In this document: piece after piece, positions 1 through 53,077 of the stretch
How the letters are laid out: each line of letters begins with the position of its first letter
Numbering within the stretch: the first letter of the stretch is position 1
Virus record (IMG/VR): IMGVR_UViG_3300045996_001542
Coordinates: 1-53,077 of that record
Reading direction: 5' to 3' (one strand)
Source of the DNA: a virus
Lineage: Duplodnaviria > Caudoviricetes
Length of the DNA: 53,077 bases
Made by a program: the position numbers and the translations under genes
Notes under the pieces: model-generated
Databases searched by the model: none
The model's input: the letters and a program-made list of their open reading frames with translations, nothing else
Told to the model about the DNA's origin: nothing

Positions 1-226
1 CCGTAACCACGTGGTCGACGGCCCACGCGACACGCTCACTCGGCGCAACGCTGGCAGGGACGTTCGGCAGTGCCGCGCGGGCGAACCGCGCCAAGCGCGG
101 GCGAATGTGCTCCGCGCGCATGCGGTCGATCCGCGCGGCGAGACGGACAGCAGTGTTGATCCGGTCGCAACCCGGGGTCACACATTCGCCGCTCGGTCGG
201 GCGAACGTGCACTCGTGTCTTTCCAT
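1..226 (-). CDS. Hypothetical protein (MERHECTFARPSGECVTPGCDR...), open at the window edge
   Basis: ATG at 226 preceded by AAGGGAACGAACCT. No stop before position 1. Continues in frame into the 53077 end if the ends are joined. Confidence 0.5.
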   Translation of the reverse strand, partial: MERHECTFARPSGECVTPGCDRINTAVRLAARIDRMRAEHIRPRLARFARAALPNVPASVAPSERVAWAVDHVVT

Positions 227-332
227 AGGTTCGTTCCCTTGTGTGCAGGTTCTACGGGACGCGGTTACGCCCCGTGCGCTGCACAGTGGGTCCCTAGGTC
301 TGGGGTAGCGGAGGCCTAGTTAGCGTCCGGCA

Positions 333-1055
333 CTACTTCTTTGCGGACGCCTTTGCGATGTCGGACAGGGCCGACACGGTGTCACGGAACAGCGAACGTT
401 CCGCTACGTCCATCTCGCCTACGCGGCTACCGAGTTCCTTGCCGATTGCGGCCAGGTACGAAAGCAGCGTGTTCGTGTCCGCTTCGGCGATGGGGAACCG
501 CTCCGCCGTGTCCGTGGGCACGTTGCCCGCTTCCGCGTCCGTCTCGGACAGCGTGCTGTCCTTGTCGGTCCCGTCGTTGGGCTTGCCCGTGCGCTTCTTG
601 TCCTCGCGCGGCGGGACGGGCGTGGACAGCCAAGCAACGTGCTTGTCTGTCACGTCCGAGATAGCAGCGATCTTTTCGACCGCTGCCTTGATTGCCTCTC
701 GCCCACCCTTGCCAGCGTTGTAGATCTTGGCTACGTGAGCCCAGACCCGCGCGTTGTCACGGATGTCAGCATCGGTCCGGAACTGCAGACCCGATGCGGT
801 GAGAGCGGCGAGACGTGCACGCGGCTGTCGCATCGCGACACCCAACGCGTGGCCGATTGCGTTGTCCGACAGGACAGCGCCCCCAGCGTCCAGCCAGCGC
901 CCGGAGAGCGCTACGGCTGTCACGTCTCGCAGTGCGCGCCCGTAGGCGCTCTTTGTGTCCGACAGGGCCACCATTGCGGCGCCCGTGTCGTGCTTGATTG
1001 CCGCTCCTGCCTCGCTGTTGAAAGCGGACAGAACGGTCTTAACCGTTGTTGCCAT
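333..1055 (-). CDS. Hypothetical protein, 240 aa, atypical codon usage
   Basis: Clean ORF with GGAG RBS before the ATG. Many A/T-ending codons (GCA, ACA, GTT, GCT). Confidence 0.75.
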   Translation of the reverse strand: MATTVKTVLSAFNSEAGAAIKHDTGAAMVALSDTKSAYGRALRDVTAVALSGRWLDAGGAVLSDNAIGHALGVAMRQPRARLAALTASGLQFRTDADIRDNARVWAHVAKIYNAGKGGREAIKAAVEKIAAISDVTDKHVAWLSTPVPPREDKKRTGKPNDGTDKDSTLSETDAEAGNVPTDTAERFPIAEADTNTLLSYLAAIGKELGSRVGEMDVAERSLFRDTVSALSDIAKASAKK

Positions 1056-1327
1056 TGGTTACTCCACTTCTGGGATAGAGCACTCCCGCATAGCGCGGGA
1101 GCGCACGTGTCATGCATGCGTGAGTGACGCACAAAGCGCCACGACAGGCACACCACTACCCCAGACCAGGGAATCCACTGTGCAGTTCTCAAACAACCGT
1201 GGTCTCACCCGGAGCACTTGACGCGGTCGATCACTCGGCCGCGCCGACCCCCGGGAGGGCCGTCCGGCCCCACGTGGGGGCCAGGTCTGCGACATTACCC
1301 GTATTCGGACATTGCGTCCAGTGGGAT

Positions 1328-1344
1328 CGCGTAACCGTTACGCA
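1328..1344. promoter_or_regulatory. 17-bp palindrome copy 1 (cGCGTAACCGTTACGCA, one mismatch)
   Basis: Sequence match. Lies in the divergent gap between 333..1055(-) and 1835(+). Confidence 0.8.
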
Positions 1345-1497
1345 CCCAAGCCCCTGACCTGCGACGATACCCAAAACGGTTCACCCCCTCTTCACCCCCT
1401 CTATGGCAGCCAGATACCCCACACCCCGCCCGAAACGCCCCGAAACGCCCGATACGGACCGCTAGCCACCCCCCCACGTTTTTCTAGCTCCGCCGGG

Positions 1498-1676
1498 TTT
1501 CGAGTACCCGTTACGGGGTGCTGGGTGTCCACCGGGGTTTTGAGTTCCCGAAACCGTTTTGAGGCACCCGAAATGGGGTGTTGAGGGGGCCTGGAGGGTT
1601 TTGCGGTACCCGAAATCCCGTTTTGAGTACCCGAAACGGGGTATTGCGGTACTCGTTACCCGTTTCGGGTACTCGA
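1498..1676. repeat. Array of degenerate TTTTGAGTACCCGAAA repeats ending in a 16-bp perfect inverted repeat
   Basis: Copies at about 1498, 1538, 1557, 1599, 1621, 1644 and inverted at 1663. GAGTACCCGAAACGGG (1625-1640) pairs with 1659-1674. Confidence 0.85.
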
Positions 1677-1759
1677 TACGCGGGGCCGGCCGCGGGTCCC
1701 TACACTGGGCCCGTACCTCCTTGTCTCGCTTGGTTCGCCGGATGCCGAGGAACAGCAAG

Positions 1760-1791
1760 GGCCCCCTGCCTGCTGGAACAGGCAGGGGGCC
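1760..1791. terminator. 13-bp GC-rich hairpin
   Basis: GGCCCCCTGCCTG-ctggaa-CAGGCAGGGGGCC. No U tract. Confidence 0.45.
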
Positions 1792-1834
1792 ATCTCGGTG
1801 GCCGAGTAACGCGTACTGGGTACTCTTTACGGTC

Positions 1835-2182
1835 ATGGGGCGACCACCGCTGGGACCGGCCAAGAAGTCCAGGACGATCGCGATCCACGTGACCGAGGCC
1901 GAGTACCAGCTCATCGCGAAGCACGGCTCACCCGGGCCCTGGTGTCGCCAGGCAGTGCTCGCCACCCTCACAGCTCGCGCACCGGCCCCACCCCGCCCCA
2001 AGGTCAAGCCCGCCGAGCCGAAGCCCGAGGAACCCCCACCCGTCCAGCCCAAACAGGCTGCACCACTCGAGGCGCCGCACCGGCACCGCCGGCAACGCAC
2101 CGGCGAGAAGTGGGTAGGCGGGGAAGACGTCGGCACCTGGGAATGCGCCACCTGCGGCGCCACCCTCGGCATCCTCCAGTGA
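1835..2182 (+). CDS. Putative RHH DNA-binding protein with Pro-rich linker and C-terminal Zn ribbon
   Basis: MGRPP...TIAIHVTEAEYQLI beta-alpha-alpha pattern; HRH...CATC at the C-terminus. Confidence 0.6.
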   Translation: MGRPPLGPAKKSRTIAIHVTEAEYQLIAKHGSPGPWCRQAVLATLTARAPAPPRPKVKPAEPKPEEPPPVQPKQAAPLEAPHRHRRQRTGEKWVGGEDVGTWECATCGATLGILQ

Positions 2183-2508
2183 ACGCACGAAGGCCCACAC
2201 CGGACAAGGACGAAGGGTGTGGGCCGACGCGTCACGGAGGTCACCGTGGAGCTTCCCCTACCGGAAGCAGTCCGGACACTACCCCCAACAACGACGGCCC
2301 GCACCGGGTGAAGAGTGCAGGCCGTCGCGGCGCGGAATCCGCACGCGCACTCCGCCCCAGGGGATGGGCGCCAGGGGGGAGGCCACGACCATACCCCGCA
2401 CCACTGACACACGCGCGGTATACCCCCATACGCGTATCGAGGTATACAAAACCCCAGGGGTCGCCTTACAGTTGAGCTGGAGTTGCACGTCCAGCCTGTA
2501 TGCAGTAG

Positions 2509-2796
2509 ATGACCGAGGAGGTAGTCATGGCTCAGCCGTCCCAGATGGAACGCCCCAACCGTGTCGTCTCCGGTCGCCTGTCGGCCGCGCAGTTCCTCTC
2601 CCTGAACCAGGAGCTCCAGGACCGTGGGCTGAACCGCTCCGTCCTGGTCGCCGACCTCGTGATGGCCTGGCTGCGGGCCGTCACCGGCCGCGGCCACCGC
2701 TGCCACTGCCCCGACTGCCCCGGGAACATGGCCACCCTGCGCCGGCGCACGGACGTGCAGCCCTCCCTCTGGCTGGACGACGCGTACAGCGCCTGA
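2509..2796 (+). CDS. Putative RHH DNA-binding protein with Cys/His motif
   Basis: VVSGRLSAAQFLSLNQELQDRGLNRSVLVADLV; HRCHCPDC. Start may be ATG 2527 after GAGGAGG. Confidence 0.6.
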   Translation: MTEEVVMAQPSQMERPNRVVSGRLSAAQFLSLNQELQDRGLNRSVLVADLVMAWLRAVTGRGHRCHCPDCPGNMATLRRRTDVQPSLWLDDAYSA

Positions 2797-2837
2797 AACC
2801 CGCATCCGGTGACACCGAATGGTAGGATCCGGGGTCT

Positions 2838-3185
2838 ATGAGCAGGAAAGGCCTCGGAAAAGCGGGTCGGACCATCACCCGCACCGTAAAGGTCACCGGT
2901 TACGAGCAGGACTACCTCATCCGGCGCTACGGCAGCGTGTCGGCGGGCCTGCGCGCCGGCCTGGACTGCCTACTGCCCGCCTCGGTGAACAACCCGGGGC
3001 GGGCAGTACGCAAAAAAGCCGTCGTGAACAGCCAAAACACCCTGTTTGCCACTCCGGACGGTTGCGGACCGCTGATCAGCGACCATCCTGGGTGGAAGAT
3101 CGTCGCGCGCGGCACGAAAACCCGCACCGTCATCAAAGAATGCCGAAATTGCGGAATTCAGGTCACCGAAACGGGGAATTCGTGA
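2838..3185 (+). CDS. Putative RHH-like protein with C-terminal CxxC
   Basis: TRTVKVTGYEQDYLIRRYGSVSAGLRAGLD; CRNC. Confidence 0.55.
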   Translation: MSRKGLGKAGRTITRTVKVTGYEQDYLIRRYGSVSAGLRAGLDCLLPASVNNPGRAVRKKAVVNSQNTLFATPDGCGPLISDHPGWKIVARGTKTRTVIKECRNCGIQVTETGNS

Positions 3186-3240
3186 ATTCGACCCCCCGCC
3201 CGGGGCCGAATTCCGTTCACAACAAGGAAAAGGAGGGGTC

Positions 3241-3519
3241 GTGACGCTCGACGAGATGGGAATCGCGCCAGATCACCGTGAGGGCACCACGGTGCGCGCC
3301 TCGGCGACGGTCCGGCTCGGTGCGGACACCTCGGCCGCGACCACGGCCACCCTGATCAACCTGATCCGGCAGGCCGACACCATGCAGCTGACGGTCGACG
3401 CCGCCACGGTGTCCACCACCACCAAGCGCCTGCCCCTGGCGTCCGCCGCGGGCGGTGGCCCCACCCACGCCCTGCTGGTCATCTCGAGCGCGACCGCGTA
3501 CCCCAAGGCGCCCTGGTGA
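3241..3519 (+). CDS. Hypothetical protein
   Basis: Strong AAGGAGG RBS; GTGA overlap with the next gene. Confidence 0.7.
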   Translation: MTLDEMGIAPDHREGTTVRASATVRLGADTSAATTATLINLIRQADTMQLTVDAATVSTTTKRLPLASAAGGGPTHALLVISSATAYPKAPW

Positions 3520-3665
3520 GCACGACGGCAGCGCTGTACGACTACGACCCGCCGCACAAGTACAGGTGCGGCGGGTGCGGCACGATCCTGACCGGGTACG
3601 AACTCGAAGAGATCGAGATCGAGATCGAGAACCACCAGATCAGCCACGAAGCCGAGCACTGGTGA
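3516..3665 (+). CDS. Small protein with CxxC...HxxxH motif
   Basis: GTG start overlapping the previous stop; YRCGGCG...NHQISH. Below the ORF-track length cutoff. Confidence 0.55.
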   Translation: MSTTAALYDYDPPHKYRCGGCGTILTGYELEEIEIEIENHQISHEAEHW

Positions 3666-3775
3666 GCGCCCAGGACGAGGAGGTCACGTGCCCACGCTGC
3701 GGCCGTGACCACATCCCCGACGAGGACCACGACACGTGCGTGGAGTGCCTTGACGGCCACGGAGACGACGAGTGA
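3662..3775 (+). CDS. Small Zn-finger protein (CPRC...CVEC)
   Basis: GTGA overlaps at both ends. Confidence 0.55.
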   Translation: MSAQDEEVTCPRCGRDHIPDEDHDTCVECLDGHGDDE

Positions 3776-4506
3776 ACACCATCCCGGAGCTGTGGAACAC
3801 GACCGAGGTCGCCCGGTTCCTCGGCATCAAGCCCACCTCGGTCAGCGCATACCGCATCCGCGGCCAGATGCCACCCCCGGTGCAAACAGTGGGGAAACAG
3901 ACCCACCTGTGGGACGCTGACACGATCCGGGCGTGGCACGCACAGCGCCCCGGGACACCCGAGAGTGAGACATCGTTGACGAAGCGCCACCCCGCCGACT
4001 GGTCGAAGACCCTCGGCATCACCGTCGTCGACCCCGACGGCTGGCGCGCAGACGGTGCGCCGTGGGACCGCGCGATCACGCAGGAGGAGTTCCGCCGCCG
4101 CGCCGCGATGAGCACCGTGTCAGAGCTCGTCGAGCCCGACCTGGACGTGATGAGCGAACAGGAGCGCGCCGCGTACTACGAGGAGAACGTGCACCGGCTG
4201 GACGAGCTGTTCGACACGGACAACCCCGTCCAGTTCGAGCGCTCCGAGGTCAAGATGACGAACTACGCCGTGGCGCCGGGGGAGTACATCACCGAGTGGC
4301 TGGAAGAGCAGCACACGGACCCCACCCTGCTCGCGTGGCGGCTCGGGGTGCCCGACGCGTACGTCGCGCACCTCCTCGCCGGCAAGATCGCGCTGTCGCA
4401 GCCGTTGCAGGCCGCGCTGGCGGACATCACCGGGATCCCCGTGGACTCCTGGGCGCGCCTGGACACCCAGTACTGGAAGGACAAGGCACGGCTGGAGGGG
4501 CAGTGA
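3772..4506 (+). CDS. Multi-domain HTH protein: N-terminal AlpA/MerR-type HTH, C-terminal HigA-like XRE HTH
   Basis: LWNTTEVARFLGIKPTSVSAYRIRGQMPPP; APGEYITEWLEE...LAWRLGV...LLAGKIALS...TGIPVDSWARL. Confidence 0.75.
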   Translation: MNTIPELWNTTEVARFLGIKPTSVSAYRIRGQMPPPVQTVGKQTHLWDADTIRAWHAQRPGTPESETSLTKRHPADWSKTLGITVVDPDGWRADGAPWDRAITQEEFRRRAAMSTVSELVEPDLDVMSEQERAAYYEENVHRLDELFDTDNPVQFERSEVKMTNYAVAPGEYITEWLEEQHTDPTLLAWRLGVPDAYVAHLLAGKIALSQPLQAALADITGIPVDSWARLDTQYWKDKARLEGQ

Positions 4507-5018
4507 CCGACCTGGACGCGATCCGGGAACGGCTCGCCGAGCCCCCCGCAGCGCAGGACGAACTCCTGGAGACCGGCCGCCTGCACCGCGCTGCGACCGA
4601 GGACCCCTTCCCGCCCGACCTGGGGATCGCGATACAGATGGCCACTGACCTGCGCATCGCACGCGCCGACATCGCCACCCTCCTGGATGCGCTGGACGAC
4701 CGGGACGCGGAGATCGGCCTGCTCAGGCGAGACGTCGCGGACGCCGTCCAGACACTCATCCGCGGTCTCCAGGCGGCGAACAACCCGACCCGCCGCACCG
4801 TCCGGGACGAGCACGAGGTCCGGCAAGCCATCCGGGACGCCGTCAAGGCCGACGGGAAGTTTTACATTCAACTAGCCAAGCACCTGGGCATCACGCAGAA
4901 GCACCTCAGCCAGATCATGGCCGGCAGGAACGGCCTGTCCCTGCCGCTGCTGTTCGCGACCCTCAGCTACCTGGGCCTGACCCTGGAACTGCGCCCCACC
5001 CCCGAGGAGAACCGATGA
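4503..5018 (+). CDS. Protein with C-terminal XRE-type HTH
   Basis: GTG 4503 (MTDLDAIRERL); IQLAKHLGITQKHLSQIMAGRNGLSL. Confidence 0.7.
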   Translation: MTDLDAIRERLAEPPAAQDELLETGRLHRAATEDPFPPDLGIAIQMATDLRIARADIATLLDALDDRDAEIGLLRRDVADAVQTLIRGLQAANNPTRRTVRDEHEVRQAIRDAVKADGKFYIQLAKHLGITQKHLSQIMAGRNGLSLPLLFATLSYLGLTLELRPTPEENR

Positions 5019-5338
5019 CAGCGCGCCCGGAGCGTGGGCAGGCCTGGGCGGGCATGAGCTGGGACGGGCACGCGGGCGGGTGGGTCGTCAAGGACGCACC
5101 CGACGGCCGCCGCGTGTGGATCATCCCGATGATGTTCACGTCCGCGATCATCATCGGCCCGCCCGACGCCTGGGAGTACGACGACCGGTGGTGCTACGCC
5201 ACCCCTGCGCTGGCCCTCACCCACGCCGAACTCTGGTCGGCGCAGCCCGGTACCGAGCCGGCCGGCTGGCACCGCCACCCCAGCTCGGGTCGACGCCGCC
5301 CCGCCGGCGACCCGTCCGGCGAGTACCTGATGCCCTGA
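5015..5338 (+). CDS. Hypothetical phage protein
   Basis: ATGA overlap; YDDRWCY...EPAGWHRHPSSGRRR. Confidence 0.7.
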   Translation: MTARPERGQAWAGMSWDGHAGGWVVKDAPDGRRVWIIPMMFTSAIIIGPPDAWEYDDRWCYATPALALTHAELWSAQPGTEPAGWHRHPSSGRRRPAGDPSGEYLMP

Positions 5339-5499
5339 TGGCGCTCGACGAAGAGACGCTTGCGGCGATCGGTGCCGCCGCCCAGCGCTTCGCAGACGAG
5401 GCGCCGCCGCTTACCGAGGAACAGCGGCGCGTCATCCGGGCCGCGTTCTCCAGTGCGCATGATGCCCTGAGCGACAGTCGCCCCAAGCACACAAACTAG
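5338..5499 (+). CDS. Small hypothetical protein (APPLTEEQR motif)
   Basis: TGATG overlap; ends just before the terminator. Confidence 0.6.
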   Translation: MALDEETLAAIGAAAQRFADEAPPLTEEQRRVIRAAFSSAHDALSDSRPKHTN

Positions 5500-5514
5500 A
5501 CAACCACAGACAAA

Positions 5515-5545
5515 AGACCCCTGCCGGTAGCGGCAGGGGTCTCTT
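5515..5545 (+). terminator. Intrinsic terminator, possibly bidirectional
   Basis: 12-bp stem AGACCCCTGCCG/CGGCAGGGGTCT, 4-nt loop, A-run upstream and CTT downstream. Confidence 0.7.
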
Positions 5546-5605
5546 GCTGTGCATCCTGTACCCACAGGGACGCGGGGCCGCACGCGAAAACCACCAGGAG
5601 GACCC

Positions 5606-6166
5606 GTGCCCGTGACCCCCCAGAACGTCGAGCTCGACAACGACGTCAGAACTGGCGGCGTCACCTACCCCCACGGGCTCGAGATGGCGTACATCGACGT
5701 CGAACACCTCAAGCCCCACCCCCTGAACGCCAACTCGACCGACACCGCCCCCATCGTCGAGTCGATCGCAATGAACGGCTTCATCCAGCCCCTCCTGGTG
5801 CAGAGCAGCACCGGGTATATCATCGACGGCTGGCATCGGTATACCGCTGCTATCGAGCTGGGCGCTCAGTTCGTCCCCGTCATCCTGTACGACTGCGACG
5901 ACGCCACCGCGCGCCGCCTGCTGGTCGCGATCAACCGCACAGCCCGGCTGGGCACCGACGACCCCGGGCTGCTGCGCGACCTGATGGACACCATCCAGGC
6001 CGAGGACGCCCGCCTGCTGGGCACGGGGTGGACCCCGATGCAGTACGAGTCGTTCCTGGAGCTGATCGAGACTCCGTACCAGGGCGACGACTACACCCCC
6101 GTGCGGCAGCACCACACCGCGATCACCTGCCCCTCCTGCGGTGCGGAGTTCGGCGGCCGGCGATGA
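5606..6166 (+). CDS. ParB/Srx-like N-terminal domain protein
   Basis: LKPHPLNAN...IVESIAMNGFIQPLLVQ...IIDGWHRYTAA; C-terminal CPSCG; AGGAGG RBS. Confidence 0.85.
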   Translation: MPVTPQNVELDNDVRTGGVTYPHGLEMAYIDVEHLKPHPLNANSTDTAPIVESIAMNGFIQPLLVQSSTGYIIDGWHRYTAAIELGAQFVPVILYDCDDATARRLLVAINRTARLGTDDPGLLRDLMDTIQAEDARLLGTGWTPMQYESFLELIETPYQGDDYTPVRQHHTAITCPSCGAEFGGRR

Positions 6167-6354
6167 GCGAGACCCCGGACCTGATCAGCCTGATCCGTCA
6201 GGCCGACCTGGACGGCGCGATCCCGTCCCCGGTCCGTGGTGAGCGCATGAACGACTACCGGCTGCGCGTCGCGCACGCCGGCGCCGTCATCGGGATCGCA
6301 TTCTGCCAGCAGACCCCAGCCCCCACCCCTGGGCAGGCGTCGGGGGAGTCATGA
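6163..6354 (+). CDS. Hypothetical protein
   Basis: ATGA overlaps on both sides. Confidence 0.6.
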   Translation: MSETPDLISLIRQADLDGAIPSPVRGERMNDYRLRVAHAGAVIGIAFCQQTPAPTPGQASGES

Positions 6355-6899
6355 GCCGGCGCAACCCGATCGTCATGGACGACCTCCAGGCGGAGGCCGT
6401 GGCGCTGGGTGACCCCAAGCGCGCGCAGCTGGTCAAGAAGGTCTCCGAGATGGACGCCCCGTCGCGTGCGTCGGCGGCCGTCACCCTGCTCATCTCCGGC
6501 GCGGACTACCGCGACATCGCGAAGGTGCTGGACTACAAGAACGTCAACGAGGTCAAGCGCACCATCTGGGCCGCGATCGGGTCCATCGAGATGGACGAGA
6601 ACCGGCGCGGTCGGGAACGCGAACTGATGGCGCGCCGCCTGACGGCGATGATCAGCTCGGGGTGGAAGCGGGCCACCAACCCGAACGACCCCGACCACCT
6701 CGCCTACCAGCGGCTCATGCTCGCGATCATGGACCGGCAGGCCAAGCTGTACGGGCTGGACGCCCCGACACAGTCCATCGTGTACACCCCGTCCCAGGCG
6801 GAGATCAACGAGCACGTCGAGCGGGTGCGCAACCTGGTCGTGGTCGAGGCCGGCGACGTCGAGGCCGACGTCCTGGAGGCACACGATGCAGCCTCCTGA
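6351..6899 (+). CDS. Probable terminase small subunit / HTH protein
   Basis: GADYRDIAKVLDY HTH; IMDRQAKLYGLDAP motif; upstream of the large terminase. Confidence 0.65.
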   Translation: MSRRNPIVMDDLQAEAVALGDPKRAQLVKKVSEMDAPSRASAAVTLLISGADYRDIAKVLDYKNVNEVKRTIWAAIGSIEMDENRRGRERELMARRLTAMISSGWKRATNPNDPDHLAYQRLMLAIMDRQAKLYGLDAPTQSIVYTPSQAEINEHVERVRNLVVVEAGDVEADVLEAHDAAS

Positions 6900-7269
6900 G
6901 GACTGGCGCACCAAGATCACCACCGGCGTCAAGGTCGCCGAGGGCAAGCGCCGACGCCCCGTGCTGGCGTTCAACGTGGACCTGCAGCTGCGGGTCCTGC
7001 TCGGCGCGGCGGCGCAGACCCGGGGCCTGTCCGCGTCGGCGTACGCACGCCGCGCGATCTGCGCGTTCATCGCCCGTGACCTGGGCCTGGCGTTCGCGAT
7101 GGTGACCCGGTTCTGCCCCTCGGTCGAGGACCCGGAAAACCTCGCCGCGAAGTCGGCCAAGGGGACCGCGGCCATCACTAAGTCCGGCGGGAAGATCTAC
7201 CGCGGGACGGTCGCCACCACCCACGACGACGGGCTCGGCTACGGGTGCTGGGAGGTGTGCGATGACTGA
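6886..7269 (+). CDS. RHH-like DNA-binding protein
   Basis: LAFNVDLQLRVLLGAAAQTRGLSASAYARRAI. Confidence 0.6.
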   Translation: MQPPEDWRTKITTGVKVAEGKRRRPVLAFNVDLQLRVLLGAAAQTRGLSASAYARRAICAFIARDLGLAFAMVTRFCPSVEDPENLAAKSAKGTAAITKSGGKIYRGTVATTHDDGLGYGCWEVCDD

Positions 7270-8761
7270 GCCCCTGATCACCGCCGGCACCTACAGCCCG
7301 ACCAGCACCACGAACACGTTCGACCCCGAGCTGCCCAAGCGCTGGACCCCGGTGGCCCAGGCCCGGTTCCTGGACCAGATGCGTACCAGCGAGCACCCCC
7401 AGGCCTGGTACTGCACCCGGGGACGCACCTGCGACGGCAAGCCCCACGGGAAGTACACGTACAAGCACGCCCGCGCCGACCAGTGGCCGCCCCCGATGGA
7501 CGAGGAGTGGGAGCACTGGGTCATGGCGTCCGGCCGAGGCGCGGGCAAGACCCGCTCCGGCGCGGAGTTCGTCCGCACGATGACGCGCTACACCGGGCGC
7601 ATCGCCTTGATCGCGTCCACCTCCGCCGACCTGCGCGACGTCATGATCGAGGGGGAGTCCGGCATCCTGCGCGTGTGCGAGAACGCGGGGTTTCGGCCGC
7701 ACTGGGAGCCGTCCAAGCGCAAGATCACGTTCCCCAACGGCGCGATCGCCACCGGGTACACCGCCGAGGAGCCGGACCGTCTTCGTGGCCCGCAGCACGG
7801 CGCCGGCTGGCTGGACGAGCCCGCCCACTGGAAGAACGTCGAGTACGTGTGGGACATGTACTCCTACGGGTTGCGCCTGGGAACCGCGCCCCGTACCGCG
7901 ATCACCACCACACCCACCCCGATCCCGTGGCTCAAGGAGATCGTCGCCGAGCCCGGCTCGCGCGTGATCTCCGTGCCGACGTTCATCAACGAGGACAACC
8001 TCGCGCCCCGCTTCATCCAGCGCATGCGGGAACGGTACGAGGGCACCCGGCAGGGCCGCCAGGAGCTGTACGGCGAGATCCTGACCGACGTCGAGGGCGC
8101 GCTGTGGACCGACGACCTGCTGGACGCCACCCGCGTGGACCGCGCCCCGGAACTGACCCGGATCGTGATCGGCGTCGACCCCGCCGGCACGTCCAACAAG
8201 CGCTCCGACCTGACCGGGATCGTCGCCGTCGGGCTGGGCGTCGATGGCGACGTGTACATCCTGGGGGACTACTCCGGGCGGTACACCCCGCACGAGTGGG
8301 CCGGGAAGGTCTCCGAGACCTACCACCGGTGGGGCGCCGACGCGATCGTCGCGGAGAAGAACTACGGCGGCGAGATGGTCCGCACCGTGCTGGCCACCGA
8401 GCTGAGCGACTTCGCGCGCGTCATCGACGTCACCTCCCGGCAGGGCAAGTTCATCCGCGCCGAGCCGGTGTTCTCCCTGTTCGAGCAGCAGCGCGCCCAC
8501 CTGGTCGGCCGGATGCTGGGCGACCTCGAGGACGAGCTGACCAGCTGGGTACCCGGCAAGGGCAAGTCCCCAGACAGGCTGGACGCCATGGTGCACGCCG
8601 CGCACGAGCTGCGCGGCGAGTCCGGCCCGGTCGAGATCTCCACCCCCACCGGCGCCCTGCCCCGTGCCCGCTCCCCGCTGGCCGGTATCGACGTCGCGCT
8701 GCTGGACATGCTGGCCACCACGATCCGTCAGACCAAGGAGGACGTTGTTGCTGTCCCATGA
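7262..8761 (+). CDS. terL: Terminase large subunit
   Basis: Walker A SGRGAGKT, Walker B WLDEP, LRGPQ, nuclease IGVDPAG...SDLTGI, SPDRLDA. Confidence 0.95.
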   Translation: MTEPLITAGTYSPTSTTNTFDPELPKRWTPVAQARFLDQMRTSEHPQAWYCTRGRTCDGKPHGKYTYKHARADQWPPPMDEEWEHWVMASGRGAGKTRSGAEFVRTMTRYTGRIALIASTSADLRDVMIEGESGILRVCENAGFRPHWEPSKRKITFPNGAIATGYTAEEPDRLRGPQHGAGWLDEPAHWKNVEYVWDMYSYGLRLGTAPRTAITTTPTPIPWLKEIVAEPGSRVISVPTFINEDNLAPRFIQRMRERYEGTRQGRQELYGEILTDVEGALWTDDLLDATRVDRAPELTRIVIGVDPAGTSNKRSDLTGIVAVGLGVDGDVYILGDYSGRYTPHEWAGKVSETYHRWGADAIVAEKNYGGEMVRTVLATELSDFARVIDVTSRQGKFIRAEPVFSLFEQQRAHLVGRMLGDLEDELTSWVPGKGKSPDRLDAMVHAAHELRGESGPVEISTPTGALPRARSPLAGIDVALLDMLATTIRQTKEDVVAVP

Positions 8762-9065
8762 ATGGTGGGTCTACGCCACCGCGATGGCTGCGTCCGTGCT
8801 CGGCGTGGCCCGGATCGTGCGGCTGGTCGTGTTCGACGACTTCCCGCCGTCGGTCGTGGTGCGCGCCTGGTGGACCGGCGTCACCCGCAACGGCCCCTGG
8901 GCGCAGATCGTGAAATGCGGGTTCTGCCTGTCCCCGTACCTGATGGTCATCTCCTGGGCGTGGGGCTGGGCATCCAACCTGCACTGGACCTGGTGGGTCG
9001 CCCACCTGTTCGCCGCCGCCGCCTATCTTGCGTCGATCGTCGTCGCATACGACCAACCCGAATAG
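8748..9065 (+). CDS. Membrane protein, DUF1360-like
   Basis: ARIVRLVVFD...CGFCLSPY with hydrophobic segments; TTG start after AAGGAGG. Confidence 0.7.
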   Translation: MLSHEWWVYATAMAASVLGVARIVRLVVFDDFPPSVVVRAWWTGVTRNGPWAQIVKCGFCLSPYLMVISWAWGWASNLHWTWWVAHLFAAAAYLASIVVAYDQPE

Positions 9066-9132
9066 CCAGTTCTAACTCTTTGCATGTAGACGGGCCAGGC
9101 CGCGGGCCCCTTCCAGTACCCGGGAGGGCAAG

Positions 9133-10944
9133 ATGCCGCGCGCGCCACGCCGTAGCACCACCACAGGCCGGGGCAACGCCCTCGACGCGGCCGTTGAGGG
9201 CGTTGCCCCCCGCACGATGATCGCCGCCGCGCAGCGCATGCGGGCCACCACCGACATCCGCCGCATCTCCCAGTCCGCCGACGGGTGGGCCAAGGAGGCG
9301 TGGCGGTTCTACGACACGATCGGCGAGTTCCGCTACGCCGTGGACTGGGTCGCACAGATGATCGCCAAGGCGACCATCCTGATCAGCCGCGACGGGCAGC
9401 CCGTCGCCGAGACCGACCCCGCGATCGGGCAGGTGCAGTGGATCGGGGACCTGTTCGGGTCCGAGCAGGTCCGCACCGAGATGCTGCGCAACATCGGCGT
9501 GCACCTGACCGTGGCCGGCGAGTGCTACCTGGTGGGCACCACGGTGCGCGGCGGCGACCACTGGCAGGTCGCGGCAGCGTGCGAGCTGACGCAGCGCGGC
9601 AAGAAGTTCTACCTGGCGGGGCAGCCCATCGAGTCCACCACCGAGCCGTTCCTGCTGCGGATCTGGCGCCCCCACCCGCGCAAGCCGCACGAGGCGAACG
9701 CGCCGTCCCGGGCCGTGCTGCCGATCCTGGCCGAGATGGACGCCCTGACCAAGCGGATCTTCGCGGAGATCGACTCCCGCCTGGCCGGCGCCGGCATCCT
9801 GTTCGTGCCGTCCGAGTTCACGCTGCCCACCCCCACCCAGACGAACGAGTCCGGGGACCAGGAGCGGCCCGGGTCCACCGCCGACCAGTTCCAGGCCGCG
9901 ATCACCTCCGCGATCATCGAGTCGATCGGGGACCAGTCCTCCGCCTCGGCGCGCTCCCCGATCGTGGTCACCGTCCCGGGCGACCGGATCGACCAGATCA
10001 CGCACCTCACGTTCGCCACCCCGATGGACGAGCGGGTCAAGGAGCTGCGCGACGAGGCGATCCGCCGCCTCGCGCTGGGCATGGACCTGCCGCCGGAAAT
10101 CATGACCGGGATGGCGGACACCAACCACTGGACCGCGTGGAACGTGGACGAGTCCGCGATCAAGGTCCACGCCGAGCCGCTGCTGGACCTGATCACCGAC
10201 TCCCTGACCACGGGCCTGCTGTGGCCGCTGCTGGACGCCGCCGGCATCGAGGACGTCGAGCAGTACGCGGTCGGGTCCGACACCGCGGAGATGCGGCTGC
10301 GCCCCGACCGGTCCCGGGAGGCGTTCGAGCTGTACGACCGGGGCGTGATCAACCCGGTCGCGCTGCGCCGCGAGGTCGGGTTCGACGAGATGGACGCCCC
10401 CGCCGACGACGAGGTGCGCGCGTTCTTCCTGCGCAAGGTTGCCGCCGGGCAGACCACCCCGGAGCTGGTGGCCGCCGCGCTGCAGGAGCTGGGCGTCAAC
10501 CTGAGCCCCGCACCGGCCACGCCCGGCAACGCGGTCGAGGCGCGCCCCACACCGTCCCTGCGGGAGCACCCCAACGAGGGCCCGCCGAACGGCGGCGAGG
10601 TGCCCGAGGGGCTGATCTCCGCGGCCGACGTCATCGTGCACCGCGCCCTGGAACGTGCCGGGAACCGGCTGCGTACCCGCACCGGCTCGAAGCTGACGTG
10701 CCCGGCCGGGGAGCTGTACCTGCACCAGCCGGTCAGCGCGTCGATGGCCGACGACGTCCTGACGGACGCGTTCGGGTCGCTGCACCGGTACGTCGCGTGC
10801 CGGCAGGCCGACCAGGACGTCCTGGAGGCCGCGTTGGACGCGTACTGCCGGGCGCTGCTGACCACCGGGCGTGCACACTCCCCGGCGCTGATGGCCCCCT
10901 ACCTGGGGCGGGCGCTGTCCATGGCCAACGAGAGGGCGGCGTGA
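9133..10944 (+). CDS. Portal protein
   Basis: Position after terL; LTVAGECYL, IWRPHP, SRLAGAGILFVP, RLALGMDLPPE, NHWTAW motifs of actinophage portals. Confidence 0.9.
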   Translation: MPRAPRRSTTTGRGNALDAAVEGVAPRTMIAAAQRMRATTDIRRISQSADGWAKEAWRFYDTIGEFRYAVDWVAQMIAKATILISRDGQPVAETDPAIGQVQWIGDLFGSEQVRTEMLRNIGVHLTVAGECYLVGTTVRGGDHWQVAAACELTQRGKKFYLAGQPIESTTEPFLLRIWRPHPRKPHEANAPSRAVLPILAEMDALTKRIFAEIDSRLAGAGILFVPSEFTLPTPTQTNESGDQERPGSTADQFQAAITSAIIESIGDQSSASARSPIVVTVPGDRIDQITHLTFATPMDERVKELRDEAIRRLALGMDLPPEIMTGMADTNHWTAWNVDESAIKVHAEPLLDLITDSLTTGLLWPLLDAAGIEDVEQYAVGSDTAEMRLRPDRSREAFELYDRGVINPVALRREVGFDEMDAPADDEVRAFFLRKVAAGQTTPELVAAALQELGVNLSPAPATPGNAVEARPTPSLREHPNEGPPNGGEVPEGLISAADVIVHRALERAGNRLRTRTGSKLTCPAGELYLHQPVSASMADDVLTDAFGSLHRYVACRQADQDVLEAALDAYCRALLTTGRAHSPALMAPYLGRALSMANERAA

Positions 10945-13619
10945 TGAGCACCCCGACGACGATGGACCTGTCCGCGCAGGTAGAGGCGTTCGCCGCGCAG
11001 CGCGCGACCCGCCTGACCGAGAAGGACGAGGAGCTGCGGGCCGTGGTCACCGCCGCCCTGGCCGACCGCCTGGCCGGCGTCCAGGAGTGGGCCAGGGAGC
11101 TGGCCATCGCGGCGGCCGTGCTGTGGCTGGAGACGTACGAGGCGGAAGGCGGCCAGCCGGAGCCCGGGAACGTCGACATGTTCGTGGAACGGCTGACCGC
11201 CAGGCTCGAACTTACGGCCAACGTCCCCATCTCGCAGCGCCAGGCGCAGATCGAACGGGTCACGACCTGGGTGTCGGTGTTCACCCTGAACGACGCCACC
11301 GTCGCGGCCGTGACCAGCCGCGGCGACGAGGACCTGCGGCTGCGGTGGGTCACGATGCGTGACGAGGACGTGCGCGCCATCCACCGGCCGCTGGAGGGGC
11401 AGACCATCACCCCGGGCGGTACTTTCGACGTGAACGGGCACGCCCTGCACTTCCCGGGTGAACCCGTCGGGCCGCCAGAAGTTTGGATCAGTTGCCGCTG
11501 CATGGCAATGCCAGTCTCTGGAGGCGAGATGTCGACCCTGACCGCTGCGACCACCCCGGGCGCGGTAGCCGAGCCCGTCGTCGACCCCGAACCGGTCGAG
11601 GCCGAGGACGTGCCGCCCGAGTGGGACGACGAGATGGACATCGAGGTCCCCTGGCACGGCATCCTCGCCGTGGAGGGCATCCCCACCGGGGACCTGCGCC
11701 GCTTCGCTTCCCAGGCCCTCACGTTCGACGAGTTCCCGCTGTCCCTGACCTGGCAGCGCGCCTCGGCCGAGCGGCACGACGGCGCCGTCGTCGTCGGCCG
11801 GATCACGAACGCGTGGACCGACCCGGACGGCCTGGTGCGCGGGGAGGGCATGTTCCGCGTCTCCCCGGAGGCCGACGAGGTGATCGACATGATCGCCAAC
11901 GGCGACATCCGTGGCGTCTCGGTCGAGCTGGACTCCCTGGCGATGGAGTACTCCGACGCCGACGGCAACCCGATCGACCTCGAGGCCGCGCGCGACGACG
12001 GGGAGGTCTACCAGCACCTCACCGCCGGCCGGGTCCGGTCGGCCACCGTGCTGCCGGTGGCCGCGTTCGCCGAGTCGTACGTCGCGCTGGGCCCCTGGCC
12101 CGAGGAGGAGAGCGTCACCGCGTCCTGCGCGCCGTGCGAAGCGGCCGAGATGGACGACTACGCGGCCGACCTGGCGGCGTTCGCGATCTCCGAGGCGTCG
12201 TGGGACGGGTCGGCGTCCCGGTACGACGACGAGCAGTGGACCCGCGCCACGGTCGTGGACCGCGGCGAGTCGTTCGCCACCGCCAAGGAGCGCTACGCCG
12301 TCCCGATCCGGGAGCCCAACGGGGACCTCAGCCGCGCCGGGGTGCACGCCGCCGCCGGGCGCATCGACCAGACCGACGCCCCGCCGGACGCGATCGCGGC
12401 CGGGAAGCGCAAGATCATCGCGGCCTACAAGGAGCTGGGCGAGGACCCGCCCGAGGGCCTGACCGCGTCCGCGTTCGGGGTCACGTCCAACCCCACCACC
12501 CATGACGGACCCGGGTGGGTGTCCCACCCCGCCGACACTCAGCGGCTGCGCACGTACTGGAGTGAGGGCGAGGGCGCCGCGAAGATCCGCTGGGGCCAGC
12601 CGGGTGATTTTAATCGCTGTCGCCGGCAGCTCGCGAAGTACGTGCCTAACCCGTCCTACCTGGCCGGCACGTGCGCGAACCTGCACTACGTCGCGCTGGG
12701 CGTGTGGCCCGGCCGGCACTCCCAGACTGCCTCGGCTTCCCCTGGAGTTTCCGAGGCAGGTGTGCTGGCGGCGCCTGGCGAGGCGCCCGAACCAGAGGTG
12801 GCCGCGACGTCGCCAGCACCCAACCTTGCCGACCCGGCGGACCTGCCTCGCGCGGAGTGGTTCCGCGACCCGGGCCTGCCGATGCCGTCGCCGATCACGA
12901 TCGTGCAGGACAAGGACACCGGCCGGTACCGGCTGGTCGGGCACGCCGCGCAGTGGGGGGTGTGCCACATCGGGCTCGGGCTGAGCGTCGGGGACGGCGG
13001 CTGCACCACGGCGCCGCACTCGGTGACGAACTACGCCTACTACCGCACCGGGGCGGTGGAGACCGACCAGGGCCTGGTGCCGACCGGCGCGATCACGATG
13101 GCGACGGGTCACGCCGGGTCGACCCTGGGCCCGGCGCCGGCCGCCGCGCACTACGACAACACCGGGACCGTGATCGCCGACGTCTCGGCCGGCGAGGACG
13201 AGCACGGCATCTGGGTGGCCGGGCTGCTGCGCCCGAACGTGACGGCCGAACAGCGCGCCGAGCTGCTGGCCGCGACCCTGTCGGGTGACTGGCGGTGGAT
13301 CGGCGGGAACCTGGAGATGGTCGCCACCCTCGCCGTCAACACCCCCGGGTTCCCGATCCCGCGCCTGGCCGTGGCCGCGTCCGGTGGCCGCCAGACGGCG
13401 CTGTTCGCCGCCGGGATCGTGCCGCCGCGGACCACCGTCGGCGAGGCGGACGGCGCGGCCGTCCTGGTCTCGGCCACCGAGGTGGCCCGCGAGCTGCACC
13501 GCCTGGCGAAGGCCGACGCCGCCCGGGAGCAGGCGCTGGCCGCCCTGGACGCCACGCGCAGAAGTGTCAACTCTGAAAGGGCCGCCCAGGCGCTTTCTGT
13601 CATCGCCAGCGGAAAGTGA
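10944..13619 (+). CDS. MuF-like minor head / capsid maturation protease fusion (about 891 aa)
   Basis: TGATG overlap with portal; MuF-like WVTMRDEDVRAIH...FPGEP...CRC; protease-like H..A.VVGRI...GVSV.LD; further modules and C-terminal LSGDWR...AVNTPGFP. Confidence 0.85.
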   Translation: MSTPTTMDLSAQVEAFAAQRATRLTEKDEELRAVVTAALADRLAGVQEWARELAIAAAVLWLETYEAEGGQPEPGNVDMFVERLTARLELTANVPISQRQAQIERVTTWVSVFTLNDATVAAVTSRGDEDLRLRWVTMRDEDVRAIHRPLEGQTITPGGTFDVNGHALHFPGEPVGPPEVWISCRCMAMPVSGGEMSTLTAATTPGAVAEPVVDPEPVEAEDVPPEWDDEMDIEVPWHGILAVEGIPTGDLRRFASQALTFDEFPLSLTWQRASAERHDGAVVVGRITNAWTDPDGLVRGEGMFRVSPEADEVIDMIANGDIRGVSVELDSLAMEYSDADGNPIDLEAARDDGEVYQHLTAGRVRSATVLPVAAFAESYVALGPWPEEESVTASCAPCEAAEMDDYAADLAAFAISEASWDGSASRYDDEQWTRATVVDRGESFATAKERYAVPIREPNGDLSRAGVHAAAGRIDQTDAPPDAIAAGKRKIIAAYKELGEDPPEGLTASAFGVTSNPTTHDGPGWVSHPADTQRLRTYWSEGEGAAKIRWGQPGDFNRCRRQLAKYVPNPSYLAGTCANLHYVALGVWPGRHSQTASASPGVSEAGVLAAPGEAPEPEVAATSPAPNLADPADLPRAEWFRDPGLPMPSPITIVQDKDTGRYRLVGHAAQWGVCHIGLGLSVGDGGCTTAPHSVTNYAYYRTGAVETDQGLVPTGAITMATGHAGSTLGPAPAAAHYDNTGTVIADVSAGEDEHGIWVAGLLRPNVTAEQRAELLAATLSGDWRWIGGNLEMVATLAVNTPGFPIPRLAVAASGGRQTALFAAGIVPPRTTVGEADGAAVLVSATEVARELHRLAKADAAREQALAALDATRRSVNSERAAQALSVIASGK

Positions 13620-13626
13620 GACACCC

Positions 13627-13782
13627 ATGCCCTGCGCATGCAACAAGAAGAAGAACACCGTCGAGTACGTCGTGACCTACCCGGACGGGTCCACCGTCAC
13701 CCAGAACAGCGAGCTGGAGGCCAAGACCCTGGCGACCAAGGTCGGCGGGCGGTACTCGGCCCGGACCAAGCAGCCTGCGTAA
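13627..13782 (+). CDS. Small conserved-type protein (MPCACNKKK...)
   Basis: CxC start, YVVTYPDGS; its TAA lies inside the palindrome. Confidence 0.7.
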   Translation: MPCACNKKKNTVEYVVTYPDGSTVTQNSELEAKTLATKVGGRYSARTKQPA

Positions 13783-13792
13783 CCGTTACGCA
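13776..13792. promoter_or_regulatory. 17-bp palindrome copy 2
   Basis: TGCGTAACCGTTACGCA; contains the stop codons of both convergent genes. Confidence 0.9.
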
Positions 13793-14550
13793 GCGTCGTT
13801 CGCGGCGGCGCGGTTCAGGGCGTTGTACACCGTCTGCCTGGACACGGTCAGCTTCTCCGCGATCTTCGCCTTGGACATGCCCTCGCTGTTCAGCTGGACG
13901 ATCATCATGTCTCGCGCCTCCATGTCCAGCGTGGACAGGTTGGACACCGTGGGGATCGGGCCGCTGTCCACGTTGACGATCTCGCTGGACACGGGGGTGG
14001 GCACGCTGCTGGACACGGGGGTGTCCACGGTGGACGGCGCGGCCTTGACCACCCTGGACGGCTTGGACACCTGGCGTGTGCGGGTCTTGACGCTCGGGGT
14101 GGACGGCGTGTCCAGGCTGGGGCGGATGATGATGCGGTCCGCGATCTCGTGTGTGCCCAGCAGGGAACCGACCGGGATCAGTCCAGCCAGCACGGCGCCC
14201 ACCACACCCTCGTAGCCCTGCGGGCCGTTCAGCCAGGCGTGGGCGGTGTTCGCGCCGGACGACACCGCTGTCCAGAGGCCGACCCACATCCACGGGCGGA
14301 CGGACGACTCGCCCTCGGCGCGGGCCGCGATCGCGGCGTAGGTGTACACGATGATCGCGCCGTCGATGAACACCGGCAGCAGCGGGCCCAGGTAGATGGG
14401 CAGCGCCATCCACTCGGCCAGGGTGGACACCGCGGCGTAGCTCAGGACGAAGCTGACGCACACGATCAGCGCGATCGAGTAGATCGCGAACAGAACCGGC
14501 CCACGTGCCGCGGGGTCGACGCGTAGGACATTGCGCTGCATCTTGGACAT
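13786..14550 (-). CDS. DUF2637-like multi-pass membrane protein with C-terminal HTH
   Basis: SFVLSYAAVSTLA, LLPVFIDGAIIV, SSGANTAHA; four hydrophobic helices; GMSKAKIAEKLTVSRQTVYNAL. Confidence 0.75.
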   Translation of the reverse strand: MSKMQRNVLRVDPAARGPVLFAIYSIALIVCVSFVLSYAAVSTLAEWMALPIYLGPLLPVFIDGAIIVYTYAAIAARAEGESSVRPWMWVGLWTAVSSGANTAHAWLNGPQGYEGVVGAVLAGLIPVGSLLGTHEIADRIIIRPSLDTPSTPSVKTRTRQVSKPSRVVKAAPSTVDTPVSSSVPTPVSSEIVNVDSGPIPTVSNLSTLDMEARDMMIVQLNSEGMSKAKIAEKLTVSRQTVYNALNRAAANDAA

Positions 14551-14685
14551 GCCCGCGACGATATCGGTGACACCAAATTTGCGTCCAACTTGCCGCGGCG
14601 TGTTGCACGGGAGAGTCTTGCTCCCAGAAGCGGTACCCCGGTCTCGGCATAGCCGGTCCAGGTTTTCAACCTGTTCCTGCTGGCC

Positions 14686-16347
14686 ATGGAGACCGCCGTG
14701 GATTTCGAGATCCCCGATGACATCACCGCTCTTTCCGACGAAGACCTGGCGACCGCTCTTTCTGGCGCCCTGAGCGCGGCGCGCGCATTCGAGAACGAGG
14801 GCGACGACCTTACCGACGAGCAGGTCGAGCGCCTGGTCGCTCTGGCCGGCTTCGCCACCGCCGCCCGCCAGGCCCAGGCCGAGCGCGTCCAGGCTGCCGC
14901 CGACCGTGCCGACCGCGCCGCCGCGGCCCGTGCCGAGCTGGCCGAGCCGGAGCCCGAGCCGGAGCCCGAGCCCGCCGAAGAGCCCGAGCCGGAGCCGGAG
15001 CCCGCACCCGAGCCCGTCGCCGCCGGGGTCGCCGCATCCGCGCCGCGCGTCAGCGTCGTGACCCAGGCCACCGCCGCCACCGTCGGGCGCACCACCACCC
15101 CGGCCGTGCCGGCACGGGTCCTGCCCGCGCTGACCGCGTCGGCCGACGTGCCCGGCTACTCCACCGGCGGGAAGATCGACGACCTCACCGACATCGGTGA
15201 CGCCATGGTCTCCCGCATGCGGGGCCTGCCCACCGCGCGCCTGGGCGGCGACCAGGGCATCCGCACCCGCCACTCGGTGGCGAAGGTCGACCTGGGCCCC
15301 TCGCGTTCCGACGGCCTGATCCAGAACAACTACCGCGACGACAACGAGCTGCTGGTCGCCGCGTCCAAGGCGTCGCGCCTGCCGGGCGGTTCACTGACCG
15401 CGGCCGGCGGCTGGTGTGCGCCCTCGGAGACCCTGTACGACCTGTGCTCCATCGCGTCGACCGACGGGCTGCTGGACCTGCCCACGATCCAGGTCAACCG
15501 TGGCGGCATCCGGTTCACCAAGGCCCCCACGTTCGCGGACATCTACGCCGAGGCCGCCGGGTGGAACTACACCGAGGCCCAGGTCATCGCGGGCGTCACC
15601 AAGCCCTGCGCGGAGATCACCTGCCCGCCGTTCCAGGAGGTCCGGCTCAACGCCCTGGGCCTGTGCATCCGGGCACCTCTGCTGACCCAGGCCGCCTACC
15701 CGGAGCTGGTGCGGCACTGGATCGAGCAGCTGCTCATCGCCCACCAGCACATCGTGGACACCTGGCGGATCGGCGAGATCGTCGATGGCTCCACGGCGCT
15801 GGACGCCACCGGCGACTTCCAGACCACCGTGGACGGCATCGCGAAGCTGGAGCAGATCGCGAACTGGGTGCGCCAGTCCAGCCGCATGCCGTTCAACCAG
15901 GCCCTGGAGATGCTGGTCCCGTTCTGGTTCCGCACCACGGTCCGCGCGGACCTGGCCCGCCGTACCGGCGTCGACATGATCAACGTCTCCGACGCCACGA
16001 TCGAGGCCTACTTCTCGGCGCGCGGCATCGCCATCCAGTGGCTGTACAACTTCCAGCCGCTGGTCAACACCGCCGGCGTGGTGGACACGCCCGACGAGAT
16101 GAACGTCGTGGTCTACCCCTCGGGCGCCTGGGTGTCCGGCACCACCGACGTCATCAGCCTGGACGCGGTGTACGACTCCACGAGCCTGGCCGCCAACGAG
16201 TACACGGCGCTGTTCGCGGAGACCGGCGAGCTGATCGTGAACCCCTGCTTCGACTCGTACCTGATCACCCTGCCCACGTGCGCCAGTGGCCGCACCGGTG
16301 CCGCTGATCTGGCTACGTGCACCCTCAGCGCCGTCGAGGCGCCGTGA
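14686..16347 (+). CDS. Major capsid (hexamer-type) protein with N-terminal scaffold-like extension
   Basis: Acidic helical N-terminus with EPEPEP linker; LTAAGGWCAPSETLYD, RGGIRF, KPC..I.CPPF, LDAVYDS. Confidence 0.9.
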   Translation: METAVDFEIPDDITALSDEDLATALSGALSAARAFENEGDDLTDEQVERLVALAGFATAARQAQAERVQAAADRADRAAAARAELAEPEPEPEPEPAEEPEPEPEPAPEPVAAGVAASAPRVSVVTQATAATVGRTTTPAVPARVLPALTASADVPGYSTGGKIDDLTDIGDAMVSRMRGLPTARLGGDQGIRTRHSVAKVDLGPSRSDGLIQNNYRDDNELLVAASKASRLPGGSLTAAGGWCAPSETLYDLCSIASTDGLLDLPTIQVNRGGIRFTKAPTFADIYAEAAGWNYTEAQVIAGVTKPCAEITCPPFQEVRLNALGLCIRAPLLTQAAYPELVRHWIEQLLIAHQHIVDTWRIGEIVDGSTALDATGDFQTTVDGIAKLEQIANWVRQSSRMPFNQALEMLVPFWFRTTVRADLARRTGVDMINVSDATIEAYFSARGIAIQWLYNFQPLVNTAGVVDTPDEMNVVVYPSGAWVSGTTDVISLDAVYDSTSLAANEYTALFAETGELIVNPCFDSYLITLPTCASGRTGAADLATCTLSAVEAP

Positions 16348-16352
16348 TTCCT

Positions 16353-16393
16353 CCCGTCCCCGCGCTTCAGGCGGCCCTGGGCGTGGGGACGGG
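16353..16393 (+). terminator. Long hairpin between the two capsid genes
   Basis: CCCGTCCCCGCGC...GCGTGGGGACGGG with an inner CAGG/CCTG stem. Confidence 0.55.
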
Positions 16394-16426
16394 TTGGCCA
16401 TCTCCCACGAGAGGAGGTGAGGGCCG

Positions 16427-17188
16427 ATGGTGACTCTGGCACCTATCCGTGTCGAGCCGCCGACCGTTCGCCCCTACCTGGGGGGCCTGCTGTCGGTCGC
16501 CGACGTCGTCGACAACACCGACCCGCACGCCGGGATGGGTGTGGAGTACTACACCTACCTGTGCTCCCTGGGCGGTATCGCCCCGGGCATGTGCGAGGTG
16601 CCCGACGGCGTCACGTTCGACGCCACGAAGCGGTTCGAGTCCGGTGACCTGGTCACCGCTGCGCCGTTCGCGGTGTACGCGGGCATCCAGTGCGACCTGT
16701 TCGGCGCCCCGTACACCGGCCAGGTCACGGCGAAGCTGGCCGGGACCGAGGAGTACGCCGTGTCCCGGGCGTTCTTCCAGCAGCTGTTCCAGGGCGACAA
16801 CGACCCGGCGCCTGTGCAGGTCGCGACCGACCTGACCGACATCCCCGACGCGATCGGGGAGCTGGAGCAGTTCGCGGCCGTGGCGTACGCCGGGATGCCG
16901 GTCCTGCACATGAACCGGCGCACCGCCGCGAACGCGATCTCCTGCCACTCGGCCTTCCAGTCCCTGGACGGGACGTTGCTGACCGGTCAGGGGACCCCGA
17001 TCGCGAACGCGCCCGGCTACCCGGACGGCGTCATCTTCGTCACCGGCGCCGTGCACGGGTGGCGCACCCCCGTGCAGGTCTACGACGTGCCGGACACCAG
17101 CCAGAACAGCCACTACTCGCTGGCGGAGCGGATCTGGTCGATCGGCTCGGAGTGCTTCCTGGCCTACGCAGGGACCTTGCCGTCGTGA
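16427..17188 (+). CDS. Second capsid-type protein (pentamer-like)
   Basis: Follows the MCP; GGLLSVA, PFAVYAGIQC, IGELEQ, GTPI...PGY, N...LAER; AGGAGG RBS. Confidence 0.7.
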   Translation: MVTLAPIRVEPPTVRPYLGGLLSVADVVDNTDPHAGMGVEYYTYLCSLGGIAPGMCEVPDGVTFDATKRFESGDLVTAAPFAVYAGIQCDLFGAPYTGQVTAKLAGTEEYAVSRAFFQQLFQGDNDPAPVQVATDLTDIPDAIGELEQFAAVAYAGMPVLHMNRRTAANAISCHSAFQSLDGTLLTGQGTPIANAPGYPDGVIFVTGAVHGWRTPVQVYDVPDTSQNSHYSLAERIWSIGSECFLAYAGTLPS

Positions 17189-17460
17189 TCACCGTCGCCG
17201 AGGTCTACGTCGCCGGGCTCACCCAGGAAAACGCCCGGACCCTGATCGACCGCGCCCACGAGCTGGGGCTGCCGGCGTCGGTCGTGCGCACCGTGGACGG
17301 CGGCTTCATCGTCCCGACCGTAGTAGCGGAGGAATCCGACGCTACTCCTCCTACTCCTACCCCCGCCAAGGCCAAGCGCACCCCGGCGCGCAAGGCCAAG
17401 CCCCAGCCCCAGTCCGCCGAAGACACGACGGCGGACGCCGTCGCGAGCGAGGAGGGCTGA
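17185..17460 (+). CDS. Hypothetical virion-region protein
   Basis: GTGA overlap; NARTLIDRAHELGLPASVVRTVDGGFIVP. Confidence 0.7.
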   Translation: MITVAEVYVAGLTQENARTLIDRAHELGLPASVVRTVDGGFIVPTVVAEESDATPPTPTPAKAKRTPARKAKPQPQSAEDTTADAVASEEG

Positions 17461-17468
17461 TGGCTCAG

Positions 17469-18140
17469 TCAGGCGGCCTTCCGCTTCGCCCGGTGGCGCT
17501 CCTCGCGCTCGCGCTGGCAGACCCGGCACTGGCGTGTGCCGTTCTTGCGCACGTACGCGTCGGCCAGGTCGTGGCCCCTCTTGCAGGTGTCCCGGCGCGC
17601 CGCGAGGCGGGGAGTGGGGAGCGGCGCGAGGCCCTGCTCGATGAGGCGACGCCGCTCGCTGGCCTCCTTCACGTACTCATCTCGGCAGGCGCCGCAGTAC
17701 GGCGTCCGGTCCTTGCCAACGACGCGTCGCGCCTCAGCCATCAGGTGCAGCCCACGCTTGCACCGCTCCTGGGGGCCCGAGCCGGTCATGGACGATCCAC
17801 GGCTGTTTTGCCCGTAAGTCATCGCCGCCAGGTGGTCGGGGTTCACGCAGGCGCGGTGGGGGCAGGTGCGCCCGCCGGCGCACTCGCCTCTGGCGGAGGC
17901 CTCGTCGTGGCAGACGTGGCCGACGACCAGGCCCTCGGGGATAGGGCCGACGTGGTGCTCGTAGGAGACGACGTGGGCCAGGCGTCGATCACGCTTCCCG
18001 CCGACGAGGCCGTAGCCGGCGCCCGTCTTCCCGGCGGTGAAGGTCCAGCAGCCCCCAGCTGGGCTCCGCTCAACGCTGCGCATGACGCGCTCGATCAGGG
18101 GTACGGCCGCCAGTTCGGCGGACCTTCGAGTCGATGGCAC
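17469..18140 (-). CDS. HNH (His-Cys box type) homing endonuclease
   Basis: GCWTFTAG...GYG...AHVVSYE..VGPIPEGLVVGHVC...ACVNPDHL...N; two CKRGH-like repeats. Start uncertain. Confidence 0.85.
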   Translation of the reverse strand: MPSTRRSAELAAVPLIERVMRSVERSPAGGCWTFTAGKTGAGYGLVGGKRDRRLAHVVSYEHHVGPIPEGLVVGHVCHDEASARGECAGGRTCPHRACVNPDHLAAMTYGQNSRGSSMTGSGPQERCKRGLHLMAEARRVVGKDRTPYCGACRDEYVKEASERRRLIEQGLAPLPTPRLAARRDTCKRGHDLADAYVRKNGTRQCRVCQREREERHRAKRKAA

Positions 18141-18182
18141 GACCGGCACGATAACACGTCTTCCGGAAAGGACTGAGCCATT

Positions 18183-19127
18183 ATGGCCCTCTCGCGTTGT
18201 TTCACCCCCGTACGCGGTAACGCGATGCGGGTTGTTGCCCTGGACGGGTGTGGCGCACCCATCTACGGGGAGGACTCGGTCGGCGTGTCCGACGGGTTCG
18301 TGACCATCAGCTTCACCGCGAACACCGAAGAGGGCGAGGAGATCAGCGTCACCAACGCCGCTGGTCGTACCTGTGTGCGTGAGGTGCCGTGCCCGCAGTT
18401 CCTCGGGTACACGGTCGAGATCGAGTTCTGCAAGGTCGACCCGGCGGTGCTGGCGATCCTGACCGGTCAGGACGTCGAGATGGACGCGCAGGGCCTGGCG
18501 GCCGGGTTCCGGATGAACAGCGCCAACTCCGGGTGTGACCGGGCGTTCGCGCTCGAGATCTGGACCGGTACCCCCGGTGAGCGCTGCAACCCCGACGCGC
18601 CGCAGGACGCCTCCGCCGGCGGGTACCTGCTGCTGCCGTTCATGCAGGGCGGCATCTTCGGCGACTTCACGATCGAGAACGCCGCGATCAGCTTCACCGT
18701 GACCGGCGCGGCCACCAAGACCGGTGGCCTGTGGGGTGTGGGGCCGTTCGACGTCATCCTCGACGCCGCCGGCAACCCGGCCCCGCTCGCCGTGCCGATC
18801 GCGCCGGACGACCACCTGCTGGTGCGGTTCACCGAGGTCGCGCCCCCCGACGTGTTCTGCGGCACCATGCCGCTCCTGAACCCGGCCGATGAGGTGCTGA
18901 CGGGCGTGACCGACACCGCGGACGACCTGACGGTGACGTTCGCCGCGGAGCCGGCCGGTACCGACCCGTGGTGGGTCGACTTCGGCGACGGCACCTGGGA
19001 CTACTCGGCAGGCGGTGCGGACATCGTCCACACCTACGCCGCCGCGGGGACCTACGACTGGGTCGCCTACCGGGGCACCTCGCAGATCACCGGCCAGGTC
19101 GTCGTGACTGCGGCACTCGTCCCCTAG
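18183..19127 (+). CDS. Major tail protein with C-terminal PKD/Ig-like domain
   Basis: MRVVALDGCG, EEGEEISVTNAAG..C, FALEIWTG; WVDFGDGT...HTYAAAGTY. Confidence 0.85.
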   Translation: MALSRCFTPVRGNAMRVVALDGCGAPIYGEDSVGVSDGFVTISFTANTEEGEEISVTNAAGRTCVREVPCPQFLGYTVEIEFCKVDPAVLAILTGQDVEMDAQGLAAGFRMNSANSGCDRAFALEIWTGTPGERCNPDAPQDASAGGYLLLPFMQGGIFGDFTIENAAISFTVTGAATKTGGLWGVGPFDVILDAAGNPAPLAVPIAPDDHLLVRFTEVAPPDVFCGTMPLLNPADEVLTGVTDTADDLTVTFAAEPAGTDPWWVDFGDGTWDYSAGGADIVHTYAAAGTYDWVAYRGTSQITGQVVVTAALVP

Positions 19128-19136
19128 GCAACGAGG

Positions 19137-19169
19137 TGGCCCCTACCTCCTGCGGCGAGGTAGGGGCCA
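19137..19169 (+). terminator. 13-bp hairpin after the major tail gene
   Basis: TGGCCCCTACCTC-7 nt-GAGGTAGGGGCCA. Confidence 0.65.
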
Positions 19170-19253
19170 GTAGTCCTCGCATCTGCCTACCGAGCGACAC
19201 ATGAAGACCACTTCTCGATTCTACGGGCAACTCGCGAAGGAGGGGGAGCGGTC

Positions 19254-20099
19254 ATGAGTGAGCCACCGGTCATGCCTGCCCCGGCTTCCTACTGCGTCCC
19301 GGTCGACTGGTCCTGCGCCGCCCAGGGGTTCCTGGACAGCTTGGACGCGGGGGTCCAGGCGAAGGCGGAGGCCCTGGCCGGCGCCACCCTGTGGGCGCTG
19401 ACCGCGCACCAGGTGGGCGGGTGCCCGATCGACCTGCGCCCCTGTGCACAGGGGTGCGGGCAGGCTTCCAGCTACCTGGAGGCCCCCGTGCTCTCCGGCA
19501 CGGCCTCGGCTCTGGGGGGCCGGGTCGGGCCGTGGTGGGCACACATCGAGCAGGGGCAGTGGGTCAACACCACCTGTGGGTGCACGACCGACTGCTCCTG
19601 CTCGGTCGTGCCCGAGGTGCGTCTGCCCGCCCCGGGCTTCGTGCACGAGGTGCGGCTGGACGGCGAGGTGCTGGACGGCGCGGCATGGCGCGTCGATGAC
19701 GGGACCCGCCTGGTGCGTATCGACGGCGAGGCCTGGCCCAAGTGCCAGGACATGGCCGCCGCGCCCGACGCGGCCGGGTCGTTCGTCGTGTCCTGGTCGG
19801 CGGGGTCACCCCCGGACGGGCTGGTCGCCTGGGCGGCCGGGCTGCTCGCGGTCGAGTACGCCAAGGCGTGCATGGGCCAGTCCTGCGGCCTGCCGGACGG
19901 CGTCACCTCCGTGTCCCGGCAGGGCGTGTCCTGGGAGATCTCGACCAGCATCTTCGACGAGGGCCTGACGGGCATCCGTGAGGTCGACGCCGTGGTGCGG
20001 ATCTACAACCCGTACGGGCTGCGCACCCCGCCGTCGGTGTGGACCCCGTCCTCCCGCCCCCGGGCCACCACCCAGTACGGGGTGGTGACGCCGCCGTGA
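19254..20099 (+). CDS. Head-to-tail adaptor
   Basis: LWALT..QVGGC...LRPC; LVRIDGEAWPKCQD; SVSRQGVS; TGIREVD...NP. Confidence 0.7.
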   Translation: MSEPPVMPAPASYCVPVDWSCAAQGFLDSLDAGVQAKAEALAGATLWALTAHQVGGCPIDLRPCAQGCGQASSYLEAPVLSGTASALGGRVGPWWAHIEQGQWVNTTCGCTTDCSCSVVPEVRLPAPGFVHEVRLDGEVLDGAAWRVDDGTRLVRIDGEAWPKCQDMAAAPDAAGSFVVSWSAGSPPDGLVAWAAGLLAVEYAKACMGQSCGLPDGVTSVSRQGVSWEISTSIFDEGLTGIREVDAVVRIYNPYGLRTPPSVWTPSSRPRATTQYGVVTPP

Positions 20100-20626
20100 G
20101 CGCACCACCGGTCGACGACCTCCTGGTCGAGGACACGGTCGCCTGGCCCGTGCTGGTGGGCCTGGTCGACTGCCTGTGCGCCGAGGTGGTCACCGCCGGC
20201 CTGCCCCCGACCTGCATCTGCTCCCCGATGCCGGGGGAGGCCGTCGCCACCGACTACGTCACCCCGGAGCAGGGCATGGCGTGGGTGCGGGTGGCCTCGG
20301 TGTACCCGTCGGGGACCTTCCCCGGCCAGGACCAGGGCGCCAGCGGGTGCCTGATGCCGATGGCGGTGCAGCTCGAGGTCGGAGTCTTGTACTGCGCCCC
20401 GGTCACCGAGGGCCGCTCCAGCACCCCGCCCGGCCTGGGCGCGATGTTCGACTCCACGCGCCTGCAGATGGCGGCGATGGCCGCGATGCTGCGCGCGATC
20501 GAGTGCTGCCTGGGCAACGCCAGCGCCAAGGGCGTGTCCCTGGGTGCCTACACACCGGCGGGTCCCGAGGGCGCGGTCGTGGGCGGCACGTGGCAGGTCA
20601 CCGTCGCCGAGGGGGTGGTGCGCTGA
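20096..20626 (+). CDS. Tail terminator / neck protein (putative)
   Basis: GTGA overlap; GMAWVRV, GPEGAVVGGTW; synteny. Confidence 0.55.
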   Translation: MSAPPVDDLLVEDTVAWPVLVGLVDCLCAEVVTAGLPPTCICSPMPGEAVATDYVTPEQGMAWVRVASVYPSGTFPGQDQGASGCLMPMAVQLEVGVLYCAPVTEGRSSTPPGLGAMFDSTRLQMAAMAAMLRAIECCLGNASAKGVSLGAYTPAGPEGAVVGGTWQVTVAEGVVR

Positions 20627-21069
20627 TGGCCTCACGCCGCCGTGTCCGGGTGCACCCCGACGCGATCAGGTCCCTGTGGTTCCCCGGCGGCGGCGTGTAC
20701 CGGTACACCGGGCGGTTCCGCCGCTCGCTGGAGTACCAGGTGCGCATCGCGGCACCCAAGCGGACCGGGACGCTGCGCCGCTCCGTCGGTTCCGACCGGC
20801 GCGGCACCAACCAGTTCGGCAACCGCGTCACCGTCTGGGCTGCGGCCCGGCACGCGAGGTGGGTGGCGCTGGGCACCAACGGCAAGACGATGCCGCCCGG
20901 CCGGGCCATGAAGCTCTACGCCCCGCCGCGTCCGGTGGCCGCCGCGCGCGGTCGCCGCGACTGGACCGCAACCATCGGCCGGCTGACCAAGAGCGTGGAC
21001 GGCCAGAGGCCGAACAACTTCCTCCAGGACGGGCTGAACCGCGCCATGACGATCCACCGGCTGCGTTAG
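20626..21069 (+). CDS. HK97 gp10-like neck/tail completion protein
   Basis: APKRTGTLRRS, GT...GQRPNNFL; Arg-rich. Confidence 0.65.
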   Translation: MASRRRVRVHPDAIRSLWFPGGGVYRYTGRFRRSLEYQVRIAAPKRTGTLRRSVGSDRRGTNQFGNRVTVWAAARHARWVALGTNGKTMPPGRAMKLYAPPRPVAAARGRRDWTATIGRLTKSVDGQRPNNFLQDGLNRAMTIHRLR

Positions 21070-21111
21070 GCGGCCGGATGCACACCACCAACCAGAAAGA
21101 AGGGGCCGCGC

Positions 21112-21561
21112 ATGGTCAAGGAGTTCGCGCTCGCGCTGGAGCGAGAGATGAACGACGACGAGGAGGAGGAGCTACTGCCGTTCAAGATCCAGGGCGACGA
21201 CACCCAGCTGTACGCGATGACGCCGACCGAGGCGGACATCGCGCTGGTCGCCGGGGCGATGTCGCAGTACGCGGAGGACGGGGAGAAGGCCGTCGCGATC
21301 CTCGACCTGTTCTGGTCGCTGATGGACCCCCCCACGGCGCGGCACCTGCGCCGCCGGCTGCGCGACCGGTCCGACCGGTTCCAGCTCGCGGACGTCATGA
21401 ACGTGCTGGAGTGGATCGTCGAGGAGCGCACGGGACGCCCTACGAAGCCGTCGTCCGGCTCCACGGCATCGCAGCCGAGCACTGGGGCACGATCGACGGC
21501 GAACTCGCGGCGCAAGGCATCAACGCGCTCGCGCTCCCCCCAGATCGCTTCTGCAACCTGA
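21112..21561 (+). CDS. Tail assembly chaperone (short form)
   Basis: Upstream of the tape measure; EERTGRPT followed by a low-complexity Ser/Arg tail. Confidence 0.75.
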   Translation: MVKEFALALEREMNDDEEEELLPFKIQGDDTQLYAMTPTEADIALVAGAMSQYAEDGEKAVAILDLFWSLMDPPTARHLRRRLRDRSDRFQLADVMNVLEWIVEERTGRPTKPSSGSTASQPSTGARSTANSRRKASTRSRSPQIASAT

Positions 21562-21737
21562 TCTACGCCTGGTGCCTGCCCCGCCTGGAGCACAAGGAGG
21601 GTGCCCGGGAGAAGTTCAACACCCAGCTGGAGGCCCCGCTGGGTGGGCAGGCCGACACGCGGATGCGTCGCGCCCCCAAGGACCACACGGACTCGCTGCG
21701 GCAGATGGCGGCCTGGTCCCAGACGGTAGGGGGGTGA
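21438..21737 (+). CDS. Tail assembly chaperone extension in the -1 frame
   Basis: -1 frame reads PYEAVVRL...WGTIDGE...DRFCNLIYAW and ends 3 nt before the tape measure start; no obvious RBS/start of its own. Confidence 0.65.
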   Translation, partial: PYEAVVRLHGIAAEHWGTIDGELAAQGINALALPPDRFCNLIYAWCLPRLEHKEGAREKFNTQLEAPLGGQADTRMRRAPKDHTDSLRQMAAWSQTVGG

Positions 21738-21740
21738 CAC

Positions 21741-24700
21741 GTGGCCGGACCCACGATCGCGTCGGCTGAGGTCGATGTCGACTTTGACGGCAGCGGCATG
21801 CCCGCCCAGGCCCGCCGTATCGCGAACCAGGCCGGGAAGGTCCTGGAGCCCCGGATGAAGAAGGTCGGGGACCGGGTCGGCCGGGAGTTCATCACTGGGA
21901 TGGACGGGCAGCTGCGGCAGGTCCCGGCCAACGCGATGCGCATGATCCGGGAGATCAACACCACGGACATCGGCAAGGAGAAGGGCACCGACCTGGCCGA
22001 GGGCCTGGGGGACGGGATCGAGGAGCGGTCGGGCGAGGTCTCCAAGAAACTGGAGCGGGTGCTGGGCCGTGGCGACTTCCACCGGAAGGGGAACCGCGCT
22101 GGCAGCAACTTCGCCCGGGGCCTGGCGGACGGCATCCAGAACGGGCGGGCCCGGATCGAGGCCGTCCTGGAGCGGCTGCTGTCCGGGTTCGGCGGGGGCG
22201 CGGGCGGCCGGGGTAGCGCAGCGGGGGCCGCGTTCGGCGACGGGTTCCACAGGGGCATGTTCAGCCGGATGGACCACACGGTCAGGCTGGTGCTGGGGCT
22301 GATCGCCACCATGGGCCCGCAGATGGCCGCCCTCGGGTCGGCCCTGTCGGGAACCCTGGTCAGCGCCCTGGGCTCCGCGATCGTGGGCCTGGGCGGCGCG
22401 CTGCTGATCCTGGGCGGGCCGCTGACGGCCGGGGTCCTGGCGTCCAGGATGTTGGGTTCGGAGTGGGAGAAGCTGCTCAAGCGGTCCGGCGAGCTCAAGG
22501 AGGCCGTCAAGGGCCTGTCCGGGGCGTGGAAAGAGCAGAGAAGGGAGATGGCCGACGCCGCGGCGGAGGGCATCACCCCGCTGATCGCGGCCCTGGACCG
22601 GTTGATCGACAAGTCCGACGTCGGTACGGCCCTGGGTAAGTCGGTCGCGGGAATCGCGGACGCGTTCACCGAGGTCGTCAAGTCCTCCGGGTTCTCCGCG
22701 TTCCTGACCGCGATGGAGACCACGTTCCCGGCCGCGCTGACGCTGTTCGGGACCGCGCTGGCGGGCATCACGCAGGGCCTGCTGACCATGTGGGCCACCG
22801 CCGGCCCGGCGGCCGTGGCCCTGGGCGAGTCGTTCGCGGGCTGGGCGGCCAACTTCGCCGACGCCATGCAGGTCATGGCGGACTCGGGCCAGCTCGCCGC
22901 GTTCTTCGACACCGCCCTGGCCTCCCTGGACGCCCTGTTCGGGCTGATCAACCCGCTGACGGTCGCGCTGGGCAACGTGTTCCTGCTCGGGGCAGGCCCC
23001 GGCAACGAGTTCCTGGGGATCCTGGGGCAGCTGGCCGAGGAGTTCCTGGCCTTCACCCGGTCCGTCGAGGGTGCTGCGACGATCACCGCCTGGTTCGAGC
23101 AGGCCAACACCGTCGCCGTGCCGCTGCTGGGCCTGATCGGCTCCCTGGGCAAGACCCTGGCGGACATGGTCACCCCGACCGTGGTGGCCCAGCTGGTGGG
23201 GTTCATCGACTCCCTGTCGGCGGCGCTGCCGATCATCGGCGAGATCCTGTCGATCATCGGTGAGGACTTCGGCGTGCTGGTCGTGTTCTCGCAGGCGCTG
23301 ACGACCATCGGGGCCGTGATCACGCCGATCCTGCCCGCCCTGAGCGAGTTCGCCACGATCCTCGGGCAGGGGCTCCTGGCCACCCTCGACGCGCTCACGC
23401 CCGTCCTGACCGTGGTCGCCGACGTATTCGGCCGGCTGCTCAACCCCCTGGGCCGGATCGTGAGCGGCCTGACCGACTTCTCCAGCGCATCCGCCTTCGC
23501 CGAGAACGCGGCCCGCCTGCTGCCCGGCGCCCTGCGCGACATCGGCATCAACCTCGCCGACCTGGTCGACACGATCGCGGACGCGCTGCCCCACGTCGTC
23601 ACCGGCCTGACCGGGGTGCTCAGCGGCCTCGGGGAGGGCCTGTCGGAAGCCTTCCTCAAGCTGGGCCCGGCGGTGGGGAACCTGCTGGGCGTGCTGGTCG
23701 GACAGCTCGCGCGGCTGCTGCCCGCCGTGGTCGCGGCGGCAACGCAAGCGTTCACTGGTCTCGCCACGGGGCTCCAGGCGGCCATCCCGCAGTTCGTGGC
23801 CGCGCTGCCGCTGGTGGTGACGGCCCTGGGCACCCTGGTCCCGCTGCTGCTGCGCGCGGCCCTGACGCTGGTCAGCGCGCTGGTGCAGGGCCTGGCCGAC
23901 AACGCCCAGATGATCGCCGAGGGCCTGCTGACGCTGCTGACCGACGCGGTGGGCACGATCGCCGACGTGCTGCCGCTGGTCCTGGCCGCGGCGATGGACC
24001 TGGTGACCGGGCTGGCCGACGGGCTGCTGGCGAACCTGCCGGCCCTGCTGGAGGCCGCCGCCGGGCTGGTCGAGGCGATCCTGCTCGCGATCGGGGAGGC
24101 GGGGCCCTCCCTTGTCCTGGCTGCAGGGCAGATCCTGGGCGCCCTTGTGGTCGGGCTGATCGCCGCCCTGCCGAGCCTGACCGAAGCGCTCCTCGGGCTG
24201 CTGCCGGCCGTCACCGCGGCGATGGACGCGATCATGCCCCAGCTCATCGAGGCCGGCGTCGCCATCCTGACCGCGGTCAACCAGGGGATGCTGGAGCACG
24301 GCCCGGAGATCCAGGAGGCGATCATCAGGCTGCTGCCGCACATCCAGCAGGCCTTCGGCGACATTCTGCCCCTGATCATCAAGCTGGGTGTCGGGATTGT
24401 CACGGGCATGGCCAAGGGCATCATCGACAACCCGAAGATCGTCACCGACGCGATCAAGACCATCGGGACGGCGCTGATCGCGGCGTTCAAGGGGCTGATG
24501 GGCATCCACTCGCCGTCCACCGTGATGGACAACCTGGGCGTGGACGTGATGAACGGCCTGCGCGACGGCGTGGTGCGGGCCGGCGAGAACGTCCTGAACT
24601 GGTTCCAGGAGCTGCCCGGCCGGATCCTGGCCAAGCTCTCCGGGCTGGCCGGGGACCTCCAGGCCTGGGCCGGCGAAGCGATTGGTTCCGCCGTGACGGC

Positions 24701-25205
24701 GTTCTCCTCCGGTATCGGAAACCTGGTGACGACGGCTGCGGGCATCCCCGGTCGGATCCTCGGCGCGATCGGGAACCTGGGCTCGACCCTGACCAGCGCA
24801 GGTTCGAGCCTGATCAGCGGCCTGACCGCCGGAGTCACGGCAGGGATCGACAACCTGCTGGCGAGCGTGGGCAACGTCGCCCAGAGCGTCATCGACAAGG
24901 TGACCGGCAAGAAGGGCTTCGACAGCAACAGCCCGTCCAGGGTGTTCCGCGACATCGGTAGCGACGTCGTGGCCGGTCTCGTGCAGGGCATGGAGAACAA
25001 CGCCCGCTCGGCCGACTTCGCCGCCGCCGCCCTGGCCCGCGGGTCGATCGGCGCGTTCGACAACGCCTCCCCGGTCAGCACCGCCAACTACAGCACGCGC
25101 AACAACAACGTCGCGGCCGGCGCGATCCAGATCGTCACCCAGACCACCGACCCGCAAGTCGCGGCAAACATGGTGCTGGACCGGCTCGTCACGCGGATGG
25201 CGTGA
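21741..25205 (+). CDS. Tape measure protein (1154 aa)
   Basis: Long Ala/Leu/Gly amphipathic repeats; GIHSPS and SNSPSRVF motifs. Confidence 0.92.
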   Translation: MAGPTIASAEVDVDFDGSGMPAQARRIANQAGKVLEPRMKKVGDRVGREFITGMDGQLRQVPANAMRMIREINTTDIGKEKGTDLAEGLGDGIEERSGEVSKKLERVLGRGDFHRKGNRAGSNFARGLADGIQNGRARIEAVLERLLSGFGGGAGGRGSAAGAAFGDGFHRGMFSRMDHTVRLVLGLIATMGPQMAALGSALSGTLVSALGSAIVGLGGALLILGGPLTAGVLASRMLGSEWEKLLKRSGELKEAVKGLSGAWKEQRREMADAAAEGITPLIAALDRLIDKSDVGTALGKSVAGIADAFTEVVKSSGFSAFLTAMETTFPAALTLFGTALAGITQGLLTMWATAGPAAVALGESFAGWAANFADAMQVMADSGQLAAFFDTALASLDALFGLINPLTVALGNVFLLGAGPGNEFLGILGQLAEEFLAFTRSVEGAATITAWFEQANTVAVPLLGLIGSLGKTLADMVTPTVVAQLVGFIDSLSAALPIIGEILSIIGEDFGVLVVFSQALTTIGAVITPILPALSEFATILGQGLLATLDALTPVLTVVADVFGRLLNPLGRIVSGLTDFSSASAFAENAARLLPGALRDIGINLADLVDTIADALPHVVTGLTGVLSGLGEGLSEAFLKLGPAVGNLLGVLVGQLARLLPAVVAAATQAFTGLATGLQAAIPQFVAALPLVVTALGTLVPLLLRAALTLVSALVQGLADNAQMIAEGLLTLLTDAVGTIADVLPLVLAAAMDLVTGLADGLLANLPALLEAAAGLVEAILLAIGEAGPSLVLAAGQILGALVVGLIAALPSLTEALLGLLPAVTAAMDAIMPQLIEAGVAILTAVNQGMLEHGPEIQEAIIRLLPHIQQAFGDILPLIIKLGVGIVTGMAKGIIDNPKIVTDAIKTIGTALIAAFKGLMGIHSPSTVMDNLGVDVMNGLRDGVVRAGENVLNWFQELPGRILAKLSGLAGDLQAWAGEAIGSAVTAFSSGIGNLVTTAAGIPGRILGAIGNLGSTLTSAGSSLISGLTAGVTAGIDNLLASVGNVAQSVIDKVTGKKGFDSNSPSRVFRDIGSDVVAGLVQGMENNARSADFAAAALARGSIGAFDNASPVSTANYSTRNNNVAAGAIQIVTQTTDPQVAANMVLDRLVTRMA

Positions 25206-25222
25206 GAGGGGGAGTGTCCTAG

Positions 25223-27172
25223 ATGGTCTTCCAGGGGTACATGTCGCTCGGCGGGACCGAGATCATCAACCAGGCCCGCACCACCGCCTACACCAAGCAC
25301 GCGCTGCCGAAGCTGGACCTGCGCGAGTGCGACGGGTGCGACGACTTCAACGAGGTCCTTGGGCACCGGCCGTACCAGTCGCCGCTGGTCGACCAGCCCG
25401 ACTGGTACGACGAGGAGAACCCGGACTCCTGGGACTTCTACGGCCTGTACCCGCTGGACGTGCAGGGGTTCGACGACGGCGTCACGACGGTCTCGATCAC
25501 CGAGCTGATGGAGGACGGCGCGTCGGTGTCCGTGCCGCGCCGCGCCAGCCGGCAGATGCGGGTCACGGGCCTGCTGGTCGGGCGCACGGACGCGGCCATC
25601 TCCTACGGGATGGTGTGGTTGCGTAACGCGCTGCTCGGCAGCCCGTGCGCCTCCCAGCTGACGTGCACGGGTGACCACCTGTGCTACTTCACGGCGTGCC
25701 CGCCGATCTGTTCCGACTCGCCCGACTGGCACACCGGGGACATCCGCGACTGTCAGAACAACCTGGTCCTGGACCCGATCTCCCAGTGCACCGCGCCGTA
25801 CGAGCGCTTCCTGTACGACGTCACCCTGGTCGACGGCCCCAGGGTCGTGGAGCAGTTCCCGTCGGACTGCGCGAACTACGTGCGGGTGGAGTTCACGCTG
25901 GTCGCCGCGACGCCGTCGCCGGTCGGGATCGCCCGGCGCGCGGTGTCCCCGGGCGACTTGATCGGACCGCCACGGCTGGTCCCGGAGATCTCGTGCACCG
26001 CGGACGGTGGTGTCACCACGCGGCGCAACTTCATGGTCTCGCCCAAGATCGCCCGGAACCAGGGGGAAGGTGAGTGGGTGTGGGGCGTCCAGCTCGACGA
26101 CGACCGGTACGACGTCGACTGGGAGCCCGGCCTGCCGATGCCCGACGCGGTGTCGCTGCGCGAGATCGTGCAGGCCGGGGACGGCACCCCGCGCATGTCG
26201 CAGCTGGACGAGGTCGGCGTCTCCCGTGAGCGGCTGTCCCAGCCCGTCCCGCTGATCCAGGCGTCGCCCGGGTTGCTGACCACCGCCAGCGTGTACGCGA
26301 AGCCGTCCCGGGACGCGATGGGGTCCATCTGGTTCGACTACGTGTCCGCGAAGGGCAAGCTCTTGGGGCAGAGCCCGGTGGGGACGCTGAACATCCCCGC
26401 GGGCCAGTGGGGGCGCGTCGCGGTGACGTTCAGAGCGCCCGGCGGCACCGCGCTCCTGGTCGGGCATGCCGCGATGGACGCGACCGGTGGGAACGCGCAG
26501 GTCGGTGACATGACCTGGTGGGCGGCCGGGCTGCTGGAGTGGGGGTCGCAGACCCTGGAGTACTTCGACGGGGACACCGCCGACACCCTGGTCACCCGGT
26601 ACCGGTGGAGCCGTCGGCGCAACTACTCGACGTCGGTCGCGCAGCGCGTCGTGGACAACATGCCGATCATCGTCGACCCCGACTGCACCAAGATCCCGGC
26701 CCCTCCGCGGGCGCCGTTGATCGACGACGAATGCCTCCGGGAGCCGGTGCAGTGGTCCCGGTACCAGTACGTGCTGGACGAGGACCTGGTGCCCGTGTGG
26801 TCGGACGCGCTGCCGGTCGTCACGATCCGCGCCAAGGGCGAGCCGGTGAAGCAGGCCCGGGTGCGGTTCTACCCCAACCCGTTGGGCCTGGACCTGGGGG
26901 AGCTGGAGCCGTGCGACTTCTGCGGCGAGTTCATCGTCTCGTTCATCCCCCGGTGGTCGACGCTGACCGTCGACAGCATCCGGCAGCGGGCGTACGTGAC
27001 CAGCCCCGGCGGGATCGTGCGCCCCGCGTCGCACCTGCTGTACGCGTCCGACGGCGGCCCGATGGTGTGGTCGAGCCTGTCGTGCGGGCTGCAGTACAAG
27101 ATGACGGTCGACATGGTCCCCACCGACGACGGCAGCCTGTCGACCACCTTGTGTCTGGCGGCGCGCGAATGA
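25223..27172 (+). CDS. Minor tail protein (Dit-like, Cys-rich, probable inserted carbohydrate-binding-like domain)
   Basis: After the TMP; GGTEIIN..RT.AY start; internal LEWGS..LEYFDGDT module. Confidence 0.7.
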   Translation: MVFQGYMSLGGTEIINQARTTAYTKHALPKLDLRECDGCDDFNEVLGHRPYQSPLVDQPDWYDEENPDSWDFYGLYPLDVQGFDDGVTTVSITELMEDGASVSVPRRASRQMRVTGLLVGRTDAAISYGMVWLRNALLGSPCASQLTCTGDHLCYFTACPPICSDSPDWHTGDIRDCQNNLVLDPISQCTAPYERFLYDVTLVDGPRVVEQFPSDCANYVRVEFTLVAATPSPVGIARRAVSPGDLIGPPRLVPEISCTADGGVTTRRNFMVSPKIARNQGEGEWVWGVQLDDDRYDVDWEPGLPMPDAVSLREIVQAGDGTPRMSQLDEVGVSRERLSQPVPLIQASPGLLTTASVYAKPSRDAMGSIWFDYVSAKGKLLGQSPVGTLNIPAGQWGRVAVTFRAPGGTALLVGHAAMDATGGNAQVGDMTWWAAGLLEWGSQTLEYFDGDTADTLVTRYRWSRRRNYSTSVAQRVVDNMPIIVDPDCTKIPAPPRAPLIDDECLREPVQWSRYQYVLDEDLVPVWSDALPVVTIRAKGEPVKQARVRFYPNPLGLDLGELEPCDFCGEFIVSFIPRWSTLTVDSIRQRAYVTSPGGIVRPASHLLYASDGGPMVWSSLSCGLQYKMTVDMVPTDDGSLSTTLCLAARE

Positions 27173-27184
27173 GCGGGGCGCGCG

Positions 27185-28309
27185 ATGGCCGTTAACGCCG
27201 GGGTCGGCTGCACGAACCACACCGTCATGGTCTACGACCGGGGCGGTTTCACCAGGCTGTTCCAGCTGGAGGACGTGATCAGCGTGCAGTGGCAGCGCGT
27301 GCGGGACGACATCTCCCTGGCGGACATCACGATCTCCTCCCCGGGGCCGGCGTGCCTGCGCATGCTGGAGCAGATCGAGCCGGGCCGGCACGAGCTGGTG
27401 GTCTACCGGGGCACGCAGCGGGTGTGGGAGGGGCCGATCACGCTGCTGGTCGAGGAGCAGGGCCTGACCCCGACCGTGAAGATCCAGGCGCGGGACGTCA
27501 TGCACTACGCGTACCGGCTGATCATGCGCCGCCGGTACAACAACGCCTACCCGCACATCTCCACGACCGTGGACCGGGCCGCGAAGATCCTGCGGACCGA
27601 GCTGGCGCGGCGGGAGAGGGAGGACCCGCCGATCAACGTGCTGCCGCACTTGCAGGTCATCAGGTCGCGCGGCATGGCGAAGACCTCACGCATCACCAAG
27701 GCGTACCAGTCGACCGTGTTCGAGGACATCGATTCCCTGGCGTCGTACTCCGGCCTGGACTACACGGTCATCGGGCGCAGGATCGTGTTGTTCGACCGGC
27801 ACATCGCGATCGGCCGCACCCCCACGGTCACGCAGGCCGATTTCCTCGGAGACGTGCGCATCACCGTGTTCGGGATGGAGTTGGCGACGTTCGCGGCCGT
27901 GACCGGCGGCAACGGCATGTATGCCGTGGCGGGTGGCGCGGACGACTACTACGGGAACTGGGAGGTCCTGGACAGCGCGTACGACGAGGAGCAGGACTCG
28001 GCCAAGCCGACGCAGGCCGAGCTTTCGGAGCAGGCCCGTCGCAACCTGGTCGGGCACATGCCGTCGCCGGTCCAGATCCGGGTCCCGGATAACGCGCGGA
28101 TCAACCCGAACGGGGTGCTGACGATGGACAACCTGGTGCCGGGGATCCAGGTACCGGTCCGGGCGAAGCTCGCCATCCGGCAGGTCCAGCAGTACCAGAA
28201 GCTGAACAAGGTGCAGGTCAACGACGACGCGGCGGGGGAGCGGATCCAGATCATCCTGGTCCCCTCGACCGGCAACCCTGTGGTGGACGAAGCGGGAGTC
28301 ACGCTCTGA
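27185..28309 (+). CDS. Minor tail / baseplate hub protein
   Basis: VQWQRVRDDISLA, HELVVYRG..RVWEGPI, GLDYTVIGRRI. Confidence 0.75.
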   Translation: MAVNAGVGCTNHTVMVYDRGGFTRLFQLEDVISVQWQRVRDDISLADITISSPGPACLRMLEQIEPGRHELVVYRGTQRVWEGPITLLVEEQGLTPTVKIQARDVMHYAYRLIMRRRYNNAYPHISTTVDRAAKILRTELARREREDPPINVLPHLQVIRSRGMAKTSRITKAYQSTVFEDIDSLASYSGLDYTVIGRRIVLFDRHIAIGRTPTVTQADFLGDVRITVFGMELATFAAVTGGNGMYAVAGGADDYYGNWEVLDSAYDEEQDSAKPTQAELSEQARRNLVGHMPSPVQIRVPDNARINPNGVLTMDNLVPGIQVPVRAKLAIRQVQQYQKLNKVQVNDDAAGERIQIILVPSTGNPVVDEAGVTL

Positions 28310-28560
28310 TGGACGAACGACCTGATACCGGCGGGGAGTGGATGGGCCTGGTGGGCAGGCGCCTGGCCCGGCTGGAGCGACGCCAGCGCACGCCGATCCC
28401 CGCCGATGTGGTGTACCTGGTGCCGGCTACGAGCGTGTCGGAGACCTGGCTCGAGGTCCCGGAACTGGTCGGCCTGGGGCCGGCGGGGTGGGCGTACGTG
28501 CGGCAGGCGGTGCCGGAGGAGGCGGAGCCGGAGGAGGCGGAGCTGGAGGAGGAGACCTAG
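28309..28560 (+). CDS. Small minor tail protein
   Basis: TGATG overlap; RRLARLERR. Confidence 0.6.
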   Translation: MDERPDTGGEWMGLVGRRLARLERRQRTPIPADVVYLVPATSVSETWLEVPELVGLGPAGWAYVRQAVPEEAEPEEAELEEET

Positions 28561-28631
28561 GCTTGGGCACGTACTTACGCGGTGGCCGCGCCGCAGGGAC
28601 GATCGAAAATCGACACCCTTAAGGCGGAGAT

Positions 28632-29003
28632 GTGACGGAGGCCGTACAGACCGCGGACGCGGACGGACAGATCCGTCAGTTCAACGGCCTCGACTGGGCG
28701 CCGGTCCCGACCGGCTGGACCCCGACCGAGCCGGTCGTGCGCGGAACCCTGATGCTGTCCGCGCGGGCCTACTGGGCGATGCCCGAGATCCCCGACGGCG
28801 CCTCGGTCTGCCTGGACCTGACGGTGGCGGGCGTGAGACCCCACAGCGGGTGGGTGTTCGAGGTGACGTCCAGCTTGTCCACGCGGCTGGCCGTGCAGGC
28901 GCACGCCACGGCCGACGACGTCGTGACCCTCACCGCGACCAACATGACCGGCGCCACCGTCCGCCTCGCGGCGTGCACCTGGCGCGTCTACGGATGGAGG
29001 TAA
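28632..29003 (+). CDS. Hypothetical virion-region protein
   Basis: GGAG RBS; beta-rich; precedes the fibre genes. Confidence 0.6.
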   Translation: MTEAVQTADADGQIRQFNGLDWAPVPTGWTPTEPVVRGTLMLSARAYWAMPEIPDGASVCLDLTVAGVRPHSGWVFEVTSSLSTRLAVQAHATADDVVTLTATNMTGATVRLAACTWRVYGWR

Positions 29004-29006
29004 CCG

Positions 29007-30050
29007 ATGCCCAGATGCGGATGTAGCGATACAGGCTGCTCCTGCCTCGTGCAGGGCGGTACGGGGATCGAGGTCGACGGCGCCGGGACGGAAATCAACC
29101 CGTACGTCATCAACGTCGCCAGCGGCACCGCCGGCGGTGGGGGTGGCCTGACGGTCACCGACACGGCGACGATCAACCTGACCCTGCTCGGTGAAGGGAC
29201 CACGGAAGAGCCGTACCTGCTGTCCGGGCACGCGACCGTGTCCCTGGACGAGCTGCTGAACGTCGCGGACATCGAACCGACCGAGGGCCAGGTGCTGGCG
29301 TGGAACGGGACGGTGTGGCAGCCCATCCCGGCCACCACCGCCCCGGCCGGCGCGGTCGCGGTCGGCTCCGGGCTGCTGGGCGACGGGTCGGCGGGCGACC
29401 CGCTGCGCATCGACCCTACCTCGACCGCCGGGTTCGTCGTCCCCACCGGCCTCGTGACGCCGTGGGCCGGTCCAGGTGCGCCGTCGGGCTGGCTGCTGTG
29501 CAACGACACACCGGTCTCCCGCGCGACGTACGCCAACCTGTTCGACGTCATCGGCACGACGTACGGCGACGGGGACGGGTCCACCACGTTCAACGTGCCG
29601 AACATGGCCAACCGCTTCCCGGTGGGCACCGGTGGCGGGTACGTACGGGGCTGGACGATCGGCAGCTCGACCCACTCCCACTCGATCCCGGCGCACACGC
29701 ACACCCTCCCCGGGCACACCCACTCCATCCCCAGCCATGAGCACGGCCTCGGCAGCGACGGCCACGCGCTGATCACGTTCGATGAAGGCGACATCTTCAT
29801 GCGGCGGACCAGCAACACGCGCAACTGGGACGCCACCCGACGCACCAACCACGCCGGGCCCCTCGACATGGGCCCCTCCACTGCGCAGATCTCGACCGGC
29901 GCCGAGCTGGCCGGATCGACGCAATTCTCCGGCCCGTGGACGTCCGGGTCGGGTGGGGCCGGCTCGACCGGCGCGGGCGGCGAGAACACGACCGGTTCGG
30001 GCTCGTCCCTGCCGCCAGCGCTCGCGCTCAACTTCATCATCAAGACCTAA
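29007..30050 (+). CDS. Tail fibre protein with phage tail-collar domain and His repeats
   Basis: PTGLVTPWAG..APSGWLLCND..VSRATYANLFDVIGTTYG.GDGSTTFNVP; HSH/HTH repeats; LNFIIKT end. Confidence 0.85.
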   Translation: MPRCGCSDTGCSCLVQGGTGIEVDGAGTEINPYVINVASGTAGGGGGLTVTDTATINLTLLGEGTTEEPYLLSGHATVSLDELLNVADIEPTEGQVLAWNGTVWQPIPATTAPAGAVAVGSGLLGDGSAGDPLRIDPTSTAGFVVPTGLVTPWAGPGAPSGWLLCNDTPVSRATYANLFDVIGTTYGDGDGSTTFNVPNMANRFPVGTGGGYVRGWTIGSSTHSHSIPAHTHTLPGHTHSIPSHEHGLGSDGHALITFDEGDIFMRRTSNTRNWDATRRTNHAGPLDMGPSTAQISTGAELAGSTQFSGPWTSGSGGAGSTGAGGENTTGSGSSLPPALALNFIIKT

Positions 30051-30062
30051 AGGGGGCACAAC

Positions 30063-30593
30063 ATGGCGAGGTGTAACTGCGCCGCCGCAGGCGGGTGCTC
30101 GTGCAGCGTGCAGGAGGGTGACGGCATCCGGGTCACCGGCTCCGGCGAGGCCAGCAACCCGTACGTCATCGAGGCCCTGCGCCAGTCCATCGCCGGGCAG
30201 GTCACGGTGGCGGACACGGCGTCCCTGAACCTGACCATGACCGGGCAGGGGTTGGTGAACGAGCCGTACATCATCTCCGGGGAGGTCATCCCCGGCGCGC
30301 AGCAGCCCATCACCGGGCAGCTCACCGTGTCGGACACCGCGTCCCTGAACCTGACCCTGGCCGGGCAGGGCACTACGGCCAGTCCGTACGTCGTCTCCGG
30401 GCAGGTCCTCAGCGCGCCGGCCGGCGCCCTGGGTGACCTGACCGACGTGGACACCACCGGCGCCGCCGACGGCGACTCCCTGGTGTTCGACGGCGCCGAG
30501 TGGGTCGCGGCCACTGCGCGCAACCCGATCACCGTGTCCGCCACGCCGCCGCCCGACCCGCAGGTCGGGGACATCTGGTTCGACATCTCATGA
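30063..30593 (+). CDS. Short fibre/adaptor protein with Cys-rich N-terminus
   Basis: MARCNC...CSC; two DTASLNLT..G.G...PY repeats; LGDLTDVD; GDIWFD. Confidence 0.75.
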   Translation: MARCNCAAAGGCSCSVQEGDGIRVTGSGEASNPYVIEALRQSIAGQVTVADTASLNLTMTGQGLVNEPYIISGEVIPGAQQPITGQLTVSDTASLNLTLAGQGTTASPYVVSGQVLSAPAGALGDLTDVDTTGAADGDSLVFDGAEWVAATARNPITVSATPPPDPQVGDIWFDIS

Positions 30594-32047
30594 TCGCGTT
30601 CCGGTCCCGGCAGGTCTCCCAGCTGGCCACGGCCGCCACCACGATCGCCGTGGCGGTCCCGGCGGGGGTGGTGGCCGGTGATGTGCTGCTGACCTGGACG
30701 TACTTCAACGTGGGCGGCACCCTGGCGGTGACCCGCCCCGCCGGGTGGAACCTGGTACGCGTCGACAACGTGTTCCAAGGGTCCGTCGGCCTGTACTGGC
30801 GCCTGGCGGACGGGACCGAGCCGGCCACCTACACCTGGACGCTCAGCACGGCCGCGCGTGGCATCGTCGCCATGAACGCGTACACCGGGGTGAGCCCGAC
30901 CAGCCCCGTGGGTCACCTGCACGTGGTCAAGCCCACCTCCGGTACCACCCTGCCGCTGCCCGCCAAGACAGCCGCGGTGGACAACTCGTGGTTTGCCACC
31001 ATGGCCGGCGCGTTCGGGGCGACCGACGCGGGCGTGACGTTCGTGATCGACGAGGCGACCGACGCCGAGCGGTCCGACAACATGACTGTGGGCGGCACCA
31101 GCGGGTCACGGCCCGCGCAGGCGGTGTACGACACCAACGCCACGGTGGCCCGCGGGTCGACCCACGACCGCGTGGTCACGATGAGCACGTCCAGCGTCGC
31201 CAACCAGTCCCAGGTGGCGTGGTGGACGGACCTCATCTCCGACGAGACCACCGGCACCGGGCCGATCGCCTACCGCGGCGCGGCCAGCGGGGCGGGCACC
31301 TGGCCCAGCACCACCCCCACGGCCACGATCAGCCTGGACGCGTCCTACGTGGTCAACGGGGACCTGCTGGTCGCGGCGGTGACCCGCAACGGCGGGAGCG
31401 TCACGCCGCCGGCAGGGTTTACCCGGATCCAGTTCACGCCCACCGGCGGCCTCGAGTACTCGGTCTGGTACAAGATCGCCCACAACGAGCCGAGCACGCT
31501 GGGGTTCGTGTCCGCCGGGACCAGCGGCAGCCGCTTCGTGGGCGTGGGCATGGTCGCGTACTCAGGTGCCAACACCTCCTCGCCGATCGGGGCGTGGGCG
31601 TTCAACCAGGACGTCAACCCGACACCGACGATCACGACCCGCACGGCGGGGTCGTGGATCCTGTCGGCCGTCTTCAGGAGCGCATCGGTGACGTCGTTCT
31701 CGACCACCGACGCGCTGGACATCGAGCGGGTCGAGCTGACCGGCGGCGGGACGGTGGCCACCCCGATCGGGATGTACGACTCCGCGCGTGAGTACGCCGC
31801 CGGGTCGGCGGTCAGCCGGACGCTGAACGGGGCGGGTGGAGGCACCGGGTATCTGCGGTTCATCGCGGAGATCCGGCCCGGTATCGCCGTGCCCTCGGGG
31901 CCCACCGTGACCTTCAACCACCGCGAGACGGACCTGGCGTGGACCGAGCGCACCGGCGTGCCCAAGGCCTGGACGGTCGGCGGGGAGTGGGTCGAGGCGC
32001 CGGGGGCGCACTGGGACGGCACGGCGTGGCTGGACCTGCCGTCGTGA
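30590..32047 (+). CDS. Putative receptor-binding protein with two related beta-sandwich domains
   Basis: Internal duplication: GDVLL..PAGW..YWRLA..EP..YTG versus GDLLV..PAGF..WYKIA..EP..YSG. Confidence 0.65.
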   Translation: MIAFRSRQVSQLATAATTIAVAVPAGVVAGDVLLTWTYFNVGGTLAVTRPAGWNLVRVDNVFQGSVGLYWRLADGTEPATYTWTLSTAARGIVAMNAYTGVSPTSPVGHLHVVKPTSGTTLPLPAKTAAVDNSWFATMAGAFGATDAGVTFVIDEATDAERSDNMTVGGTSGSRPAQAVYDTNATVARGSTHDRVVTMSTSSVANQSQVAWWTDLISDETTGTGPIAYRGAASGAGTWPSTTPTATISLDASYVVNGDLLVAAVTRNGGSVTPPAGFTRIQFTPTGGLEYSVWYKIAHNEPSTLGFVSAGTSGSRFVGVGMVAYSGANTSSPIGAWAFNQDVNPTPTITTRTAGSWILSAVFRSASVTSFSTTDALDIERVELTGGGTVATPIGMYDSAREYAAGSAVSRTLNGAGGGTGYLRFIAEIRPGIAVPSGPTVTFNHRETDLAWTERTGVPKAWTVGGEWVEAPGAHWDGTAWLDLPS

Positions 32048-32068
32048 CACAAGGACTGAGGAGCTGAC

Positions 32069-33808
32069 ATGGCCAGGTGTGACTGCGCTGGTGGCCGGTG
32101 CTCGTGTGGCGTGACCGCCGGCGACGGCATCGAGGTCACCGGGTCCGGTGAGGCCTCCAACCCGTACGTCATCAGCGCGGTGGGGCAGCCGATGACGGGG
32201 CAGCTGATCGTGCAGGACACGGAGTCGCTGAACCTGACCCTGACCGGCGAGGGGGTGGTGAACGAGCCGTACGTCATCTCGGGCGAGGTCCTGACCGGGC
32301 CGGGGGTGTCCGACGACGTCGTGGCCGCGCTGCTGTCCGACGCCGAGACGGACACCAGCAACGTGCTCGTCGACAAGTGGGTCGATGGTGTGCGCCCGGA
32401 GCTGTACGGCGCGGTGGGTGACGGCGTGGCGAACGACACCGCCGCCATCGTGGCGGCCATCGCGACGGGCGCCATGACCATCCGCCTGACGCACGGCAAG
32501 ACCTACCTGATCGACCCCGACGCCGTCATTCTTCCGTCCGGGGCACACCTGGTGGGCGCGTTCAACCGGGGGTACGGCAGCGGTACCACCGGCACCACGA
32601 AGGTGGTGGTCACCAACACCGGCGGGACGACCGGCATCAAGACGAACGCGAACAGCATCATCGAGGGGGTCCAGGTCGAGGCCGCTACCCTGCCGGACTA
32701 CTACCGGGCCGACTGGGTCGAGGGCACCGGCCGCGCGCTGGTCGGCATCGACGCGGACTCCGAGTCCGCGGTGATCGGCTGCGGCGCCTTCGGCTTCGAG
32801 ACCGGGATCCTGGCCGGCAAGTCCGTCCAGATCGACCGCGCCAACGTCGGCAAGTGCAAGTACGGGATCCAGACCGACAGCGCCGACGGGTGGATCGCCA
32901 ACTCGACGATCGCGTTCTGCTCCGACGCGGGGATCAAGGTCGCGGGGAACTTCTGGCGGATCGTGAACAACCGGGTGGAGTGGAACGCCCGGTACGGCCT
33001 GGACGCGGCCGGCGAGACGACGATCGTGGGCAACCTGTTCGACCGCAACGGCTGGGCGGGCGTGAACCTGCCGTCCGGCGCGTGGGGCGCCGTGATCACC
33101 GGCAACTATTTCTGCCGCAACGGCGCCGGGGGTGACGGCACGGTGGGCCGCTGGGGCTGGGCTGTGGTGGGCAACCCGGCCTATGTCGAGACGACCAGCG
33201 CGCAGTCGGTGCACATCCAGCTGGCGTACCAGCGGGGCGTGACGATCACCGGCAACCGGTACCGTGCCGGCCAGGACGACTCCAGCGCCGGCACCTCTAG
33301 CCCCTCGCACATCTACTCGGTCAACGGGTCCAGCGGGGCCACGCCACCCAACTCGCTGACCCGGGTCGGCAACGTCGGGGAGTACGTCTCCGGCGGCGTG
33401 TCGGGGTACGCCACCGCACCCGGCCCGTACGGGGACGCGTCGATCGCGACGGGCACCGACACCGCCCTGGTGGGGTGGATCAACAACGGGGGTCAGCGCT
33501 TCCCGACGATCGTGTCCGCTACCGGGTTCAACTCCAGCCGGGACCAGGCCGCGTCCGCCTCCTCGCTGACCATCACGCCGGAGAAGCTGCACGGTGTGGT
33601 GTTCCTGCGGGGGACCCGTTCGGGCAGCGGTGTGCAGTCGGTGATCTATTTCGGTGAGGACGCCTCGCCGGGCACGAACAAGTACGCCGTGTTCGAGAAC
33701 AAGCAGGGCGCCATGGTCTCGACCGTGACGCGGGGGGCGGCCGGCGAGATCGTGATCACGTTCGGCACGACCTACTTCACCAACTACAACATCATCTACT
33801 CGGGGTAG
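32069..33808 (+). CDS. Tailspike with right-handed beta-helix (pectate-lyase-like depolymerase)
   Basis: PELYGAVGDGVANDTAAI motif followed by I.GN.F..N...G repeats. Confidence 0.8.
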   Translation: MARCDCAGGRCSCGVTAGDGIEVTGSGEASNPYVISAVGQPMTGQLIVQDTESLNLTLTGEGVVNEPYVISGEVLTGPGVSDDVVAALLSDAETDTSNVLVDKWVDGVRPELYGAVGDGVANDTAAIVAAIATGAMTIRLTHGKTYLIDPDAVILPSGAHLVGAFNRGYGSGTTGTTKVVVTNTGGTTGIKTNANSIIEGVQVEAATLPDYYRADWVEGTGRALVGIDADSESAVIGCGAFGFETGILAGKSVQIDRANVGKCKYGIQTDSADGWIANSTIAFCSDAGIKVAGNFWRIVNNRVEWNARYGLDAAGETTIVGNLFDRNGWAGVNLPSGAWGAVITGNYFCRNGAGGDGTVGRWGWAVVGNPAYVETTSAQSVHIQLAYQRGVTITGNRYRAGQDDSSAGTSSPSHIYSVNGSSGATPPNSLTRVGNVGEYVSGGVSGYATAPGPYGDASIATGTDTALVGWINNGGQRFPTIVSATGFNSSRDQAASASSLTITPEKLHGVVFLRGTRSGSGVQSVIYFGEDASPGTNKYAVFENKQGAMVSTVTRGAAGEIVITFGTTYFTNYNIIYSG

Positions 33809-33817
33809 GAGACTGAA

Positions 33818-34879
33818 ATGGCAGGCTGCAGGTGCAGCGGGCAGCAGGTGGTGTCCGACGGAGCTGTCGCGGGGCTGATCTCCGGCCCCGACACCGAGAC
33901 CAACGAAGCGGTTCATGGTGTCGCGGATGATGCCATCGCGGCGATGACCGGCGAGGAGAACGTGTGGACGGCCGCGCAGATCTTCGACCCCGCGGAGTCG
34001 TTCCGCATCGGCAACATACTGTCCGTGCGTCTGGTCGACGGGTTCGCCGGGCAGCGCCTGCACGTGACTGGTGTGCCCGGTAACGTGCCCGCGGTCATGC
34101 CCTACGTGGAGGTGGCGCCCGCCACCGATACCGGGGCAGGCACCGACGCCGGTGGGGCCATCGCGGGGCTGCAGGTGTACCGCACACCGGGTGGTGGTGG
34201 TGTTCCCGATCGGGAGTTCCTGGCGATCGAGGCGTCCGGCGACAACGGCACCGTCCCCGGGTTCAAGATCAGCCCGTGGGCGTCCGGCACCGGGTCGTTG
34301 CGCCCGGTCGTGTTCTGGGACGGAACGCACGAGGTGTTCCGGATCAACAACCAGGGCACCACCGGCGAGATGCGCATCGGCACCTCCTCACGCCTGACCT
34401 ATGAGGACACCGGGACCACCGCCCGCGTGTGGTCCATCATGCAGAAGAACGGGACGCTGGGCTGCCAGTACCGTTCCTACTCCAGCACGACCGCCGTCCG
34501 CCCGTACGTGTTCTTCTCCAAGAACACCGGCACGATCGCGGCGCCGGGCGCCCCGAACAACGCCGCCACCCTGGGCGATGTCGTGTTCGGGTCGATCGAG
34601 TCGGGAACGGAACGGACCGGCGCCGTCATCCGCGCGGAGGCCACCGAGGCGTGGACCTACGGGTCCGCGCAGGGCGCCAAGATCGGGCTGCGGACCGTGC
34701 CGACCGGGACCGCCAGCTCCAGCGTCCCCCAGATCGAGGCTACCGAGCCGACGGCCGCCAGCGAGACCGGCATGCTGCTGCGCGTCGACAAGGCCGGTGT
34801 GCGGTCCCTGGTCCGCGTCTCGATCGGTGCCCCCGATTCCGGCGGCGCCGGGTTCCGGGCCCTGGTGATCCCGAACTAG
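33818..34879 (+). CDS. Minor tail / receptor-binding protein
   Basis: MAGCRCSG start; beta-rich; last gene of the virion operon. Confidence 0.65.
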   Translation: MAGCRCSGQQVVSDGAVAGLISGPDTETNEAVHGVADDAIAAMTGEENVWTAAQIFDPAESFRIGNILSVRLVDGFAGQRLHVTGVPGNVPAVMPYVEVAPATDTGAGTDAGGAIAGLQVYRTPGGGGVPDREFLAIEASGDNGTVPGFKISPWASGTGSLRPVVFWDGTHEVFRINNQGTTGEMRIGTSSRLTYEDTGTTARVWSIMQKNGTLGCQYRSYSSTTAVRPYVFFSKNTGTIAAPGAPNNAATLGDVVFGSIESGTERTGAVIRAEATEAWTYGSAQGAKIGLRTVPTGTASSSVPQIEATEPTAASETGMLLRVDKAGVRSLVRVSIGAPDSGGAGFRALVIPN

Positions 34880-34881
34880 GC

Positions 34882-34906
34882 GGGGTGCGTAACGGTTACG
34901 CACCCC
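34882..34906. promoter_or_regulatory. Palindrome copy 3, extended to 25 bp (core 34886-34902)
   Basis: GGGGTGCGTAACGGTTACGCACCCC at the convergence of the left and right arms. Confidence 0.9.
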
Positions 34907-35135
34907 ATGGGGGTTCGCCCAGCTCTTCGAGCATCTTGTCGCGTTGCCGGACACACTCCTGGTCGCCGCAGTAGCCGGTGGCGATGATGACCCGGCCGGT
35001 GAAGGGCCAGCCGATGACGATGGTGTTGCGCGCGAACTCGTCATGGCCCCGGCGGATCGGGGCCGGGTCCCAGTACCACTCGGGCCGGTAGAACCACACC
35101 CGCCCCCGCTTCAAGGGCTCATCGGGTCCCGTCAC
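34896..35135 (-). CDS. Hypothetical protein
   Basis: GTGA overlap; its TAA lies inside the palindrome. Confidence 0.6.
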   Translation of the reverse strand: MTGPDEPLKRGRVWFYRPEWYWDPAPIRRGHDEFARNTIVIGWPFTGRVIIATGYCGDQECVRQRDKMLEELGEPPWGA

Positions 35136-35533
35136 GCGCGGCGCTCGTCGGCGTTGTGGCCGACGCCCGCGATCGCGTTCTGCGCGGCCCGCAGCTCGGC
35201 GCCGAGACTACGCGCGGCGGCCCTGGCCCTGGTCAGCGCACCCTTGGCCTCGTCGATCGCTGCCTGCGGGTCGCCGTCCTGCTTCGCGTCGTACAGGTCG
35301 CCGACGGCGGCCAGCCGGCTCAGGTCCCCGATCATGTTCGCGCTGGCGGTCTCGATGGCGTCGGCCGCGACGTAGAACTCCGCGACCACCGCGTACACGG
35401 TGGGCACCAGGCTGATCTGGGTGTGGCACACGATCCGGGCGCCCTCGCTGGTGAAGGACGCGGCCCAGACGATGCCCTCCTCGTCGGCGTACTCCTCGAC
35501 GATCTCGCGGGGGCTGGGCTGCTGTTCCATCAT
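35132..35533 (-). CDS. Hypothetical protein
   Basis: Codon usage and operon packing. Confidence 0.65.
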   Translation of the reverse strand: MMEQQPSPREIVEEYADEEGIVWAASFTSEGARIVCHTQISLVPTVYAVVAEFYVAADAIETASANMIGDLSRLAAVGDLYDAKQDGDPQAAIDEAKGALTRARAAARSLGAELRAAQNAIAGVGHNADERRA

Positions 35534-35585
35534 GGGGTCACCCGCTGGTTGATAAGTTCGATTGGGTCGGGCCCGGGTGTATCAC

Positions 35586-35759
35586 TCACCGGTCCTCCTC
35601 GGGGCTCTCGTAGGGCAGGCCCATGGCCGCGCACCACTCCTGGTCGCTCGGGGTCTCCTCGACCTCGGGCGGTGCGGCCAGGGCGGCGCGGCGCTGCCAG
35701 TCGCCCAGCGCCCCCGTGGCGGCGCTCGTGCCCAGACCCGGGCCGCGGGGGCGGCTCAC
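35586..35759 (-). CDS. Small hypothetical protein
   Basis: GTGA overlap with the exonuclease stop. Confidence 0.5.
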   Translation of the reverse strand: MSRPRGPGLGTSAATGALGDWQRRAALAAPPEVEETPSDQEWCAAMGLPYESPEEDR

Positions 35760-36727
35760 GTGGCCTTCTTGGGGGCGCGCACGGGGCGCACGTCGATGCG
35801 GGTGTAGGACTTGCGGGTGTAGCCGTTGATGAACGTCTCGGGGACCTCGGTCCAGGTCACGGAGTGCTTCCCGGTGGACCCGTAGACGCCGTCGAGCTTC
35901 TTCTGCGCGGCCTCTTTCAGCTTCTCGCCCTCGCGGACCATGTCGCGGCCCTCGCGGTACTGGGCCTCGGCGTCCAGGAGGGCCGGGTCGGTGATCAGGC
36001 CGCCCTGCTGGTGCTCGTCGCCGCCTCGGCAGGCGTTGAACATGGGGCAGTACCGCGCGCAGTACGGGTAGGGCTCGTCCCGGGGCGCGGAGGACAGGTC
36101 GTACTGGGCGGCGTACATCGCGTCCTCGAGCCGGGCCTCGACCTGTGCGGTGATCTCCGGGTCGTACGGGCTGGAGATGACGACGATGTTCTCGTCCTCG
36201 CCGGAGCGGTCGATGTAGATCAGGGACCACTCGTCCTCGGGCGTGGCCAGGCCCTGCTGGATGCGCGCGAGCTGGTAGGTGTTGATCTGCGCGACGTGCT
36301 TGAAGTCGGCGCCGTTGCGGCGGGTGTCCGCCAGGCCGTCCTTCGTCTTCGCGTCCCACACGCGGGGCCCGACGACCAGGTCGGCGTGCCCGGAGATCTC
36401 CACGCCCAGCCCAGGCAGGCGCGCCGTGAGCGGCACCTGCTGCTGCGCGGCCGGCCCGATGGTCTTGGCGAGGTGGGCGATGACGGCGCGCTCGGTCAGC
36501 TCACCCACGGCCTCCCCGACGAACGCGGCCAGCTTGATGCCCTCCTCCGGCAAGCGCTCGGTGCCGGCGATGGTGTGCGCGATGTACGCGCGGCACGCAC
36601 CGATCTCGGACGGTCCGAGCAGGCCCTGGTCGGACTGCTGGGAGCGGTCAGACTTCGTGGTCCAGTCCCGGATCGACTCGGTGACGACCTCCTTGACGTC
36701 CAGGCCCTCCAGGGCCTCCACCGTCAC
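35756..36727 (-). CDS. PD-(D/E)XK exonuclease, Cas4/AddB-like with four Cys
   Basis: GPSEIGACR; GHADL...WDAKT; QINTY; CARYCPMFNAC. Confidence 0.85.
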   Translation of the reverse strand: MTVEALEGLDVKEVVTESIRDWTTKSDRSQQSDQGLLGPSEIGACRAYIAHTIAGTERLPEEGIKLAAFVGEAVGELTERAVIAHLAKTIGPAAQQQVPLTARLPGLGVEISGHADLVVGPRVWDAKTKDGLADTRRNGADFKHVAQINTYQLARIQQGLATPEDEWSLIYIDRSGEDENIVVISSPYDPEITAQVEARLEDAMYAAQYDLSSAPRDEPYPYCARYCPMFNACRGGDEHQQGGLITDPALLDAEAQYREGRDMVREGEKLKEAAQKKLDGVYGSTGKHSVTWTEVPETFINGYTRKSYTRIDVRPVRAPKKAT

Positions 36728-37674
36728 TGGGAGTCCTCCATGACCTGGATCTCGTCGTCCATGACGTAGTCGGGGTGGCCCGGTCCCCAGCCCGGCTCGG
36801 TGAGCCCGACGTGCTGCTCGGCGGCGGCCAGGGCTTGGCGGGCGACGGCCTGCCGGTCTGCGCTGACCGACTCGGCGGGTGCGGCCTTGCGGGTGGAGCC
36901 CTTGCGCTTGGTCTGCGCGGCGGGGCGCTGCCCGGTCTCGATGCGCTGCGCTGCGCGCTCGGCCTTGGCGATCTCGGCGGCCTCCCGCTCGGCGTTGGCC
37001 AGGGCCTTGGCCACCGGGCCCTCGACGGTGGCCACGTGGGTCACGGTGGGCTCGACCACCACGGCGGGCGACTCGGTGACCGTCGCGGCGGGGTGGACCT
37101 TCATCACGGCCTGCAGCCGCTCCCGTGCGGTCACGCCCTCGGGCGAGTCGACGCGCGAGGTGTTGATCAGCGCGACCGTGTCGGCCTGGTCGGGGGACAG
37201 CACCGTCTTGACGACGTCGGTGATGCGCCCGTCGGCGTACAGGGACAGGCCGAACTGGGTGCCGAGGTAGATCGCGGCGCGCTTGAGCGCGTCGGACTCG
37301 GCGGACTTGAGTGCGGTGTCGGCGGCCTCACCCCAGTCAGGCTGCTTGTTGTTCGCGATCGCGGACTCGGTGTAGACGGCGCCGGTCTGGTGGATCGTCA
37401 GGCGCACCGTGGCCTGCGCGGAGATGGACCAGTTCATCTTGTCCGGGTTGCGGGCCTGCGGGATCTGCTCCTCGCGGATCACCTTCGCGTCCAGGCACTC
37501 GGCGGAGAACCCGGCGTAGCCGAACACCCTGATCAGGCTGGCCTTGACGTCCCACGCCTCCAGGTAGGACATGCCGTCGCGGCTGGCGACCCGGTCCTTG
37601 TTGATGTTGTTGTGCAGGGTCCGCAGCTGGGCCGTGCTCAGCGCGGTGGTCGTGGGGGACTGCTCCATGTCCAT
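36724..37674 (-). CDS. Rad52/22-family (Sak-like) ssDNA annealing protein
   Basis: SYLEAWDVKASLIRVFGYAGFS; ALKSAESDALKRAAIYLGTQFGLSLY. Confidence 0.88.
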   Translation of the reverse strand: MDMEQSPTTTALSTAQLRTLHNNINKDRVASRDGMSYLEAWDVKASLIRVFGYAGFSAECLDAKVIREEQIPQARNPDKMNWSISAQATVRLTIHQTGAVYTESAIANNKQPDWGEAADTALKSAESDALKRAAIYLGTQFGLSLYADGRITDVVKTVLSPDQADTVALINTSRVDSPEGVTARERLQAVMKVHPAATVTESPAVVVEPTVTHVATVEGPVAKALANAEREAAEIAKAERAAQRIETGQRPAAQTKRKGSTRKAAPAESVSADRQAVARQALAAAEQHVGLTEPGWGPGHPDYVMDDEIQVMEDSQ

Positions 37675-37701
37675 GGGTTCCGTTCTACTCGGGGTATCTG
37701 A

Positions 37702-37722
37702 CACCCGCCCGGGGGGCGGGTG
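37702..37722. terminator. Hairpin downstream of vapC
   Basis: CACCCGCCC-ggg-GGGCGGGTG. Confidence 0.5.
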
Positions 37723-37727
37723 GGGGT

Positions 37728-38138
37728 TCAGATCAGGTTGATGGTGGGTACGCCCACCTTGGCAGCGGCGCCCGCCAGGCGCTTGTCGAACGTCATGAGG
37801 TCGCCGTCGAACCACATCGCTGCCGCCAGGACACACGCGTCAGGCATCTTGACGCCCGTCCTCTGCCGTGCCTCGACCAGGAGATGTATCTCCTCGTCAG
37901 GCTCCAGGTTGCAGATGCGCAGGTCCGCGCCCCAGATCAGGCGGTCGTAGATCTCGTTCCGCTCGGTCGCGTCGTCGTACCCGACCAGGACCTCGGCCAA
38001 GGTCAGGCGGTGGATCTCCGCGATCTTTCCCCGCGCGTCGGGCAGGAGGTCGCCAAGGGCGTCAAGGACGGGGGCGTGGTGGACGTGGTGAGGATCGAGC
38101 AACGCGATCATGATGTTCGCGTCCAGGACCACGCTCAC
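37728..38138 (-). CDS. vapC: PIN-domain toxin, VapC family
   Basis: VVLDANIMIA; LAEVL; KMPDACVLAAA; LMTFDKRLA; the conserved acidic residues are present. Confidence 0.9.
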   Translation of the reverse strand: MSVVLDANIMIALLDPHHVHHAPVLDALGDLLPDARGKIAEIHRLTLAEVLVGYDDATERNEIYDRLIWGADLRICNLEPDEEIHLLVEARQRTGVKMPDACVLAAAMWFDGDLMTFDKRLAGAAAKVGVPTINLI

Positions 38139-38398
38139 TCGGGCCAGCCCTCGCGGACCTTCTCCAGGTGGTCGGGGCCGGCGCGCCAGGGGTGCTCCTC
38201 GCTGAGGGAGCGCAGTGTCGCGCGGCGCTGCTCGCGCCGGGTGTCGGGGTCGACGGCGACCCGCTCGGCGCCTTCGATGATGAGCAGGGTGAGCAGTTGG
38301 GTGGTGGGCTTCTCGCCCCAGCGGGTGCGGGCCAGCTCCAGGGCTTGGTGGACCTCGGGGGTCTCGGTTACCCAGCGGCGGGGCAGCGTGGTCGGCAT
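38135..38398 (-). CDS. vapB: Cognate antitoxin, VapB-like
   Basis: MPTTLPRRWVTETPEVHQALELARTRW; C-terminal LEKVREGWPE; GTGA overlap with vapC. Confidence 0.75.
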   Translation of the reverse strand: MPTTLPRRWVTETPEVHQALELARTRWGEKPTTQLLTLLIIEGAERVAVDPDTRREQRRATLRSLSEEHPWRAGPDHLEKVREGWPE

Positions 38399-38441
38399 GC
38401 CCCAATCCTCCCACAAGGGTGCACCTGGGTGCAACGGGCGA

Positions 38442-38479
38442 GGGCGCCCGCCAGGCTGTGGAAGACCTGGCGGGCGCCC
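38442..38479. terminator. 14-bp hairpin between rusA and vapB
   Basis: GGGCGCCCGCCAGG-10 nt-CCTGGCGGGCGCCC. Confidence 0.6.
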
Positions 38480-38533
38480 CCTGAGGGGATCGACACGCCG
38501 ACGCAAGGGACGCGGAGTGGATCGGGTGAAACG

Positions 38534-38989
38534 CTAGCCGGGACTGGACAGATGGGCGACCCGGATCACGACCCCGGCCGGGTTGTCCTCGTTCGCGTAC
38601 CACTTGCGCGCCCGCAGGCTGACCACGGCCGAGTCGTCGTGCAGGATCCCGGTCTCGTTGCCGATGGTGGACAGCGCGTCCAGGACCGCGCGCACCAGCT
38701 TGTCCAGGTCGCCGGCACTGCGCGTGGTGGGCCACTTGCGGCCCAGGTCGGCGCCGCGCCTGGGCAGGTAGAACGCCACGTCGACCATGACGGGCTGCTC
38801 GGGCAGGTGGTGGAACCCGGTGCGGGCGGCGGTGTTGCGCGACAGCAGGCGGATCGAGTCGCGCCACGGCGCCAGCTTCTTGGGGTGCACGAGCCGGCCG
38901 CCGCCGACGTGGCTCATCGACCCCTGGGTGACCGGCCCGCCGGGCACGTAGAGCGTGATCTCCCTGGCCTCGGTCTTGATCAGGGTCAT
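38534..38989 (-). CDS. rusA: RusA-family Holliday junction resolvase
   Basis: VPGGPVTQGS; GDLDKLVRAVLDAL; DDSAVV....KWY. Confidence 0.92.
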   Translation of the reverse strand: MTLIKTEAREITLYVPGGPVTQGSMSHVGGGRLVHPKKLAPWRDSIRLLSRNTAARTGFHHLPEQPVMVDVAFYLPRRGADLGRKWPTTRSAGDLDKLVRAVLDALSTIGNETGILHDDSAVVSLRARKWYANEDNPAGVVIRVAHLSSPG

Positions 38990-38994
38990 GGGGC

Positions 38995-39120
38995 TCAGCC
39001 CAGGATCAGGGTGAGCACGGTGCCCAGGAACAGGCCGATCGTGATCCAGATGAACATCTTCAAGGCCACCGTCGCGGCGGCATGACCGGCGTGGCTGACG
39101 CGGGCGGCGTGCCGGGTCAT
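38995..39120 (-). CDS. Small membrane peptide (41 aa)
   Basis: MTRHAARVSH...MFIWITIGLFLGTVLTLILG; fills the gap; below the ORF-track cutoff. Confidence 0.55.
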   Translation of the reverse strand: MTRHAARVSHAGHAAATVALKMFIWITIGLFLGTVLTLILG

Positions 39121-39134
39121 GCCCGGCGTGCGGG

Positions 39135-39404
39135 TCATCCCTTACCTCCCTTGTCCGCCGTGACCAGGTCCTCGGCGGCCCCGGCGGTGGTGGCCGGCTC
39201 GGGCTCGACGACGACGTCGGGGCCGGTGGCCGCCCAGATCACGGCCGACCGGGTGACGTAGTGCTGCTCGGTGGGGTCGCTGTCCGGGATGTACAGCACG
39301 CGCTCGGAGCCGTTGCGGTAGGTGTTGACGAACTCCGCCGCGACCTCCTCGTCCAGCCCGGTCGTCTCGATCGAACCGCACGCGGTCATGATGCACAGCT
39401 TCAC
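39135..39404 (-). CDS. Hypothetical protein
   Basis: AAGGAGG RBS; GTGA overlap. Confidence 0.65.
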   Translation of the reverse strand: MKLCIMTACGSIETTGLDEEVAAEFVNTYRNGSERVLYIPDSDPTEQHYVTRSAVIWAATGPDVVVEPEPATTAGAAEDLVTADKGGKG

Positions 39405-39688
39405 GACGCCTCCTTCGAAGGCTCAGCCTCAGGCTGGTTGCCCGCGGAGACCTTCTCCGTGGGCGCCTGAGGCGTGGTTGCGGCCCTGCGGGTGGAACTG
39501 CCCGGCGACCCCTTGGTGGGGCGCTTACGGGAGGTGTTACGTGCCGGCGCCGGGTCCTTCTTCGGCGCGGGGTCCTCGAGCCCGGCGTCCAGGTCCCGGA
39601 ACTTTGCCTGCATCGCGGTCCAGCGCGGCGCCAGCTCGTCCCAGATCGGCGTATCGGCGGCGAGGTCGGGCGCGGGTGTGTTCGTCAT
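39401..39688 (-). CDS. Hypothetical protein
   Basis: ATGA overlap (MTNTPAPDL...). Confidence 0.6.
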   Translation of the reverse strand: MTNTPAPDLAADTPIWDELAPRWTAMQAKFRDLDAGLEDPAPKKDPAPARNTSRKRPTKGSPGSSTRRAATTPQAPTEKVSAGNQPEAEPSKEAS

Positions 39689-40029
39689 GCGGGGTCCCCG
39701 GTGGTGATGGGCGCGGGCGTCACGTTTCCCTCGTCGTCCAGCAGCACCCAGGCCCCGGTGAACGTCATCAGGGGGGTGGTGGGGGCGGCGTCGGCCAGCC
39801 AGGGCGGCACGATGTACCCGGTCAGCTTCGAGACGAGCGGGTTGAGCGTCACGTCGCGGTGGCAGTCGTGGCACAGCAGGACGATGTTGGAGCGGCGGTG
39901 CCCGCCGTCGCGGCGGCGTACCCGGTGGTGCTGTTCCGTGCCGGCCATGCCGCACCGCACGCACCGGTAGTGGTCACGCTCGTTGATCTGGCGGCGCACT
40001 TTCGTGGGGATCTGGGTGTTCTTGCCCAT
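39685..40029 (-). CDS. HNH endonuclease
   Basis: RDHYRCVRCG...HHR...GG...NIVLLCHDCH. Confidence 0.88.
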   Translation of the reverse strand: MGKNTQIPTKVRRQINERDHYRCVRCGMAGTEQHHRVRRRDGGHRRSNIVLLCHDCHRDVTLNPLVSKLTGYIVPPWLADAAPTTPLMTFTGAWVLLDDEGNVTPAPITTGDPA

Positions 40030-40171
40030 GATCGCCTCCGCGCGCCGGTTGTTGCTTCTCGATGAAACGGTGCCCGAAAACCTTCCGGTGCGCCTCCCGA
40101 GACGCGTCCGAGGGCCCGCACCACCCGCCGCACGCGCAGATCCTCAGCCCGGAGTCGGCGTTCTCGTTCAT
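39974..40171 (-). CDS. Small Cys/His protein
   Basis: ATGA overlap; ICACGGWC...H...H; overlaps the HNH start by 56 nt. Confidence 0.45.
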   Translation of the reverse strand: MNENADSGLRICACGGWCGPSDASREAHRKVFGHRFIEKQQPARGGDHGQEHPDPHESAPPDQRA

Positions 40172-40380
40172 GCCCGGCCCCGGCGGCGTCGCGGGCGGCT
40201 GGCACGCGAGGCGCCGATCCGGTCGGGGATGGCCGCGCCGACGGCGGGCGCGCACTGCTGGGTGTGGACCCAGGTCGGTTTCCCGTTGGGGTCGGTCCAT
40301 GCGGTGATCAGCTCGCGACGTCGTATGACGGCGTCGCAGACCGGGCACTGCGTAGGGAACCGTGCGCGGATGGTGGTCAT
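40168..40380 (-). CDS. Small Zn-binding protein
   Basis: ARFPTQCPVC...I...WVH...C. Confidence 0.65.
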   Translation of the reverse strand: MTTIRARFPTQCPVCDAVIRRRELITAWTDPNGKPTWVHTQQCAPAVGAAIPDRIGASRASRPRRRRGRA

Positions 40381-40652
40381 GCCTCGCTCCCCGAGCGGCC
40401 CTGCGCGACGTCGCACATCGCGATGATGTCCTCGGCGAAGGAGCGCATGACCTCCGGGTCGAACGTGGCGTCCAGGTGGTTCGTCCTTCCCGCCCAGAAC
40501 TCCAGGCGCACCGACCCGGGGGCCTGGCGTAGCCCGGCGGGGAAGTTCGGGGTGAACCCGGTCACCCGCATCCTGGTCCCGTTGGCTACACCGGCGACAC
40601 GGACGTCCATCTCGTCCCACACGGCGAACCAGCTGTCGTGGTCGGCCGTCAT
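40377..40652 (-). CDS. Hypothetical protein
   Basis: ATGA overlaps. Confidence 0.6.
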   Translation of the reverse strand: MTADHDSWFAVWDEMDVRVAGVANGTRMRVTGFTPNFPAGLRQAPGSVRLEFWAGRTNHLDATFDPEVMRSFAEDIIAMCDVAQGRSGSEA

Positions 40653-41086
40653 ACCAGGCCCCGCAGGTGCGGCATGTTCTTCGCGGTCCGCTTCGCGTTC
40701 AGGGACGCGATGCCGCTCTTGGTGGCGTCGCGGTGCGCCTCGAACTCCTCACGGTGGGCCTCGACCAGCGCGGCCAGGGCGTGCAGGGTGGCGGTGGCGA
40801 TGTCCCGGCCGCCGTCGCTGATGTACCGGGTGCGGCCGAGCCAGTCCAGGGCGATGTCGGTCGCGTTCGTCTCCCAGCTGCCCTGGGTGTACTTCGCGCG
40901 CTCGGTGCAGTTCTGGCAGTAGTCGTACGCGGCGCGGCGCTGCCCCTGGCGCTTGACCAGCGCGGCGTACGCGTCCGCGGTGCCCATCTTGGCCACATCG
41001 ACGATGAGGCGCCCGCAGTGCGTGTACCGGATCTCCTCCCACGGCGGGACGGCCCGGGGCAGGTGGGCGACGGGCTGGTCAGGCAT
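40649..41086 (-). CDS. Hypothetical protein
   Basis: THCGR...CQNC; operon packing; GGAGG RBS. Confidence 0.65.
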   Translation of the reverse strand: MPDQPVAHLPRAVPPWEEIRYTHCGRLIVDVAKMGTADAYAALVKRQGQRRAAYDYCQNCTERAKYTQGSWETNATDIALDWLGRTRYISDGGRDIATATLHALAALVEAHREEFEAHRDATKSGIASLNAKRTAKNMPHLRGLV

Positions 41087-41261
41087 GCGGGGCCTCCGGG
41101 TCGGGACGGCGGGACTGGACGGCGTTCGGGCGCCCGGCCCGGTAGGCGTCGCAGGGCCACGGCATGACGCAGACCCAGCACACTAGCTCGGTGTCGTTGG
41201 TGCCGTACACGCTCACCGTGATCGGCGCGCACGCGTTCGCCTCGTCCCACCGGTCCGTCAT
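41079..41261 (-). CDS. Small protein with CxxC...WPC motif
   Basis: ATGA overlap; CWVCVMPWPC. Confidence 0.55.
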   Translation of the reverse strand: MTDRWDEANACAPITVSVYGTNDTELVCWVCVMPWPCDAYRAGRPNAVQSRRPDPEAPHA

Positions 41262-41527
41262 GGGCGGTCTCCCGTGGGCTGGTCGGCGATGGGCCGTTCC
41301 CACAACGGCAAGCCGTCCTCGGGGCCGACCTCCTCGGAGAACTCGACCTTGGGCGCGCCCGGGTAGGCGTGCGTGCCGAACATGAACCACCCGGCGGGCG
41401 GTGGCCGGAAGTGGGCGGAGCAGTGGTACTTGCAGCCATCACAGGCGCAGCGGCACGTATTGGGGTCGGTCTCGTGCCCGGGGCATGTGTCCGGGTCGGG
41501 CGGCGGGGGTGCGTAACCGTTACGCAT
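41258..41527 (-). CDS. Cys-rich hypothetical protein starting inside the palindrome (MRNGYAPP...)
   Basis: TGATG overlap with the SLOG gene; CPGH...CRCACDGCKYHC. Confidence 0.6.
   Translation of the reverse strand: MRNGYAPPPPDPDTCPGHETDPNTCRCACDGCKYHCSAHFRPPPAGWFMFGTHAYPGAPKVEFSEEVGPEDGLPLWERPIADQPTGDRP
41510..41526. promoter_or_regulatory. 17-bp palindrome copy 4
   Basis: TGCGTAACCGTTACGCA overlapping a start codon. Confidence 0.9.
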
Positions 41528-41967
41528 CAGAACAACTTTCCCTGGTCGGGGTGGACGGGGTTCACGGGCTGCACGGCCGCGTCGTCCAGCCAGAGCCGGT
41601 CGCCGTCCAGCCGCCACACGATCGTGGGGATCGCTTTCTTGCGCGCCTCGGACAGGCACCCGGACGCTCCGGTGGACTGGTCGCGGATGAACACGACGCA
41701 CACGTCCGCGCCGAGGTAGGCCATGCGCCGGTTGCGGATCGCGCCGGCCAGGTGGCGCCCGTACCGGGCCCAGTCGGCGGGGTGGCGCTCCACGTCCCAC
41801 CCGCGTTTGCGCGCCAGGAGGTCGGCGTAGTGGTCCGCGCCCGTGCGGCACGCGCCGTGCACGACGACGACCTGCCGCGCGGGGGTCTCGCCCACGACCT
41901 GGTCCAGCACCGTGGCGATCGTGGTGGCGTCGACCCAGTCCCGAGACCCCGCGACCAGGAGCCTCAT
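41527..41967 (-). CDS. SLOG-superfamily protein (YspA/DUF2493-like)
   Basis: MRLLVAGSRDW; VVHGACRTGAD; HPADW..YG..AG.IRN..M; STGA. Confidence 0.85.
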   Translation of the reverse strand: MRLLVAGSRDWVDATTIATVLDQVVGETPARQVVVVHGACRTGADHYADLLARKRGWDVERHPADWARYGRHLAGAIRNRRMAYLGADVCVVFIRDQSTGASGCLSEARKKAIPTIVWRLDGDRLWLDDAAVQPVNPVHPDQGKLF

Positions 41968-42911
41968 GAGGGTGAGAACTCCGCCATGCGGCGGATCGCC
42001 CCGAAGTCGATCCCGTCGAGGCTGGGCCCGACGTCCGCCGGGGCACCGACACGGCACTGCGGGCACATCGTCACACCGTTGCCCGGGTGCGGACGGTCAC
42101 CACCTGGCTGCCCGTGCGGGCACTCGGGCATGGTCCCCAGAAGCTCCAGGTCCTCCGCGAGCCGCTGGACACGAAGTTCCCCAGCGCGCTCGTAGGCACG
42201 GCCCGCGAGGGTGCAGCCGCGGCAGTTCTCGCCACCTCCGGACGCGGGGGGGTTGGGCTTGTCCTGATGCCGGGTGCACTGGTTCGGGTAGGCCGGCGCG
42301 GCGAAGCCGCCGCCGTTCGTCGGGTCGATCGCCGTTCGCTCCGTCGCCGTCTCGCGCGTTACGGAAGGTGACGAAGCAGAAGAAGTCTCCACGCGCTGAT
42401 CAGACCTGGCGGCTCCGCCGCCGGTCCTCTTCGTACGACCAGTCTTCGTACGACCAGTATTTGTAGTTCTCTTTCTTTGTAGTGGCTGGCCAACCGGATC
42501 CGGTTCAACCGGATCCGGCTTAACCGGATCCGGATTTCCAGGACGCGGTGGGACCGTGTCCGGATTTCCAGGACGCGGTACCTCGTCCTCGGGCAGGGGC
42601 GCCTCGATGTCGATGGCAGGATCGTCGGTGACGTAGTACTCCAGGCTCTCGAACCTGCCGCCCTTGCGGACCCCGGTCCGCGTCACGTACCCGGCCTCGA
42701 TCAGCTCGTTGAGGGCAGTCGCGATGGCGTCACGCCCCTCGGTACCTTGCTCCGCGAGCTGACGGATGCTGGTCTTCCATCCCGGCGGCAGGCTCAAGAG
42801 GTAGGCCATGAGGCCACGCGCCCGGAACGACAGCGTGCTCTTGCGCAGCGCGCCGTTGGCGATGAGGGCGAAGTTGTCCGCCACACGGGCGGACCTGGTG
42901 ATCGTGGTCAT
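41964..42911 (-). CDS. Winged-HTH replication initiator-like protein
   Basis: NFALIAN..LR...LSFRARGLMAYLLSLP.GW...GRDAIATALNELIEAGY; central repeat-rich linker; C-terminal Cys/His motifs. Confidence 0.75.
   Translation of the reverse strand: MTTITRSARVADNFALIANGALRKSTLSFRARGLMAYLLSLPPGWKTSIRQLAEQGTEGRDAIATALNELIEAGYVTRTGVRKGGRFESLEYYVTDDPAIDIEAPLPEDEVPRPGNPDTVPPRPGNPDPVKPDPVEPDPVGQPLQRKRTTNTGRTKTGRTKRTGGGAARSDQRVETSSASSPSVTRETATERTAIDPTNGGGFAAPAYPNQCTRHQDKPNPPASGGGENCRGCTLAGRAYERAGELRVQRLAEDLELLGTMPECPHGQPGGDRPHPGNGVTMCPQCRVGAPADVGPSLDGIDFGAIRRMAEFSPS
42428..42579. repeat. Iteron-like repeats and AT-rich patch inside the initiator gene (putative origin)
   Basis: TCTTCGTACGACCAG x2; AT-rich 42458-42482; AACCGGATCCGG x3 at 15-bp period; TCCGGATTTCCAGGACGCGGT x2 at 30-bp period. 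Confidence 0.75.
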
Positions 42912-43038
42912 GAAGCCTCTCCGGGTATGGCTCGGAGAGGAGGGTGCGACCAACCACGACCTGCGGCCCCAGGTTGTCCGAATTGCTGCTAACCTGGCCC
43001 CAGACGAGAGGGGGTCGTGATTGGTGCACGCTCCTCTT

Positions 43039-43079
43039 GTAGAGGTCCCGGGTTCTCCGCCCGGGGCCTCTACTCTTTT
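43039..43079 (+). terminator. Hairpin with U-rich tail upstream of the lysis island
   Basis: GTAGAGGTCCCGGG-7 nt-CCCGGGGCCTCTAC-TCTTTT. Confidence 0.6.
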
Positions 43080-43168
43080 GTCTGCAATGCGTCTATCTAC
43101 TGTCTGCTCGCAGGTTACCGGTTCCTCACGTCCGCCGTGACCCGGAGGGTGAAACTCGTTTCCCACCA

Positions 43169-43189
43169 GGTGCGTAACCGTTACGCACC
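43169..43189. promoter_or_regulatory. Palindrome copy 5 (core 43171-43187)
   Basis: GGTGCGTAACCGTTACGCACC in the divergent initiator/lysin gap. Confidence 0.9.
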
Positions 43190-43260
43190 GGGGATCCTGG
43201 AGAAGTAACCCGGGGCCGCACCGGACAGACCACGCTCGCGTGGTCCAAAGGGGCGCCCCC

Positions 43261-44085
43261 GTGGCGAGCAGCAACGGCAAACTCACCAAAGATGAGCGCA
43301 CACCGCTCAAGTCCGCCCCCGGGCAGGAACTCGAAGAGGACGGCGCCGCGTCCTGGGACCGCCTGTGGGACGCGATGGTCTCCACGTACGCGTGGCCCAT
43401 GGTCCTGACCGACTCCTACCGGCCGCTGGAGGTCCAGCAGGAGATCTTCCTCGACCGGTACCGCCCGGCCGCGACCGGGTCCGGGCCGTTCAACGACGTC
43501 CGCAGCTACAACGGCCGCCGGTACGTCCGCGTGACCGGCGCCGCCGCCGCCGTCCCGGGCACCTCGAAGCACGGCTGGGGTCGCGCCGTCGACATCGCCG
43601 GCGTCGGCGACTTCCACAGCGCCCGGTACCGGGCGCTGGTCGAGCTGGCACCCCACTTCGGGTGGTCGAACGCCGCCGGGCGCACCATCGGGGAGTACTG
43701 GCACTGGGAGTTCACCGCGGCGAACGACAAGTCCGCCGACGAGCCGACGCCTCGCCCGCTCGAGGTCACGCGCGACGACATCAAGGCCATGCAGCGCGCC
43801 GTCCACGTGGAGGACGACGGCCGGTGGGGTCCGAACACCGACAAGGCCACGATCAGCGTCCGTGAGGCGTCCCGCTGGGGCAAGGGCCAGTTCCCGTGGG
43901 GCTACGGCACCGTGCAGCGCGCCATGGGCCGCCCCGTGTCCGGCAAGTGGGGCCCGGCGGACATCGAGGCGCACGACGCCACCGTGGCGGCCATCCAGCG
44001 CGTCCTGGGTGTTGCCGACGACGGCGTCTGGGGCGAGCGGACCGAGTCCAAGTTCCAGCGCTTCCGCGCCGCCGCCCGGAAGTAG
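43261..44085 (+). CDS. Endolysin: M15/VanY-like peptidase plus repeated peptidoglycan-binding motifs
   Basis: DSYR...Q; AAVPGTSKHGWGRAVD; EYWHWEF; Q..(V/L).V.DDG.WG..T repeats. Start could be 43240. Confidence 0.88.
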   Translation: MASSNGKLTKDERTPLKSAPGQELEEDGAASWDRLWDAMVSTYAWPMVLTDSYRPLEVQQEIFLDRYRPAATGSGPFNDVRSYNGRRYVRVTGAAAAVPGTSKHGWGRAVDIAGVGDFHSARYRALVELAPHFGWSNAAGRTIGEYWHWEFTAANDKSADEPTPRPLEVTRDDIKAMQRAVHVEDDGRWGPNTDKATISVREASRWGKGQFPWGYGTVQRAMGRPVSGKWGPADIEAHDATVAAIQRVLGVADDGVWGERTESKFQRFRAAARK

Positions 44086-44092
44086 AGGGACC

Positions 44093-44323
44093 ATGACCGA
44101 GGACACCGGTTCCGAGATCCTGCGCTACTTCGAGTACGCCCACCTGCCGCCCGGGATCATGATGGACACGTCCCGGGCGTTCCACGCCCAGGCGCAGCGC
44201 ATCGTCACGACCCTGCCCAGCTCCGTGGAGCGGTCCGCGGCACTGCGCCACCTCCTGGAGAGCAAGGATGCGGCCGTGCGCGCCGCGATGGACCTGACCG
44301 CAGAGGACCACTACACGCCGTGA
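44093..44323 (+). CDS. Small helical-hairpin protein
   Basis: ILRYFEYAHLP...LPSSVERSAALRHLLESKDAAVRA; AGAGGGA RBS. Confidence 0.8.
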   Translation: MTEDTGSEILRYFEYAHLPPGIMMDTSRAFHAQAQRIVTTLPSSVERSAALRHLLESKDAAVRAAMDLTAEDHYTP

Positions 44324-44336
44324 GCAAGGAGTTCAG

Positions 44337-44531
44337 GTGACGACCGTGCGGGTGAGCAGCGACGTGCTGCGGACCGTGGCCGCTTTCCTCGTGCTGGCCG
44401 TCGGCCTCTACCGGATCGTCATCGATGGCCTCACCCCGGACAGCCTGGCCCTCCTGACCCCGGCCCTGGCTCTGCTGGCCGTGGACACCCACAAGCCCAG
44501 CAAGCCGTCGAGCAAGACCGAGGAGACCTGA
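44337..44531 (+). CDS. Putative holin (2 TM)
   Basis: AAGGAG RBS; two hydrophobic segments with a charged tail; near the endolysin. Confidence 0.55.
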   Translation: MTTVRVSSDVLRTVAAFLVLAVGLYRIVIDGLTPDSLALLTPALALLAVDTHKPSKPSSKTEET

Positions 44532-44792
44532 ATGGCTCTCAGCACCCGCACCCGCCGATGGATCGTGGCCCTGGCCATCCCACTTGGGGTGGTCCTGCTC
44601 TGGATCGGGTACGTCCAGGACCAGAAGCGCGACAACTACTACGACTGCCGCCAGTCCGCCATGGACACCCTGCACACCAGCTTGTCGCTGCACCTGGACC
44701 AGGGCCCGGAGGACCCCAAGATCTGGGTACCGGAGTGGGTCGAGGACTTCCACGACTGGCACACCATGCTGGCCATGTGCGAGAAGCCGTAG
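44532..44792 (+). CDS. Membrane-anchored protein (1 TM)
   Basis: WIVALAIPLGVVLLWIGY; GAGGAG RBS. Confidence 0.6.
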   Translation: MALSTRTRRWIVALAIPLGVVLLWIGYVQDQKRDNYYDCRQSAMDTLHTSLSLHLDQGPEDPKIWVPEWVEDFHDWHTMLAMCEKP

Positions 44793-44836
44793 CCGCCCAT
44801 AACGGGCGTCCGGCCGCTGGGTGAAGTACCGTCCCG

Positions 44837-45322
44837 GTGGTGGAGTACACCCCTGACATGCCGGAGCACGTCCCGCCCTCGGACGACGTACGAGCCGCCG
44901 ACTTCCGCGCGAAGACCGCCCGCCGCATCCGCCGCGCGAAGTGGAAGCACCTCGCCTTCTGGTACATCGTGGCCGCCGGCGGCATCTGGTCCGGGTACCA
45001 GGTCACGGCGCTTGAGCTGTACTGGATGTACCCGTGGCTCACCGGCGTCTGGATCGCCGTGATCCTGATCTCGCAGACCGTCCACGCCGACCAGGTCTAC
45101 CGCATGGGCTACACGGCTGGCGTGACGATGGGGATGGTCGCGTCCCGCGAGATCTCCGCGCACGTCAGGTGGCATGCCGAGCGCGGCGAGGAGGCCTGCG
45201 ACGGGATCGGGGTCCGGGCCGTCGTCCCCCACATGTGGGAGCACCCGATCGTGCTCGAAGAGATCGGCCGCCAGCTGCCGGGCGTGTTCGACGACGACGA
45301 CGACGAAGAGCCCCGGTCATGA
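44837..45322 (+). CDS. Membrane protein (2 TM)
   Basis: Hydrophobic segments. Start uncertain (44837, 44840 or 44858). Confidence 0.6.
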   Translation: MVEYTPDMPEHVPPSDDVRAADFRAKTARRIRRAKWKHLAFWYIVAAGGIWSGYQVTALELYWMYPWLTGVWIAVILISQTVHADQVYRMGYTAGVTMGMVASREISAHVRWHAERGEEACDGIGVRAVVPHMWEHPIVLEEIGRQLPGVFDDDDDEEPRS

Positions 45323-45558
45323 ACGACCCCCTCGGGGCGCACCGGCGCAGGCCCACCCTCGCCGTCCGCCTGGCCCGCATCGCGCTGGGCGCCGCGTTCG
45401 CGACCGTGCAGATGTGGGCGGGGCTGGTCCTGGGCGACTCGCCGTTGGGCTGGGCGCTGATCATCATGGCGGGCTGGAACGCCGGCCTGGTCCTCGTCGG
45501 CCTCATCAGCCTGCGCGAGGCCTCATCGCCCAAGTGGGGAGAGGGGACGCCCCGATGA
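45319..45558 (+). CDS. Membrane protein (2 TM)
   Basis: ATGA overlaps; hydrophobic segments. Confidence 0.6.
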   Translation: MNDPLGAHRRRPTLAVRLARIALGAAFATVQMWAGLVLGDSPLGWALIIMAGWNAGLVLVGLISLREASSPKWGEGTPR

Positions 45559-45794
45559 CGGACGTGAACGACGACCCGGTCGCACCGGAACACGTCCGGC
45601 TCGTCGACATCCACGGGGTGGAGGTGGAGGCTACCCGCGTCGTCTACCTCGGGCCTGACGTCGAGGATGACCTGCACGTCTTCGAGGCCTGGTTCCCCCT
45701 GGACACCGAGCTGCCGCCCGATGGCACGCCACCTCCGGTCATGATCGGGAGGATGCCCGGCCGGACGTCGCTCGTCCTGCGCTTCCACTCGTGA
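45555..45794 (+). CDS. Hypothetical protein
   Basis: ATGA overlap (MTDVNDD...); GAGGGG RBS. Confidence 0.6.
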   Translation: MTDVNDDPVAPEHVRLVDIHGVEVEATRVVYLGPDVEDDLHVFEAWFPLDTELPPDGTPPPVMIGRMPGRTSLVLRFHS

Positions 45795-45810
45795 ACCTTC
45801 CGTCCGATCT

Positions 45811-46050
45811 GTGACAATTGGGCCCATGGCAACAATTTGCAGCCACGTCGACACGATGACGAAGTTCGGCGGGAGCATCATCTGTACCGCCTGCCGCCTG
45901 GTGGTCGGGTACGTCGGGCAGCCGCCCGAACCCCCCCGGACCCAGGACATACCCACCGACCCGGCCGAGCTGGAGGCGTGGAAGGAGCAGTTCACCACCG
46001 ACCTGCTGCGCCACCCCGGCGGGGTAGACGCCCCATGGAAGAGCGTATGA
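45811..46050 (+). CDS. Small Zn-ribbon protein
   Basis: CSH...CTAC. Start may be ATG 45826. Confidence 0.55.
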   Translation: MTIGPMATICSHVDTMTKFGGSIICTACRLVVGYVGQPPEPPRTQDIPTDPAELEAWKEQFTTDLLRHPGGVDAPWKSV

Positions 46051-46295
46051 AGTTCGACTCGCCCAGCGCCTTCTCCGTCGCCCTGTCCGGGCACCTGAGC
46101 GACTACATGAACGAGCACGGTCTCGACGTGGACCAGGTCGCCGCGCAGCTGCACGACCCGCCCCGCCCCGCGAGCTGGGTGCGCGACTGCATGACCGGGG
46201 TCCTGTCGCCGGACACCGACCTGCTGAACGTCGTGGCGCGGCTGAGCGGTACCGACGTGCGCAGCCTCGTGGTGACCCTGATGTCCCGAATGTAG
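46047..46295 (+). CDS. XRE-like HTH protein (putative)
   Basis: LSDYMNEHGLDVDQVAAQL...WVRDCMTG..SP..DLLNVVARLSG. Confidence 0.55.
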   Translation: MKFDSPSAFSVALSGHLSDYMNEHGLDVDQVAAQLHDPPRPASWVRDCMTGVLSPDTDLLNVVARLSGTDVRSLVVTLMSRM

Positions 46296-46460
46296 GCCTC
46301 CGCCGCCCGGTCCGTGCTCACTACGTGCTCACTGCGCGCTTAACTGGGCGCCGCTGCGCAGGGCATCGGTGCAGGTCAGGACCTTAATCCGCTCGCTGCA
46401 CGCACCCGCTCATGTAAAGCGGGTGTCTAGTGTGTGGGGCCGTCCAGGGCCTCATGTTCG

Positions 46461-46483
46461 GGGTGCGTAACCGTTACGCACCC
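46461..46483. promoter_or_regulatory. Palindrome copy 6 (core 46464-46480)
   Basis: GGGTGCGTAACCGTTACGCACCC in the convergent gap closing the lysis island. Confidence 0.9.
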
Positions 46484-46489
46484 GGCAAG

Positions 46490-46729
46490 TCATGCTCCCG
46501 GCCTCCGCTCGCTGCGCGCGAACTCGAAGTTCTCGCAGTCACAGCCCTTCACCTCGCACGGACGCCCCAGGAAGAACGCCGCCTTGTGCTCGTCGTGGTC
46601 ATGACCGCACACGCATACGTCCTGGCTATGGGTGTGAGTCGCCGGGCCCAGGTTGATGGTCTGGTCGCGGTCGAGCCGGGCGGTGGCCAGCCCTTCGCGG
46701 GTGAGCATCGCACGCACCAGCGGATTCAA
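46490..46729 (-). CDS. Small Cys/His protein
   Basis: CVCGH...H...C...CDC..F. Confidence 0.6.
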   Translation of the reverse strand: MNPLVRAMLTREGLATARLDRDQTINLGPATHTHSQDVCVCGHDHDEHKAAFFLGRPCEVKGCDCENFEFARSERRPGA

Positions 46730-47184
46730 CTCGCCCCCTCGGGGATCTCGGCGGTCAGGCTCAGGCCAAGGTCGGCGCGCAGCCGGTACTCGTCGAGCAG
46801 TGCGTCGATGGCGTCATAGCTCGCCCAGGTACTGCGCTCCGGACGCTCGCCGCGGCGCTCGCGCAGCCAGGCGGCCACGACGTCGTCGCGGTGCGGCAGG
46901 AGGTCGTCGCGGTGCGGCAGGAGGTCGTGGCCGACGGCGTCTGCCGGCACTTCGTCGAACCACTCGCGGTGCAGGGCGATCATCCGGTCCGGCACCCCAT
47001 CCACGTGCGGCAGCTGCACCATGACCTGGCCGTTGACGATGACCACCGTGGCGGGGAGGTACAGCCTGTCACCGTGCTGGATCCGCCCGCGGACCTCCTC
47101 GTCGGTGACCCACACCCCGTGCGCCCCCTCGGCGTGGGTGTCGTCCTGCTCACGTTCCGTCGCTTTCGTCCCTTGCGTGTCCAC
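46726..47184 (-). CDS. Hypothetical protein
   Basis: GTG at 47184 after AGAACGGAGCACCACAG; AIDALLDEYRLRAD. Confidence 0.65.
   Translation of the reverse strand: MDTQGTKATEREQDDTHAEGAHGVWVTDEEVRGRIQHGDRLYLPATVVIVNGQVMVQLPHVDGVPDRMIALHREWFDEVPADAVGHDLLPHRDDLLPHRDDVVAAWLRERRGERPERSTWASYDAIDALLDEYRLRADLGLSLTAEIPEGAS
46882..46928. repeat. 21-bp tandem duplication in frame
   Basis: GTCGTCGCGGTGCGGCAGGAG x2, encoding LLPHRDD twice. Confidence 0.85.
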
Positions 47185-47292
47185 CTGTGGTGCTCCGTTC
47201 TCGGTAGGATGTGTGCCGAACTCCCGTTCGTTCTGTTCCGTTCTGGCGGGAGTGCCCGGACCGGCGACCTGGGGTGGTCGCCGCCGGGCGTA

Positions 47293-47323
47293 CAAGGCCC
47301 CTCGCCACCGGTGAGGGGCCTTG
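47293..47323 (-). terminator. Hairpin after 47332..47682
   Basis: CAAGGCCCCTC...GAGGGGCCTTG. Confidence 0.6.
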
Positions 47324-47331
47324 CGCATGGG

Positions 47332-47682
47332 TTAGAAGATCCGGCCGGCGCTTTCCCGGTGCATCCCGTGTTGGCGCGTCTCGCCGCAGATGGCGCACCG
47401 GGAGTCGTGGCGCTCCTCCTGTCGACCCTCGGTCTCGAAGATGTGGGGCCGCTCGGACTCGCGGGGCGGGTTGCTGGTGGTGCGGGGCGTGCTCATGACT
47501 TCTCCCTCTGTGTCCTGGATGTAGACGCGGCCGTGCCCTTGGCACGTCGGGCACTTCGAGCCGGACGAGTTCTGCCCCGAGCCCGCGCACCGGGTGCAGG
47601 GTGCCGGGCTGAACCCGTCTGGCTGGCCGGTGTTGAAAAACTTCGATTGCGTGATGGTCTTGGGCTTGCGTTGCGTGACCAC
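47332..47682 (-). CDS. Protein with DnaJ-type CxxCxGxG zinc motifs
   Basis: CTRCAGSG...CPTCQGHG; second H...CAIC...H; GTG after the AGAACGGAG motif. Confidence 0.6.
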   Translation of the reverse strand: MVTQRKPKTITQSKFFNTGQPDGFSPAPCTRCAGSGQNSSGSKCPTCQGHGRVYIQDTEGEVMSTPRTTSNPPRESERPHIFETEGRQEERHDSRCAICGETRQHGMHRESAGRIF

Positions 47683-47701
47683 TGTGGTGCTCCGTTCTGA
47701 G

Positions 47702-48298
47702 TTAGTCATGGCCATGGATCACACCCTCTGAGGCGGCGCCCCCCGTGACGTGCATGTGCCGGGCGTTGCAGCACAGCGGATCGCAGGACGGTCGCATCAG
47801 GACCGCCCGGCGCCGATGGTCACGGTCGCCCGAGACGATCGGCAGCCCGGCCTCCTGCGCGATCACCCGCCGCGCCGACCGCTTGCTCTGCACACTGCGG
47901 CCACCGACAGAGACAGTGGGCAGCCCGTTGGTCAGCGACCCGGTCCAGGGGTGGCACGCGTCGGGGCCGGCGGAGGTGTCGACCATGCGCTGCACCCGCT
48001 CGAACACGCTCAGCTCGTGCTGCGATTTCGCCGGGCCAGGCTCCCCGTGCTGACGCACCCGGTCGTAGTGCAGCTGGCACAGGCCCTTGGCGGACGCCGA
48101 CTCCCCGCAACCCTCGACCGAGCAGGCCTTGCCCAGGTTGCGCATCCGGGTCGGGGCCGTCGACCCGTTGTGACGCCGCGCGCGCTTGTAGTGCTTCATG
48201 CACAGCCCGCGGGCCACGACCGGGTTACCGCATTCTGGTTCGCTGCACAGCGCTGGTGCCGCGCTGTAACTGGTGTCCTTACTCGTGTCGGTGGTCAT
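47702..48298 (-). CDS. HNH-like endonuclease with two N-terminal Zn repeats, possibly degenerate
   Basis: CS...C....ARGLC..HY x2; ACHPWTG; CDPLCCNARHM; GAAAGAGGGA RBS. Confidence 0.7.
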   Translation of the reverse strand: MTTDTSKDTSYSAAPALCSEPECGNPVVARGLCMKHYKRARRHNGSTAPTRMRNLGKACSVEGCGESASAKGLCQLHYDRVRQHGEPGPAKSQHELSVFERVQRMVDTSAGPDACHPWTGSLTNGLPTVSVGGRSVQSKRSARRVIAQEAGLPIVSGDRDHRRRAVLMRPSCDPLCCNARHMHVTGGAASEGVIHGHD

Positions 48299-48334
48299 CG
48301 TGATCTTCCCTCTTTCGTGACAGCGGGCCGGCGG

Positions 48335-48351
48335 TGCGTAACGGTTACGCA
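48335..48351. promoter_or_regulatory. 17-bp palindrome copy 7
   Basis: TGCGTAACGGTTACGCA, intergenic, upstream of the HNH-like gene. Confidence 0.9.
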
Positions 48352-48380
48352 CCCCGACCCGCTGCGGCGGTTCCCCTGTT

Positions 48381-48623
48381 TCAGTTGCCCAGCGGCCGAT
48401 GCGCGTCCAGGTCGTCGCGCGCGTCACTGACCCGCACCAGGACAATCTCGGTCGGGCAGGTGACGCACGTGATGACGTCCACGTACGCCGGGCCATGCAT
48501 GTACTTCAACGTGCTCTGATGTAACTCGATCGCTTCGTGCTCACAGGCCAGGACCGTGGCCCGGTCCCGTTCGGCCAGGTCATCTCGTTCAGCCAGTTCC
48601 GGCTGCTCGGGATCTGTGGTCAC
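48381..48623 (-). CDS. Hypothetical protein
   Basis: GTGA overlap; CEH...CVTC. Confidence 0.55.
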   Translation of the reverse strand: MTTDPEQPELAERDDLAERDRATVLACEHEAIELHQSTLKYMHGPAYVDVITCVTCPTEIVLVRVSDARDDLDAHRPLGN

Positions 48624-49999
48624 GCGTCCATTGCCTCCCTCATCATGTCCTTCCATGCCTTGAGGTCGTTGCGTTCCTTCGTCACGGCCTCGAGGTCCGC
48701 GCGCAGGTCGTCGCACTCCTTGCGCAGACGCTCCAGGTCCCCGACCAGTTCGGGGTTGACCAGGGCCCGGACCTGGTTCAGCAGGTCCGTCGGCTGGGCG
48801 ATGTGCCCGGTCCCGTTCACGCTCACCGGCTCCAGCGTGGTCGGCGCGGCCTGCACCACCAGCGGCTCAGGCTTCGCGGGCTCCGGGGTGGCGGCGGCGT
48901 CGGCGTGAACCTGACCGGCGACCGGCGCGGCGGGACTCTGGCTCCGTTCGGCGAGCTTCACGTCGCCGGCGATCTTGTGGGCACGGTGGTGGCCACCGAT
49001 CGACGTCGCCGGGAACACCCTCGCGCAGTACTCGCACCGCCGCGTTCCGGGTCGACGCCGTATGTCGGATGTCGCCCGTCGGCGCACCGCCCGGTTCCCG
49101 TCCATCTGCTGCACGACGAGGGGCAGCCGGGGGTCGTCCGCGTGCAGCTTGCTGTGCACATGCCTGCCCCGAGCGGCTGGCGTGGGCAGGACCCGATCGC
49201 ACAGCGGGCACGGATACTCGCCCGAGTCATGCTTGGTGCTGTGCAGGTTCAGAGCGCCCTGCGTCTTGAACGACGCACCACAGCCTGGTTCTAGGCACGG
49301 GTACGGCAGCTCTTCGGTCTCGGTGGTCTGCGGCCCTGCTTCTGACATCGGGTGCTTCTCCTTAGGTTTGAAATGGTCCAGGGCCAAGGCCACAAGCATC
49401 TCGATCGCCTCGACCCGGGCCGGATCGGTGGCCGGACCGGACGCGGCGACGCGAACCTCCTTGGTCTGGCGTTTGGCGTCGACCAGGATCCAGTCGTCCT
49501 CGCCGCGCTCATCGAGATACCACGCCATGACGCCGGACCCTGCGGCGACGATGCCGTCCCACCAGTCGCGGGTCATCTTGTGCATTCGCAGACGCGCTTG
49601 GTAGGACTGCTTCGCGGCGATCTGCCATGGTGGCTCGGAGCCTGCCAGCGGCAGAGCATCTTCCGTAGCAGCCACGCCGAATGCGTTGCGTGAATGCTCT
49701 AGCTTCTCGCGTTCGCGTTCGCGTTTGCGAAGCCACTGGTTTAGTGGGCGGCGTGCATTCTGCCCACCCCTGTTGCGCTTGAACTTGCGCTGCACCGCCG
49801 CCGTTGCCGTGCCGTCGGGGGAGCGCAGGATGACGTGGTGGTTCGCCGACACGCGCCCGGTCCAGCCGTGCAGTTGGTACTCCATGACCAGGGCGATCGC
49901 GTCGTCCTCGAATCCTTTGAGGTCGGCCTCAGCGTCCAGCAGTTCGGGCAGATCTTCGAGCGTGGCCTCCACCATTGCCTGTGTGAGCCCAGATCCCAT
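48620..49999 (-). CDS. Multi-domain protein: HicA-like N-domain, three C2H2 zinc fingers, C-terminal coiled coil
   Basis: GWTGRVSANHHVILRSPDG; YPCLEPGCGASFKTQGALNLHSTKH; YPCPLCDRVLPTPAARGRHVHSKLH; CEYCARVF....IGGHHRAH; LERLRKECDDLRADLE. Confidence 0.75.
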   Translation of the reverse strand: MGSGLTQAMVEATLEDLPELLDAEADLKGFEDDAIALVMEYQLHGWTGRVSANHHVILRSPDGTATAAVQRKFKRNRGGQNARRPLNQWLRKREREREKLEHSRNAFGVAATEDALPLAGSEPPWQIAAKQSYQARLRMHKMTRDWWDGIVAAGSGVMAWYLDERGEDDWILVDAKRQTKEVRVAASGPATDPARVEAIEMLVALALDHFKPKEKHPMSEAGPQTTETEELPYPCLEPGCGASFKTQGALNLHSTKHDSGEYPCPLCDRVLPTPAARGRHVHSKLHADDPRLPLVVQQMDGNRAVRRRATSDIRRRPGTRRCEYCARVFPATSIGGHHRAHKIAGDVKLAERSQSPAAPVAGQVHADAAATPEPAKPEPLVVQAAPTTLEPVSVNGTGHIAQPTDLLNQVRALVNPELVGDLERLRKECDDLRADLEAVTKERNDLKAWKDMMREAMDA

Positions 50000-50026
50000 G
50001 GCTACCTTCCGTTCCTGTTCGGGAAA

Positions 50027-50242
50027 CTAGCGGTAGTACGACGAGAACGGCAGATCTTCGCCGTACTTTTCGACGTAAGAGTCCACAGCGTTACGCAAAC
50101 TCGTGTCGTCTGCATCCGGACCAGAGCGCCGGTACGTGATCGTGGCCTCCACGACCTTGAACATGTCTGCCGCTGCCGTATACGTCTCGTCGTAGATTTC
50201 CGCCAGTTCAGCGAACTGGTATTCGGGAATGCTGTCGCTCAT
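50027..50242 (-). CDS. Small acidic hypothetical protein
   Basis: ATGA overlap (MSDSIPEYQF...); lower-GC codon usage. Confidence 0.6.
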   Translation of the reverse strand: MSDSIPEYQFAELAEIYDETYTAAADMFKVVEATITYRRSGPDADDTSLRNAVDSYVEKYGEDLPFSSYYR

Positions 50243-50811
50243 CGGGTCTCCCGCACGGGCACGTCGGTGGCGACCTGCTCGTCGGTGGCCACCGTGACCG
50301 GCGGGAGCGAGGTGGTGGTCACCACGGTGGAGTACTGGCTGGCCGGGACGAAGTGGATCCGGTCGGCCAGCGCCTGGTCCGACTCCTCCGTCGACCAGCT
50401 CGCGACCGCCTTGCCCTCCGGCGCGTACACGTGCTTCTTGGTGGAGTGCCCCAGGCGCAGCGTGCACCGGTAGGTCTGCCCGCCGAGGAAGGTGCGCGAG
50501 ACCAGGCACAGCCCGGAGTTGAGCACGTCGCGCAGCGCCTTGACCTCGCCGTCAGTCGCCATCTCGTCCTCGTGGGGGTCGGTGTCACCGGTGTGGACCA
50601 CCGTACGCCCGCCCTCCGACACGAACACGTCCCACGCCCCGGACAGGGTCACGCTGTGGCCCGCCTCTGCGGCCCCCGCGTAGTGGTAGGCGAACGCGCC
50701 GACCGTGGCCGCGGACGAGAACCCGTCGGGGTCCATGAACGCAACCTCGCCCGCGTCGATCCGACCCTGCGCGTACGCCTCGGCGGCGATGAACTCTCTG
50801 GTGATTTCCAT
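50239..50811 (-). CDS. Hypothetical protein
   Basis: AGAACGGAGCACAG-ATG. Confidence 0.7.
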   Translation of the reverse strand: MEITREFIAAEAYAQGRIDAGEVAFMDPDGFSSAATVGAFAYHYAGAAEAGHSVTLSGAWDVFVSEGGRTVVHTGDTDPHEDEMATDGEVKALRDVLNSGLCLVSRTFLGGQTYRCTLRLGHSTKKHVYAPEGKAVASWSTEESDQALADRIHFVPASQYSTVVTTTSLPPVTVATDEQVATDVPVRETR

Positions 50812-50927
50812 CTGTGCTCCGTTCTAGGTGGTGCCAATCGGTAACACCGAATGGCGGCGATGCAAGGGCCACGCCCGGTGGGGTCCTGTGGCGCAGCCCT
50901 ACCTACAGTTTACCGCATTCCGTCAAG

Positions 50928-51278
50928 TCACGCGGGCTCGGCCAGGCCCGGCCCGGTCAGGACCTGCCCGTCGAGGTCCGCCAGGGCCTCGAACGTCCCG
51001 CACCTGTTGCAGACCCGGGTCTTGTTGTCGTACCGGGACATCGCGTAGCTCCCCAGCGGGTCGCCGCACCCCGGGCACATGTCCCTCGGGTTGAGCAGGA
51101 AGGCCTTGGGCGTGAACGTGACCGTGCGCTCGGCCACCGCGAGGAACGCCTCATCGAACTCGTCTCGATCCAGGTTGGTCACCATCTCTTCCGCGGCCGA
51201 ATCCGAGCGGATCGGCTCGTCGACCTCGACGACCTTGCGGTACTCGACCGTCTCGGTCCACTCCAGGATGTACTTCAT
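50928..51278 (-). CDS. Hypothetical protein with C-terminal Zn finger
   Basis: CPGCG...AMSRYDNKTRVCNRCGTFEAL; AGGAGG RBS. Confidence 0.7.
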   Translation of the reverse strand: MKYILEWTETVEYRKVVEVDEPIRSDSAAEEMVTNLDRDEFDEAFLAVAERTVTFTPKAFLLNPRDMCPGCGDPLGSYAMSRYDNKTRVCNRCGTFEALADLDGQVLTGPGLAEPA

Positions 51279-51874
51279 GATTGGTCCTCCTCCTCCTTGT
51301 AGGCAGCCACGACGCGCAGCACGTCGGGCGTGCGCATGTGGTCGTTGTCCAGCGTGTACAGCCCGCTCCAGATCTCCCAGACGATGCCGACCTCAGCGGT
51401 CAGGTGCTCGTCCTCGGGGTCGTCGAGGTCGGTCGTGTCGATGACCTGGTCACCGACCTTTGGTGTGGCGTCCGTGGTCGCCGGCCACGCGGTCAACTCG
51501 CGCCCCTGCGGGAAGCCGGGCGTCCTCGGCGCGCGCAGCACGTTGCCGTGCTCGTCAAAGCACGCGTCCACCCATTCGCCCCGGTGAAGCCACGCGTAGT
51601 CACCCGACCAGTACGGCACGTACCGGATGGCCCGCCTGCAGTGCTTGCACGCGGCGTCCGGCACGGGCTCGGGCATCGTCTTGGCCCGCTCCAGCAGCTC
51701 GGTCAGGACCCGGATCATCGTCGCCCGGTCCGCGCACTCCGCGATGACACCACCGGACCCGTCATCCAGCCACAGCGCGGGCCCGTCGTTGCGGCTGTCG
51801 CGGCCGTCCCAGGCGCCCGCCTCCATGGTCATGTCGGCGCCCTCCAGCGAGGCGAAGTAGACGGTGTTTCCCAT
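51275..51874 (-). CDS. Hypothetical protein
   Basis: AGAACGGAG...ATG (MGNTVYF); CKHC...WLH motif. Confidence 0.7.
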   Translation of the reverse strand: MGNTVYFASLEGADMTMEAGAWDGRDSRNDGPALWLDDGSGGVIAECADRATMIRVLTELLERAKTMPEPVPDAACKHCRRAIRYVPYWSGDYAWLHRGEWVDACFDEHGNVLRAPRTPGFPQGRELTAWPATTDATPKVGDQVIDTTDLDDPEDEHLTAEVGIVWEIWSGLYTLDNDHMRTPDVLRVVAAYKEEEDQS

Positions 51875-51895
51875 GCTCGTTTCTCCGTTCTGGGG

Positions 51896-51912
51896 TGCGT
51901 AACGGTTACGCA
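51896..51912. promoter_or_regulatory. 17-bp palindrome copy 8
   Basis: TGCGTAACGGTTACGCA flanked by GGG/CCC. Confidence 0.9.
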
Positions 51913-51938
51913 CCCACCTTTCGTGTGTTGCGGTCAGG

Positions 51939-51955
51939 TGCGTAACCGTTACGCA
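51939..51955. promoter_or_regulatory. 17-bp palindrome copy 9
   Basis: TGCGTAACCGTTACGCA; contains the TAA of 51949..52599. Confidence 0.9.
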
Positions 51956-52599
51956 CCGCCGGGTTCCCTCTTGAGGTACCCGCGCCCGTAGGTCAGGGTC
52001 AGGCGCCCCTCTTCCACCAGCCCGAACAGGATGGTCTTGACCTTGGCGCGCACCTCGTCGAGGTTTGGTGGGGCGGCCACCTGCCGGACGATGGTGTCGT
52101 ACGCGACGTAGTGGCCCATCGGCATGTGGTGGAGCACCAGCTTGGGGGTGATCTGGCTGACGGCCGCAGGGCTCACGACCGGTTCCGACTCGCCCGTCCC
52201 GCCGGCCCTCTTCTTGGCCTCCTTGCGCGCCATTGCGGCGACGATGGCGGGGTGGTCCGCGGTGACCGACCGGTTGATCGCGTCGGCGACGTCGGCTCGA
52301 GTTCCGACGGGCCACCAGTCCCTGGTGGTGTTGAACATGAAGGTCGTATTGAACCGGTCGGGCAGGCCCGGCTCGCTGTGACCCGAGGGGATGTGCGCGC
52401 ACGCCACCCAGTGGTCGTTCTCGGCGGCCACGACCCGGATCAGCCCGTGCCGATCGCCGTCGCTCTCGCGGTACTCGACGATCGCCTCACCGTCGGCCGC
52501 GTAGAACTCCTTGGTGTTCTCCTGGCCGTAGTGGTCGACGATCTTGTTGACCGCCTCGACGATGGCGTCGGGCGTGTACGTGATGAACTTCTGGCTCAT
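51949..52599 (-). CDS. Hypothetical protein, possible C-terminal winged helix
   Basis: VKTILFGLVEEGRLTLTYGRGY. Confidence 0.65.
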   Translation of the reverse strand: MSQKFITYTPDAIVEAVNKIVDHYGQENTKEFYAADGEAIVEYRESDGDRHGLIRVVAAENDHWVACAHIPSGHSEPGLPDRFNTTFMFNTTRDWWPVGTRADVADAINRSVTADHPAIVAAMARKEAKKRAGGTGESEPVVSPAAVSQITPKLVLHHMPMGHYVAYDTIVRQVAAPPNLDEVRAKVKTILFGLVEEGRLTLTYGRGYLKREPGGA

Positions 52600-52609
52600 C
52601 GCGGCTCAC

Positions 52610-52783
52610 CTACTCTTCCGGGCTCTCGATGGCGTGCTTGACGCGCTGGAGAAGTTCGTGGGCGAGGCCCAACGCCTCAAGCGGGGTCATCCTCTTGACG
52701 AATTCCCGGACCTCCAGGACCACGACTCCGTGGTCCGTGTAGGTGTCCACGCCTTTCGGCAGGCCACTCTCCTGGTCGCTCAT
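52610..52783 (-). CDS. Small hypothetical protein
   Basis: GGAACGGAGGAGCC-ATG; MTPLEALGLAHELL. Confidence 0.6.
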   Translation of the reverse strand: MSDQESGLPKGVDTYTDHGVVVLEVREFVKRMTPLEALGLAHELLQRVKHAIESPEE

Positions 52784-53052
52784 GGCTCCTCCGTTCCGTA
52801 CCAGTCGGTGATGTACTGCCCGCCGGGCGGGTCCTGGCGGGCGGCGAGCACGGCGTCGCGGAAGGCGGGCGTGTAGGTCGCCGTCGTGCGCACGGTCTCG
52901 GTGTGCTCGTCCCACTCCCCGCGGTCGTGCCCGGCGCCGGCGTCGACCGTCTCGTCGGTGTACTCGACCTCACGGCCGTCGATGAACACGGTGACGTCGG
53001 TGCCGCCGTCGGGGTCGCGCACGGTCAGGACCTCGATGCGTGTGTTGCCCAT
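52780..53052 (-). CDS. Hypothetical protein
   Basis: AAGGAGG RBS; VRDPDGGTDVTVFIDG...VDAGAG. Confidence 0.7.
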   Translation of the reverse strand: MGNTRIEVLTVRDPDGGTDVTVFIDGREVEYTDETVDAGAGHDRGEWDEHTETVRTTATYTPAFRDAVLAARQDPPGGQYITDWYGTEEP

Positions 53053-53077
53053 GGCTCTTCCTCCTTCTGGGGGGGGT

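Follow-up and report, generated by a model that had tools for sequence, protein, structure and literature searches.

Dispersed palindromes at gene-block boundaries of an uncultured soil phage are most likely docking sites of a putative phage regulator

The analysed stretch of 53,077 nucleotides, hereafter the window, is an IMG/VR viral contig of an uncultured soil phage (IMGVR_UViG_3300045996_001542) that is rated 85% complete. The gene map made in this analysis comprises 81 genes with eight strand switches, and 8.8% of the record is non-coding DNA. A motif scan of the record found eight perfect copies of the palindrome TGCGTAACSGTTACGCA (13776, 34886, 41510, 43171, 46464, 48335, 51896 and 51939) and one copy with a single mismatch (1328). 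These are exactly the nine sites listed in a first-pass annotation of this DNA, and no extra site was found in the whole record when up to two mismatches were allowed. In 100 dinucleotide-preserving shuffles the mean was 0.01 matches and none reached nine, so the occurrence is indeed not due to chance, as had been claimed; isolated half-sites were found at chance level (3 observed, 3.4 expected). The perfect palindromes measure, from the first to the ninth copy, 15, 19, 25, 17, 21, 23, 21, 23 and 21 bp, in agreement with the G/C arms of up to 19-25 bp described before, and the wider consensus reads GG-TGCGTAAC-S-GTTACGCA-CC. The copies are spread across the record, but since the contig is incomplete the earlier wording "genome-wide" has to be narrowed to record-wide.

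The first copy (1328..1344, CGCGTAACCGTTACGCA) has its mismatch at the outermost position, which leaves a perfect palindrome at 1329-1343. It lies in a repeat-rich, non-coding control region of about 750 bp between the leftward gene g1, whose start at 1055 is 272 nt off, and the rightward genes. The second (13775..13793) occupies the convergent junction of g20(+) and g21(-) and contains the TAA stop codons of both genes. At the third (34882..34906), where the late rightward block meets a leftward block, the g40 stop is located 6 nt before the palindrome and the g41 TAA stop inside it; the RNA fold amounts to -20.2 kcal/mol. The fourth (41510..41526) consists of the 17-bp core only, abuts the stop of g58(-) and lies 126 nt upstream of the g57 start; its hairpin is weak (-7.3 kcal/mol), the core nonetheless perfect. 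The fifth (43169..43189) is found in a divergent gap of 349 bp, 73 nt upstream of the start of g60(+), which encodes the endolysin, and opposite g59(-), which encodes a replication-initiator-like helix-turn-helix protein; in contig L084 this copy is kept with its centre base flipped from C to G. The sixth (46461..46483) separates the rightward lysis block from a leftward block, with the g68 stop 168 nt before and the g69 stop 9 nt after it. The seventh (48324..48362; core 48335-48351, perfect palindrome 48333-48353) forms the tip of a bulged stem of 19 pairs (-33.7 kcal/mol, z -5.7) that fills the gap from the g73 stop, 29 nt off, to the ribosome-binding site and ATG of g72, the start of which was revised to 48298. 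The eighth (51893..51915) is located 21 nt upstream of the g78 start, directly before its ribosome-binding site, and the ninth (51937..51957) contains the g79 TAA stop; these two form a pair 43 bp apart from start to start, or about four helical turns.

Each of the nine copies lies between genes or reaches into a gene by no more than its stop codon and last two codons. Five of the eight strand switches carry a copy, including all four major block boundaries, a count in which the independent 81-gene map agrees with the first-pass annotation. The three switches lacking one are the divergent gap between g21 and g22 and the two flanks of the HNH gene g25, an insertion that is missing from relatives. 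The site had also been placed mainly at convergent gene ends, and this part did not hold: convergent genes flank three copies and co-directional genes four, and the other two belong to divergent control regions. Six copies are within 30 nt of a stop codon, one precedes a start codon by 21 nt and one by 36 nt. The palindrome offers TAA in both directions and contributes four of the eight TAA stops among the 81 genes. The observation of a dispersed palindrome at block boundaries was thereby confirmed.

An alignment of 38 copies, taken from the window and from related contigs, shows no change at any of the 14 inner positions, around a centre that is either C or G; the outermost T/A pair is kept in 35 of the copies. 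A further copy with one mismatch (L138:16) has T at the centre. The conservation in relatives that the first-pass annotation had proposed to look for was indeed found: at syntenic sites of metagenomic relatives the motif is unchanged, although the flanking proteins are just 35-68% identical.

Four distant cultured relatives carry three other palindromes in a comparable layout. OneinaGillian has 11 copies of ATCAACC-NN-GGTTGAT with one pair at 37 bp, BruhMoment 18 copies of GGGTCGG-N4-CCGACCC, Tank 24 copies of the same sequence in the right 37.6 kb with one pair at 34 bp, and Sunfish 12 copies of GTCTAGC-S-GCTAGAC in the right 35 kb. Shared structural proteins (~25-47% identity) were compared for OneinaGillian and BruhMoment, whereas Tank and Sunfish were compared by terminase only. 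The terminase of OneinaGillian is 41.5% identical to that of the window, and 13 window proteins match this phage by tblastn (24-46% identity), ten of which are structural or packaging proteins. ParB-N proteins of the type encoded by g12 are common beside terminase genes, for example BruhMoment gp12. Constant half-sites around a free centre would fit the binding site of a dimer.

Dispersed repeats of this kind have precedents, and the closest ones, the conserved inverted repeats (CIRs) of phiC31 and the dyad repeats of the Cluster O and Cluster EG phages, were missing from the known systems with which the motif had first been compared. The CIRs are reportedly bound by the phage repressor (gene c), in work ascribed to Ingham and colleagues in 1994 and Wilson and colleagues in 1995. 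In our own scan of NC_001978, the 41-kb genome of this actinophage, 15 dispersed, invariant copies of TACTCAC-GTGAGTA were found; as in the window, nearly all occupy small gaps between genes, 10-66 nt past stop codons, one pair is close, and one copy forms the tip of a stem lengthened by 11 bp, there followed by a T-tract. Unlike the window palindrome, the CIR has a different sequence and an even length, and since phiC31 genes are almost all co-directional its sites do not mark strand switches. A homology search found no homologue of the 683-aa phiC31 repressor in the window. phiC31 is temperate and has an integrase, whereas no integrase was found in this record, which looks lytic; therefore, one would not expect a repressor of lysogeny like that of phiC31. 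Plasmid RK2, a replicon of ~60 kb, has about twelve dispersed KorB operators (OB), palindromes with a central C/G that lie partly at promoters and partly far from them; the ParB-family protein bound there exerts silencing over a distance. This phage, too, encodes a ParB-N protein, g12, but this protein matches the N-terminal ParB domain only and no DNA-binding helix-turn-helix was detected in it.

The 17-bp dyad repeat TGTTCGGNNNCCGAACA of the Cluster O mycobacteriophages is similar in its invariant half-sites, free centre and G/C-rich flanks, in being unoriented with respect to transcription and enriched in the leftward right arm, and in its absence from host genomes (accessible passages of PMC4351075). 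Its authors propose a dimeric regulator from the symmetry of the site and regard a role in transcription as unlikely, since promoters are distant from most sites (PMC4351075). It differs in having more than 30 copies, about a third of them within genes, and these passages report no role at strand switches (PMC4351075); Cluster O phages are prolate-headed and unrelated to this phage. The Microbacterium Cluster EG phages are distant relatives of this phage, to judge from the OneinaGillian matches. They carry an 18-bp inverted repeat, GATCAACCNNGGTTGATC, of which 8-10 copies are located in small gaps between genes of the leftward right arm, and the repeat is likewise kept while the surrounding DNA diverges; as in the window, neither repressor nor integrase was identified, and the repeat has no assigned function in the part of the publication at hand (PMC7302621). 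The sequence is another one, with two free centre bases, and the sites lie 14-22 bp upstream of start codons (PMC7302621), a position taken in the window by one copy of nine (21 nt), with another at 36 nt, since most window copies follow stop codons or sit at strand switches. Extended stems are not reported in the same part of PMC7302621, and the Cluster EG motif is able to form just a 6-bp stem. Cluster A stoperators, many repressor sites across the genome that halt elongating polymerase, are, as described in the excerpted text of PMC9283540, asymmetric, bound by a monomer and oriented with transcription, whereas the window site is symmetric and unoriented. Similar repeats without an assigned function are already known in related phages, and given the phiC31, Cluster O and Cluster EG comparators the novelty claimed for the motif is therefore too strong.

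We favour, tentatively and at somewhat less than an even chance, that the site is an operator or roadblock to which a DNA-binding protein of the phage binds as a dimer, and that some copies serve as hairpins as well. A roadblock or insulator, an RNA hairpin and a recombination signal had all been offered before; the three are still in play with the first in front, so that the earlier proposal is partly supported.

A role mainly at the RNA level is the main rival, though rather unlikely. The palindrome would then be a hairpin between cistrons, with a nuclease or an RNA-binding protein recognising its conserved tip. It would serve as processing site, as a stem protecting a 3' or 5' end, as a weak terminator or attenuator, or as translational operator by the ribosome-binding site, much like T7 RNase III sites or REP hairpins. 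Roughly one in two copies of the family bears longer arms, whose sequence varies while the pairs covary: the outer-arm covariation score was 0.238 compared to 0.150 +/- 0.015 in shuffles, none of 500 reaching it, and 0.10-0.16 in slid controls. The outer stems were paired in 53.5% of cells, and the slid controls were 32-43% paired over the whole structure. This covariation points to hairpin formation or to growth of the palindrome by template switching. In contig L121 the orthologous g73/g72 site retains its long stem by compensatory changes in the lower part, and the arrangement core-CC-N-GAACGGAGA-ATG recurs in several contigs. The positions close behind stop codons and shortly before two start codons suit such a hairpin, too, and in Tank 17 of the 24 loops read GCAA or GUAA (GNRA-type) on the leftward transcript; this feature is oriented and resembles an RNA element, so that the trait shared by the wider group may act as RNA. 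Like intrinsic terminators and REP-type palindromes, the sites are stem-loops just past genes, and a few related copies (L012:6187, L101:4788 and L110:1813) have A/T tracts on both sides like true terminators. Intrinsic terminators, however, share no invariant 17-nt tip, and 14 positions that stay unchanged across deep divergence call for more than structure. None of the nine window copies has a T-tract or was called terminator-like in a terminator scan of the record, whereas canonical T-tract hairpins are present elsewhere in it, for example at 43039-43073; mycobacterial RNA polymerase needs a U-tract for intrinsic termination. Core conservation is independent of hairpin strength: for the copies at 41510, 13776 and 1328, folding is no stronger than in shuffled sequence (z 0.09, -1.39 and -1.40). 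At 25 sites the sense strand folded more stably in 8 cases and the antisense strand in 16, and with no advantage for the sense strand the symmetry is therefore one of Watson-Crick pairing on both strands. G-U pairing is unused in the stems and, by a count from the site lists, 15 sites have G and 10 have C as centre base of the sense RNA, so that this base shows no orientation relative to transcription. Two copies in divergent control regions are hard to reconcile with an intercistronic hairpin, and the short Cluster EG stem would be weak as RNA.

Recombination offers an improbable account, in which the palindrome is a short, unoriented patch of identity common to many phages that would let the Rad52-like recombinase g45 exchange, remove or turn around gene cassettes, or else a miniature palindromic element spreading into terminator loops. 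A comparison of synteny breaks with the sites, suggested in the first-pass annotation, indeed gave six related contigs with a break exactly at 13776 (L012/L008, L013, L101, L110 and L112); L012/L008, L013 and L101 have different inserted genes there. Copies edge cassettes in the window and in L121, and the lysis block, which sits between two leftward blocks, is edged by those at 43171 and 46464. Among 40 high-GC metagenome contigs with the motif, 30 have no protein or nucleotide similarity to the window, nine have protein matches and L133 has a blastn match alone; the motif thus reaches further than the genes around it. Bidirectional TAA stops are expected if genes were joined at the site, perfect arms of up to 25 bp (L101) suit growth by template switching, and the Cluster O repeats have given rise to insertions and deletions by recombination between them (PMC4351075, in the passages available). 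On the other hand, 17-21 bp is short for homologous exchange, and a patch of identity would not need purifying selection on every position. Family searches of the record found no transposase, with no match to the REP-associated Y1 transposase, tyrosine integrase or resolvase families. Moreover, mosaic phages break at gene boundaries anyway, and recombination can be a by-product of any conserved repeat.

That the phage borrows a host transcription regulator or nucleoid protein is very improbable: a constant host factor would explain a motif common to contigs with unrelated early genes in the absence of a conserved phage protein, but the 17-mer was present in just 56 stretches of 185,579 species genomes, as single copies scattered across phyla, a site with up to one mismatch was found in only 4 of 401 Actinomycetes genomes (one each), and two actinobacterial genomes holding a copy had no further site at up to two mismatches, in searches that may have missed the host's own genome. 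The motif is not a host repeat, the alternative that the first-pass annotation had set against its own proposal, as it is not abundant in the bacterial genomes searched; this check, like those on conservation and on synteny breaks, speaks for a genuine phage element.

An operator or roadblock for a phage protein is consistent with the two copies in divergent non-coding control regions, where nothing needs termination, and also with the invariant inner positions, the lack of orientation, the close pairs of copies and the want of T-tracts in the window. Covarying outer arms, which a plain operator does not need, the A/T-tract copies and the closeness of six copies to a stop codon, a typical spot for RNA 3' hairpins, speak against it. 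Candidate binders are the ribbon-helix-helix-like proteins g3, g4 and g15, the helix-turn-helix proteins g8, g9, g21, g59 and g68 and the zinc-finger-like proteins g72 and g74, none of which is singled out; searches against Pfam and PHROGs gave only generic helix-turn-helix or ParB-N matches for the phage proteins. Protein binding, the identity of the binder and the regulatory outcome are what we infer from the arrangement of the sites. In about half of the family copies, outward growth of the palindrome would have given a long stem that varies in sequence; such copies can double as hairpins, and the few with A/T tracts look like true bidirectional terminators. The palindrome is most likely the docking site of a putative phage regulator. 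The wider consensus would be a DNA site particular to this family, with two-fold symmetry, that a phage-encoded dimer or dimer of dimers most likely reads in double-stranded form at the edges of transcription blocks: past stop codons, before ribosome-binding sites and in both divergent control regions. Once bound, the protein would silence promoters close by or stop elongating RNA polymerase from either direction, and whole early-gene blocks may thereby be switched on or off, comparable to what the phiC31 repressor reportedly does at its CIRs.

The record is a linear viral contig of IMG/VR (53,077 bp, ~70% G+C) with a CheckV completeness of 85%, and its ends are possibly not true genome ends. 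Therefore, the statement of the first-pass annotation that a 17-bp palindrome is spread genome-wide in nine copies has to be narrowed: the nine copies are present, but the distribution is record-wide only. The phage is known from soil metagenomes only and the sequencing runs listed for it are of soil and rhizosphere DNA; contigs of four runs, compared with 34000-53077 at 80% likeness, gave short identical pieces with many spurious joints (sides of 20-24 nt). The terminase is 41-47% identical to terminases of Arthrobacter, Curtobacterium and Microbacterium phages, a close cultured phage was not found at the DNA level and a search with the endolysin gave no hint of the host.

A codon-usage model trained on the record gave a map of 81 genes (g1-g81), which are our own, uncurated calls; tRNA genes were not found in the record and no Rfam family matched in the window. 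The leftward gene g1 is followed by a non-coding region of ~750 bp. A long rightward block (g2-g40) encodes small DNA-binding proteins, a ParB-like protein, terminase, portal, capsid and tail proteins and is interrupted by the leftward genes g21 and g25. The remaining genes form a leftward block (g59-g41) with a replication-initiator-like HTH protein, a Rad52-like recombinase, RusA and PIN, a rightward lysis block (g60-g68) and a leftward block of genes without assigned function (g81-g69). The non-coding stretch 1056-1800 has a lower G+C content (57-65%) and carries iteron-like repeats (CCCGAAAC, five times, and GTACCCGAAA, three times) with TTTTGAG spacers as well as a 14-pair hairpin (1760-1791); it is possibly an origin, or an array to which a second regulator binds. 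Within the structural block, g25 (17469-18083, minus strand) encodes an HNH endonuclease, probably a homing endonuclease. Alignments of four related contigs (L012, L008, L013 and L101) to the window end at 17454 and restart at 18169, and since g25 is absent from all four it is a clean insertion. The genes g46 and g47 (37728-38398) code for a PIN-domain protein after a small RHH-like protein and resemble a phage-borne toxin-antitoxin module of the VapBC type. The lysis block (43261-46295) lies between two leftward blocks with a palindrome copy on either side and encodes a VanY-type endolysin followed by small genes, of which g62 and g63 likely code for membrane proteins, as judged by eye; unlike in the window, the lysis genes of OneinaGillian and Sunfish, two distant cultured relatives, come directly after the tail genes.

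The nine sites, named by the start of their cores (1328, 13776, 34886, 41510, 43171, 46464, 48335, 51896 and 51939), were recovered exactly as listed before, eight of them perfect and 1328 with one mismatch, and a tolerance of two mismatches gave no additional site in the window. Shuffled sequences averaged 0.01 matches. The core is GCGTAACSGTTACGC, the perfect palindromes are 15-25 bp long and the wider consensus is GG-TGCGTAAC-S-GTTACGCA-CC, where S is C or G. Isolated half-sites are at chance level in the window (3 seen, 3.4 expected); therefore, the half-site hypothesis was rejected and the unit is the full dyad. All nine copies are non-coding or overlap a gene by no more than its stop and the two codons before it, in a record with 8.8% non-coding DNA; for 42911-43261 the non-coding state was confirmed by a frame plot. 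Three copies (13776, 34886 and 46464) lie at convergent junctions, two (1328 and 43171) in divergent control regions and four (41510, 48335 and the pair 51896/51939, 43 bp apart) between co-directional leftward genes, and seven of the nine fall within 34.9-52.0 kb. Five of the eight strand switches carry a copy, the same count as in the first-pass annotation, and so do all four major block boundaries; only g21|g22 and the two switches flanking g25 lack one. Six copies follow a stop codon by at most 30 nt. Only copy 51896, 21 nt upstream of the g78 start, is start-associated (14-22 bp upstream), with 48335 standing 36 nt upstream of the revised g72 start (48298) and the others 73-272 nt away or at stops. 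The palindrome contains TAA in both directions, and g20, g21, g41 and g79 end on it, so that it supplies four of the eight TAA stops among the 81 genes. A scan for sigma-70-type promoters, which is crude for Actinobacteria, found none near any copy.

Other elements lie close to some of the copies. The divergent genes g59 and g60 are separated by a gap in which the stretch 42960-43085 holds a 15-pair hairpin with a T-tract (43039-43073, plus strand). Ahead of this hairpin stands a conserved block that contains an inverted repeat of its own. The hairpin is conserved in the related contig L084, where compensatory changes maintain the pairing, and could be a leader terminator or a small RNA. The non-coding DNA that separates g68 from copy 46464 includes a block (46312-46438) that is ~80% identical to contig L133. 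This block holds two copies of the direct repeat GTGCTCAC along with an 8-pair hairpin, and in L133 the palindrome stands on the opposite side of it. The string AGAACGGA occurs five times in non-coding DNA (37679, 47194, 47237, 50818 and 51884); it extends a Shine-Dalgarno sequence, precedes by a few bases the starts of the leftward genes g45, g70, g76 and g78 and has no assigned gene at 47237, and the same context comes after the palindrome in three other contigs (L103, L138 and L139).

Five related contigs have the word at the same junction as the window, and it is conserved despite diverged flanks in L084, L121, L124, L135, L012, L013 and L101. It lies upstream of the endolysin gene in L084 (68% protein identity), between the g73 and g72 orthologues in L121 (51-59%) and between the g79 and g78 orthologues in L124 and L135 (35-49%); at the orthologous site of L084 the centre base has changed from C to G. 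In L101, L110, L112 and IMG/VR relatives the word is found inside a variable segment after g20. Gene content around 13776 varies among the relatives: in L012, 1.9 kb are replaced and the word caps a long stem that lies between A and T tracts; L013, in which the word is located between two leftward genes, has a further small gene for an HTH protein and, separately, a terminator of the classical kind; and L101, L110 and L112 contain other genes. Several copies in related contigs are start-associated, unlike most copies of the window. A locus search with g45 for right-arm relatives found none, and the alignment-based search returned only Tank and OneinaGillian.

Across 185,579 species, each represented by a single genome, the 17-mer was found in 56 stretches from many phyla, one copy apiece, which is about chance level, and two actinobacterial genomes holding one copy had no further site at up to two mismatches. 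Among 401 Actinomycetes genomes, four contained the site once each with up to one mismatch, compared with one genome for the reversed control pattern. Hence the word is not a repeat of the bacterial genomes searched. One Planctomycetaceae MAG has the 17-mer on at least four, in one count five, contigs (L024, L045, L067, L078 and others) and a second MAG on two, which may be an unrelated repeat of that lineage. In IMG/VR only nine contigs contain the word, eight of them unrelated with a single copy and one a 93%-identical relative (L008/L012). A 19-mer scan of metagenome contigs gave 65 contigs, 25 of low and 40 of high G+C content. The 25 low-GC contigs (L082-L132), in which the 19-mer stands beside TATAAAG and a third half-site, were considered as a second operator context and rejected: they encode hAT-family transposases (DUF4371 and hAT dimerisation domain), are eukaryotic hAT-type transposons and match by coincidence. 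Among the 40 high-GC contigs, nine have genes for relatives of window proteins, one more (L133) has a match to the window only in blastn, and 30 are without detectable similarity to it; L099, L103, L121, L124 and L138 hold 2-4 copies though they are short. For contigs that have several copies and G/C arms conserved in full, the word is shared more widely than its neighbouring genes.

The window shares structural and packaging genes with OneinaGillian (Cluster EG) and BruhMoment at roughly 25-47% identity, and the overall layout is common to the three. A de novo palindrome scan revealed a private word in each cultured relative; most copies stand immediately before a ribosome-binding site, in a short gap of the leftward arm. 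These are ATCAACC-NN-GGTTGAT with 11 copies in the Microbacterium phage OneinaGillian, GGGTCGG-N4-CCGACCC with 18 copies in the Arthrobacter phage BruhMoment and 24 copies in the right 37.6 kb of the Arthrobacter phage Tank (L152, record 36381-67530), and GTCTAGC-S-GCTAGAC with 12 copies in the right 35 kb of the Curtobacterium phage Sunfish (L153). The Sunfish palindrome shares the nine central bases TAGCSGCTA with the KorB operator of plasmid RK2, a match that may be chance. In Tank, 17 of the 24 loops read TTGC or TTAC on the top strand, which corresponds to GCAA or GUAA, GNRA tetraloops, on leftward transcripts; BruhMoment has the same stem with different loops.

According to the Cluster EG description, its repeat occurs in 8-10 copies 14-22 bp upstream of starts and is kept despite divergence (PMC7302621). 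For the analogous 17-bp repeat of Cluster O mycobacteriophages the authors infer a dimeric regulator, with doubts about a transcriptional role, and describe recombination between copies (PMC4351075). The window palindrome is of the same type: it is a 17-bp dyad present as eight perfect copies and one with a mismatch, its half-sites are invariant while the centre varies between C and G, and it is located mostly in short intergenic gaps of the leftward right arm, kept among relatives despite flank divergence and not a repeat in the bacterial genomes searched; it differs from the Cluster EG repeat in that its copies, save 51896, are not start-associated at 14-22 bp. In the actinophage phiC31 (NC_001978), TACTCAC|GTGAGTA is scattered over 15 sites, which with few exceptions are intergenic and follow a stop at 10-66 nt; one of them is at the tip of a stem lengthened by 11 bp and with a T-tract. 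These are the conserved inverted repeats bound by the gene c repressor. The window likewise has a dispersed invariant inverted repeat, intergenic or at stops in nine of nine cases, but the phiC31 core is TACTCACGTGAGTA instead of GCGTAACSGTTACGC, and a homologue of the c gene is absent from the window by tblastn and blastp of the translated gene (best E 1.6). Cluster A stoperators are asymmetric and oriented with transcription, whereas the site described here is a perfect dyad. As to operators of the KorB/ParB type, the window protein g12 matches ParB_N only (residues 25-155 of 186).

The symmetry extends beyond the core. We aligned 45-nt stretches around 38 non-redundant copies (29 of relatives, nine of the window), using the core as anchor. 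The core, with seven pairs, is invariant (99.6% of the cells paired), the GG/CC pairs are paired in 89.5% and the twelve outer pairs in 53.5%, with changes on both sides at all twelve. The covariation score was 0.238, compared with 0.150 +/- 0.015 in shuffles (reached in 0 of 500) and 0.10-0.16 with slid partners. Arms extend past the core by 1.9 bp on average in the window, 4.4 bp in the relatives, whose first flanking pair was set by the search pattern, and 0.43 bp at random centres. Extreme arms have 10-17 extra perfect pairs, and about half of the copies are true long palindromes with variable sequence and a constant tip. Folding was clearly better than in shuffles for 34886, 43171, 46464 and 48335 alone and for 51896/51939 as a pair, and no better for 1328, 13776 and 41510. 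Unlike intrinsic terminators, none of the nine copies has a U- or T-tract after the stem and none was called terminator-like; canonical T-tract hairpins such as 43039-43073 exist elsewhere in the window, and A/T-tract copies of the terminator type in relatives (L012:6187, L101:4788 and L110:1813). Over 25 sites the sense fold was more stable at 8 and the antisense fold at 16, and in the sense RNA 15 sites have G and 10 have C as their centre base (counted from the site lists).

We tentatively favour, at slightly less than an even chance, that a putative dimeric phage protein would recognise the dyad as duplex DNA and, when bound, repress or block transcription at block boundaries; a palindrome growing outward would then give some copies a hairpin or terminator function. 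This operator reading is favoured because both half-sites are invariant while the centre is free and unoriented, because core conservation is independent of hairpin strength, because copies sit in divergent control regions, one pair is phased and each lineage has a different word, and because of the phiC31 precedent. The main rival, a hairpin signal acting in the RNA, is possible but rather doubtful. It would account for the covarying outer arms, for the position of copies behind stops and ahead of starts and for the loops of Tank, which are an oriented, RNA-like feature and count against the operator reading for the Tank lineage; the three copies with folds no better than shuffles, the missing T-tracts, the lack of a sense advantage and the unoriented centre point away from a purely RNA-level signal. 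Less likely than both is a primary role in recombination or mobility, which we consider improbable: as the first-pass annotation had noted for integrases, tyrosine integrase families have no match in the 85% complete record, and the same was found for serine recombinase families and for the Y1 (HUH) transposase family PF01797, the RAYT that accompanies REP elements. Also below the first two ranks binding by a host factor, which is very improbable.

Candidate binders for the operator reading are the RHH-like proteins g3, g4 and g15 (judged by eye, g15 also by the annotation of relatives), the HTH proteins g8, g9, g21, g59 and g68 and the zinc-finger-like proteins g72 and g74. Pfam searches of 60 window proteins and PHROGs searches of ten gave generic domains only, and a PDB sequence search gave nothing further for g9, g12 and g68. 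For g1 and g79, the ESM Atlas returned no family and cultured phages no match; g1 also lacks similarity to the genes in the corresponding last position of OneinaGillian and BruhMoment; Pfam found nothing in ten ORFs flanking the motif arrays of L099, L103, L138 and L093.

Several clusters of actinobacteriophages have been reported to carry invariant palindromes at dispersed sites, and we know of no established role for them outside phiC31; the window palindrome is a further case of this known kind, and four motif strings had no match anywhere in the text of the literature searched. New are the word unchanged across relatives with proteins at 35-68% identity, the marking of every major strand-switch boundary of the record, the stop codons built into the site (half of the TAA stops), the covarying outer arms and the sister lineages with different words in the same layout. 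A more far-reaching idea, speculative and unlikely to hold in full, is that actinobacteriophages with a rightward structural arm and a leftward early arm form a supergroup that uses private address palindromes, each a lineage-specific invariant dyad co-evolving with a candidate regulator and serving as a portable boundary cassette with four properties. The dyad would be an operator or roadblock, a pair of bidirectional stop codons, the seed of a bidirectional hairpin and an orientation-free identity patch for the phage's Rad52-like recombinase, which would swap or invert cassettes between phages with the same address. If one protein family reads the words, they would be a simple, transferable switch for phage gene blocks and possibly a marker of phages able to exchange modules, and if the address idea is true, one 17-bp word would link the regulation of genes with the evolution of modules.
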